This document shows positions 1 through 46,233 of a DNA stretch of 46,233 nt, piece by piece. Source of the DNA: Reclinomonas americana ATCC 50394. Lineage: Eukaryota. Location: positions 8,294 to 54,526 of the forward strand of contig PS015536.1 in the NCBI GenBank assembly GCA_048213135.1, given 5' to 3'. A model generated the notes under the pieces. That model had not been told where the DNA came from, searched no databases, and was given only the letters and a program-made list of their open reading frames with translations. Numbering within the stretch: the first letter of the stretch is position 1; the number at the start of each line of letters is the position of its first letter. A program made the position numbers and the translations under genes.

Positions 1-223
1 CGCCCAGCGAGCGAGCAGCACGCCGCGACATGGCATACTCTCTCTCTCTCCCCCCTCTCTCCCTCTTCCTCTCTCTCTCCACACGACATGCAAGCAAGAC
101 GCAACGTTGTAGTACACGGCGGCTGTGCATCGAGAGAGAGAGAGAGCGAGCGTGTGAGCAACAGCTGCAGCAGCAGCAGGACATGGTCTGGCATGTTCGT
201 TGTTTTTCTCCCCCCGCACTCAC

Positions 224-446
224 CCACATCGTCGTACTTCTCAATCGCCTTGCCGGTGGTGAGGGCATCGTCGACCTGCGAGATATCGCGATCGGTGTTG
301 GCGATGAAGCGGTTGCGCGAGCGGAAGACCGAGCCGCGGCTGATGAGCAGGTACGAGAGAGCCAGCAGGGGGAGCGCCACAATGGCGAACCACCACGAGG
401 TGACGAGGCAGGCAACGGACGAGAGACCGGGAAGAGTGAGGATCAT
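224..446 (-). CDS. Probable exon of a membrane-anchored protein; the gene runs off the window start
   Basis: Minus-strand frame MILTLPGLSSVACLVTSWWFAIVALPLLALSYLLISRGSVFRSRNRFIANTDRDISQVDDALTTGKAIEKYDDV has a hydrophobic N-terminal segment and ends at donor G|GTGAGT (223). No family recognised. Confidence 0.4.
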
Positions 447-1511
447 TGCGGAGGGGCTCCGGCGAAAAAATAACGTGCGTGAGAAGATTTCGGAGGACAT
501 GCAGGGGACATGCCGCTGGAGATGGCTTGGATGGCGTCTGCAGCGAGGGCGCATGTGCGGCGAGGTGTGTGACCATTCAACTCGACGATGACGCTGAAAA
601 AGTCAACGTCGAGGAAAGAATTCGACCGACACGCTGCACGCTGCTGCGCGATGCCGGCTCTCCATCGGCAAAAGCACATAGCTGGGATCCCTCACCCGTC
701 CTTTGCCTTCTACAACTGCGTGCTCGACCTCTCCGGGCAACGTCGAGCGGGGCGCTTTCAGACGAGCGCCATGTGCACATTCACATCACGCACCCACCTA
801 CACCACGCCCACCTTCTCTCGCGCCGCCCCAGCGCCGCCACGCCCGCCGCACTTGGATCTGGGCACGATTGCACCTTGTGCCGAGCTCCGAGTCACGCGC
901 CACGGTGCAAACACAGCATTGAACGATGCGACGAAATATCTCGTGATTGCGATCAAGCCCACAAGCGGCGACCGAGTGCGCGACAGTATAAGAGGTGGCG
1001 CGGCACATTATTGAAACCTATTGAAGCGATTATACTCGCAAGGATCTAATGATTAGGCGAGTTGTTCCTTCTGTGTTTCTCTAAAGAGACACTTTCCTCA
1101 GCCCCGACGATGATAGTCGCCTCCCACTTACCTGCATGAGGTCTGCTGACACCCGTTCCTTATGGAGCGTGGTGCTCAGCAACGAGGATTGCACGCACTG
1201 TCGTAACTGACTGGTGTGAGGTGGTGAGGGTGACTGAGGGGCCGGGGATCTTTTTTTGTGGATTATGAAAGCGAAAGAAAATTGTGTAAGGGATGGAGCT
1301 TAGTCGTCGCGTCGAGTTCACACTCGAAACCCGTCAACTGTACGCTGTCACATCTTTGTTCTGTTTGAGCACGCGAGAAGCCGACACGCCACTCTTCTCC
1401 ACAAATCCTGTCATCGTCAGAGGCCGTGTTGGCGTGTTTTTGCTGAATTCTGGCGTCGCGCGAGAGAGAGTCAACAACACCACAACCACCACCACCACCA
1501 CCACCACCACC

Positions 1512-1757
1512 ATGTTCTACCAGAGTGAGGCGGAAAAGGACAGGCGGATGCGCGGCAAGTCACGCCGTCGCACAAGGGCGTCATCACCACCGCCACGACG
1601 CTTGGGGAACGCCAGCGGTGGCTTCTGCACGTACTGCTCACCGACGCTCGCCATCCGACTGTGCGATCGGGACCACATCAGGGGCATTGTGCGCGAAGCT
1701 GTGCGCGAGCGACGAAGTGAGGAGGCAGAGGCGAGCGTACGCAGCGGAAGTCAGTGA
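1512..1757 (+). CDS. Possible small basic protein (81 aa) with a CxxC motif
   Basis: ATG follows a (CAC)n run ending CACCATG. The Arg-rich ORF MFYQSEAEKDRRMRGKSRRR...FCTYCSPT... ends 37 bp from the convergent RBR stop. No homology recognised. Confidence 0.3.
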   Translation: MFYQSEAEKDRRMRGKSRRRTRASSPPPRRLGNASGGFCTYCSPTLAIRLCDRDHIRGIVREAVRERRSEEAEASVRSGSQ

Positions 1758-1794
1758 GACGAAATGTACTGCTGCTACACTCAGCGCAGCCGTT

Positions 1795-4215
1795 TCATGA
1801 CACCAGCAACATGATCGCTTCCACCATGTCGCCACCCGTACTTCGCAGCGCCCCCAGCACCTCCTCCCGGCTGCGCAGCGTCTGCTCCATGACCACTCGT
1901 ACATCTGCACCAAGCAGTCAGCACCAAACAGAGACAAAGACAACACGGCTGCGACGATCACGGCACGGAACCAGCTTCGGGAAATTCAACGTCGTCACCA
2001 ACAGCAGGGACAGCAGCACCCGCTGGGGCTGGTGGCAAGCCTGCTTCCTGTGCATCCAAAATGGCCGCCATGGCCTCCATAATGTCACCCGAGTGCTCTC
2101 GTAGTGCGCGCGCCGCCGTGGCTCTGTCGCACCCGACCTGCTCGCAGATCAAGTCGATTTCTACAAGACTTGTGCTGTGAGAGAAACTCAACCGACAGTG
2201 CCGACGCACCACACAAACCTTGTCCGTCTACCTCCTCCGCCGAATCCCCACTTTCGTCATCCGAGCTGTCCACCGCTGGAGCACCTGCAGCCACATGCAC
2301 ATCGGGCGCACCCACCACTCTTGCGGGCATCGGGTTCGCCAACAGCGCTTGCATGGCACCAATCACGTCACCGTCGTGCGCCTGCAGCGTGCGAATCGCC
2401 GTGTCGCGATCACACTTGCAGGTTTCACACACGGCGGCCACCACTGCGACGACACTCTCCATCAGCGACAGGCCGATCAACACCAGCGATGGTACTCACC
2501 CGCCGCGTCGTACTCGTCCACCCCACTCCCACTGCCACTGCCACTTCCACTGTGAGCACGGCGTCAGTGCACGGGAAGGGTCGAACGCACATATCTGCCC
2601 CTGTTCCCCCATCCACACACCCGCCAAGTGTTTGCCGCGGCGCCACCGGGCACGGTGTGTTGTAGGTGCCGCAGAGCCACCCAATCTCTTTGGATTTGAC
2701 CGACAGGCATCGCATGCAGTACTCGGACCCGCATCCCACACAACTCATGTGCTTGCATCCGCCATCGTGATCTGCAGCCACCAGCAACCGTGTGTGAGCT
2801 TCCTTACCACTCCATCACCGGCGGTGCTGCGCACAGACCTTGTACTCGTTGACACGACGGGCAGGCACGCATGCGCGGCACCTTCTGGTCAGTCGGACCC
2901 TCGAATGGCCAGATGAGCTGTGCACGCACACGATTCTCATCAGCGAGCCCAACAGCGCACGGTACCAAAAAGTCGTACACGCACCACTTCTTCGCACGTC
3001 TCCAGCAGCGAGGCTGGCGCATCGCAGTCGGCGTTGCCACACGACACAGTACCGCGCCACGGCTTGCCACACTCGAGACAGAAGCGCATACCACACACAC
3101 AGGTCGCATCCTTCATCGACTCGTCGTCTGGCATGCAGAACAGCGAACACTGGCATACAAAATCAGTCGTTGCGTGCGAGACACCAGATGACACGCAGGT
3201 GCACACAACTTTCGGGCATCGCTTCGTCTTCAGGCCCAAAAAATACTGCGTGAGCATGGTCAGGTACTTGTCCACCACGCAGGCGAGTTTCTCCGAGTCG
3301 CGGCAGGCATGCGAAATCACAGTGTCGGGGATTTCTGCAACACAGCAGCACATCAGTGGATGTGAGAGGGAAGGAGGCACTTGGTCCACTCACCAGTGCG
3401 ACAGCTTCGCTCGTAGCACAAGAGCGGCTTTGTCTGATTCTGCGCCACGTGCGACTCGACAATGTCCATGACGCTGAGGTGTGTGCACACAGAAAAAAAT
3501 GAGTGAGCCTGTCTGTCTCTTCAGCGGACACACAAACAAGTCGCGAGAACACCGCACCACTTGCGACAAACGTGATGTGTGCACGCAAGTCGGTATCCCT
3601 CCGTCCAGGTTGTGTCGGTGCAGTTGAAGCAAGCCTTGCCGGCGCTCTCCACATACTCTGGCGGCACCATCGGTGCAAAGAAGCTGACCTCGCCCACTGG
3701 TGATGGCGACGGCGGTGCAAAGTGCGGCAGAGGCGATGGCGACGCGCCCGCTCCCGGGCTCTCGAACCGCCGACGCAGTTCGGCCACATTCTGCTGTCGT
3801 CGCTCCTGCAGCTGTGCGCGGGCCAAGGCATCAGCGGCCGGATCGACGGCGGCGTCGCGTGATACCGACAGCAATTGCTGGTGCACGAGGCTCACTCGAC
3901 TGCCGGCCACTGGCGAGGGTACTGTTTCCCCCGCCATCTGCGGTGGTGCGCTGGGTGCCGGTGGAGAGGAGAAGAACTGTTGTGCACGCTGCACGACACT
4001 CAGTCTGCTTCCTGCCGATGCATCTCCAGCTGCTGCGGGTGCAGGAGGTGGAGGAGGAGGTGTTGTCGCGGTGGTCACTGCGGGTGGCGGAGGTGACGAC
4101 GAAGGCGGAGGAACGAGCAGTGGAGCCGTCTGGAAGGGCCGACTGAAGGCAGCCGATGTGGGTGCTGGTCCACTGCCAGATGCACCACCAGCCGCTCCGG
4201 GAATTCCCCTTGGCA
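1795..4215 (-). CDS. RBR (RING1-IBR-RING2) E3 ubiquitin ligase with three C-terminal NAC/HYPK-type UBA-like repeats; 5' end lost in gap
   Basis: Spliced frame gives RING1 CFNC..LACTHHVCRKC..LLC...C, IBR KRCPKCS...CVCGMRFCLEC, and RING2 CPSCQRVQDHDGGCKHMSCVGCGSEYCMRCL. Three repeats of type V..VCE...CDR..A..AL....GD...A...L follow. Stop TGA at 1797-1795. Confidence 0.8.
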
Positions 4216-4264
4216 CTGCGCACACGGACCCCAAACGCGTAAGCAGCGGATGCGGAGAAGAAGA

Positions 4265-4295
<31 letters not shown>

Positions 4296-4298
4296 TCT

Positions 4299-4334
<36 letters not shown>
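4265..4334. repeat. Compound (CT)n-(CA)n microsatellite abutting an assembly gap
   Basis: Direct read of the sequence. Confidence 0.95.
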
Positions 4335-4340
4335 ACTACC

Positions 4341-5115
4341 NNNNNNNNNNNNNNNNNNNNNNNNNNNNNNNNNNNNNNNNNNNNNNNNNNNNNNNNNNNN
4401 NNNNNNNNNNNNNNNNNNNNNNNNNNNNNNNNNNNNNNNNNNNNNNNNNNNNNNNNNNNNNNNNNNNNNNNNNNNNNNNNNNNNNNNNNNNNNNNNNNNN
4501 NNNNNNNNNNNNNNNNNNNNNNNNNNNNNNNNNNNNNNNNNNNNNNNNNNNNNNNNNNNNNNNNNNNNNNNNNNNNNNNNNNNNNNNNNNNNNNNNNNNN
4601 NNNNNNNNNNNNNNNNNNNNNNNNNNNNNNNNNNNNNNNNNNNNNNNNNNNNNNNNNNNNNNNNNNNNNNNNNNNNNNNNNNNNNNNNNNNNNNNNNNNN
4701 NNNNNNNNNNNNNNNNNNNNNNNNNNNNNNNNNNNNNNNNNNNNNNNNNNNNNNNNNNNNNNNNNNNNNNNNNNNNNNNNNNNNNNNNNNNNNNNNNNNN
4801 NNNNNNNNNNNNNNNNNNNNNNNNNNNNNNNNNNNNNNNNNNNNNNNNNNNNNNNNNNNNNNNNNNNNNNNNNNNNNNNNNNNNNNNNNNNNNNNNNNNN
4901 NNNNNNNNNNNNNNNNNNNNNNNNNNNNNNNNNNNNNNNNNNNNNNNNNNNNNNNNNNNNNNNNNNNNNNNNNNNNNNNNNNNNNNNNNNNNNNNNNNNN
5001 NNNNNNNNNNNNNNNNNNNNNNNNNNNNNNNNNNNNNNNNNNNNNNNNNNNNNNNNNNNNNNNNNNNNNNNNNNNNNNNNNNNNNNNNNNNNNNNNNNNN
5101 NNNNNNNNNNNNNNN
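4341..5115. other. Assembly gap (N run)
   Basis: Ns. Confidence 1.
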
Positions 5116-5135
5116 TACCGTCGACCCTCCGTTCG

Positions 5136-5176
<41 letters not shown>

Positions 5177-5446
5177 GTGTGTGCGTGAATTCCCCCACGT
5201 CTTTGTCGCTAACCTTGATCCTGTACGCAGTGCGAGAACAACGAGTCGTTCGCGACGAGGAATTCTACGATGGTGACGACGATCAGGATCACGACTTCCT
5301 CGATCGTATCTGATGTATTCTCTGTAAACGATGACCGACGCATGTTATGTTGAGTGGGTTGGGGGAGGGGATGGAGGGGAAATGACTGGACACCAACACG
5401 CGATCGATCTGTGAATCGAACCATCATTATTGTCAGACCACGAAAC

Positions 5447-5608
5447 ATGGAGAAAAAGCCATGTTTCATGCACCTCCGCAAGGCCGGTGGCTGCAAGCGC
5501 GGCGATGCATGTCCGTTCGTCCACGCTACCACCTGGGCCGATGTGCCAGCCTGCACCAACGGCGATGCATGTCGAGTGGTTGACTGCCCATTCCGTCATC
5601 GGAAGGAT

Positions 5609-5609
<1 letters not shown>
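5447..5609 (+). CDS. Exon of a tandem CCCH zinc-finger protein (partial; rest in gaps)
   Basis: MEKKPCFMHLRKAGGCKRGDACPFVH-ATTWADVPA-CTNGDACRVVDCPFRH contains two C-C-C-H fingers and ends at donor G|GTGTGT. Confidence 0.65.
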
Positions 5610-5643
<34 letters not shown>

Positions 5644-5644
5644 C

Positions 5645-5675
<31 letters not shown>
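5610..5675. repeat. Compound (GT)n-(GA)n microsatellite at an intron start, abutting a gap
   Basis: Direct read. Confidence 0.95.
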
Positions 5676-5677
5676 TT

Positions 5678-6356
5678 NNNNNNNNNNNNNNNNNNNNNNN
5701 NNNNNNNNNNNNNNNNNNNNNNNNNNNNNNNNNNNNNNNNNNNNNNNNNNNNNNNNNNNNNNNNNNNNNNNNNNNNNNNNNNNNNNNNNNNNNNNNNNNN
5801 NNNNNNNNNNNNNNNNNNNNNNNNNNNNNNNNNNNNNNNNNNNNNNNNNNNNNNNNNNNNNNNNNNNNNNNNNNNNNNNNNNNNNNNNNNNNNNNNNNNN
5901 NNNNNNNNNNNNNNNNNNNNNNNNNNNNNNNNNNNNNNNNNNNNNNNNNNNNNNNNNNNNNNNNNNNNNNNNNNNNNNNNNNNNNNNNNNNNNNNNNNNN
6001 NNNNNNNNNNNNNNNNNNNNNNNNNNNNNNNNNNNNNNNNNNNNNNNNNNNNNNNNNNNNNNNNNNNNNNNNNNNNNNNNNNNNNNNNNNNNNNNNNNNN
6101 NNNNNNNNNNNNNNNNNNNNNNNNNNNNNNNNNNNNNNNNNNNNNNNNNNNNNNNNNNNNNNNNNNNNNNNNNNNNNNNNNNNNNNNNNNNNNNNNNNNN
6201 NNNNNNNNNNNNNNNNNNNNNNNNNNNNNNNNNNNNNNNNNNNNNNNNNNNNNNNNNNNNNNNNNNNNNNNNNNNNNNNNNNNNNNNNNNNNNNNNNNNN
6301 NNNNNNNNNNNNNNNNNNNNNNNNNNNNNNNNNNNNNNNNNNNNNNNNNNNNNNNN
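5678..6356. other. Assembly gap (N run)
   Basis: Ns. Confidence 1.
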
Positions 6357-6412
6357 TTCGCTCGCCAGCGTGAGCACGTATCCATGCAAGCACGGAAGAC
6401 AAACACACATAC

Positions 6413-8120
6413 CATCCGAGATCTCCTGGCCCAACAACACGGCTGTCTCGTAGGTCCAGCAACGCGCCACATTGCGTATCGTGTAGCCGCCACCGCCGAG
6501 CACCAACAGCGGCACGTTGAACGACTTCATAAACTCGACGCAGTCGGCGTGGCCGCGTAGCGACAAGTTGAAGCAGCCGAGGCGATCACCCGTCAGCGAG
6601 TCCGCACCACATTGCAGCACGACGGCGCCCGGCTGGTAAAAGTCCATTACACGTTGCATGACCTGCGTGCGGTAGGAAGGCGTGAGATGGGGAAAGAGGA
6701 GAAAAAAGAAACGAGGGGAGAGGGTTCACGCACCGGCCGGAAAATGTTCTCGTAGCTAAAGTCGTCGATGCCGTCCTTCAGCGGGAAGTTGAGCGAGTAG
6801 TACTTGCCGACGCCGGCACCAATGTCGCGAATGTCGCCCGTGCCGGGGAAGTAGTCGCCAAATTTGTGGAACGACACCGTCATCACGCGGTCGGTGGTGT
6901 AGAACGCCTCCTCCACGCCATCGCCGTGGTGAATGTCAATGTCGATGTACAGCACACGCGCATGCACCCTGTGCACACACACACACACAAAAGAGAGAGA
7001 AAGGTCAGCCAGGCAGAATTAAAAAGAGAGAGAGAGAAAGAAAACACGCAAGGACGCAACTTGAGCAGCTCCAAGATGCCAAGCACAATGTCGTTGACGT
7101 AGCAGAAACCCGACGCCTCGGCCTTCTTGGCATGGTGCAAGCCACCGGCCCAGTTGATGGCAATCTGCAATGACGTGCATTGTCAGAAGAGGAGGCGCAA
7201 AAGGGGTGCGTAATGCAAGGTGGAACGCACATCAGACTGGCCCGTGTTGAGCTTGACCGCACCGGCCACCGAGCCGCCAGCACAAATCTGGCAAAACTCG
7301 TACAGGCCGTCAAAGACTGGGCAATCGTCGCCCACATTGACTGCGGAGGAGGCGGTGAAGGTGAGGGAGAGGATAAGAGAGGGAGGGAGAGAAGAAAAAC
7401 GAGGGGACGCAACAGAGGCTGAGTTGCCGCGAAAAGTCCTGCATGTTCTCGGGCGAGATTCGCCGCAAGAAGTCAATGTAGTCGTCCGTGTGGAACTTGG
7501 TGAGCTCTTGCTCCGTCGACAAGTGTGGTCTCTGCAGGCGAGTGAAGGCGACAGTGAGAGCGTGAAAAGAGGGAAAAGAAAGCATGCGCAAAGCAATGGT
7601 TTGGTGAAAAACGCAACATACACCGACATCTTCTTGTACAGGCCGTAGTTGAGGACGAGGTTGTGTGTCATCTTAATGCGGTGCGGCTTCATCGGATGGC
7701 CTTGGCCATAGTAAAAGTTGCCAATCGCGGCTGCAGGGGAAAAAAAAAGGCGGACACTTTAGCATGGAGCAAAAAAACAAACACAAACAAAAAGAGGCGG
7801 TGCAAGGAGAGAGGGCAGAGCAGGGTAAAAGGACACAAAAGTGACGCGGCAAGAGTGACAGAAAGTTTGCGCGCGCGCGCGCGCGGGATAAAACGAATAA
7901 ACAAAAAATGTCTTTTTCCTCCGCCCGCTGCAGGCATCACGCACCCCCACCACGCACGACACACACGCACACAAACAGAAAAGCGAGAGGAAAAAACACA
8001 GACAAAAAAGTGCCCGACATTTCACCATGGCAAACACACAAACACAAACACAAAACAAATGCAAACACATCACACACTGACGCAACAATCGTAAAAGTAC
8101 GATATCCGCGGCTTGGACAT
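6413..8120 (-). CDS. HDAC1: Class I histone deacetylase (RPD3/HDAC1-type); 3' end in gap
   Basis: Spliced frame: [34 protein letters not shown]...[12 protein letters not shown]...[23 protein letters not shown]...[17 protein letters not shown]...[17 protein letters not shown]...[15 protein letters not shown]. Seven exons visible. Confidence 0.97.
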
Positions 8121-8383
8121 CTTTCACGCGAAAGAGGGGGAAAAAGACACACGCACACGAGGCGGTCTTCGCTCCGACAACAACAGCAGGGTCCGATATG
8201 AATCGGAATGTTGGCGCCGGCGAAAGAGACGGGTGGATTGCAATTGGCACAAAGACAACTCAGACGCCACAGCCGAGCGCGTCTGCGTGTGTGTGACGAG
8301 AAGGTAGGCGAGCCAGCAGCAAAAAAGCGCGTGTTTTACTTTTGTTTTTCCTCACTTTCTTGTCGCGCATTTCCCGCCCGAAG
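8121..8383. promoter_or_regulatory. Probable bidirectional promoter, HDAC/PAN2 (263 bp between ATGs)
   Basis: Head-to-head starts at 8120 (-) and 8384 (+); inferred from geometry only. Confidence 0.5.
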
Positions 8384-9599
8384 ATGGCCTCGATTCCAGA
8401 GTTCATTCCCATGGCGCATCGGCTGCGACAACAGCAACAACAACAGCAGCAACAGCAACAACAACAAGCGCAGTTCACTGAGACGGGTGATGAAGGCGAC
8501 TTTGAGGAAGATGAGGGCGAGGAATACTATGATGATGATGATGAGGGCTACTATGAGGATGAAGACGATGGTCAGTGCTTCTGTCTCTTGCTGTGTGTGC
8601 CTCTCTCACTCGCTCACTGATCAATGCGCACAGTTCATTCTGCTGCGGTGCGACGACTTGCTCTCTCTTGTCTCTTTCTGCGTGCACAGTGCTCACACTC
8701 CTCCTCACTGACAGGCGTTCCACCCTCGCTCACTGATGATGAGTGCTAGCATGGAGGCTGGTGCTGGTGGATCTACTGGTGCTGCCGCTGCTGCTGCGGC
8801 GGCGGCGGCCAGTGGCAGTGGCGACTGGATGGACACGCATCACGTGTGCTGGAATGGAGGCGATGGAGCGGGAGTGTCGGCAGTGCTGATGGATCCGGCG
8901 CGTGAGGTGGTGTGGACCGGCACAGAGACGGTGAATAGCTCGCCTCTCCCCCTCTCCACTGGGGTGCTCTCTGCTCGCTCACAGTGGTGTTGCTGTAGGG
9001 CCGAGTGGCGGCGTTCTCGTATCCAGACATGGAACCGCTGGTGGCGTTCCCCACGCAAATGCCCGTGTCGGCGCTGGGGCCTCTGGGAAAGGCCAGTGAA
9101 CAGGGACCGGTGGTGCAGTCGGTGCAGCGATTGTTGTCGCTGGAGAACGAACGGCTGCTGTGCTTGACGTCGGTCGCCCTGCGTGTGTTTGACATTGGCG
9201 GAGCTCCGGTGCTCTCGTGTCGGTGCGCGGCATCGTCCCTCGACCTCCTCTCCGTGCTTTCCTCTCACCTTCCCGCGTCTGCAGACAAGACCGATTCACC
9301 GATCTGCTCTCTGCCTCGCTGTCGGTCACCAAGAAGCACGCCTACGTTGGTGGCAACATGCGATCGCTGTTCGTCGTGGACTTGGAGCTCGGTCGCCTGT
9401 TCACCGAGACGTCGGTGTCCAGTGGTGTGAGCGCACTCTTCACCTCGCCTGGGTCGCTGTGCTACGGCACGACCTCTGGCGAAGTTTGTCTGTGTGATCC
9501 GCGCTCCTTGCGGCTGGCGCAAAACATCAAGGCGCACTCGGCAGTCACTGATGTCGCCGTGCAAGACAACCTGGTCGCCTCGTGCGGATTCATGGAGCG

Positions 9600-9669
<70 letters not shown>

Positions 9670-12600
9670 CGCCGTCGATGCTCGCTGCGACTGTGCGCTC
9701 ACCGTACGTGTTGGTGTCGGCGCGTAGCAGATACGGCGAATTGTACCCCGACCCCTTCGTCAAGCTGTTCGACACGCGCATGAACGCACTCGTGTCGCAA
9801 ATCTCGGTGACTGGCGGCAGCATGGCGCTTCGCTTTGTTCCCAACCAGGTTCCGCGGGCATCACCTTTTTCGCACCACCTCCTCCTCCTTCTCCCCCTCA
9901 TTTTTCTCATGTGTTGTGCAGCGGCGACACTTGGCGGTGGCGTCGCCGTCGGGAGTGATTGAGTTCCGCGACATTAGCACACCGTCCAACATGCTGTACA
10001 TGTCGCTGAGCATGATCAACGCTCAACCACAATCGCTGCTCTCGTTTGACTTGTCGTCGACTGGCGAGTGCATCGCCGCTGGCGATCGCTACGGCGACTT
10101 GCATTCCGTGTCGCGCGTCATTGACTCCACGCTCAATTCGCGAGTCGAGTACTTTGACTTGTTGCCGGAGCCGCCGACTTTCGAATCAGTGGCGGTGCCG
10201 TTTGAGGCCGTGTTGCGTCCCACATCGTTGACGGTGGCTGCTCTTATTATTTGGTTGCTCATGCTGCTCCCCCGCCACCCGCAGTCCCGTGTTTGCTGCT
10301 CCTGCGCCGGCCTCTGGTCGCTACGCCTCTGAATGGCCGACAGACTTGTGCTCGGTTGGCGCTCGCCCGCCCGTCATCAAGTCCTCCATTCAGCAGTCGC
10401 TGCGTGTCACCGGATTCGTCGGTGCCATTTCGAATCCGGGTATCCGTTGCCACGAGCAGGCGTACGTCAAAGTGCGTGGCAAGGCGCGCAAGAAAATCAC
10501 ACTGCAGAGCATCGACGCCAAGGTGAGCCCCACAATCTCGCTTTCTCTCTCGCTGAGAATCTAACGACTCACTTGTTGCGTCTCCACATGCAGGGCTCGC
10601 CCTTCCGAGCCATCACGGATGATCTCACGGAAAAGGCGCAACGGGAACGCATCCCCAAGATCTACCTGCGCGTGGAGAAGAAGCAGTCGGCGGTTTCGTG
10701 GGAGGAGTTCGACTTCAAGTTGCGCAGCGATGCGCCTTTGTGTTGCTTTCTGTTGCCGGTGCCACTCACACGCGCCTCACAGAAAGTACAACAAGACTCG
10801 CTTCTGCGGTCTGGAGAATGACTTGCCGAACTGCTACGTCAATCCGCTCCTGCAAGTGCTGTACTTTACGCCGCGCTACCGCGATTTCGCCATGCAATAC
10901 CTGTCCAACGATCGGCAGTTCTGCTTGGCCAGCGAGTCTGGTTTCCTGTTCCGTTTCGTGGCTCCCGCGACGCAGAGCGCCTTCTCCACCCCCCCTCCTC
11001 CTCTCCCTCACACGCACAGCTTCCGCAGACATGATGAAGCACTTCAAGGGCGGCACTGCGCAAGCCAAGAACTTTTTGCGCGTCTTCCGTCAGATCCCGC
11101 AAGGTGTGCATGTCGTTGTTCACACGCGCCCCTTCCTCCTCCTCTTCTAACAACGACGTGCAGCTGCCGCTCTCGGTCTGTTTGACGACATGGTGCAGGC
11201 GACACACTCGAGCGAGGAACTCGAAGGCTCCGGCGGCAAGATCCAGAAAATGATGCGCTTCACTCTGGAGCACCTCAATCGCCTCCTCACCGAGGACTTG
11301 GAGGAGCAGGCCGCGAATCAGGCCTTCATCATGAGCCACATGTCGCGACCGCGCAATGCCCGTGGTCGTCAGGCTGCGGCCAGCAGCGAGGGTGGAAGCG
11401 GCTCGGAGGTGAGTTGGCGGTTGTTCGCTCTCTCCCCCTACTCTCGCACTCGCAAATGTCCCGCGTTGATTCTTGTGCGCTTAGTCGGCGTCGTCGGCTG
11501 CACAGTCCCCGTCGACCACTGTGATTGAGGACATTTGGGGCTCGATGATCTCCACCATCAATGTGTGCGTGCATTGCCGCACGCGGCACGTGCGCCAAGA
11601 TCGCTCCTTCTGTCTCGACCTGGCGCTGCCGGAGGACTCGTCGCCAGGCTCGCTGTTTGGCCTGCTGGCCTCGTCTTTCCGTCGCGAAACCAAAACCAAG
11701 GCCTGGTGCAGCAAGTGCTGCGGCTACCAGCTGACGCAGCAGAAGAAGACTGTCACCGACCTGCCGAATTCAATCATCTTTAACTGCGGGCCTGTGAGCG
11801 AGGTTTGTGTGGTGCACGAAATGCGATGAGAGTATTCGAGGATTCATATCCCCTCCGCTCATCCACTCCTTTTTTTGTTTGTAGAAACTCATGACCAACA
11901 GCCTGAATTTGACGGAGGAAGGGCGCAAGATGCCGCCGCGCTTCTTTGTGGACATGTCAAAAGCAGAGGAGGACGGACCAACTGTGGTGGAGAATGTGGA
12001 CTTGTTTGACGATCGTTCACGCTTTGTACAGTACGAGTTGTATGTTGCGTGCATGTCGCAAGCTGCTACCGCTTTGTGTATCATGCTGCTGCTGAGCTCT
12101 GGTATCCTTATGCAGGCCTTGATCGTTGACATTCGCCCACCCGACGACGACGAGGGTCACTTGGCTGCTCTCATCAAGGGTGCGTCGGCAGCACGTCCCC
12201 ATCCCATCCCGTCTCGTGATCGTCAAACATTTCCTTCTCTTCTGCACAGTGCCTCGGTCGTACTTTGAGGATGCGCAGTCGGTGGCGTCGCCAACACCAA
12301 AGAGTCCCACCGAAGTGATGGCGTCGGGACGCGATCGTGAGTGGTTCCTGTTCAACGACTTTCTCATTTTCCCGGAAGACGAGGCGACGGCCATCAACTT
12401 TGCCCCGTTCTGGAAGGTAGCTGCACTGACGCTTTTCTCTGCTTCGATGCTCGGTGATTCTCACAAACATTGTGTGGCGTGATAGTTCCCGTGCATTATG
12501 CTGTATGCACGCGAGGGCTTCCTGGACGAGCCGACACCGTACCGCGGTCGTTTGCACTTGTCCGAGGCCGTGTTCCGTGATCAGGGATTGTCACGGTGAG

Positions 12601-13655
12601 ACTCACATTTGCTTTGTTATTCTGCACATTGCATTCTTCTCAACTGATGTATATACCGCCAGCATGCAACCCTCGGCTCTGCGCTCGTTCCGCGCTCTCG
12701 ATCTGCACGAGAACTGCAAGGGCCAACTGGTGGCAATTGATGCCGAGTTTGTTGCCCTCACCAAGGTTTGTGTGCACTTCTGGATGTGTGCGCGTTTGCA
12801 CATCTGTGTATTCATTGTGGAGCAGGAGGAGCGCAAGATGCTGCACGACGGCACAAGCGTGGTGGTCACGCCACCCATTCTGTCGCTGGCTCGTGTGTCG
12901 GTGCTGCGCGGCGGTGGGCCAATGGAGGGCGTGCCGTTCATCGACGACTACATTCACACGCCGGAGCAAGTGTCGGACTACTTGACGCGTTTCTCGGGCC
13001 TCGTGCCAGGAGACCTCGATCCGAGTGTTTCGCGACACTTTGTCACGTCGCTGAAGGTGAAGGACGGAGTGAGGATTTGTGTTGGTGGTTGTGCTTTGCC
13101 TAACGGTGATTGAACGCAGGCGGCCTACTTGAAGCTGCGCTACCTGGTGGACAACAAGTGCATCTTTGTCGGCCACGGTCTGAAGAAGGACTTTAAGATC
13201 ATCAGTTGCGACACTCGTCAAGTGCGTGTCTGTTGCAGCTATCGTCATGCTCACTCTCCTCCGCAGACATTTATGTTCCCGAGGAGCAGATGCGTGACAC
13301 GGTGGAGTTGTTCAGCCTGAAGCAGCAGCGAAAGGTGCGGTGGGGGAAAGGGGAGTGGAGGAAAGACTCGTGATGCTCATTCTGCTGTTCTTTAGCTGTC
13401 GCTTCGCTTCTTGGCGATGCACGTGCTGCGCGAGAACATTCAGGAGCAGACCCACGACAGTATCGAAGACGCCAGGACGGTGAGTGTCTGTCTGTGTATG
13501 TCGGCTTCCCCCATGTTGCTTCCTCACCGCTGCGCCAGGCACTTCTGTTGTACAAGCGGTACTGCGAGCTGCAACAAGCCGGTACATTTGATCAGAAGCT
13601 CGAGGAACTGTACGCTATTGGTCGTCGCACAAACTGGCAAGTGGGTGGCAGATGA
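8384..13655 (+). CDS. PAN2: PAN2 deadenylase catalytic subunit (WD40 + USP-like + DEDDh exonuclease), about 23 exons
   Basis: polyQ/acidic N-terminus; WD40 (AH..V.DV.VQDNLVASCG, YPDPFVKLFD); FDFKKYNKTRFCGLENDLPNCY; WFLFNDF; VAIDAEFV; LARVSVLRG; FIDDYI; DYLTRFSG; FVGHGLKKDF; HDSIEDART. TGA at 13653-13655. Confidence 0.97.
8429..8467 (+). repeat. (CAA/CAG)13 polyglutamine tract in PAN2 exon 1
   Basis: Direct read. Confidence 0.9.
9603..9663. repeat. (TG)n microsatellite in a PAN2 intron
   Basis: Direct read. Confidence 0.95.
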
Positions 13656-13743
13656 CACAACGCTGCTAAAGTAAACACACTTCGTAATCCACGCCGTCAC
13701 CGACTTGTCCTACGACGTATCGTCTTTGCGTCGTATCTTGCGA

Positions 13744-16350
13744 ATGAGCGATCCACTGCTGCATGCCTGCGCCTTTGACTTGCTCGGCGATCATACCTGG
13801 GTGCTCATTGCGCGTTTCCTCAACTTGTTGCGTCGCACAGGTTGTCTCCCTCACTCTTCCCTTCGTTTATGCGAGTTGTCTCACATGTGTCGCCAGTCGC
13901 GACTACACAATGTGCTGGCGCGTGTGCACTCGTCTGTGCGAGCTGCTGGAGACACACATGAGTCGCATGCGACTAACACCCTTTGACGTGGCGCAACGCG
14001 GCGATCTGATTGTCACTGTGGATCACGTTCGCGCGCGTTTTCCGCGACTGAGTGCTCTCGATCTGGGCGGCTTTGCGTTGGGGTTCGAGGGTGCCCAGTC
14101 GTTCGCACAAGTGCTGGCACGACACAGCAACTTTGTGGAACTCGATCTGACGCGTTGCGTTCCCCTCTTATCTCGCTCACTGAGTGGAAATGGTCAATGA
14201 CTGAAGAAGCCACAGAGAACAACTTGCGACTGGGCGGTTCGCGAGTGGTGGGAGCTGCTGTGGCGGGATGCAGTCGACTGCAGCGGCTCATGCTGGGCAA
14301 GAACGGCATTGGTCCGCAGGGACTGGCGGCGATTGTGCATGCTGTCGTGCAGTCCGAGTCGTTGACGGAGCTCGACTTGCGCAGCAACGGCATCACGCAC
14401 GAGGGTGCGCACCAGCTGGAGACTCTGTTGAGAGGTACGAGGTGGGATGGAGTCGGGGAACGAGGCGGGCTTTTTGCTCACTCTCCTTGTCGTCGCGCGC
14501 GCAGAGAACGACACGATCACGCACTTGGATTTGTCGGGCAACCGACTGCGTGCGTTGGGTGCGGCGGCAGTGGGCCGTGGCCTCGGTGTGAATCAGTCGC
14601 TGCGCAGTCTGTCGCTGGCCGACACGAGTCTCGGCGACGAGGGCGTGATGGCCCTGTGCCGGTTTGGCGAGGCCGTGCCGGATGCTGCGGAGGCGGCCGC
14701 GATGGAGGGCGAAGGCGCCTCTGCGGGAGCGGCGCCAGTGATCGACGTGGATGTGAAACCCGACAATGAGAGGCTCGCTGGCAACTTTACGCTGGAGCGC
14801 CTTGTGCTGACGAAGAACAACATTACGGGAGACGGCACGAAGGTGTTGCTGACGGCGGTGGGTGCGCCGCGCAGTCGGGTGTGTGATTTGGTGTTGGACA
14901 GCAATCAGTTGTCATCGGAGGGCTCCTACGCCATTGGCGAGATGATTCGCGCACGGGTGAATGCCATTGCGCCGCTGAAGAGGATATCGCTGAAGGCCAA
15001 CGAGATTGGGCCGGCGGGTGCACGGTGGCTGGCGACGGCGTTGGAGGCGACTCGCTCGCGAGTCAGTCTGGTGTTGGATGGTGCGTGTGCGTGAGGGTGG
15101 GCGAGGTGAGAGGCGGTGTGGTTAGTGAATGTCGCACCGCGCAGGCAACACACTCGGCGGCACCGGCGTGCAACTGATGATGGAGAAGGTGCCGGTGACG
15201 CTGCTGAATCAAATGAGTTTCCGAGGTTGGTTGCCGATACTTGGTTTCTTTTGTGTGTCGGCCACTGACTGCGGCGTCGCACGAAATCAACAGACAATGG
15301 CATTGGCGAGCGCGGCATGCGTGCAGTGTCGGAGCGACTGGTTACGCTGGGGCGCATTCTCCTTGTTTTTCTTGGTCGCAGTGGCTGATTGTCGCCGTGC
15401 AGAGCATTAGCGGCATTCGGCGTGTGCACTTGGGCGGCAACGATCTCGGTGAACCCGGTGCCATGCTGTTGTACGAGGGATTGAAGGATCACACGCGGTT
15501 AACGGAGCTGCTCGTGCCATGTTGCGTAGTGTGATGTCGCCGATTGCTTCGCTCGACAGGGATTGACAGTTGATGGTGGCACGTGTAGCCAACAAGTTTG
15601 GCAAGGAGGGCGCGGTGTGGATTGCCCGGCTGCTGACGGAGAATCGGTACATTGAGACGCTGTCGCTGGAGTGTTGCGTCGCTGCGCTCGTGCCTGTGCC
15701 ACCTCACGCCACTCCGTGTCCAAATTCATCATGCACACCACAGCCAATAGCCTGCGCGACAAGGGCTGCCTCATTGTCACCGAGGCACTTTCCGAAGGCC
15801 GCAACACGTCGCTGCGGCGTCTCAACCTGTCGTGGAATCACATTGAGGCGGAGGGCGTGCGGCCGTGGCAGTTCATGCTGCGCGACAACCAGACCCTGAC
15901 CGAAATCGACATGAGGTGTGGGAGACTGTGTTTTCATCCCACACCTGATGTGGCTGACTTGCGTGCACGCAGCGCCAACCTGATCGACCCAGAAGGCGTC
16001 GCGTGGATTGCCACAGGTGCGGAATGATGCTCGTCGTCGTCCAGGGAAAAAACTCACCAATATACTACAGGGCTGGCTGGCAACCATTCGTTGGTCGGCC
16101 TCAGTTTGGCGTACAACCAGGTGTGGCCCGACGGCGCACAGTGCATCTACGACGCCCTACAGCAGAATACCACCATCCGGAGAGTTGCGTACACATTTTG
16201 CCAGGGCATGAACGAGAAGCGACTCACACCCCATGAACACAGTTGGACCTCTCCGCCACCATCACTGGCGAGTCCGGGCCCAAGCTACTGCTCACGGCCA
16301 TGCGCGAGAGAAGAGAGCGCAATCTGCCTCGCGTCGTGATCTCTCTCTAG
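13744..16350 (+). CDS. F-box + RNI-like leucine-rich repeat protein, 12 exons
   Basis: N-terminal F-box-like LLGDHTWVLIARFLNFRDYTMCWRVCTRL, followed by many LxxLxLxxNxIxxxG repeats (LTELDLRSNGIT, ITHLDLSGNRL, LRRLNLSWNHI). TAG at 16348-16350. Confidence 0.85.
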
Positions 16351-16365
16351 TGAACGCACATTTCA

Positions 16366-16984
16366 CTAGTCGGCGTACTGCACCTGCGTGCGTCGTATTC
16401 TCTTCTCCACGCGCTGCGGCACCTCACTGCGCAACCACCTCTGCGCGCGCAACGGCCACACCACTGCCACCGCGCGTCCATCCACAATACGCGCCGGCAG
16501 CGGCCCGTACATGTTGGCATCGACCGAGTTGTCAGAGTTGTCGCCCTCCATCCACAGAAAGCCGGCGGGCACGCGAACTGCACCGTGCATGGGCGCTGTG
16601 TCCGCACGCACAGCGACTACATCACCGGGCGTGGCGACTACGCGTTTGATCACATACTGCTCGGCGTTGAAAGGGTTGCGATAGGTGACCACATCGCCCA
16701 CTCGCACGCAGCGATGTGCATCGGAGAATGGATAGTTCCACACAAGAACCCACTCGCGGCCTTGCTGCGGACCGTCGGGGTTGAGCGAAGGCCACATTGA
16801 TGCGCCTCTGAGTGCGCGCGCAAGTGTGAGAAGCATGCACGGAGGAGTGTGCGCGGGCGAGTGAGTAAGTGCGCAACTGCACAGGTGCGATCTGCACGAC
16901 TTTGACGCGGATCAGTTGCGCCAGAGGGTACACAATGGCGAATGTCTTGACAAACTCCACGCCAAACAGCAGCAACTGTCGCAT
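16366..16984 (-). CDS. Mitochondrial inner membrane peptidase subunit (S26 family, IMP2-like), 2 exons
   Basis: Catalytic Ser box GASMWPSLNP, Lys box IKRVVATPGD, WMEGDN..NSVDAN.YGP and terminal AVVWP. Intron 16877-16808. Confidence 0.88.
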
Positions 16985-17077
16985 CTCAACGGGGTAAGGG
17001 GATAGGAGGAGAAAAGAGTGCGTCCTGTGCGTCCCATCACTCACGCACGCACCGACCGACGCACGCACTCGCTCATC
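16985..17077. promoter_or_regulatory. Probable bidirectional promoter, IMP peptidase/NDUFV1 (93 bp)
   Basis: Head-to-head ATGs; inferred from geometry. Confidence 0.55.
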
Positions 17078-19710
17078 ATGCAACGAGCGGCCCGAGTCGC
17101 GCGTCGCTTCTACGGCGGCCTGGCTGACAAGGACCGCATCTTCACCAACTTGTTTGGAGAGCATCCGTATACGCTGGATGGAGCACTCAAGCGAGTTGCG
17201 TGAATGTGCAAGTGTGTGTGTGTGTGAGAGAGAGAGGGGAGAGAGAGAGCAGTGTGCAGTCGCCAGGTCGTGCTGTGTGTGTGAGAGAGAAACGAGTGCG
17301 TGTGTGTATACGTTGAGTTTTGCACTTTGGAGTTCAATTGCGCTTGCATATGCACACGCATTCAACACATCTGCTGTGTGCGATGAGACAGAGCACGCAC
17401 AGAGAGTGAACAAGTGTGTGCGTGAGAGTGAGAGCGAGGGAGGTGGAAAAGCAAGCGTTTCTCAGTGGACATGGCGCGCAATGTCTCACTCTCTCTTCTC
17501 TCTCTCTCTTTGGTGATTGTTTATAGGGTGACTGGTACCGCACCAAGGATCTGATCACGAAGGGCTCTGACTGGATCGTGAATGAGGTCAAGAAGAGTGG
17601 ATTGCGCGGTCGCGGAGGTGCAGGTTTCCCCTCGGGGCTGAAGTGGTCGTTTATGCCCAAGGTGTCCGATGGAAGGTGAGAGAACGAGGAGGGGAGAGTG
17701 GAACAGGGGTATCAGGTCAGCCTTTTCTCGTCATGCGTGATGATGATGGAGTGATGAGGGGGAGTGATGAAGGGCTTCTCGCCATATCTCTCCTTGTGGC
17801 CACTGTGCAGATGGCTCGTCCCTGCTTTCCTTTGCTCTCTGCCACCATTCTGCAGCGTCTTGCCTGCGCGATGTCATGACGTTCTTCTTCTTCTCCTGTC
17901 GTACGCGAACCCACCGCCCCGTCAGTGAGCGCATTTGTTTCCCTCTCTTTCTCACTTCCTCTCTCACACATTTGAAAAGCTTCATCGCTGTCACTCACTT
18001 GTTGTTCTCTCCCTCGTTTTCTCTCTTATTTCCCTCCCTTTCCCTTTCCCTCTCTCCTATCCCTCTCTCCTCTCCCTCTCCTCTCCCTCTCTCCTCTCCC
18101 TCTCCCTCTCCCTCTCCCTCTCCCTCTCCCTCTCCTCCTCCCTCTCCCTCTCCCTCCCCTCTCCCCCCTCTCTCCCTCTCCCTCCCGTTCCCTCACCCTC
18201 ACCCTCTCCCTCTCCCTCACTTCCCCTGCCAGGCCATCATACCTCGTCATCAATGCCGACGAGAGTGAGCCGGGCACGTGCAAGGATCGCGAGATTATGC
18301 GACACGATCCGCACAAGTTGGTCGAGGGCGCGCTGCTGGCCGGTGTGGGCATGCGTGCACGCGCAGGTAAATCACATCCTTTCCTCCCTCCCTCTCATAT
18401 CCCCTCTCTTCTCACACACTATCGCAGCGTACATTTACATTCGCGGCGAGTTCTACAACGAGGCGCTGAACCTGCAGCACGCCATCGACGAGGCCTACAA
18501 GGCGGGATTGATTGGTCGCAACGCCTGCGGCAGCGGCTACGACTACGATGTGTACCTCCACCGTGGTGCTGGTGCGTACATTTGTGGCGAGGAGACTGCG
18601 CTGCTGGAGTCACTCGAGGGCAAGCAGGTGCGTGCGAGCGTGCGCATGAAAGGAATGCCATAGAGTGCGATTCTCACTATGTTCTGTGGCTGCTGCGCAG
18701 GGCAAGCCGCGCCTGAAGCCACCGTTCCCAGCCAATGTCGGTCTGTACGGTTGCCCGAGCACTGTGACCAATGTGGAGACCATTGCCGTGGCGCCGACCA
18801 TTCTGCGTCGGTTTGTTTCTCGAGTCGAAGTTGTTACTACTGCTGCTGTGTGTATCACGCCCCAACACCTTCTCGTGTTGTCTGTCCAACAGTGGTGGTG
18901 ACTGGTTCGCCGCGTTCGGACGCAAGAACAACAGCGGCACCAAGCTGTTCTGCATCTCCGGCCACGTCAACAACCCATGCACTGTGGAGGGTACGTCCAT
19001 CTGTGTTTATGTGCCTTTGTTGCCACCGTAGGTGCTCATTCCCTCCATCTCGCAGAGGAAATGTCCATTCCTCTCCGCGAGCTCATCGAGAAACATGCCG
19101 GAGGTGTGCGCGGTGGCTGGGACAACCTTCTGGGCATCATCCCCGGTGGCTCTTCAGTACCAGTCCTGCCCAAGTCCATTTGCGACGATGTGCTGTTGCG
19201 TACAATATTCACGCGTTTATGTTGTGTGTCTCCTCTTCCTCCCGCTCTCCGCTCACCACCTCAATCTCACCAGGATGGACTTTGACGCCCTGAAGGCCGT
19301 CAACAGTGGCCTCGGCACCGCCGCCGTGATGGTCATGGACAAGTCGACCGACATTATCAAGGCCATTGCCCGTCTCTCCAAGTTCTACAAGCACGAGTCG
19401 TGCGGCCAATGCACACCGTGCCGCGAGGGCACCGGCTGGCTCATGCAGCTGATGGACCGCTTCGTCGAGGGCAACGCCGACGTGCGCGAGATCGACATGC
19501 TGGATGTTGCGCAGCGCTTGCAATTCGTCGCTCTGTGTGTGTTGTGCTCATCTCCGGTTGCTCTGCCAGGAAATCTCTCGTCAGATCGAGGGACACACCA
19601 TTTGCGCTCTGGGTGATGCTGCCGCATGGCCAGTGCAGGGTCTGATTCGTCACTTCCGCCCTGAGATGGAGGCGCGTGTGAAGAAGTTCCAGGCCGCCCA
19701 CCGCCGTTGA
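17078..19710 (+). CDS. NDUFV1: Mitochondrial complex I 51 kDa flavoprotein subunit, 9 exons
   Basis: [98 protein letters not shown] at 19708-19710. Confidence 0.98.
18060..18225. repeat. (TCCCTC)n polypyrimidine tract in NDUFV1 intron 2
   Basis: Direct read; the complementary strand is (GAGGGA)n. Confidence 0.9.
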
Positions 19711-20195
19711 GCGTGATCTCGGCGTGCCACATCTTCCGGCCTGTTTCTGTTTGTCTTGTTTTTCTTGTGGACGTGGTCGGTAGATGTTGGCTGGTTGTTG
19801 TTGTTGTTGGTTGGTTGGTTGGTTTTTTTGCTGCCGAGTTGGGTGGCGTGATGCGCACACTCGCACGTCCGCACTCTGGGGTTGCGGGTGGGAATGGGAG
19901 TGGGAGAGCAAGTGGTGGAGGGGAGTGCGAGGTTGGGCGGCGGCGGTAATGATGGTGAGCCGGAAGAATTGATGATGGGCTCGCCCACTCTGGCCACATT
20001 GTTGTCGTCGTCGTCGTCATCCTCTCCTCTCTTTCCCCACCCTTGCGTCCTTCCTCCTTTCCTCCTCTCGTAATCCTGGTGGTGTGTGTGCGTTTGAGCT
20101 CGTGTGTTTCTCGTTGCTTCCGTCTCGGTCGGCATGTGATGCTGTGGTGTATTGCGAAAATATGCGAAATCCGTATGTTACATTAATACTATTGA

Positions 20196-23158
20196 CTAGC
20201 GTTGCCGCAGTGACGGCAGTGGGTCACTGTCGTGTGTTGTTGTCGTCGTTGTCGTGGATGTCGTTGTCATTGTCATCACTGCGGGTTCGTGGACAGTGGG
20301 CGACACGGCGCCTTCGTGATGCGCACGTTTTCGTGGCACCCACTCGTTGAGTTCTTGCTGTGCGAGTCGCTTCCGTGTCGACGCCTGCGCAGCAAAAAAG
20401 CATCGTGTCAAAGACTGTGTGTGCTCGAAGAACAGTGCGAAGAAGCATACCTCTTCCAAGGCAGTGGCAGGCAGTGTGCGTGCGACCACTGTCGACTGCA
20501 CGAGCGCGCTAAACTTGCCGCCCGTCGGTGGCGTGTCTGGCGCGTCGTCCACGCGATACATGCGCACGTGTGGCGATCCGGTGGCGAAACGGATGCAACC
20601 ACGCGTTCGCGGGCTGTGTTTCACCTGCTGCCGCCGCCGCTCGTCCTCGGTGACGCTCAGTACCACGCCGCGGTTCATCTCCGTGTTGAATTCGACCAGT
20701 GGCTCGTTTTCTGATGAAGAGAGACGACACAGAAGTGAGCAGGAGCCAGGAGATGCTTGGAAAACAAAGCGCACACCTCGTTCCATGCTGTCGAGAGCGT
20801 TGGGATCGACTGTGACAACTGGAGGAAGGCGACGAGTGAGACATGCGACAAAAAAACAGAGTGTGGCAGCAAATATTAACTGGTGCGGGGCGAGGTTGGC
20901 GACGGCAGTGGTGAGGTGTGCGGCGATGCAGTNNNNNNNNNNNNNNNNNNNNNNNNNNNNNNNNNNNNNNNNNNNNNNNNNNNNNNNNNNNNNNNNNNNN
21001 NNNNNNNNNNNNNNNNNNNNNNNNNNNNNNNNNNNNNNNNNNNNNNNNNNNNNNNNNNNNNNNNNNNNNNNNNNNNNNNNNNNNNNNNNNNNNNNNNNNN
21101 NNNNNNNNNNNNNNNNNNNNNNNNNNNNNNNNNNNNNNNNNNNNNNNNNNNNNNNNNNNNNNNNNNNNNNNNNNNNNNNNNNNNNNNNNNNNNNNNNNNN
21201 NNNNNNNNNNNNNNNNNNNNNNNNNNNNNNNNNNNNNNNNNNNNNNNNNNNNNNNNNNNNNNNNNNNNNNGCGCGCAGACGGCGACATTGACAGTGGAGG
21301 TTTCACCGGCGACGGCGCCCGCTGCCGCACCAGGCTGTCGAGGCCGAGAAAGTCGACCGCCACCACGGGCGAGCGGGGAGAAGCGTGCGGCGACCACCGC
21401 GGCGTGCCGCCCAGCGACGAAGAGTCGCGATCGGCGGGCGACGGAGCGGCCGACGACGCCGCACTGAGCGACTGCGGCGTGGAAATCACCATTGTCATCG
21501 TNNNNNNNNNNNNNNNNNNNNNNNNNNNNNNNNNNNNNNNNNNNNNNNNNNNNNNNNNNNNNNNNNNNNNNNNNNNNNNNNNNNNNNNNNNNNNNNNNNN
21601 NNNNNNNNNNNNNNNNNNNNNNNNNNNNNNNNNNNNNNNNNNNNNNNNNNNNNNNNNNNNNNNNNNNNNNNNNNNNNNNNNNNNNNNNNNNNNNNNNNNN
21701 NNNNNNNNNNNNNNNNNNNNNNNNNNNNNNNNNNNNNNNNNNNNNNNNNNNNNNNNNNNNNNNNNNNNNNNNNNNNNNNNNNNNNNNNNNNNNNNNNNNN
21801 NNNNNNNNNNNNNNNNNNNNNNNNNNNNNNNNNNNNNNNNNNNNNNNNNNNNNNNNNNNNNNNNNNNNNNNNNNNNNNNNNNNNNNNNNNNNNNNNNNNN
21901 NNNNNNNNNNNNNNNNNNNNNNNNNNNNNNNNNNNNNNNNNNNNNNNNNNNNNNNNNNNNNNNNNNNNNNNNNNNNNNNNNNNNNNNNNNNNNNNNNNNN
22001 NNNNNNNNNNNNNNNNNNNNNNNNNNNNNNNNNNNNNNNNNNNNNNNNNNNNNNNNNNNNNNNNNNNNNNNNNNNNNNNNNNNNNNNNNNNNNNNNNNNN
22101 NNNNNNNNNNNNNNNNNNNNNNNNNNNNNNNNNNNNNNNNNNNNNNNNNNNNNNNNNNNNNNNNNNNNNNNNNNNNNNNNNNNNNNNNNNNNNNNNNNNN
22201 NNNNNNNNNNNNNNNNNNNNNNNNNNNNNNNNNNNNNNNNNNNNNNNNNNNNNNNNNNNNNNNNNNNNNNNNNNNNNNNNNNNNNNNNNNNNNNNNNNNN
22301 NNNNNNNNNNNNNNNNNNNNNNNNNNNNNNNNNNNNNNNNNNNNNNNNNNNNNNNNNNNNNNNNNNNNNNNNNNNNNNNNNNNNNNNNNNNNNNNNNNNN
22401 NNNGCGTTTGCTGCTGCTACCGAGCCCGCCCCGCGCCTGTTGGGCACCAACGGGCAGTGGCGGCTGTCGCTTGGAATCGGCAACATACTGAAAAACGCGT
22501 GGCGAGGCGCCAAATCGAACGGTCGTCTTGTCTCGAAGAGGCATTGGAACGTGTGCAGGCAGTGGCGAGCCCTCCACCAGCGTGCCGTGTGCTGCACACA
22601 CACACCCACAGAGGCGAGTGTCAGCGCAAGGGGGGAGGCACTCAGTGGACGAGGAAAGGAGAGCGCACGCGCACCCGAGCCCAAATCCATGATATATGAG
22701 CCGTGCTGGGAGTGCATAATCACTGCGTGCAGGCGGGATACCGACATGTGGGCCTCGACGATCTGATGGGGAGGCGGAGGAGCAAGTGAGCACTCGCGTG
22801 TACATGCATGTGGCGTCCGCCGCCCGCGCGCAACTTGCACAGCCTCCGCCAGACGACCAATCAGATACAACGGCCTTGCACTGATCTCATACACTATTGC
22901 TTCTGCGGCCTCCTCTGGCGCAGCAAAGGGAGCAGCTCCCGTGTGTGTGGCATGCAGCACAGGGCGACTGCGCGATGCGGCACTGGGCACTGTGGCAGAA
23001 AGAGAGAGAGAGAGCATGTATGTGATTCACTGTATCGTATTATGCAGTGTACGCTGCGCCAACTCGGAAACGCAACGACAACACCATGCGGGTGGCACAA
23101 ACGATGGCAAGCCCGTCACACTGTCGGTGACCACCTTGCCTGCCTGCTGCCTCGACAT
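20196..23158 (-). CDS. PPP1R8: NIPP1 (nuclear inhibitor of PP1)-like FHA-domain protein; middle interrupted by two gaps
   Basis: N-terminal FVPPAW; FHA motifs IGR, HMSVSRLHA, MDLGSAHGT, VRFGASPR. C-terminal LVEFNTEMN and GGKFSALVQSTVV resemble NIPP1 LTEFNTAHN and GRFRNMVQTAVV. Confidence 0.72.
20933..21270. other. Assembly gap (N run)
   Basis: Ns. Confidence 1.
21502..22403. other. Assembly gap (N run)
   Basis: Ns. Confidence 1.
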
Positions 23159-23251
23159 TGAAAAACGCAGACGGGACTGACGACTCGAGCTCGACCAATA
23201 AGCCGTCGGGAAATTTCGCCAAGGCGCGCCAAAGACACACTGAGGAGAGAG

Positions 23252-26221
23252 ATGGGGCTTCCGGAGGAGATCACCAAGGTACTCAACGACCCCACCGGCG
23301 AGGCACTGAACGAGCGCGTCGAGTCGGTGTTTCGCGATGCCGACGTCGACCAGAGCGGCACGATTGATTACTCGGAGTTCAAGAAGGTGAGGAGGGGGAC
23401 GATGAGCAGATGCATGTGCCTCTCCCTTTCGCCAATGTGCATGCATGTGCGTGTGTGCGTGTGTGTTCGTGTCTTTGCGCCATGTGCACATTCACATCAC
23501 CAACCTGCACACACACTCACACTTTCACGCACGCAGCTGTATCGTGGCCTGCACTCCACACTGGAGCTTCCACGGCACTCGGTGTTGAGTGAGAAGCAGC
23601 TCAAGTCCAGTTGCGTGTGCTCTCACTCGTCTCTCTCACTCCACATTGAGACTGACGATTATTGCGCGCAGAGTTTGAGCAGCTGGATGCCGACAAGAGC
23701 GGGAGCATTGATGTGAATGAGTTCAGGTGAGAGAGAAGAGAGCGAGAGGAGGGGCAGAGATGATTCCGTGACTGACTGGTTGTTGTTGTCGCTTGTTTGC
23801 TGCTCTCCAGGCCATTGGTGAAGGAGGTGCGTGCACTGGGCTTGTGTTGCCTGCTTCCCGGCCAGTCACACTGACTCTTGTTGCAGTTCCTGGTGGACAT
23901 GCGTGACAAGTTCCAGCAGGTGGAGCACGAGATGAGTGACATGCAGGAGTGGTTTGCCGACAAGACAACGACTGTTGCGTGTCCGTCTTGTTGCGTCGCG
24001 TGTCTCCGGAGGCCTCACGACGATTGGTGTGTAGCAGCAAAGGAGGCAGACGAGATCGGCGGCCAAGTCGACCGACGAGCCGTCGTTGCCTCCGTCGCGG
24101 TTACCGGTGCGTCGCACTCGTCAGCAGGCCGAGGCGGTGTCAGCGTCGCAAACGTCGGAGGCCAGCGAGGATGCGTCCACCCCGCCGACTCGACAGACTC
24201 GGCGCAAATCAGCGGCGGCGGCGGCGGTGGAGGAACCGGCAGCGCCGGCGCGCAGCACGCGACGCAAGTCAGCAGCAGCTTCCTTGTCGACTGCCAGTCA
24301 GGAGGCGGAGGAGGAGGAGGAGGACGACGAGAAGCCGCAGTCGACCAGAAGCACTCGGCGCAAGTCGGTGGTCATTGTGTCGTCGTCGCAGGAGTCGGCG
24401 GCAGAAGATGCACCGACGAGCAGCAAGCGCGCTCGCGCTCGCCGTGCCTCGCAGGTGGCAGAGAACGCCGATGACGACGAGGGATCGGCGGCCGGCCTGT
24501 CATCGCAGGAGCCTGAGCCGGTGCCCGAGTCCACCAGCAAGCGCAGTCGCGGACGTCGCGTATCTGTGGTCCCCGACGACGAATCCGTGGCGGCCTCCTC
24601 GTCGCAGGAGCAGGAGGCTTCCGGCAAGCGGGGCAGTCGGGCGCGACGATCATCGGTGGCGGCAGCGGCCGTGTCGGAGGAAGCAACGCCAGCTGCGTCG
24701 TCACAGGAGGCGGAACCAAGCAGTGGCAAGAAGGCACGCGGCCGACGTGCTTCGGTGATTGCGGAGACGAATGACGCAGACATGGCACCGTCGTCGTCAC
24801 AAGAGCAGGAGGAGGAGAAGAAGAAGGAGGCGGAGAAGAGCAGTCAAACTGCCCGTGGCCGTCGTGCGTCAGTCTCGGAGACGGGAGAGAAGCACACGTC
24901 TGCGAAACACAGCCCGTCAATCACACCAGCACTGCCGCCACCCGCTAGGATGGAGGTGGACGACGATCACGAGGAAGAGGAGGAGGAGGAGGAGGTAGTC
25001 GTGAGTCAAAAGAGTAGCAAGGCCCTGCGACGGGTGTCGGCACCACCACTCAGGTCGAATGCTCCATCAACACCAGCGGCGGCGGCGGAGAAGGAGAGCA
25101 GTGCACGTTCGCGACGCAAGTCGATGGCGGCACCGACCGTGGCAGCGGAGCAGGCTGTGACACCGGCTCGTAAGAGCCGTGTGGCTGTCGACGACGATGT
25201 GGTGGTGTTCAGGAAGGCGCGATCGTCGGTGGCGGCGTCTGTACGAGAAGAGATGGAGGAGGACGATGAAGACGCGGAGACGGCGACTGATGTGGCGGAG
25301 ACTGATGACAGCGACTCGGATGATGATGATGAGGAGGAGGAGGAAGAGGAGGAGAAGGGCGAGCAGTCGAATGACGTGCAGATTATTCGTGTTGCGCCTC
25401 GTGACCCGTCTGCCACTCGACCGCTGGTGCTGCCGACCGACGGCGTGCTGCCACCTGCTCTGTTTGCACGGCTGTCGCTGCGGAGGCAGACTCTGGCTCG
25501 TGAGACGGCGCTGATTCCCCCGACAACTGCCGACGGTGCCAGTGCGACGTTCACCAGCACCGTGACGCACTCGGCCACGCTGACGGGCAGCATCGATACC
25601 GACGCGGTGATGAAGAAGAGCGTGTTTGAGCCGGACGCGTTGCGGAAGCAGCAGGAACGCGCTGCTCGTGCCGAGAAGGAGAAGAGCCAGAAGACCAAGC
25701 ACTTTCCCGGTCGACTGGTTCCCAAGGCCAACGAGCAACCCAAGGCGGTACGTTCACACTACAACATCATCGGCACAGCTCTTTCCATTCACTGCAGTCT
25801 GCTAAACTCATTTCCATGCACACTCACACACATGCAGGAGCGCAAAGCGCGCTGGGAAGACTTCGAGCCGCACCCGATGACACCCGAGCTGCAGCGTGAT
25901 CTGCGGCTCATCGCCATGCGCCAGTTCCTCTCCCCGGATCGCTTCTACAAAAAGACCGAGTGGAAGGTCCGCAAGTTGCCGAAGCGGGTGCAGCTGGGCG
26001 AGATTGTGGCCACGCCGCGGAATGTGCTGGGCGAAGGCGGCGGCGAGCGGCGGCGCGGACGCAAGCGCACCATTCTGGAGGAGCTCGTCGGCGACGACTC
26101 CACCCGCCGCTACACCAAGCGTCGCTACGTGGAGATACAGCGCGAGCGCAGTGCCATTGGCACCAAGCGCGCCTCCCGTCGACCAGCCTCACGGAAACTG
26201 AGCAAGGGGGGCAAGAAATGA
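23252..26221 (+). CDS. FCF2: EF-hand pair + long Ser/Glu/Arg low-complexity region + C-terminal Fcf2 (DNTTIP2/Fcf2) pre-rRNA processing domain
   Basis: EF loops DVDQSGTIDYSE and DADKSGSIDVNE. The intron starting at 23974 joins in frame to the 24086-26221 ORF. Fcf2 motif MTPELQRDLRLIAMRQFLSPDRFYKK...PKRVQLG...KRTILEELVGD...YTKRRYVEIQ. Confidence 0.78.
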
Positions 26222-27085
26222 AATGCATCACAATCCTCCGCCTTGACTGCCACCGACTTGAAACAGTTGTAGCCGTTCGCGCGGGACCACCCCACTGTTC
26301 CGGCGGCTGCGCTGCTGCTGCTGTCCATCGTCACGTGATGACGTGTCCTCCCGCCCGCCAGTCCTCAAATCGTCCACGCTCAATGGCGGCGGAGGCAGTG
26401 GTGACAATGGAGTGGACGAGTGAGGAGGAGAAGACGGAGAGCAGGCGCTGACGTCGACGCAAGCGAATGCGCTCGGCTTCTTGCAGCAGAGGGTCTACCG
26501 TGACTGGCGTACGCGACGAGCGAAAAGACGCCACATGTGCGTCGAGACTGCTGTGCTCTCCTCCGTTCATGAGGATGATGAGGAAGGGGGGAAGAGCGGG
26601 ACGCACGCAGACGGACTGACGTTGAGCGTCTCGTTGTCGGCATTGCTTCCCACGTGGCTCCTTGCATGAGAGTGCAGCAGTGTTCAGCGCGCGTGTGTGT
26701 GCGCAGTCTGAGGCGACTTTTTTGCTGAGAAGAATAGCCACTGCGTACTTGCGTGATGCAACGCTCGCCTGCTCCACTCTTGTAGGGATTGACGTGTTGC
26801 GACACGCTGTGACTTCACATCGATGTCGCCTGACAGTTGACTTTTGTTGATATCGGTCTGCAAGTGCGAAGTGTGCTGCTCCAGTCGCTGCAGTCACTGC
26901 TGGTGGTGAGTGATGGTGCCTATTTCAAGTGCAGGCGCTGGTGGGTAGAAGGTCGACATCGATCAGACAGCATTTCCGACAAATGACAGGACTGTTTGTT
27001 CCGTCGATTATACCACTTTTTCGAACTCGACTTACGAGCAGAGACAACCCCCGCCCCACTTTTGGTTTTACACTACACTACTTCC

Positions 27086-30000
27086 ATGACAGACTTTCGC
27101 GAGAAGCTTTTTGAGGAGTTCCTCAACCGGCACATGGCGCCGGAGCTGCGGTGAGGTCCCAATTGAAGTCAACAGTGTGTCGACAAAAGTGACTCATTTG
27201 GTTTGATCTTCGTACAGCGACGTGATTCACGGCGGCGCACTGGACCATCTCATGCACGAGGTGTTTGAGGACCTGCAGCACCGCACTATCTGGGTCGAGC
27301 ACGATGAGAGCATGCTTGTGCGACATTTCATGACACCCAAGGTTAACGTTTGTCGAAAAAACAAATAATGCATGCACACTTTGGGCGAGTGCAAACCCCT
27401 TTCTTTTTCCTTTTTTCGTTGTACACAGATTGACAACGCTCGTGAGACGGCACTCTTCCGCTCCTCGGGACTGGCCGAGTATCTGCAAGCGGAGCCCGGC
27501 CACACGCGCAAGGCGCCTGAGCGATCATTCCTCACTTTGATTAAGGACTTTAACAAGCATCGAGTGGAGCGCATCCTCACAGCCATGCTGGACAACGAGG
27601 AGTTGCATGCCACATGCTGCACCTTTCTCTGTGTCTCCTCACGCACTCACGAGTTCTCCTTGCCGCGCGCGCATGCAGGATTGTCAACTGGGACTACTCG
27701 TTCGGCCCGTATGCCGGTTTGTTCGTCGCCAATTTGTTTTTTGCTGTCGTTCTCCAACTCACGACTGCCTTGCTCCTCTGCAGGTGCATTTACCGATGAG
27801 ATGAACAGTCGCCTGCGAGACCTTCGTGACGCGGAGGAGATGCAGGCGTACATTGGGCAGAACCCGACCACCGCCATTGACATGTTCCGTGACGCGTGGG
27901 ATCGCCTGCGCTTGCAGGAGACGGACGAGTTGCGTAATGCAACGACACGATTAGCAGCAGCTACAGTGCTCACCCTTCTCGCCTCACAGCATGCGTTTCG
28001 ACGAGGCGCACGCTCGCGCGTCGTGGACTCGCAAGTACCGGACCACGTGCTGCGTGGAGCGACTGCCCTCCGAGTACTCGTCCATGGTGCGCTTCTTCTC
28101 GTTCTCTTGGTTTCCACCCCTCTGATCATGAACTAATTCGGCGAGGTGACGACACAGCGCCTGGTCGGAGCTCTGCGTGCTGCCGTCGCGCCGCGTTTGG
28201 TGCCAGTGGAGCGAGTGGTGGTGACGACGGGTGCACGTACGCAGCAGACTAACGTGCAGCCGCGCGTTTTCATGACTGTCCGTCCCGTTGACGACGACGA
28301 GGACAGCGTGGATCGCGCCGAGGAGGAGCTGTGCGAGCTTGCGCATGAGATCTCCACCTCGTGGACGATTTTCGAGGGCCAGCAGCGGTACGTCTTCCTC
28401 TGAATTCTGCTTTCACACTGTACCCTCGTTCTTCTCATCGTTCTCCACGCGCAGGCTGCTGAAGGTCACCATGAACCTGCCCGACATGTTCACGTGGGTG
28501 GGTGAGTACATGCAAGAGGTCCGTCGTGCACTGGCCGCACAGCAGCCACGTGCGCGTGCACGAACGGCGGCTCGAACGGTGGTCGCCGGCAGCAGTGGCC
28601 AGGGAGGTGCATCCGCCTCGGCCCCTGCAGCCACCATGCCGGCCAGTTCCGCGCCTTCCGATCGCACCGCTCGCGTTCCAGCCGTCGCAGCTGCGGTGCT
28701 GCCGGTGTCGCTGGACGACCACAGCCCGATGGTGTTCACCTTTGGACCGGCCCAGGAGCACGAGTCGAGTGGCTCGCTGTCGCTTTCGGACGCGGTCTCA
28801 GACGATGCGCAGCCGTCGGCCGCTGATCACGATCGTGCTCTCACAGACACGCTGTCGCCGATCGTGAAGCAGCTGCTCGACGCCAACATGGCGAAGCTGC
28901 AGAGGGCGCCGAAGACCGTATTGTGCGGTGGGCGTCTGGAGGTGTGCGGCACTGGCCACAAGAAGAAGGACCGCGAGTTTGTCCTTGGCCAGGGCAGCTA
29001 CGGCTCGGTGTACTTGGGCTACTGGCAGCCGGGTCTGCGCGTGGAGACCAAGGTGCCGGTGGCCGTGAAGCTCATCTCGAAGGACTGCGGCATGTCCCTT
29101 AAGCACGTCGATGAGGAGATCCGGCAGAGCCAGGCGGTGCCGCGTGGCCGCTCGGTGGAGATCTACGCCTCATTCGGCGCCGACGACGAGCAGTTGGTGG
29201 AGCTGTGGGACGACTGCCACGTGATTGTGCAGAAGCTGTGCGCCATCAACTTGGACACGCTGATCACCGAGCACACGGCGAAGATTGGTCTCACGGCGCG
29301 CCGAGCTCTCATGGCCGAGGTCTTGGACGCCGTCACCGCCCTCCATTCCCTGGAGCCGGCGGTTGCCCACCGTGACATCAAGCCCAACGTTGCGTGACAG
29401 CACGATGTGACTCGCTTTTCTCTGTTCGACCTGACTGACGGTGGTGTGTAACTCGTTTCGATGTGCAGAACATCCTGGTCGACCTGCAGCTGAACATGTA
29501 CGTGCACGACAATGAGCTGCTGAGCACATCGCTTCACTTATACTCATCCTCTTGTTTTTCACGCTGCAGCAAGCTGTGTGATTTTGGCATGGCACGAACG
29601 GTGGCCGGGCACGATCGCTCCACGATGCACACCATGTGGCAAGCTGGCCAGTCGGTGTTCCAGGCGCCCGAGGACATCGAGGGCGATCATCGTCGAGCCA
29701 CGTGGTCGGTGCAGAAGGAGTCGGATGTGTTCAGCCTCGGCGCCGTCCTCTTCTTCATCTGGACCGGCGGTCTGCATCCGCTGGCGTGGACAGAGGAGCG
29801 CGATGGCACACTGCAGTGCGTACCAATTTTTCCGTTCGCAGACGCAGAACCTCTCCCCGTTCCTCACTTCACTCTCTCTCTCTCGCGCACACACAGGGGT
29901 CAGCCACCGAGTTTCCTCGCCGATCGAGCACAGTTTACGCGCCGCATGTACGCCTTCCAGAACGACTCGGACACATTGCGCGTCGCTCACCGGTATTGGG

Positions 30001-31832
30001 AGAATGCGCTGAACAACGTGCCACTGTTCATGCTGCTGCGAGAGATGCTGCGACCCAAGCCGGTCGATCGGTGACTACTACCTCACACCCGCCTCGTCTC
30101 GCGCCACTTCTCGCTGATTTTTTGCCACGCAGCCTCACCACGACGCAGATCAAGCAGCACCCGTTCTTCTTGGACGCCTCCGGCCGACGCATGATGATTC
30201 AGCGCCTCGAGGAGAGCGGCAAGACGTTTGACAGCAAGGGTTTGTCGTGGCTTTCGACTCCATCGTGAGCGTTCTTCTTCTTCTTCTCTTTTTTCCGCTC
30301 ACCCGTTGTGTATGCAGCACGACGCATGCTGGAGGGGCTGCAGCCGAGCATTTCGGTGGGACGCATCGATCCGCAGCACTGGCGAGACACCCTGTGCAGC
30401 GCACTGCGAGTGCACGATTCCGATCGTTCCCGAGTGCTGACATCGTTGCGGTGCGACACCATGACGGCGAACGCGTGGGGCATGGTAAGTGGGGCAAGCG
30501 TGCACAGCGATCCCGCGCACAGCGGCACTCACGAATTCGAGTTGTGCAGGTCAAGTTCATGCGCAACGTCATGACACACGCCAGTGATCCCGACTTTTCG
30601 CACGACTTGCTGGATCGCTTCTGCCACTTTGTCATGCCGAGTGGCGAGGTGCGGCACGTGGCCGATGTGGAGCAGTTCTTCCACGAGCACCCGCTGTTTT
30701 CGTGGATCCTGCCGGAGGTGTGGAGCACCACGCAGGTGGATCACATTCGAAGTGTGCGCAACATGCTGGAGAACATTCCCAACTTTGACGCCATCTTCCG
30801 CGGCGACGCCGAGTCGGTGATGCGAGCCGTGGAGCAATTCCTGGCCAAGTCCATGAAGCGCACTGTGGACGGTCGCAGCACGCCAGAGTTGGAGGTGCCC
30901 GAGGTAAGGAACTCACACGTCTCGCGTTGTACGGGATCCCGAAGCTCACCTTGTTCGAAATGAATGCAGTTGAGTCCGCAGTCTCGGCCTCGCGATCGCA
31001 CACCGCCGGCGTCCCCACCACTGCCTCCCTCACGACCGCCGGCTTCAGCGCCAGCCACACTGCCGCTGCCTGCCTCGGTGCAACCGCTGACCCCAGCCGC
31101 TGTCACTGCTGCTGCCAGCGCTTCGACTGCCTCACCGACAAGCGGTTCCTCGCGACGCCGCAATCGCCAGAATCGGCAGGCTGCCGCTGCGGCTGCCGCC
31201 GCTGCTTCAGCTGCTGACTCCACCGCTGACGCTGGCTCCGCTTCCTCTTCCGGCTCACGATCGCCCACGCGCACTCCTCAAGCAGGTGCTCGAGCTCCGC
31301 CCGAGTACCGAGCTGTGGCTGCGGTGAGTGCATTCTGCGCGGCAGTGGTGAGTAGTGTTTCTGACCACAACTCACACCTGTCGGTGCAGGCGAGTGCCGA
31401 GTGGAAGGCCGCACCCGCTCCGTCGCGCTCCTCATCCGTCAAGCTGCCGCCGGACTTTGCTGGTGCGTATGTAGCGCGATGAATGTCGGTCTTGAGACAC
31501 GCGCCTTCTCACTTCTTGATCGGCGCACAGAGCTCCCTGCACGCAACGAGCTCCACGCTTCGTTCACTAAGGACAACGGCGGCCCGTATCCTGGCCGTGT
31601 TCTCAACTGCAACGCCAAGCTGGGCACCGCCCACATTGAGTGGGAGGGTCAGGGCAGCAGCAAGCCGCTGGTGTATATGTACAAGACCTCGTTGCAGGAG
31701 CCGGCGCGTTTTGCCGACATGATCAAGCCCGGTGCGCGTGTGACCATGTGGATCAAGAACAACCCGAAGATGATGCCGGGCAAGCCGATCCAGCCGTACG
31801 CCTACGCTGTCATTCTGCGCACGCAGCAGTAG
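27086..31832 (+). CDS. Soluble IRE1/RNase L-like protein: unknown N-domain, putative RRM, Ser/Thr kinase, KEN ribonuclease, putative cold-shock (OB) domain; about 17 exons
   Basis: Kinase LGQGSYGSVY, VAVK, HRDIKPNNIL, DFGMAR, APE, SDVFSLG, IRE1-type TGGLHP, HPFF. KEN motif VKFMRNVMTH (30550-30579). No signal peptide or TM helix. TAG at 31830-31832. Confidence 0.8.
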
Positions 31833-31911
31833 AACCCAGTACGTAGAGAGCACAGGATGTTCGGTTTCCAATGTAGACTCCATTGTAGACCAATCTCTTC
31901 CACCGCTACGC

Positions 31912-33775
31912 ATGCGGAGGCCGCGCTCGTCGCCTCTCGCGACTGTGCTCCTCCTCTTCCTCTGCTTCTGTTTCCTCCTTTCACCCTCGCCCTCCAGTGC
32001 CGACGCACTTGGTGACACTCGCGACTGCGATGCATCGTTTCCGTGGTCGCTCTTCACGCGCGCCAGCTGGCACCTGCTGCGTGGCGAGTCTCTGTCGTCG
32101 TCCGCCTCTCACCGCCCACCACACCATGGTGCAATGGCGCGCATCTCTGCTCCCTTTCGATTCCGTCGCCAGTGCCTCGCTGCATTCGAGTCGTGGTTGT
32201 CGCTCTCGGAGGTGTACATGACGCTGCAGTCGCCACGCAGCGGGCCCACACAGGTGCTGCATGCCGATGCCCCACTGGCAGCCGCACCACCTGGCGTCAT
32301 TCGACGACACCCTGCATTCGATCGGGTAAGGAGGCGCTTGATCAACAGAGACAAGTGATCGACTCACTCACTCGCACACCGCTGCGCACACAGGTGTCGG
32401 TGCTGTACGACGCCCCAGTGCGATTACCGACGAGTGCACGCGGCAGCACTGTCGGTCCACCAATGCTCATGCGATCGCCGACGCTCATGGAGCACCAGCT
32501 CACCGACCCGTACCCATCGTACTCGATCGTGGTGGAGAATGCGGTGTGTGTTCTTGCCCTCTTCCTCTGCACGAACTGCGCGTGACCGTGACGTGCCATG
32601 TGCAGCTCGTGACCCCCGACGATGTGGTGTTCACCAAGGAGCACGTGTTACTGGCGCGTTCGTGTCTGCCGCGCGTGCTCGAGGCGCCCCGCACGTGGGA
32701 GGCCACTGATGAGGTGCTGTTGGCCGACGCCGTGCTGCCGCTGCTGCAAATTTTCTCCGACGCACTGTTCCACATCATCATCGAGTCCCTCACGCGCCTC
32801 ATGCAAGTGTGGGACGAGGTGTACCCGGATCGCTGCATTGTGGTGCTCACACGACGGAGCACGTACGGGTCGCAGCTGACGCTGGATCTGTTTGAGGCTG
32901 TCGGCATTTATGGGGATCGAGTTGCGCTTGTGTGGTGCGGGCTTTTTTGCACTTGGAGTCCCCCTTCCCTAATTGCCCACAGATCGTTCTCGATCCGCCG
33001 CCGGTCATGGCACGCAAAGTGTACTTTGTGGCGGGTACCTACTGCACACAGTCGCAGCCGTCGCTGTTGCACGAGATTGCTCGTGTTTTCAACGTGCTGC
33101 ACGGCGACATGGTGCGCGAGGTCATGCGTGAATACTGGAACTGTTGCGTCCAACCGTGCTGGTGCTGGTCAGCATGTGTACTCGCTGCTGAATCGCACAC
33201 GTGCAGCACGGCGTTCTGTGCAACTGCGGACGCCGACGCCGAGTGGGCGGCCCCTGCGGCGTGTGGTGGTGATTGAGCGCAAGGGCGAGCGTGAGTTGGT
33301 GCAACACGACGAGGCGAGTGCTGTGCTTCTTTTCTCCATGCCTCCATCCTCCGTTGTGGCAAAGCTCACGTGGTGGCATATGTAGATTATCGCCATGATG
33401 CAACGCGATTTCCCGCACTTTGAGGTGGTGTTGTTGTCGCGCAACGCCACCGCCATGCAGGGAATCGTCGAGGTGGCCATGGCCGACATTCTGTTTGGCG
33501 CACACGGTGCGGGGTTCTCCTATCGCGCCTTTATCCGTGGTCGTCCGTGCGCCCACATCGAAGTCATGTACCACGCCGGCTTCGCGTGGGGCATGACGTG
33601 GAATCCCGGTCTGGTGTTGATGGCCGCCGCGCAGGGCTGCAAGACGTTTGTGCACTTTGACGAAAAGGGCACGCAGATCAGCGCGTTGGATGCACCAGTA
33701 GCCGATATCCGCTGGCTTCTGCAGCAGGCCGACGACTGGTTGGCCACGCAGGATGTGCGCAGGCCTTTCTCGTAG
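31912..33775 (+). CDS. Glycosyltransferase family 61 (DUF563)-like protein, paralog 1
   Basis: Signal/anchor segment, FHIIIESLTRL, VVIERKGERELVQ, ADILFGAHGAG...IEV. Confidence 0.8.
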
Positions 33776-33961
33776 ACTAGAAGGAGACTGAGAGCGACGA
33801 TTGCTGTCGATTTCCTCCTTCTCAGCCTGCTGTTGTTTGCGGCTACATGCGCAGAGATGGCCAGTGTCAGATCCCGGGCAGGCGACTGTGTTATTGAGTC
33901 GCCAAGTGAAAACAAAGGCCAGCACTTGACTGACGCGCAATTTCGTTTTCTTTTTCCGACG

Positions 33962-36325
33962 ATGCACACGAGGAGAGCGCTTCTTGTCGCCCTTCTCGCC
34001 GCGGTGGTGTGTGTGACCTCGTTTGTTACTCGATCTGCCCATCTCTCACTCTGCTGTGCTGCGTCAGGTGGTGTGCACATGCATGCTGGCATCTTCCGCC
34101 TCGATCGTCGGTGAGTCTGCGTGTGTGCATTCTGCGTGCGCACACACGCACACGCTCATCATCGTCTGTCTACAGATCAGAGCAGTGGAGACGCTGCTCT
34201 CGGCGTCTCTGCATCGCATCTCGACATCACTGCGGTGCGTTGTCTCTCGTCGGAGAGGAACTGCATGCATGTGAGACTCACGCAAACTCTGTTGCAGGTC
34301 CACGCATCGACGTCGCCTGAGGTGTTGCTGCAACACACCATCTGCCTCTTGCTGGATACAGTTTATCTCTCACACACCTCTCTTGCGCAGCACGAGGCCT
34401 GCCGACGCAACTTCCCGTGGTCACTCTTCTCGCCCGCCAGCTGGATCATGATGCGAGGCAGCAAGGCAGTCGACGACTCCTCGGGCCAGCCGCGACCACT
34501 GCACGTCGGTGCGTCGGCGCTGGTGATCCCGCCGTTCCAGATCCGCGCGGAATGTGCGGCCGCCTTCGAGTCGTGGCTGGCGCTGTCGCCCACGCTGCTG
34601 ACGTTGGCTCGGGAGCCGCCACTGAAGCTGCGAGCCGAAGAGCCCTTTGCTGTCATGTCGACGGCCAACAATCCGCGCTACGTGGTGCGTCGACACCCGC
34701 AGTTCGACATGGTAAGCACCCGATCTCTTCGCGTCTTTTCCTCTTTTTGCGTCGCCTGAGTGCCTGTGCATGATCAGCATCCTGTGCAACACGAACTGCC
34801 GGTGCGCCTGCCGCACTTGCAGCAGCAGGATATTGGTCCGCCCATGATCATGCGCCCGGGCAACCTGATGGAGCACCGACGGTCGCTGTACGTGCCGTGG
34901 GGCTCGATGGTGGTGGAGAATGCTGTTGCGTGAAATGTGCATGTTGGATCATCACTGCGCCCCTGCTGCTCACTTGTGCGCCTCGAGCGCAGCTCATCTC
35001 CCCACACGACGTTGTCTTCACCGACGATGCTGCCATGGAGGCGCGCTCGTGTCGCACCGCGGACGCCAACCCGCAGCCAATGCCGATCGAGTGGTCGGTG
35101 AACCAGGCCGCGCTGCTGTTGGACGCGGCGCTGCCGCTCATGCAGCTCTTCTCCCATCGCCTCTATCACATCATTGTCGAGTCGCTGCCGAGACTCATTG
35201 CGGTGCGTGGCGCGAAAAATACAAGTTGGGAGCGAGATGAGAGACTGCTCACCTCGCCTCGCACGCGTGCATGCAGGTGTGGGACGAGGTGTATGCCGAT
35301 CGCAGCATCTTCATCTTGGCCAGTGCCGTCGAGCACGGCGACCAGGTGGTGGTCGACACGTTTGCCGCGGTCGGCATTCCACGCGAGCGAGTTGCGTGCC
35401 GTGTGATTTACGTAGCTGCACGCGCTGCTGTCACTTCGGTCGCTGGTCTCACGATGGCGCAGTTGATACTGAGTCCGCCACCGGTCATGGCGCGCAAGGT
35501 GTACCTGGTGTCTGGTGTGTTTTGCACGCATCCGCATGCGACCGTGATACAAGGCATTCGTCGCGTGTTTGAGACCCTGCATGGTGACATGGTGCGAGCG
35601 GCTCTGCGGCAGTTGTGGGAACGTTGCGTGGGCAGCCGCGCTTTCTCTCAGTCTGTCACGCCCACACCTGCGCAGCGAATCGCCGACTGTGGGTTCGTGA
35701 CGGGCCGCTGACGCGTCGTCGCGCCGTGCGCCGCATGGCCGTGTTCCAGCGCACGAAAACTCGTGCCCTGGTCGAGCACAACGAGGTGCGCATGACCGCA
35801 TGCAGTCGATCGCTGTGTTTCGTTGCTGACGACGGCGGGCGCGCAGATTATGCAGATGCTGCAGACCGAATTCCCCCACTTCGAGGTGCAAGTGATCCCC
35901 GACAACGCCACTGTCGCGCAGGGCATTCTGGCGGTGGCCAACGCTCATGTTTTGTTCGGGCCGCACGGTGCCGGCTTTGCGTTTGCGGCGTTTGGCATTG
36001 GCCGGCCGTGCGCTCACGTGGAGGTCACGTACGGTGGCAACGACAGAGGCATGTCGTGGAATCCGTGCCAGTTGGACGTGACGGCAGCGCATGTTGCGTG
36101 GAGAGGAGAAAGAAGAGGTGGGAACGCGAGTGTCACTGCTCACCGCCACAGCAGGGATGCAAACAATTCTTCCTCTTTGACGAGTTCTCCAGCCAAATGC
36201 ACCCGACAATATCGGCGCCGGTGAACGACGTGCGGTGGATTATGCAGCAGGTGGACGAGTGGCTCGAGTCGCAAATGCCCCTAACAGTACCCGACGACGA
36301 CGACGGAGACGGAGTATTTGGTTGA
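33962..36325 (+). CDS. GT61-like protein, paralog 2
   Basis: Signal peptide over small 5' exons, FPWSLF, YHIIVESLPRL, VLFGPHGAG...VEV. Shares intron positions with paralogs 1 and 3. Confidence 0.78.
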
Positions 36326-36358
36326 GTGAAATCGTCCTGCTACTTGAACGCGACACGA

Positions 36359-38289
36359 ATGCAGAGCGCGTCTCGCTTCCTTTTCCGCCTCGCATTCCTC
36401 TGCTGCCTCCTCCTCCTCTCCCACACCCCACTCTCCTCCTCCGCCACACACGACAACGACGCCTGCGAAGACAACTTTCCGTGGTCACTCTTCGCCCCAC
36501 GCTCATGGAGAATGGTGGTCGGCAGCGACGAGCTGCTCGACGATAGCATGCGTCCTTTACACAAGGGCGCCATGGCACACATTAGCACGCCCTTCCACCC
36601 ACGTCTGTCGCGTTGCCGATCGCCCTGGTTGACAATCACTCGTGAGGCAATGAGTCTGCGTGAACCGCGCGTCGGGCCCGCCCAGGTGCTGCAAGAGTAT
36701 GAGCCGTATGATATGATGGTGTCGACGGGGAATCCGCGGTGTACTCTGCGTCGACATCCGCGTTTTGATCGAGTTGAGTGAGGAGGGCATGGAGATGATG
36801 ATGATTGCCATTAGGCAGCTCAATTCCGTTCTCTTTCTGCAGCAACGTGTGCAGTACGCGATGCCTGTGCGACCGCCGCATGTGCGACCGGAGGGAGTTG
36901 GCTCGCCGTTTGATCCGCGTCCGGGTGGCATGATGGAGCACCGCTTTTCGAACCACATGCCATCGCACTCGATTGTTGTCGAGAATGCTGTTGCGTGTGT
37001 GCTCTTGGTTCTGTGCAATGCATCTTGAGCTCACTGGGAAAGAGAGCAGGTGGTGGCGCACAGTGGATTGGTGTTCACGCCCGAGTACATGCTGGCGCCG
37101 ATCTCCTGCGAGTCCTTCAACCCCGATTTCCCGATGCAGTGGGAGACCACCACCAGTGCCGTGCTGGTGGATGCCGTGTTGCCGCTGCTGCAGGCATTCT
37201 CCGGTGGCCTGTATCACACGGTGGGGGAGTCTCTGCCGCGGCTCATGCAGGTGTGGGACGAGGTGTATCCCGATCGGAGCATCGTGATTGCCACCACCAG
37301 CAGCGACTATGGAGCGCAAATGATGTATGATTTGTACGCGGCCGTGGGCATTCCGGCGGAGAGGGTGAGTGCGCGCCCTGTATGGGTGCAGAGAGAGTAT
37401 AGATAAGTAAGTGGTGACTGTGCGCTGTGTGTGTGTGTACGTGCAGATCATCCTCGATCCGCCGGCGATCCTGGCCAAGAAAGTCTACTTCGTTGGTGGT
37501 GTGTACTGCACCGATGCACAACGGTCGCTGGTGCACGAGATGAATCGTGTCTTTGACTTGCTGCACGGCGACATGGTGCGATCGGCTCTGCGCGAGCTGT
37601 GGCAACGTTGCGCGTGCATGAGCATTCATCTTTCATTGTCTTGTGTATCAACCACCACTTCGCTCGCTACAGCCAAGCGCTCAGTGCGGTTGCGTACCGA
37701 TACCCCGTCTGGACGTGCTCTCCGACGCGTTGTCGTCATCAGCCGGGAAGGCCGGCGAGTCTTGGCTCGTGAGAGCGAGGTGAGTCTCTGTTGTCCTTTT
37801 TCTGCTATCATCTGTTCAGGTCCGTTGACGATTGCGGCGTGCAGGTCGTGGAGGCCATGCGACGCGAGTTTCCACATTTCGACGTACATGTGCTGCCGGC
37901 CAGCACATCAGTCGCCGCTGGCATCCTTGCAGTGCGTCACGCGCACATTCTGTTCGGCGCACACGGAGCTGGCTTTGCGTACGCTGCTTTCGGTGCCACT
38001 CGCCCGTGTGCCCACGTGGAGATCACGTACGGCCGTCGCCTCCCCTACTTTATGAAGTGGAACCCGTGCCAGATGATCCTGTCGGCGCCACACGTTCGTC
38101 GCCATCGCTTTTGCGGAGAAAATCCGACGCAGTCGCCACTGACTTGTTGGTCTGCAGGGTTGCAAGCCGTTCTTCCTGTTCGACGACGACGCGGAACAGC
38201 ATGCACCGGCACTCAAGGCCCCATGGGACGATATTCGATGGCTCCTGCAACAGGCAGACGAGTGGCTGGACTCGCAGCGATTGCCGTGA
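36359..38289 (+). CDS. GT61-like protein, paralog 3
   Basis: Signal peptide MQSASRFLFRLAFLCCLLLLS, FPWSLF, YHTVGESLPRL, ILFGAHGAG...VEI. Confidence 0.8.
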
Positions 38290-38476
38290 AAGTAAGTCAC
38301 ATGTACGTGATCGATCGGCCTGTCGAAGTCCGCAGCGACGAAAGCGCGAAAAAAGCCGCCTGTCGCTGGCCAGCGGAGCTCACCTCCATGCGCCATCACG
38401 TCGAGCCACGCGTCCGCTCGAGAGAATGAAGACGTTCATCGCGACTTGTCCTTTGTCATCTTCGTCAAATTCAATC

Positions 38477-41246
38477 ATGAGTGCCGAGGGGGAGGCGAGT
38501 GGCTCATCGCCCACCATGTCAGACATCACATCGCTCATGTCGCAACGCCAGTGGAAGCGCGCCGACGAGCAGCTCACGGCCATGCTCACCGATTCCTCTG
38601 CTCCTGCAGTTGCTTCCACACAGATGTTTTTTCGCGCGCAAATCACACACTCTCTCTCAACTGAGGATTGCTACAGACTCAACGCGCGGCCGCACTGCTT
38701 GCACGGAGTGTGACGCGAGTGCGACAGACAGAGTCAGTCGACTTGGAGTTCTCACAGAGCGCAGAGGTGATTGAGCGGCGAACGGAGTTGTTGAATCAAG
38801 TGAGTGTGTGTGCCTCTCTCCGGGAGCCCTGATTCACGCACTCACTCGGGCGGTCGTCTTGCAAGGCACTGGCGGATGTGGAAGCTGCGCGAGAGGCCGA
38901 CAGCGGCATGTCGCCAGTGGTCTATCTGATGCATAAGGGCGACGCGCTGGTGCATCGCAAGTCGGTGCCTGGATCAATCCGCGAAGGTCACTCGCCCCGA
39001 GCAAGCAAAAAGCTGTGCTGTGTGTGCTCACGGCCTCTCTCCGTGCAGGACTCACGTGCCTGCTGCAGGCCGCTGAGCAGGAGCCAGAGAACGCCGAGTG
39101 CCTGATTCGTTTGGGTCATGCGCACTTGAGCTGTGCGGACTTGGCCAGCGCCGAGGCAGCGTGGCGCAAGGCCGTGGGCCTGGCGCCCGACTCGGTGGAG
39201 GCCGTGCACTGGCTGGCGGTGGCGTTGGACTTGCTGGGCCGAGGCCACGAGTCGGTGTCGATGTTCATTGTTGAGTTGTCGCGCGGGAAGGCAATGAGAT
39301 CCCACAGACTCATCGCCACTTGTGCACACAGCGTGCAGTCAAGTTGGAGGCCAACGACGCCGAGATCTACATTCACCGCGGCATGGCGATGGAGCGGCTG
39401 AAGAGAGTTTCGTCCTTGCGTGCATCTCATACGATAATGATCTGGGCGGCTGACTGGGGCCGGCACACAGTTCCACGAAGCGTTCACCGATTACGAACAA
39501 GCCGTGGCACTCGAGCCCAACAACCCACGCGCTCTGCGGCTGCGTGGTCAGCTCCACTTGTCCATGGGCAAGCCGGTGCTAGCTGAGCGCGATCTGACCG
39601 CGTCGGTGAGATCACCTTTCTTTGCACACTCAGTGTGTCTGCCACTTGTCTCACTTGTCGTGTGGCAGATCACGTTGTGCCCAGAGCAAGACTTTTTGGT
39701 GTATGCGTTGCGTGCGCGCTCCTTTGATGCCATTTGCTCCGTGACGCAGTCGGGTCGGGAAACCGAGGCACCCGTGGACCCGGCCGCCCTCGGCACGATG
39801 GCGCAGCGTTCCGTTGCCGATCTCACGCACGTGTTGAGCAAGGTACGCATCGTGAGGTCGAATCGAGAGACTATGTCGTTGATGCTGACCTGCCGTACAC
39901 AGGATCCGAAAAACCTCGATGCGCTGCGTGGCCGTGCAGCCATTCGGGCCAACTATCTGCAAGAGATCGACGCGGCGCTGCAGGTGTGTGTGACTCGTAT
40001 CGCGCGTGCACTCACACTGTCGTTGGTCTTGACTCTTGCATGCATCAGGACTACGAACGTGTCATTGAGTTGGACCCCGATCCAATGCCAACGGTTTTGC
40101 TCTCCTACGCCAGGCTAATGTGCCTCCACTGCCCCGACAACAAGTACGCAGCACTCGATGCGTTCTCGCGCAGCATCCATGCGATGGAGCGTGAGGTGAT
40201 TCTTTGTCATGCGCTGGTGCGACTGCATGTGTGTGTCTCGTTGCTCACATTGGCGCCATATCAAGTCCGACCGCGGCTACTGGTCGGCCGAGTTGTGTGA
40301 CGCGCTGTACGATCAAGCGTGGATCGAGCGTGAGTTGGGCCTGTACGAGGAGGCCGTGCGCGACTACTCGCGGATTGGGCACATTGAGAAGATCCAGCCC
40401 GACGTGTTCCCCCGCTGGCTGATGGAGCGCGCGGCCGATCGCATTGTGCTGAACGATCAGTTGCGTGTTGATGGCATTCACAGTTTTGTGATTCGTCATC
40501 CTCACTCTCGTCTTTCTCTGGCATGCAGTGCTCTGGCGATGCGCGATCTGCTGGCCGTCCTGCACCACTCACCCGACAGCACCGATGCACAGGAGACCAT
40601 GCAGGAGCTGGTGTCGCGCGGATGCACAGCGGCCGATGCCGCCACCGAGGATCTGGATCCGGTGTCGCCTCCGGGCCTGCTGTTCTCCATTCGTCGTCTG
40701 AAGGCGCGAGGCAGCGAGATGCTGCGCGAGGAGGGCGTTCCACTGGAGCACTGTGTGGCGCAGTACGAGCGCACAGTGGGTTTCTTCGAGGAGCTGGAGA
40801 AGCACAAGCGCAAGATGACCGAGGAGGAGAGGGAAGAGGAACGCAGATTGCGCATCTCCATCCACAACAACATTGCGCTGTGCCAGTTGCGCGGCGGCCG
40901 TCCGGACGCGGCTCGTGCCCTGTGCGCGCAGGTGTTGGAGTTGGATCCGAGCAACATCAAGGCCCGCATGCATCTTTTCATGGTGGCCACGGCGCAGCAC
41001 AACGACGTGGAGGCGCTGAAGGCGCTGGAGAGCGTCGAGGATCAGCTGCCCGAAGAATTCCGCAGGTGCGTTCTTGTGCACGCCGACTCTTATCACCTGC
41101 TTGCTTACTCATGTTGTATACTGCCAAACAGCCGTCTGGACGAGCTCCGACGACGAGTGGGTGACGTGCCAGCTGAAGTCGCCGCCGCCGCCGCCGTTGT
41201 GGAGGCACCGCCACCGGCCGAGGTGTCAGCCGAACCGGCACCATAG
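38477..41246 (+). CDS. Multi-TPR protein
   Basis: Repeated TPR motifs: AEAAWRKAVGLAPDS, AFTDYEQAVALEPNNPRALRLRG, DYERVIELDP, NNIALCQLR...VLELDPSNIKA. Confidence 0.85.
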
Positions 41247-41393
41247 ATGTAGACGGAGGGGTACTGGCCTGCGGAGTGGATGTGAGTGAACAAGAGCTTC
41301 ACGAACCTCACAGGGTGAACTTCGAGCTGGGAGTTGTCCCTGCGTCCGTGTAGGGCGTCGGTGTGGGCCGGTCGGTGTAATTCGTTTAGTACC

Positions 41394-44300
41394 ATGGGTC
41401 AGAAGCAGTCGCGCAGTGGTGGTGCTGGCGGCCTGTACGCCGGCGATGGCTCCGCGCGAGTGGTCGACCTGCCGTGCACTGCCTTTGGCAGCTCACAACC
41501 TGTGCTGCTCGTCGGTCCCAACATGAATGACAATGCGATCATTGTGGTGCAGACACTGCAGATTCGTTGCGTAGGGTGTTGCAAGAGAAGACTGGGAGCA
41601 GTGCTGAGGGTGCGGGTGCATGCATGTGTCGCGGAATAACTGTTGTCTCTTATGTGAGAAAGAGACGTACTTGACTTGCATGGTGTGCACACGCTCTCTT
41701 GCGAGTATGTACAAGAGCACGTGTCTGTCTCTCCCCGTCCGCCTGTGTGTGCGTGTGTGTGAGAGAGAGGAAGAGCGAGGACATGGCAATGACCGACCCC
41801 CTTTCCACTCTCACAGAGAAGCGCAAGACCGACGCGCAGCTCAAGTGGAAGACCACACTGACACGCGAGGCGCTGTGTGCGACCATCTGCGAGGACAAGT
41901 ACGTGGCGGTGGGATTTGGCGACGGAAGTGTCACAGTCTTTGAGGTTTGCATGCCTTCCGCATGTTGTGAAGAAAGTGACACTGAGGTGCGCGCTCTTTT
42001 TTTCCCCTCCGTGTGACAGCTGGAGGGTGGCAAGGAGATTGCCGTGCTGGCGGCTGCAGTGGCGTCTGGAGCACGTGCACCGGCCATCACTGCCGTGTGT
42101 GCCGTGGACAAGTCGCGCATTCTCACTGGTGAGCGCGTCTCTCAAACGAAGCTCGTTTTTTGTGATTGATGTTTGATGCCGTGTGCCAGGTGGCACCGAT
42201 GGACTTGTGCGTCTGTGGTCGGTGGATGAGAGCGCTCTGCTGCGACAATTCGCCGATACGGCGGCGATCTTGGCGGATACGGATCCCGCGGCGCCGGTCC
42301 CATCGCCCTCGTCGTCGTCTTCGTTGCCGCCGAGTGTGTCGGCTCTGAGCGTCTCGCGAGCGTACTTTACGGGTCCGCCGCAGATCTTTGTGTCGGCCGG
42401 CTACGACAATGGCAATGTGACGCAGTTTGATTTGGAGACGGGAGCGCAGGCAAGTCGCTGCCGCTCTGCCGACGAGGCGTGCACTCCCTTACCTATTGCC
42501 ATGCAGACCGTGTCTCTGGGTGCTGGAGCCTCATCCGGACCGCGAGTCATCAGCTTGGCCACATACACCAGTGCCCGCTTGCTGTTGTTTTGCACCTCGG
42601 ACGGCCTTTTGCATGGGTGGAACCTCGAGGGCTCCCAGATCACGCAGAACATTGCGTATGCGGCGCTCAGTCTCGTGTACGTCACTACAGTCGACGGCGT
42701 GCTGGCGGCCGACCGCGACGGCAATGTGTCGCTGATTCGGCGATCGGGTGATGGCCAGTCGCTGCATCTGGAGCGCGTGTGGAAGGTGGCCAGCAACATT
42801 GCCCTCACGCGACTGGTGTACTCGGAGGCGTACGACGCGTGCTTCATTGCCGGTGGTGACATGTCGGTGCGCTTCGCCGTCAAGATGTTTGAGCTGGCCG
42901 GGCTCAACATTGACGCGCTGCGGGGTGAGTTTTGCGCAACTCGTCAATCTACCAACTATACAAGCTCTCACCGTGCACCCACCCACGTGCAGTATCTGCG
43001 GCCAAGGCCAGCACGTTGAGCGCTGATGAAGGTCGGTGGTGGTGCACGCGAGAGAGATACACTGTTGTTTGCGCAAGAGCCTGACGAGCGTTGAGTTGCA
43101 GTTCACGATTTGGTGCATCAGCTGATCGCGCTGGGTTTGGAGCACGAGGTTGACGAGGAGGACGCCCTTACCGGTAGCATTCTGGGTGTGTGTGCATACT
43201 CCGTGCGCGCTGGTGTTTCCTCTGCCTCCTGACGTGTGAGTGCAGGTGCCATGTCGGAGGTGGAAGCCAAGGAGCTGTCCATGGGCAAAGTGTGCGACAT
43301 TTTGGACGAGCGCGCCAGCATGATTCCATCGCAGGCACCGCTTGCCGCCATCAGCGATTCGATTCGCGACGGTGTGCAACAGCTGAATGCAGAGCTCGGT
43401 CACTCGCTGCAGCAGCACGTGGACGAGGCGGTGGCGGCGCGCTCCCGCATTGCCAAGCGCTACCATGCTCACCTCATTCCGACCTACGGCAAGGCGCAGC
43501 TGGAGTCGGCGCACAACTATCTCATGCAGGAGATGCTTGAGCGCCATCAACGCGAACTCGAGGAGTTGTCGGTGAGTGCTTCATTTTCTTATTTGCGGAT
43601 GCTGTCGGAAGCTCACCCATGCGTCTCGACAGGCTCACTGCAAGGAGGAGCTGCGACGCTTCGAAAGCGAGATTCCTGTGGCGCACGAGCAGGCGGCTGG
43701 CGAAATGGACGCAGTGGTGCAGAATGCGGAGAAGCGGCGCCACCAGCTCGAGTCGCAGACTTGTACTCGACTCTTGTCGCTCCTCGACGAACGGCTATCG
43801 TACCCCAAGTTCAGCGCCCGCTACTTGATAGGTTGGTGTTCTGGCGACGGGGAGGGTGTTGTGTTCTTTTTGTGTTGACGCCTTGTGTTGTGCATGTGCA
43901 GTGTGTCCCATTGATTTCAAACGACCGGAGCTCGACGTGTACTGTGGCCTCGACACCGAGCAGTCGGAGCAGGTGACTGTCAGAATATACCCGGGCGAGC
44001 ACTACCCACTCGAGCCCGTCTTGCGCAACCACAGCGGCGTGCTGCAAGTGCGCGATGTGGTGTACCATTCGGGCAAGACGTACGTCATCCTCGAGCACGT
44101 GCGGGTGCGTCACTTCCCTTTGTTGCTATCACTTGAGTCATGTGTGTTGCTGATGAGTGGTGACGTGCAGGAAACACTGGCGCAGTTCGTGGAGCGTATG
44201 ACCGGTCCGTCCAGCAGCGACCGCCTCGACGAGGAGGTGGTGGCACGCATCACATTCTCAGTGTTGCGTCATTGCTCGCAATCTCGACCCGGTCACATCA

Positions 44301-45881
44301 CTTACAAGGCACGCACGCAGTTTGGACACGCTGGCCGCCTTGCACACAAACAAGGTGACCCACCGCGACATTCGGCCGTCGCACATTTTCCTGGCGGGCT
44401 CCGAGCGCGAGCCGGAAGTCAAGCTGCTGCACGTGGGTCTTCGCGCCGCACTCACTGGTCTGGAGGCCACCGAGTTCAACACGGTAGGCGACCATGATGC
44501 CCGCCGTCACCGTGTTCCCAATGCGCACCTCATTCGTGTGTGCCGGCGCAGATTTTTGGCGCTCCAGAGCTGCTGCTCTGCCGCATGATGTACGACAGCG
44601 ATATTTGGGCGGCCGGCATGGTCATTCTGTCAATGTTGCAGAGTCGGGGTCAGCGTCAGGAGCCGCTGTTGTTGGGCGACCGCACCAGCATCTTCCGTGC
44701 CATGTTCCAGGTGCGTGGGACACTTTTCGGTCGCTTCGTGTGTCGGTGCGGTTTCTGATTTTCTGTCTGTGGTGCAGCTGCTGTCGGTGTCGGGCGATGA
44801 AGCGTATCACTTTTCAAAGAACTGCGGACTCACCGACGAGGATGCCGACAAGTATGCGCAAGTCGCCGACGCGGAATCGGCCAAGTCCGCTCACCGCCTG
44901 CGTGACGTGCGTGTGTCGGAACAGTGTCGGACGCGACCCTTCACGCGTTGACCCTCTCTATCGGTACAGGTCATTGAGGGCGCATCGGCACGCGGTATCG
45001 ACGTGGTGCTCATGATGCTAGCGTTCTTGCCGGAGAAGCGGTGAGCTCGCGCAGCATTTGACGTCGCAACGTGGTGAATGGTCTCTAAAAATGTTGATGC
45101 TCTCGTCAGTGCGACGCTGCACGAAGCCATGCAGCACTCGTTCTTCTCGCAGTTCGATCTGGTACCCAAGACGCCGGCACTCCCACCACGCGCGGCTGTG
45201 GCGACCACATTCAGTTGCGTGCAAGTGTCTCTTTCGCTTTGCAGTCGTCACGCTGAAAGAAGGATTTGCAGCTCGCGCTGTGCCTGCCGTGGCCGTCGCT
45301 GCCCCTCCACCGCCCACTGCTGCCACTGCTGCTGCTGCTGCACCTGCGGTTGCCGTGGCCGCCCCACCAGCTGCTGCTGCTGCTGCTGCTGCTGCCTATC
45401 CGTCTCCTCCACCCGCCCCGCCCGCTGTGGCAGTCGCGGCGCAGCCACCACCACCACCACCTGCTGTTGCTGTGGCATCACCGCCAGTGGCTNNNNNNNN
45501 NNNNNNNNNNNNGTCGCATCTCCACCACCACCGGCCGTGGCAGTTGCCGCGAAACCTGCAGTCGCCGTCGCCAAGCCACCGTCCCCACCACCGCCGCCAG
45601 CAACGGTCGAAGAACCGTCTGAGAAGGCCGCCGCCGTCGCCGCCGCCGTGGAGGAGCCGACTGCTGAGACCGCATCGACTGAGGAGACCTCGATTCCCGC
45701 TGCTGCTGCTGCTGATGCTGATGCAGCGGTTGGCGGTGCAGAGGAAGGCGAGGAGGAGGCCGAAGCCGAGGCCGAGGAGGGTGCAGAGGAAGAGGGCGAT
45801 GCATCCGGATCAAAGCCGAGCGCGCCGTCTGCTGCAGCATCGGGTGGCAAGAAAAAGCGCGGCAAGAACAACCGCCGCTGA
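41394..45881 (+). CDS. Putatively N-myristoylated WD40 + coiled-coil + pseudokinase + Pro/Ala-rich and acidic tail protein
   Basis: MGQKQS start; WD motifs VAVGFGDGSVTVFE, ILTGGTDGLVRLWS, SDGLLHGWN; kinase fold HRDIRPSHIF, GAPEL, DIWAAG, KRATLHEAMQHSFF. A small gap lies at 45493-45512. Confidence 0.7.
45493..45512. other. Assembly gap (N run)
   Basis: Ns. Confidence 1.
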
Positions 45882-45995
45882 GGGGAGGGGGGAACGAATG
45901 CGTTTCTGTATCTCAGAGAAACACGAAACAAACATAAACTAGCCGCTTTATCCTTATTCTGTTACTACAACAACAACAAACATGTAAACAGGGGC

Positions 45996-46233
45996 TCAAT
46001 ACGACTGGCCCGTCACCATGCCCACATCGACGAAAATGTCCTCGAGAGCTGTGCGATGCGAGTGAGTTGTCAGCCGACAGAATGAAGAGTGCAGCGCGCA
46101 CGCAACTGGTTTCGGTGATGGACCAGTCGCGTATTCTGAACGCTGCTCTGTTGGCTTCCATAATACCAAACACGCGAGACAGTCGTGTCCTTCGGGCCGG
46201 AAACTGCATCGACGGATGACGAGTGAGATGCGG
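45996..46233 (-). CDS. C-terminal end of an ABCA-subfamily ABC transporter (partial)
   Basis: LSRVFGIMEANRAAFRIRDWSITET|TLEDIFVDV, typical of the ABCA C-terminus. TGA at 45998-45996. Confidence 0.75.
   Translation of the reverse strand, partial: RISLVIRRCSFRPEGHDCLACLVLWKPTEQRSEYATGPSPKPVACALHSSFCRLTTHSHRTALEDIFVDVGMVTGQSY

Follow-up and report, generated by a model that had tools for sequence, protein, structure and literature searches.

Introns of the major spliceosome begin with 5′ splice sites of two classes, which are reportedly also termed left- and right-handed sites and are said to be regulated by LUC7 proteins. These two major classes are AG//GUNNN, of the U5 loop 1 type, and NN//GURAG, of the U6 ACAGA type. 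In the part of the source drawn on here, a strong exon side and a strong intron side seldom occur together, and one of them suffices (PMC11732430). A second described system is that of human donors that are read by U1 in non-canonical registers: according to extracts from this work, these sites start with GUU, their downstream consensus is displaced by one base and cleavage takes place at the GU (Roca and Krainer; Tan et al. 2016, PMC4856993). Experiments in human cells have established both the shifted register and the register with a bulge at +2/+3, and the bulge class comprises 54-68 of 201,541 sites, all such registers together amounting to 1.5-2.1% (PMC4856993, in extract). In Archamoebae, lineage-specific donor words that cannot pair with canonical U1 are explained by an altered U1 5′ end, for example AACAAAC with GUUUGU in Entamoeba and ACGUAC in Mastigamoeba (sections of Roy and Bowser, 10.1101/2022.06.08.495308). 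According to the same sections, one atypical consensus in the canonical register serves nearly all introns in Archamoebae, and Physarum contains candidates for both a standard and a modified U1.

We analysed the donors in a 46,233-nucleotide, intron-dense stretch of Reclinomonas americana DNA (the window), and the whole pattern described below is known from this one 46-kb window. Introns were set by protein or paralogue homology with an aligner that demanded GT..AG alone and used no donor model. In this way, 48 introns were fixed: six in HDAC (identical in 5/5 homologues), eight in NDUFV1 (identical in 6/6 homologues), 19 in PAN2 (each backed by at least 3/5 homologues), 14 in three GT61-like paralogues (from paralogue alignments) and one in IMP1 (read by eye via the GASMWPSLNP motif). 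When these introns were removed, all six coding sequences were open in one frame. GTTGCG began 20 of the 23 introns whose exon ends in a base other than G and 0 of the 25 introns whose exon ends in G (Fisher p = 1e-10). The three non-G introns without GTTGCG start at 7230 (T/GTGCGT), 10953 (C/GTTTCG) and 38094 (C/GTTCGT), where the slash marks the exon-intron junction. This result confirms that there are two nearly exclusive donor classes, which are split by the exon-end base, as the original prediction had claimed; its totals (about 135 introns, with 36 plus 7 of 49 non-G introns and 0/87 G introns) agree with ours in proportion, but the exact figures were not reproduced. In the described species, the AG//GUNNN and NN//GURAG classes overlap and share one register (+5 G), whereas here the separation is near-absolute. 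The motif itself is enriched in the window: on both strands, GTTGCGT occurs 37 times against 10.75 ± 3.1 expected from 100 dinucleotide-preserving shuffles, none of which reached 37. Only one of these occurrences is preceded by G, as are 6 of the 66 occurrences of GTTGCG.

The donors with GTTGCG (hereafter class B) in the conserved genes are as follows. HDAC (minus strand) has T/GTTGCGT at intron 1 (8080..8086, by spliced alignment), between Y and RPH (7611..7617) and within the F codon of F-NVG (7407..7413), and A/GTTGCGT at 7054..7060; T/GTGCGTT at 7224..7230 is a genuine exception, in which an ordinary donor follows a non-G exon end. All five of these positions were supported by 5/5 homologues. 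PAN2 (plus strand) has T/GTTGCGT at 10212..10218, A/GTTGCGC at 10719..10725, A/GTTGCGA at 13205..13211 and the one-base variant C/GTTTCGT at 10953..10959 (5/5 homologues each), together with T/GTTGCGT at 12044..12050 (3/5 homologues). NDUFV1 (plus strand, 6/6 homologues) has A/GTTGCGT at 17195..17201, T/GTTGCGT at 19195..19201 and T/GTTGCGC at 19506..19512. In IMP1, an inner membrane peptidase gene, splicing at A/GTTGCGC (16871..16877, minus strand) restores the motif named above. The class B positions in these four genes had all been given as examples beforehand and were recovered by homology; the accompanying claim that cleavage is at the GT also held.

The two classes differ in sequence make-up. 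In class A, which accounts for about two thirds of introns, the exon ends in G, mostly preceded by A or C, and the intron side is loose: GU, then G more often than A or U at +3, any base at +4, G at +5 and U at +6. Class B accounts for about one third (~35%) and has an almost invariant GUUGCG(U) start, in which G4, C5 and G6 were each found in 20/20 introns; the same positions are variable in class A. Among these 20 introns, the exon ended in U in 11, A in seven, C in two and G in none, and in phase-0 class B introns an exon-end C was found in 0/9, although 38% of codons have C in third position (p = 2e-4). This preference for U or A over C, with no G, shows that the exon side is read too. Positions +1 to +7 of class B (G U U G C G U) match positions -1 to +6 of class A (G G U G N G U) in all but one place; this bears out the earlier description of the motif as GTGCGT plus one T, with the +5 G moved to +6. 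The rest of the intron does not distinguish the classes: median lengths were 69 and 68.5 nt, and the branch-like motif, its distance, the pyrimidine tract and the 3′ end were alike. All-against-all blastn of the intron bodies detected no common sequence except simple GT and CT repeats. Both classes are ordinary U2-type (major) GT-AG introns, and the donor is the sole difference. In this respect, they resemble the two described classes, both of which are spliced by the major spliceosome and whose exon side likewise consists of G at -1 and A or C at -2 (PMC11732430, in part). The intron-side class of the window, however, is GUUGCGU with G at +6, not the GURAG of described species.

In three tandem GT61-like paralogues (a, b and c, plus strand), which were compared by paralogue alignments, the donor type changes with a synonymous last exon base at two homologous intron positions. 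At the first, paralogue a has gcG/GTGTGTG of class A (32544..32550), and b and c have gcT/GTTGCGT of class B (34925..34931 and 36990..36996), so that class covaries with the synonymous codons GCG and GCT. At the second, a and b are class B (cgA/GTTGCGC at 32921..32927 and cgA/GTTGCGT at 35391..35397), whereas c is class A (agG/GTGAGTG at 37365..37371), in line with the Arg codons CGA and AGG. The other class B donors of the family are T/GTTGCGT at 33143..33149 in a, C/GTTGCGT at 35623..35629 and T/GTTGCGT at 36093..36099 in b, and C/GTTGCGC at 37607..37613 in c; at the position homologous to 36093, c has C/GTTCGTC (38094..38100), which is an exception or a variant.

This switching bears on the idea that class B is of historical or artefactual origin: its introns would derive from a single mobile or duplicated family and retain the ancestral 5′ end, or the pattern would be a product of reconstruction. 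Introner-type elements with fixed ends do occur in some algae and other protists, and in stretches open to a homology check our ab initio models erred at 11 of 48 introns. However, paralogues change class along with the exon-end base, and the intron bodies share nothing beyond the GT and CT repeats. Moreover, the donor-blind aligner placed the conserved-gene donors with five to six independent homologues, and at nine unrelated PAN2 loci 0 of the 43 gaps that it opened began with GTTGCG. Of the 11 errors, eight were false calls of a non-G exon end plus an ordinary donor; therefore, the errors diluted the pattern and did not create it. In the genes with ab initio models only (63 introns, error-prone), GTTGCG was found in 12/33 non-G and 0/30 G introns; pooled with the homology-fixed introns, the counts are 32/56 and 0/55. 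The historical or artefactual reading is largely refuted by this analysis, and we consider it very improbable.

We compared both classes with U1 in silico. The canonical U1 5′ end is ACUUACCUG, and the duplex energies are nearest-neighbour values that ignore pseudouridines and U1 proteins. Class A donors gave a mean of -7.60 kcal/mol and an AUC of 0.975 against 993 decoy GT sites, and in this model class A is well explained by the canonical 5′ end. In contrast, the GTTGCG donors gave a mean of -0.81 kcal/mol (AUC 0.217), weaker than the decoys themselves (-2.48). When all 16,384 seven-base guides were ranked for each class, the canonical core ACUUACC came 72nd in the class A ranking and 15,825th in that of class B.

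These values weigh on the possibility that GUUGCGU is recognised by ordinary U1 pairing in a non-canonical register, as at the rare human sites, either shifted by one (G+1 in the place of the exon G-1) or with a bulged U at +2/+3, while snRNP proteins offset the weak pairing. The single difference between the aligned classes speaks for it, since one rule could then cover both, in which the U1 bases C9, A7, C4 and A3 face G, U, G and U, respectively. The human registers, which share the GUU start, are moreover experimentally established. However, those human sites retain good U1 complementarity, whereas class B pairs with canonical U1 below decoys. Human shifted sites have A at +5, and A would pair; the invariant +5 C of class B (20/20) is a base unable to pair with U1 position 5. 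In test sites, GUGAGU and GUAAGU gave -6.5 to -6.6 versus -0.6 kcal/mol with canonical U1, yet non-G exon ends almost never carry these far better pairing donors. Class B is also linked to the exon-end base, unlike the human registers, and comprises about a third of introns, whereas the human +2/+3 bulge class is confined to the few dozen sites cited above. Since GTTGCG donors pair less well than the decoys, ordinary U1 in a merely shifted register is a poor fit; the human-type register invoked by the original prediction was not supported, and we regard this explanation as doubtful. The alternatives given by the original prediction, a variant U1 or U6, a second snRNA or a dedicated factor, would be compatible with our results. 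The bad fit of GTTGCG(T) to standard U1 points to unusual recognition for about a third of introns.

We tentatively favour the explanation that class B is read by a co-evolved or additional U1-type guide and class A by a canonical-type U1. The canonical-type 5′ end would recognise class A by its exon-end G together with intron positions +1, +2, +5 and +6. Class B, which is not complementary to it, would most likely base-pair with a guide that has an ACGCAAC-like stretch in its 5′ end, and guides of the ACGCAAC type reached an AUC of 0.997 for class B in the scan. U5/U6 would still place the scissile bond at the GU. A window of duplex strength may explain why the classes exclude each other: with seven intron-side pairs the exon G would be unnecessary in class B, and the loose intron side of class A would depend on the exon-end AG. 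The guide could be a second U1 paralogue, comparable to the two U1 types that possibly coexist in Physarum (10.1101/2022.06.08.495308, in part), or a single altered U1. For the latter, ..GYAACCU.. suits both classes fairly well in silico: AUC values for class A and class B were 0.89 and 0.98 with GUAACCU, and 0.86 and 0.99 with GCAACCU. For class A, the canonical guide (0.92-0.975) was slightly better than these joint guides (0.86-0.89). An exon-end G would likewise form a pair with an ..AACC.. guide, so that its absence before GTTGCG has to be explained separately, either by a ceiling on duplex strength or simply by a lack of selection for the motif where G is present. The window resembles Archamoebae in having a lineage-specific donor word that cannot pair with canonical U1, but here individual genes contain donors of two classes, of which class B is shifted by one base and barred after an exon-end G. 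Most eukaryotes have a conserved U1 5′ end, even several of the lineages whose donors are atypical, which speaks against a variant guide (sections of 10.1101/2022.06.08.495308). Among snRNA-type genes, U3 alone was found in the window.

The motif might instead be read after or beside U1, by an early-complex protein (LUC7-, U1C- or TIA1-like, or lineage-specific) or at the U5/U6/PRP8 stage, which would be a local version of the described division of donors into an exon-side (U5 loop 1) and an intron-side (U6 ACAGA) class. The exon-end preference of class B speaks for this reading. However, GUUGCGU fits neither canonical U1 nor the ACAGA box: in our own pairing with U6, no ACAGAGA-box register accounted for the invariant G4 and C5. 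Seven near-invariant bases also resemble a nucleic-acid duplex more than a typical RNA-binding-protein site. We consider recognition after or beside U1 to be unlikely.

U12-type introns offer a further comparison, because they too form a second class with a long near-invariant 5′ word and no required exon-end G, mixed among ordinary introns of the same genes, and large minor-intron expansions occur in Physarum. Class B could thus be imagined as an expanded and transformed minor class read by U11 and U6atac. However, its start differs from RTATCCTT, its 3′ parts have the CTCAC/CTGAC-type motif and pyrimidine-rich YAG end of class A, and the TCCTTAAC-type branch box is absent from them. U12-type introns also have a frequency under 1%, against about 35% for class B. 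A minor-class origin is extremely improbable.

Further class B donors lie elsewhere in the window. In ab initio models, whose donor model is blind to the exon side, an LRR gene has T/GTTGCGT at 13827..13833 (plus strand), and such models also gave the plus-strand donors at 14154, 15521, 15673, 23610, 23974, 27929, 29389, 40460, 41566 and 44263, all of which had been named in advance, and a minus-strand donor at 105. Two previously named minus-strand donors of one FHA-like gene, A/GTTGCGC at 22828..22834 and C/GTTGCGT at 23076, were supported by an open frame and by residues that we take to be FHA-like. A donor-like A/GTTGCGT at 46100..46106 (minus strand) precedes 58 nt of intron-like sequence that contains CTGAC/CTCAC and CACAG, and GTTGCG at 45214 and 16184 (plus strand) has a similar context; for these three examples of the original prediction, support came from such context only. 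An H-preceded GTTGCGTG at 39707 falls within a predicted exon; thus, the heptamer alone is not sufficient. The window's only G-preceded GTTGCGT (37689..37695, plus strand) lies inside an exon conserved among the GT61-like paralogues (..SVRLRTDTPSGR..), where it is apparently read through without serving as a splice site. A kinase gene has a genuine exception, T/GTACGTG at 29498..29504 (plus strand), which leaves HRDIKPNNILVDLQLNIKLCDFG intact, as judged from what we take to be the usual kinase motif spacing. Finally, paralogue a has a likely GC-AG intron, gaG/GCGAGTGC, at 33314..33385 (plus strand), where b and c have gaG/GTG...; its excision deletes a three-residue insertion relative to the paralogues.

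The window (46,233 bases; G+C about 59%) is packed with intron-rich eukaryotic genes. Because the ab initio gene finder was noisy, the test of the donor pattern rests on introns fixed by homology. We used a protein-to-genome aligner, which allows an intron of 35-1200 bases where a GT..AG pair improves the BLOSUM62 alignment; it has neither a donor nor an acceptor model, and only the GT..AG ends are obligatory. In the HDAC1/2-type deacetylase gene (HDAC; 6357-8120, minus strand), six introns were identical with all five homologues, and eight introns of NDUFV1 (17078-19710) were identical with all six homologues. The 19 introns of PAN2 (8384-13655, plus strand) each had the backing of three or more of the five homologues; its N-terminal part was excluded because it is poorly conserved and the homologues disagree there. 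Three GT61-like glycosyltransferase paralogues lie in tandem and share their intron positions (a, b and c; 32463-38289, plus strand); their mutual alignment fixed 14 introns, and those at 33323, 34712 and 36773 were kept out as less certain. One intron in the mitochondrial inner-membrane peptidase gene (16366-16984, minus strand) was set by eye. In total, 48 introns were fixed, and their removal leaves six coding sequences open in a single frame with no internal stop.

The donors of these introns split according to the last base of the exon. For 23 introns the preceding exon ends in A, C or T, and 20 of them start with GTTGCG. In contrast, none of the 25 introns after an exon-end G does so (Fisher's exact test, p = 1e-10). 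Hereafter, donors after exon-end G are called class A, and GTTGCG(T) donors after a non-G exon end are called class B. The two-class donor code of the original prediction is thus real, strong and validated by homology inside the window. The three non-G introns without GTTGCG are at 7230 (T|GTGCGT), 10953 (C|GTTTCG) and 38094 (C|GTTCGT). As a control, the identical aligner was run on nine unrelated PAN2 loci from metagenomes, where it opened 43 gaps, 18 of them after G, and 0 of the 43 started with GTTGCG; these nine loci look intron-poor. The metagenome scan with a PAN2 exon gave 43 loci, with identities of at most 67% except for two short segments of 81%, and yielded no close relative.

The heptamer GTTGCGT occurs 37 times on both strands of the window and follows G only once. 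Dinucleotide-preserving shuffles give an expectation of 10.75 ± 3.1 copies, and none of 100 shuffles reached 37. GTTGCG occurs 66 times on both strands, six times after G. We sorted these 66 copies, including five extra donors judged by context or open frame: 37 are intron starts, of which 0 follow G, and 29 are non-donor copies, of which six follow G (p = 0.005). The sole G-preceded GTTGCGT, at 37689, is located within an exon that, when translated (..SVRLRTDTPSGRALRRVVVI..), agrees with the paralogues; this copy apparently does not serve as a donor. At 39707, a GTTGCGTG preceded by a non-G base falls within a predicted exon. Therefore, the word alone is insufficient.

Where homology could check the ab initio gene models, 37 of the 48 introns agreed and 11 were wrong. 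Eight of the 11 errors were false combinations of a non-G exon end with an ordinary donor, and one was a false combination of G with GTTGCG (37689). Thus, the errors dilute the pattern and do not create it. The genes with ab initio models only contain 63 introns: 33 follow a non-G base (12 with GTTGCG and five with one-base variants) and 30 follow G (0 with GTTGCG). A genuine exception is T|GTACGT at 29498 in the kinase gene (27086-31832, plus strand): with this donor the HRD...DFG spacing of the kinase stays intact. Two further candidate introns became visible on the plus strand. One is a probable GC-AG intron at 33314-33385 (gaG|GCGAGTGC ... TGTAG), where paralogues b and c have GT donors after gaG; the GT-only aligner set this donor nine bases farther downstream. 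The other is a probable missed class A intron of about 66 nt (aaG|GTACGCAT ... CACAG; approximately 39841-39906), through which the models read in frame as VRIVRSNRETMSLMLTCRTQ.

The paralogues switch donor type at two conserved intron positions. At the first, behind residue 27, the junction reads gcG|GTGTGT in paralogue a and gcT|GTTGCGTG in b and c; at the second, behind residue 132, it reads cgA|GTTGCG in a and b and agG|GTGAGT in c. At both positions the amino acid (Ala and Arg, respectively) is kept, and the donor type follows the last exon base.

Class A donors (n = 25) have A at -3 in 13, A or C at -2 in 14 and 8, and G at -1 in all 25. Their intron side is loose: after GU, +3 is G in 17, +4 is A, C or T in 10, 8 and 6, +5 is G in 20 and +6 is T in 17. 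The 20 class B donors read GUUGCG from +1 to +6 by class definition, so that positions +3 to +6 are U, G, C and G in all of them; +7 carries T in 14, C in five and A in one, and -1 is T in 11, A in seven, C in two and G in none. At the phase-0 class B donors, the last exon base is T six times, A three times and never C, although 38% of third codon positions are C (p = 2e-4). The exon end itself is thus constrained to a weak base.

Beyond the donor, the two classes are alike. The median intron lengths are 69 and 68.5 nt, the distance from a CTCAC/CTGAC-type (YTNAY) motif to the 3′ end has a median of 15 nt in class B and 18 nt in the others, and neither the CAG/TAG 3′ ends nor the first base of the next exon differs. 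Both classes carry U2-type features, namely GT..AG ends, a YTNAY branch-like motif, a pyrimidine-rich tract and YAG. U12-type introns are marked by the 5′ word RTATCCTT and a TCCTTAAC-type branch box near the 3′ end, and the 20 class B introns have neither. A boundary slipped by one base was rejected, since the following exon does not consistently begin with G. Pairing between the donor and the 3′ end was also rejected: CGCAG ends, counted by eye, are equally common in class B (6/20) and class A (6/25). When the 48 intron bodies were compared all against all by blastn, the only matches were GT and CT simple repeats. Thus, class B is not a repeat family, and an introner or transposon-derived origin was dismissed.

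We then calculated nearest-neighbour duplex energies between the donors and the canonical U1 5′ end, the short motif carried by a ACUUACCUG-type U1 gene, using 993 decoy GT sites for comparison. In silico, in a calculation that ignores pseudouridines and proteins, class A donors had a mean of -7.60 kcal/mol (AUC 0.975). The class B mean was -0.81 kcal/mol, weaker than that of the decoys (-2.48; AUC 0.217). When all 16,384 possible guides of seven bases were scanned, the canonical core ACUUACC came 72nd for class A, so that the method recovers U1 for this class, but only 15,825th for class B. At +5, class B invariably has C, which is unable to pair with U1 position 5. After a non-G exon end, GUGAGU (-6.6) or GUAAGU (-6.5) would pair far better than GUUGCGU (-0.6), yet donors of this better-pairing kind are nearly absent. 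The original prediction had proposed that class B is recognized in a shifted U1 register. The displacement is formally correct, because class B +1 to +7 (GUUGCGU) equals class A -1 to +6 (GGUGNGU) save for the second base; however, the useful pairing with canonical U1 that this register would provide did not appear in the energies. Ordinary U1 acting in a non-canonical register with the help of proteins would exploit this likeness, but such a reading is unlikely given that the pairing falls below that of decoys. On these energetics, GUUGCGU must be read by something else than pairing with canonical U1. A protein reader, or recognition at the U5/U6 stage, is a further rival, which we regard as improbable.

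Guides of the ACGCAAC type separate class B almost perfectly; this is trivial, because such a guide is the complement of class B. Single GYAACCU guides serve both classes, with AUC values of 0.86-0.89 for class A and 0.98-0.99 for class B. With such a guide, class B would pair on its intron side, whereas class A would use GU together with the AG at the exon end. A U1 gene was not found in the window.

Modified U1 has precedents. The preprint 10.1101/2022.06.08.495308 describes modified U1 5′ ends that match atypical donors in Entamoeba and Mastigamoeba; similarly, the class B consensus is not complementary to ACUUAC. The same preprint reports U1 candidates of both the standard and the modified type side by side in Physarum, and a canonical U1 in Thecamonas and Mamiellales despite C at +4. 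Because canonical pairing fails, GYAACCU guides could serve both classes and modified U1s have precedents, we tentatively favour a co-evolved or additional U1-type guide as the candidate reader of class B in this model. A more doubtful arrangement is that two guides work in one cell, canonical U1 after exon-end G and a second U1-like snRNA (ACGCAAC-type) or a dedicated factor on GUUGCGU, the last exon base deciding between them.

That exon-end G is anti-correlated with a strong intron side is known as "two major classes" behaviour (PMC11732430), and the two sides are likewise anti-correlated here (0/25 against 20/23). However, the classes of the species described there overlap and share G at +5, whereas class B lacks the GURAG consensus and has C at +5 and G at +6. 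Displaced registers are established but rare in human, the +2/+3 bulge accounting for 54-68 of 201,541 sites (PMC4856993). Diplonemids were discarded from consideration: the canonical donors in that group are (G)/GTATG (PMC12621601). Among the literature matches listed for the motif with splice-site, intron or U1 terms, there was no description of a GTTGCG donor class.

The choice of 5′ splice sites is still debated, notably the division of labour among U1, U5 and U6, and its terms have so far been set by the donor classes of animals, plants and yeasts, which are statistical and overlap. In this window the split is close to digital, both classes occur next to each other within the same genes, and class B is a fixed word of seven bases to which standard U1 is not expected to bind. 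Should the pattern extend to the whole genome, it would offer a natural system that cleanly separates recognition on the exon side from recognition on the intron side, and a concrete sequence prediction for the U1 or second guide of this organism. It would also give a simple rule for improving gene prediction in the lineage, where donor-blind models failed at 11 of 48 checkable introns.

The window also contains an LRR protein gene (13744-16027), an FHA-like gene (about 22404-23158, minus strand) and a long TPR / WD-like / kinase region (38.5-45.5 kb). Five masked N stretches (4341-5115, 5678-6356, 20933-21270, 21502-22403 and 45493-45512; 2,714 bases in total) break up at least the 3′ part of HDAC and the interval from NDUFV1 to the FHA-like gene. 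For HDAC and NDUFV1, the closest named protein matches come from jakobids and heteroloboseans: the best one of HDAC is Seculamonas (86% over one exon), those of NDUFV1 are a record starting with 'An' (81%) and Naegleria (78%), and the nearest named match of PAN2 is the EukProt entry 'Rmarinus'. None of the predicted proteins found was identical to one encoded in the window. The predicted N-terminus of PAN2 (8384-8570, plus strand) includes 13 consecutive glutamines and an acidic stretch rich in D/E/Y; these first exons lie outside the homology-fixed part. A GT61-like exon matched only unnamed clusters in Atlas, which pointed weakly to Glyco_transf_61 (score 0.87). The C-terminal 118-residue exon of the kinase gene (30550-30903, plus strand) looked KEN/IRE1-like, and a search of 1.84 billion representatives gave one weak match (E = 5.9e-05); apparently the gene is an orphan or evolves very fast. 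Sub-threshold matches to microRNA-precursor models (E = 0.02-0.5) at 19874-20080 (plus strand) and 23438-23535 (both strands) are probably GT-repeat or hairpin-prone sequence, not genes. A U3 small nucleolar RNA gene lies at 1040-1242 on the plus strand (Rfam RF00012, 56.9 bits, E = 5.8e-10, full-length match), flanked by two minus-strand protein genes.

Follow-up and report, generated by a model that had tools for sequence, protein, structure and literature searches.

About one third of the introns predicted in a compact, intron-rich window of 46,233 nucleotides (the whole stretch of DNA analysed) begin with GTTGCGT in place of the usual GTNNGT, and among these predicted introns such starts are confined almost entirely to exons whose last base is not G. 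The coupling between the last exon base (-1) and the form of the donor goes beyond what pairing with an ordinary U1 snRNA explains, and the existence of a real, selected coupling with two donor forms is highly probable. Judged from the sequence, the first form (U, unshifted, GTNNG(T)) can be written G/GTNNGT, the slash marking the exon-intron border, and appears to depend on G as the last base of the exon, its commonest versions being GTGCGT and GTGAGT; the second (S, shifted, GTTNNG, with an extra T after GT) appears as W or H followed by /GTTGCGT, with an extra U behind the GU and then a near-fixed GCGU, and seems to be used at exon ends in T, A or C. As a matter of sequence logic one motif fits both forms, G-(G or U)-U-N-N-G-U, with the cut before the first GU. 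All counts come from this one 46-kb window, and its junctions were deduced by combining reading frame, homology and the alignment of paralogs. Donors are commonly portrayed as sharing a single degenerate consensus that a single U1 5' end recognises.

The curated introns lie in a tandem trio of GT61-like paralogs that are 47-51% identical in protein sequence:

31912..33775, forward strand: G1, GT61-like paralog 1, 511 aa plus stop, 5 introns, spliced translation without stops
34301..36325, forward strand: G2, GT61-like paralog 2, the CDS portion aligning with G1 and G3, 7 introns
36359..38289, forward strand: G3, GT61-like paralog 3, 507 aa plus stop, 6 introns, uninterrupted spliced translation
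34111..34299, forward strand: candidate 5' intron of G2, TCG/GTGAGT...TTGCAG, in frame with the ATG at 33962 (189 nt); alternative models exist

From 34301, G2 translates cleanly over 1569 nt with a single terminal stop, and the start codon of G3 lies 34 nt past that stop. Two options exist for the 5' end of G2. Translation may start at the ATG at 33962, with an intron of 189 nt (34111-34299) that keeps the frame, or at a Met codon in frame shortly before 34301 (at about 34265). The candidate intron was left out of the curated counts. Regarding the family assignment, PF04577 was matched by all three homologous exons when single exons were scanned against Pfam (best E 9.5e-6), the G3 exon 37845-38093 giving E 1.7e-4 and 22.3 bits, below the cut-off of 27; a PDB sequence search gave no match at E<=1, and among named Atlas clusters GT61 comes nearest (0.87), which is a lead only.

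In a MAFFT alignment of the three products, introns A to F fall at identical columns and phases with gap-free junctions (A, column 146, phase 0; B, column 196, phase 0; C, column 304, phase 0; D, column 357, phase 1; E, column 394, phase 0; F, column 477, phase 0), intron F being found only in G2 and G3 and absent at that position in G1. The introns, which are 53-82 nt long and GT-AG except for one GC-AG, are as follows:

32326..32393, forward strand: intron A of G1, CGG/GTAAGG, unshifted, phase 0
34712..34777, forward strand: intron A of G2, ATG/GTAAGC, unshifted, phase 0
36773..36842, forward strand: intron A of G3, CGA/GTTGAGT, shifted, phase 0
32544..32605, forward strand: intron B of G1, GCG/GTGTGT, unshifted, phase 0
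34925..34992, forward strand: intron B of G2, GCT/GTTGCGT, shifted, phase 0
36990..37049, forward strand: intron B of G3, GCT/GTTGCGT, shifted, phase 0
35203..35276, forward strand: G2-only intron, GCG/GTGCGT, unshifted, phase 0
32921..32982, forward strand: intron C of G1, CGA/GTTGCGC, shifted, phase 0
35391..35462, forward strand: intron C of G2, CGA/GTTGCGT, shifted, phase 0
37365..37446, forward strand: intron C of G3, AGG/GTGAGT, unshifted, phase 0
33143..33206, forward strand: intron D of G1, ACT/GTTGCGT, shifted, phase 1
35623..35675, forward strand: intron D of G2, AAC/GTTGCGT, shifted, phase 1
37607..37672, forward strand: intron D of G3, AAC/GTTGCGC, shifted, phase 1
33314..33385, forward strand: intron E of G1, GAG/GCGAGT, GC-AG, unshifted, phase 0
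35786..35846, forward strand: intron E of G2, GAG/GTGCGC, unshifted, phase 0
37780..37844, forward strand: intron E of G3, GAG/GTGAGT, unshifted, phase 0
36093..36154, forward strand: intron F of G2, CAT/GTTGCGT, shifted, phase 0
38094..38157, forward strand: intron F of G3, CAC/GTTCGT, unshifted GTNNGT donor after an exon not ending in G

All 18 (17 GT, 1 GC) end in AG and their removal restores the frame; a GT alternative 9 nt downstream of the intron E donor of G1 would add three residues lacking in G2 and G3. Where the exon ends in G, eight donors are non-shifted and none is shifted, while exon ends in A, C or T are followed by nine shifted donors (GTTG(C or A)G) and one non-shifted donor (38094, GTTCGT), an association of donor class with the -1 base at p=4.1e-4 (Fisher test). 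Positions A, B and C carry both donor classes among the paralogs, and in each case the -1 base differs by a synonymous change (CGG and CGA, GCG and GCT, CGA and AGG). A preliminary description of this DNA had quoted 13 of these donors, and all 13 coordinates with their flanking bases are exactly as written there; it had also stated that intron D always follows a non-G base and starts with GTTGCG (33143, 35623 and 37607) and that intron E always follows G and is unshifted, which is borne out, the G1 copy of the latter having the GC donor GAG/GCGAGT. CAC/GTTCGT at 38094, described as the one exception, is indeed the only one within the curated 18 introns, and the introns at 35203 and 36093, missing from that description, both fit the rule.

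The gene encoding the complex I 51-kDa subunit, taken as an independent test case with junctions checked by homology, obeys the same rule:

17033..19710, forward strand: NDUFV1 (complex I 51-kDa subunit), 8 introns, from tblastn, spliced translation and Pfam
17195..17526, forward strand: NDUFV1 intron 1, CGA/GTTGCGT, shifted, 332 nt, homolog sequence ...ALKR/GDWY... contiguous across it
19195..19273, forward strand: NDUFV1 intron 7, GCT/GTTGCGT, shifted, phase 2, junction restoring ...DDVL/MDFDAL... of the homolog
19506..19569, forward strand: NDUFV1 intron 8, GAT/GTTGCGC, shifted, phase 0, acceptor set by homology (EISRQIEGH)

Its identity follows from tblastn homology, from matches to Pfam PF01512 and PF10589 and from a spliced product that reads through cleanly and runs unbroken along the homolog; within the homologous part the first in-frame Met lies at about 17078. 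The five remaining donors all follow G and are unshifted (17676 AAG/GTGAGA, 18367 CAG/GTAAAT, 18628 CAG/GTGCGT, 18811 TCG/GTTTGT, 18991 AGG/GTACGT), so that the rule is kept in eight of eight introns (5/5 with G, 3/3 with non-G), all of GT-AG type and all restoring the frame on removal. For the GT61 and NDUFV1 sets pooled (26 introns) the association of the -1 base with donor form has p=2.7e-6.

Across the whole window, which is GC-rich, gene-dense and intron-rich eukaryotic DNA, a gene finder whose donor score covers +3 to +8 only and never scores the exon side predicted 13 gene models with 121 introns. Of these introns 39 have S donors (GTTNNG); G stands at -1 in 6 of the 39, compared with 62 of the 70 GTNNG donors (p=1.8e-14). 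For the 99 predicted introns that lie beyond the GT61 block the counts are 53 G to 7 H for form U and 5 G to 24 H for form S (p=5.5e-11). The earlier view that donor class follows the -1 base and not intron ancestry is sustained by the flips at A, B and C, by NDUFV1 (8/8) and by the introns outside the GT61 block. The p-values run from 4e-4 to 2e-14 across three partly independent sets. Exceptions are eight U donors with a non-G base at -1 and, elsewhere in the window, three real-looking S-like donors following G (GTTCCGC at 9849, GTTACGC at 15341 and GTTCCGT at 1971 on the reverse strand). Of the eight NDUFV1 donors the gene finder hit five precisely and put one in the wrong place, and two long introns escaped it.

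Motif counts free of gene models also put the pattern beyond chance. The window contains 37 copies of GTTGCGT, a 3.4-fold enrichment over the 10.75 +/- 3.1 of 100 shuffles, none of which reached 37. G directly precedes the heptamer at one of the 37 sites, 37689, which is exon-internal, in an exon conserved in all three paralogs, and was falsely called an intron by the gene finder; GGTTGCG occurs 6 times against 10.1 expected. Codon-position composition predicts G at -1 for 12.3 of the 35 S donors; it stands there in 3, and the preference is for T and A, not merely for non-G, T being commonest. Synonymous sites are expected to be saturated at 47-51% protein identity and even so -1 G is depleted, which supports an active constraint; of the active compensatory constraint proposed earlier, the statistical part thus stands, whereas energetic compensation is not found under canonical U1.

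The S heptamers (n=35) comprise GTTGCGT 23 times, GTTGCGC 4, GTTGAGT 2, GTTTCGT 2 and others 4. At +4/+5 they have GC to GA at 28:2, compared with 17:17 at the corresponding dinucleotide of unshifted donors, and hence the former description of a T inserted at +3 is right as to the extra T but not as to form S being simply a U donor plus T, since it has a rigid consensus of its own. Exon-end and intron-side consensus are anti-correlated across the U and S donors of the predicted introns: information at -1 is 1.3 bits for U and 0.2 bits for S, and at the variable intron positions it is 1.1-1.6 bits for S (+4, +5, +7) versus 0.2-0.6 bits for U, with little at +3/+4.

Regarding mechanism, whether form S is an offset-register donor is an evenly balanced question. 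At an S donor, a guide whose normal target is G(-1)G(+1)U(+2)..G(+5)U(+6) would read G(+1)U(+2)U(+3)..G(+6)U(+7), a shift of one nucleotide into the intron. Either intronic G+1 would take the place that the exonic G leaves empty, or U+3 would bulge out; the cut would still fall in front of the single GU. Where the exon does not end in G, the exon-side contact would be lost, the extra U and a near-perfect intron side would rescue the site, and under synonymous drift at the exon's last base selection would keep or swap the donor form to suit. What the sequence demonstrates is the pair of forms, their link with the -1 base, the flips between homologous introns, the matching 3' signals and the lack of family likeness; reading in an offset register, selection and splicing at the GT-AG borders used are what we infer from these patterns. 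In support of the offset reading count the offset (+1) and +2/+3 bulge registers established experimentally for human U1 (PMC4856993) and the general anti-correlation of exon- and intron-side donor strengths in eukaryotic 5' splice sites (PMC9803359 and PMC11842720).

Pairing was assessed by RNAduplex against the canonical U1 5' end (AUACUUACCUG, an 11-mer), from which the organism's own U1 may differ, and gave means of -1.5 kcal/mol for S donors versus -7.2 for U donors. The full +1 register was reached by 3 of 35 S donors, and in a scan that tried each of the 4096 possible hexamers as U1 positions 4-9, the canonical sequence ranked 3169th for S donors, all of which counts against an offset reading with canonical U1. 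Were canonical U1 the driver, GUUGAGU or GUUAAGU would be the expected favourites, and the excess of GC over GA speaks against this. Under either offset model -1 G should be neutral or helpful, so its depletion also counts against it, as do the prevalence of T at -1, which pairs with nothing in U1, and the three S-like donors after G together with the eight U donors after non-G. The C at +5, the T/A at -1 and the counter-selected -1 G lie outside the offset explanation.

To our knowledge, no T/A preference at -1 has been reported for human alternative-register sites. These sites, as described by Roca, Krainer and co-workers and by Tan et al. (2016; PMC4856993), resemble form S in that the donor starts with GUU, the G-U of +5/+6 lies one position further in with the cut staying at GU, and the exon-end G is lacking. 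They differ in that their alternative register gives good pairing with canonical U1, which GUUGCGU lacks, in that they show no rigid species-wide heptamer, and in frequency, the validated non-canonical registers together making up 1.5% of 201,541 human sites (with a +2/+3 bulge predicted for 68; PMC4856993) against the S share of the predicted introns here. Offset registers are thus treated as rare (about 1.5% of human sites), while in this window an offset-looking fixed heptamer is a main class and the last exon base switches the donor class. If this holds genome-wide, the organism would offer a natural, high-copy system for the fixing of the cleavage site with an out-of-register guide, would show how introns can occupy exon ends unable to be G and would yield a sharp prediction on its U1 gene(s); gene finders with a single donor matrix will misplace about one third of the donors in this genome.

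Form S could instead, though this is unlikely, involve no U1 offset and be a local extreme of two general 5' splice-site classes, read by U5 loop 1, U6 ACAGA or LUC7 proteins, with GUUGCGU a protein- or U6-defined intron-side signal. The opposed information at -1 and at +4, +5 and +7 would suit this, some other factor could do the reading, given how weakly S donors pair with canonical U1, and a general two-class phenomenon is documented in PMC11842720 and PMC9803359. The likeness is the genome-wide reliance on either the exon end (..G/GU) or the intron side, as in the 2022 description (PMC9803359) and the LUC7 'left-handed/right-handed' sites of Kenny et al. (2025; PMC11842720). In these sources the two classes keep equal spacing, whereas the intron-side class here has an extra nucleotide, a different and nearly invariant sequence and an almost all-or-none separation at -1. 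Against this reading, the known intron-side class is //GURAG, from which the motif here departs by its additional U and by having C in place of the expected A; GUUGCGU is, on inspection, without apparent complementarity to the U6 ACAGAGA box or U5 loop 1; and the G-U has moved one position (+5/+6 to +6/+7), as the offset reading predicts.

A retuned or second U1-like guide reading ...ACGCA(C or A)C... instead of ACUUACC, for which GUUGCGU would be a near-perfect target, is improbable; in a version with two guides -1 G would be the anti-determinant that separates the classes. The same 4096-guide scan favours CGCACC for U donors (-9.2, the same guide giving -6.6 for S donors) and CGCAGC (-10.3) or CGCAAC (-10.2) for S donors, and G at +4 and C at +5, both strong in the latter, suggest G:C pairs, but U donors accept GA as often as GC (17:17) and T at -1 is explained by no pairing partner. 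An Rfam search of the window returned no U1 at gathering score or at E<=1. Co-evolved guides are described in 10.1101/2022.06.08.495308 (Entamoeba U1 ACAAAC with GUUUGU, Mastigamoeba ACGUAC with GUACGU) and PMC11613528 (kinetoplastid U1 reading AACUCACCUGCA), and these lineages, with their specific donor consensus unmatched by canonical U1, are a precedent for examining the U1 gene itself. They have one donor form and one guide, while two forms coexist here and interconvert at homologous introns. The former source also gives a standard U1 for Thecamonas (with a +4 C preference) and Mamiellales (GYGCGY donors), so a GC-rich donor consensus need not mean an altered U1. In its fullest form, which is equally doubtful, the retuned-guide explanation would have the major spliceosome of this lineage use two near-orthogonal classes of 5' splice site. 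About one third of introns (W/GUUGCGU) would depend on a U1-type guide, retuned or dedicated (5' ...ACGCA(A or C)C...), that reads them with an offset of one nucleotide; the last exon base would be the switch, with G as anti-determinant, and an intron would change class when a synonymous substitution in the exon is joined by a single-base change in the intron.

Wrong junctions or a chance order in a small sample might be suspected from the imperfect gene finder, the sequence-based junctions and the single window, but this is very improbable, as paralogs or a conserved homolog pin down 12 S-type junctions to the residue, any other border pair breaks the frame or is non-GT-AG, the p-values are low in all three sets and the count free of gene models finds G at only one of 37 sites.

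Regarding the introns themselves, positions +8 to +30 of the S introns hold about 0 bits, with no common sequence past +7, and the mean shared 6-mer fraction is 0.0194 for S-S, 0.0195 for U-U and 0.0198 for S-U pairs. Both forms have CTCAC, CTGAC or CTCAT as best branch motifs and a CAG acceptor, the median branch distance being 19 nt for U (n=70) and 20 nt for S (n=35), and median length (67) and GC content are equal. These shared features point to a single spliceosome for both forms; with nothing in common past +7 and with branch, acceptor and length matching other introns, the S introns are ordinary U2-type introns and no introner family. Introner or transposon intron families comprise many introns with a conserved end and a narrow length range. 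Copies of such a family, inserting after non-G bases with the conserved end GTTGCGT, would account for the rigid 7-nt start in about one third of introns and the narrow lengths, but are extremely improbable and, in line with the stance of the preliminary description against such an origin, already largely refuted by the absence of similarity past +7 and of any 6-mer excess, by lengths, GC content and 3' signals equal to those of U introns, and by both forms occurring at the same codon and phase at three positions in old paralogs.

U12-type introns have the donor consensus RTATCCTT and the branch consensus TCCTTAAC near the 3' end, and they resemble form S in offering a second rigid donor consensus independent of an exon-end G. 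They were rejected as a candidate, the S heptamers differing from RTATCCTT and the branch being as in the U introns, CTCAC or CTGAC about 20 nt from CAG.

Three tandem GT61-like paralogs, here G1, G2 and G3, occupy 31912-38289 on the forward strand and encode products that are 47-51% identical. G1 (511 aa) and G3 (507 aa) are uninterrupted after splicing, and G2 reads through cleanly from 34301, its 5' end having two candidate starts, either an ATG at 33962, followed by a 189-nt intron that keeps the frame, or a Met codon in frame near 34265. The upstream ATG exon (33962-34300 region) encodes a good hydrophobic anchor and competes with the start near 34265, and the G2 region matching the signal anchors of G1 and G3 (...ICLLLDTVYLSHTSL...) lies downstream of the candidate 189-nt intron. 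The homologous exon of all three paralogs matched Pfam PF04577 (best E 9.5e-6), with a single-exon score under the curated cut-off (22.3 vs 27 bits), and the GT61 label is a putative, weakly supported assignment. The last exon of G1 had no relatives among the longer proteins searched, the GT61 genes had no match in the PDB, and none of 535 pattern matches in metagenome contigs was confirmed as a relative.

The introns in these gene models measure 53-82 nt and are GT-AG apart from one GC-AG intron in G1 (GAG/GCGAGT, 33314-33385, forward strand), where both other paralogs carry GT-AG; two more GC donors, at 41507 and 6731(-), with (-) denoting the minus strand, were proposed by the gene finder as candidates only. 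Introns A, B, C and E occupy identical alignment columns at phase 0 in all three paralogs, intron D is at phase 1 in all three, intron F (phase 0) is shared by G2 and G3 and missing from G1, and an extra intron is found in G2 only, at alignment column 266; the junction columns of the alignment contain no gaps. The donors take two forms, an unshifted one (GTNNG) and a shifted one with an extra T (GTTNNG, most often GTTGCGT).

Donor sites of the paralog introns (slash, exon/intron border)
Intron A: G1 CGG/GTAAGG; G2 ATG/GTAAGC; G3 CGA/GTTGAGT
Intron B: G1 GCG/GTGTGT; G2 GCT/GTTGCGT; G3 GCT/GTTGCGT
G2-only intron: G2 GCG/GTGCGT; absent from G1 and G3
Intron C: G1 CGA/GTTGCGC; G2 CGA/GTTGCGT; G3 AGG/GTGAGT
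Intron D: G1 ACT/GTTGCGT; G2 AAC/GTTGCGT; G3 AAC/GTTGCGC
Intron E: G1 GAG/GCGAGT; G2 GAG/GTGCGC; G3 GAG/GTGAGT
Intron F: G1 none; G2 CAT/GTTGCGT; G3 CAC/GTTCGT

The preliminary description had proposed that the donor form at homologous introns follows the last exon base (-1) and not ancestry. All 13 donor sites that it quoted are present with their flanks, and the relationship was confirmed and generalised within the window. Among the curated paralog introns a non-shifted donor follows 8/8 exons ending in G and GTTG[C/A]G follows 9/10 exons ending in another base (Fisher p=4.1e-4); the rule also covers three items beyond the original list, namely the GC at the start of G1 intron E, intron F of G2 and the intron found in G2 alone. 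Since synonymous sites are expected to be saturated at about 50% protein identity, the mixed positions A, B and C more plausibly represent draws from an equilibrium with tight coupling, rather than a set of three rare events. Cleavage of shifted donors after the G (G/TTGCG) was rejected, since the extra exonic base puts the reading frame out of step with paralogs that carry an unshifted donor at the same codon.

An independent check was provided by the gene encoding the complex I 51-kDa subunit, NDUFV1 (17033-19710, forward strand), which was rebuilt by tblastn with a homolog and gave a clean spliced translation. Five of its eight introns follow exons ending in G and all of these are unshifted (GTGAGA, GTAAAT, GTGCGT, GTTTGT, GTACGT), while the other three follow A, T and T and all begin GTTGCG[T/C], so that 8/8 agree with the rule; the shifted-donor junctions are pinned at residue level by homology, e.g., DDVL/MDFDAL. 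Pooling the paralogs and NDUFV1 (26 introns) gave p=2.7e-6 for the association between -1 and donor form. Two NDUFV1 introns are long compared with the genome median of 67 nt, 332 nt (17195-17526) and 557 nt (17676-18232), both on the forward strand, and the latter is packed with a long CT-rich microsatellite (CTCTCC-type).

Across the window, a custom gene finder yielded 13 gene models with 121 predicted introns in all, and donor classes were set by the intron side alone (unshifted, GTNNG; shifted, GTTNNG with +5 not G). G occupied -1 in 62/70 unshifted donors (~89%) vs 6/39 shifted donors (~15%; p=1.8e-14); outside the GT61 block the counts were 53 G and 7 other for unshifted, and 5 G and 24 other for shifted donors (p=5.5e-11). 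The association persisted when only introns needed for frame (p=1e-9) or with strong 3' signals (p=4e-8) were retained. An artefact as the source of the two-form pattern is unlikely: the donor term of the gene finder covers intron positions +3 to +8 only and ignores the exon side, and therefore cannot create an association with -1, and a count made over the whole window without any gene model found 37 GTTGCGT sites (10.75 +/- 3.1 expected), only one of them, at 37689, preceded by G, and no enrichment of GGTTGCG (6 vs 10.1 expected). In the GT61 block the gene finder recovered 18/18 curated donors, besides calling one false intron and, near the 5' end of G2, three unconfirmed ones; for NDUFV1 the tally was 5/8 donors found and one misplaced, the 332- and 557-nt introns being missed because of the finder's length limit of 220 nt.

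Regarding the shifted donors called after G, the one at 37689 was called in error and lies in exon sequence that G1, G2 and G3 all conserve; for 2192(-), a donor 27 nt upstream (AAG/GTTTGT) would keep the frame equally well; and 40094 is weak. The three real-looking cases (9849, CAG/GTTCCGC; 15341, CTG/GTTACGC; 1971(-), CTG/GTTCCGT) all lack the GTTGCG core. Eight unshifted donors follow a base other than G, and 5/8 of them have CGT at +4 to +6.

The anatomy, pairing, 3'-signal and codon-expectation analyses of shifted donors used 35 sites, after removal of the doubtful 37689, 2192(-), 40094 and 3209(-); this removal favours our reading, because three of the four had G at -1, the undropped count being 6/39. 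Shifted donors are rigid (GTTGCGT 23, GTTGCGC 4, GTTGAGT 2, GTTTCGT 2, others 4) and unshifted donors loose (n=70; GTGCGT 14, GTGAGT 10, GTTTGT 6, GTACGT 4, GTGTGT 4, plus others). The two variable positions read GC or GA at 28:2 in shifted donors vs 17:17 in unshifted donors with G at -1 (p=2e-4), and -1 holds 1.3 bits in unshifted vs 0.2 bits in shifted donors. Relative to codon-position expectation, exon ends before shifted donors are enriched in T (16 vs 6.4) and A (11 vs 5.9) and depleted in G (3 vs 12.3) and C (5 vs 10.5). An origin of shifted donors by a +1 G-to-T substitution sliding the border was rejected, as their -1 should then resemble -2 of unshifted donors, whereas the two differ (T in 16/39 vs 9/70). 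GTTTGT, the third commonest unshifted donor (6/70), mostly follows AAG or GAG (AAG/GAG before GTTTGTGTG), canonical GTAAGT is rare, and the overall donor repertoire of the window is unusual.

The doubt cast by the preliminary description on an introner family was borne out. Shifted introns carry no information content from +8 on, share no more 6-mers with one another than with unshifted introns, and match the latter in G+C, in length (each class has a median of 67 nt) and in the 3' signals, namely branch motif, branch distance and acceptor, with no phase bias (unshifted 37/19/14, shifted 19/11/9). They are thus, the first heptamer aside, major-spliceosome introns of the ordinary kind and not a repeat family, and an introner origin is unlikely. 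In the predicted set, shifted introns are flanked by G-poor exon ends on both sides; the downstream exon begins with G in 27/70 unshifted vs 5/35 shifted introns (p=0.013, one among several comparisons).

Both donor forms are accommodated by one heptamer, G-[G/U]-U-N-N-G-U, cut before its first GU. The same logic applies to the shifted and +2/+3-bulge registers of U1 demonstrated experimentally in human cells, as described in PMC4856993, and to the general tendency of donor strength on the exon side and on the intron side to be anti-correlated, as presented in PMC9803359 and PMC11842720. An exon ending in a base other than G would lose its exon-side contact, and a usable site would then arise only via an extra U and a near-perfect intron side. 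Such an offset register is the best explanation of the shifted donors, held at about an even chance. It faces real problems: predicted pairing with the canonical U1 5' end averages -1.5 kcal/mol for shifted vs -7.2 kcal/mol for unshifted donors, only 3/35 shifted donors form a full +1 register, and the canonical guide ranks 3169 of 4096 for them. The active compensatory constraint suggested in the preliminary description is supported as an interpretation, but simple compensation through U1 pairing was not demonstrated. Furthermore, neither shift nor bulge predicts the preferences for C at +5 and for T or A at -1, or that G is avoided at -1. A reader of shifted donors at the U5, U6 or LUC7 level is doubtful. 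A retuned or dedicated U1-type guide could draw on an in-silico scan in which both donor classes would be served by a guide with CGCACC or CGCAAC at positions 4-9, and on lineage-specific U1 5' ends as reported for Entamoeba and Mastigamoeba (preprint 10.1101/2022.06.08.495308) and kinetoplastids (PMC11613528); we consider it improbable because GC-rich donor consensus sequences coexist with standard U1 in Thecamonas and Mamiellales, according to the same preprint. A GTTGCGT donor class was not described anywhere in the literature searched (motif, registers, U1 variants, co-evolution), which did not extend to any genome paper on the organism itself. The two-form coupling is a variant of offset or two-class donors, unusual in its extent and sharpness.

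The 46,233 bases are gene-dense eukaryotic DNA of ~60% G+C with numerous short introns. Low-GC stretches in the composition profile are only apparent, because five N runs (2714 bases in total) lie there. An Rfam scan of the whole 46,233-base window found no U1 snRNA, the U3 snoRNA being the sole family reaching its gathering score. Further genes were recognised by Pfam matches from single ORFs, their borders being gene-finder predictions only.

Features of the window
4341-5115, 5678-6356, 20933-21270, 21502-22403 and 45493-45512: N runs, scaffold gaps
1040-1242, forward strand: U3 snoRNA gene (RF00012, 56.9 bits, E 5.8e-10, full-length model match)
8384-13655, forward strand: PAN2-like deadenylase (UCH_1, PAN2_N)
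13744-16350, forward strand: LRR_6 protein
23252-26221, forward strand: Fcf2 protein
27086-31832, forward strand: protein kinase
38.5-41.2 kb, forward strand: TPR protein

The Fcf2 protein gene has an open exon of 728 codons, and the ORF containing Fcf2 gave only five distant sequence matches (32-36% identity). An NDUFV1 exon gave 8000 matches, the best eukaryotic ones, including Naegleria and Willaertia, being 81-84% identical and equal to those of alpha-proteobacteria, a comparison with no resolving power for taxonomy. Intergenic spacers are very short along the whole forward-strand gene row (8.4-45 kb), with only 34 nt from the G2 stop to the G3 start (36325-36359).
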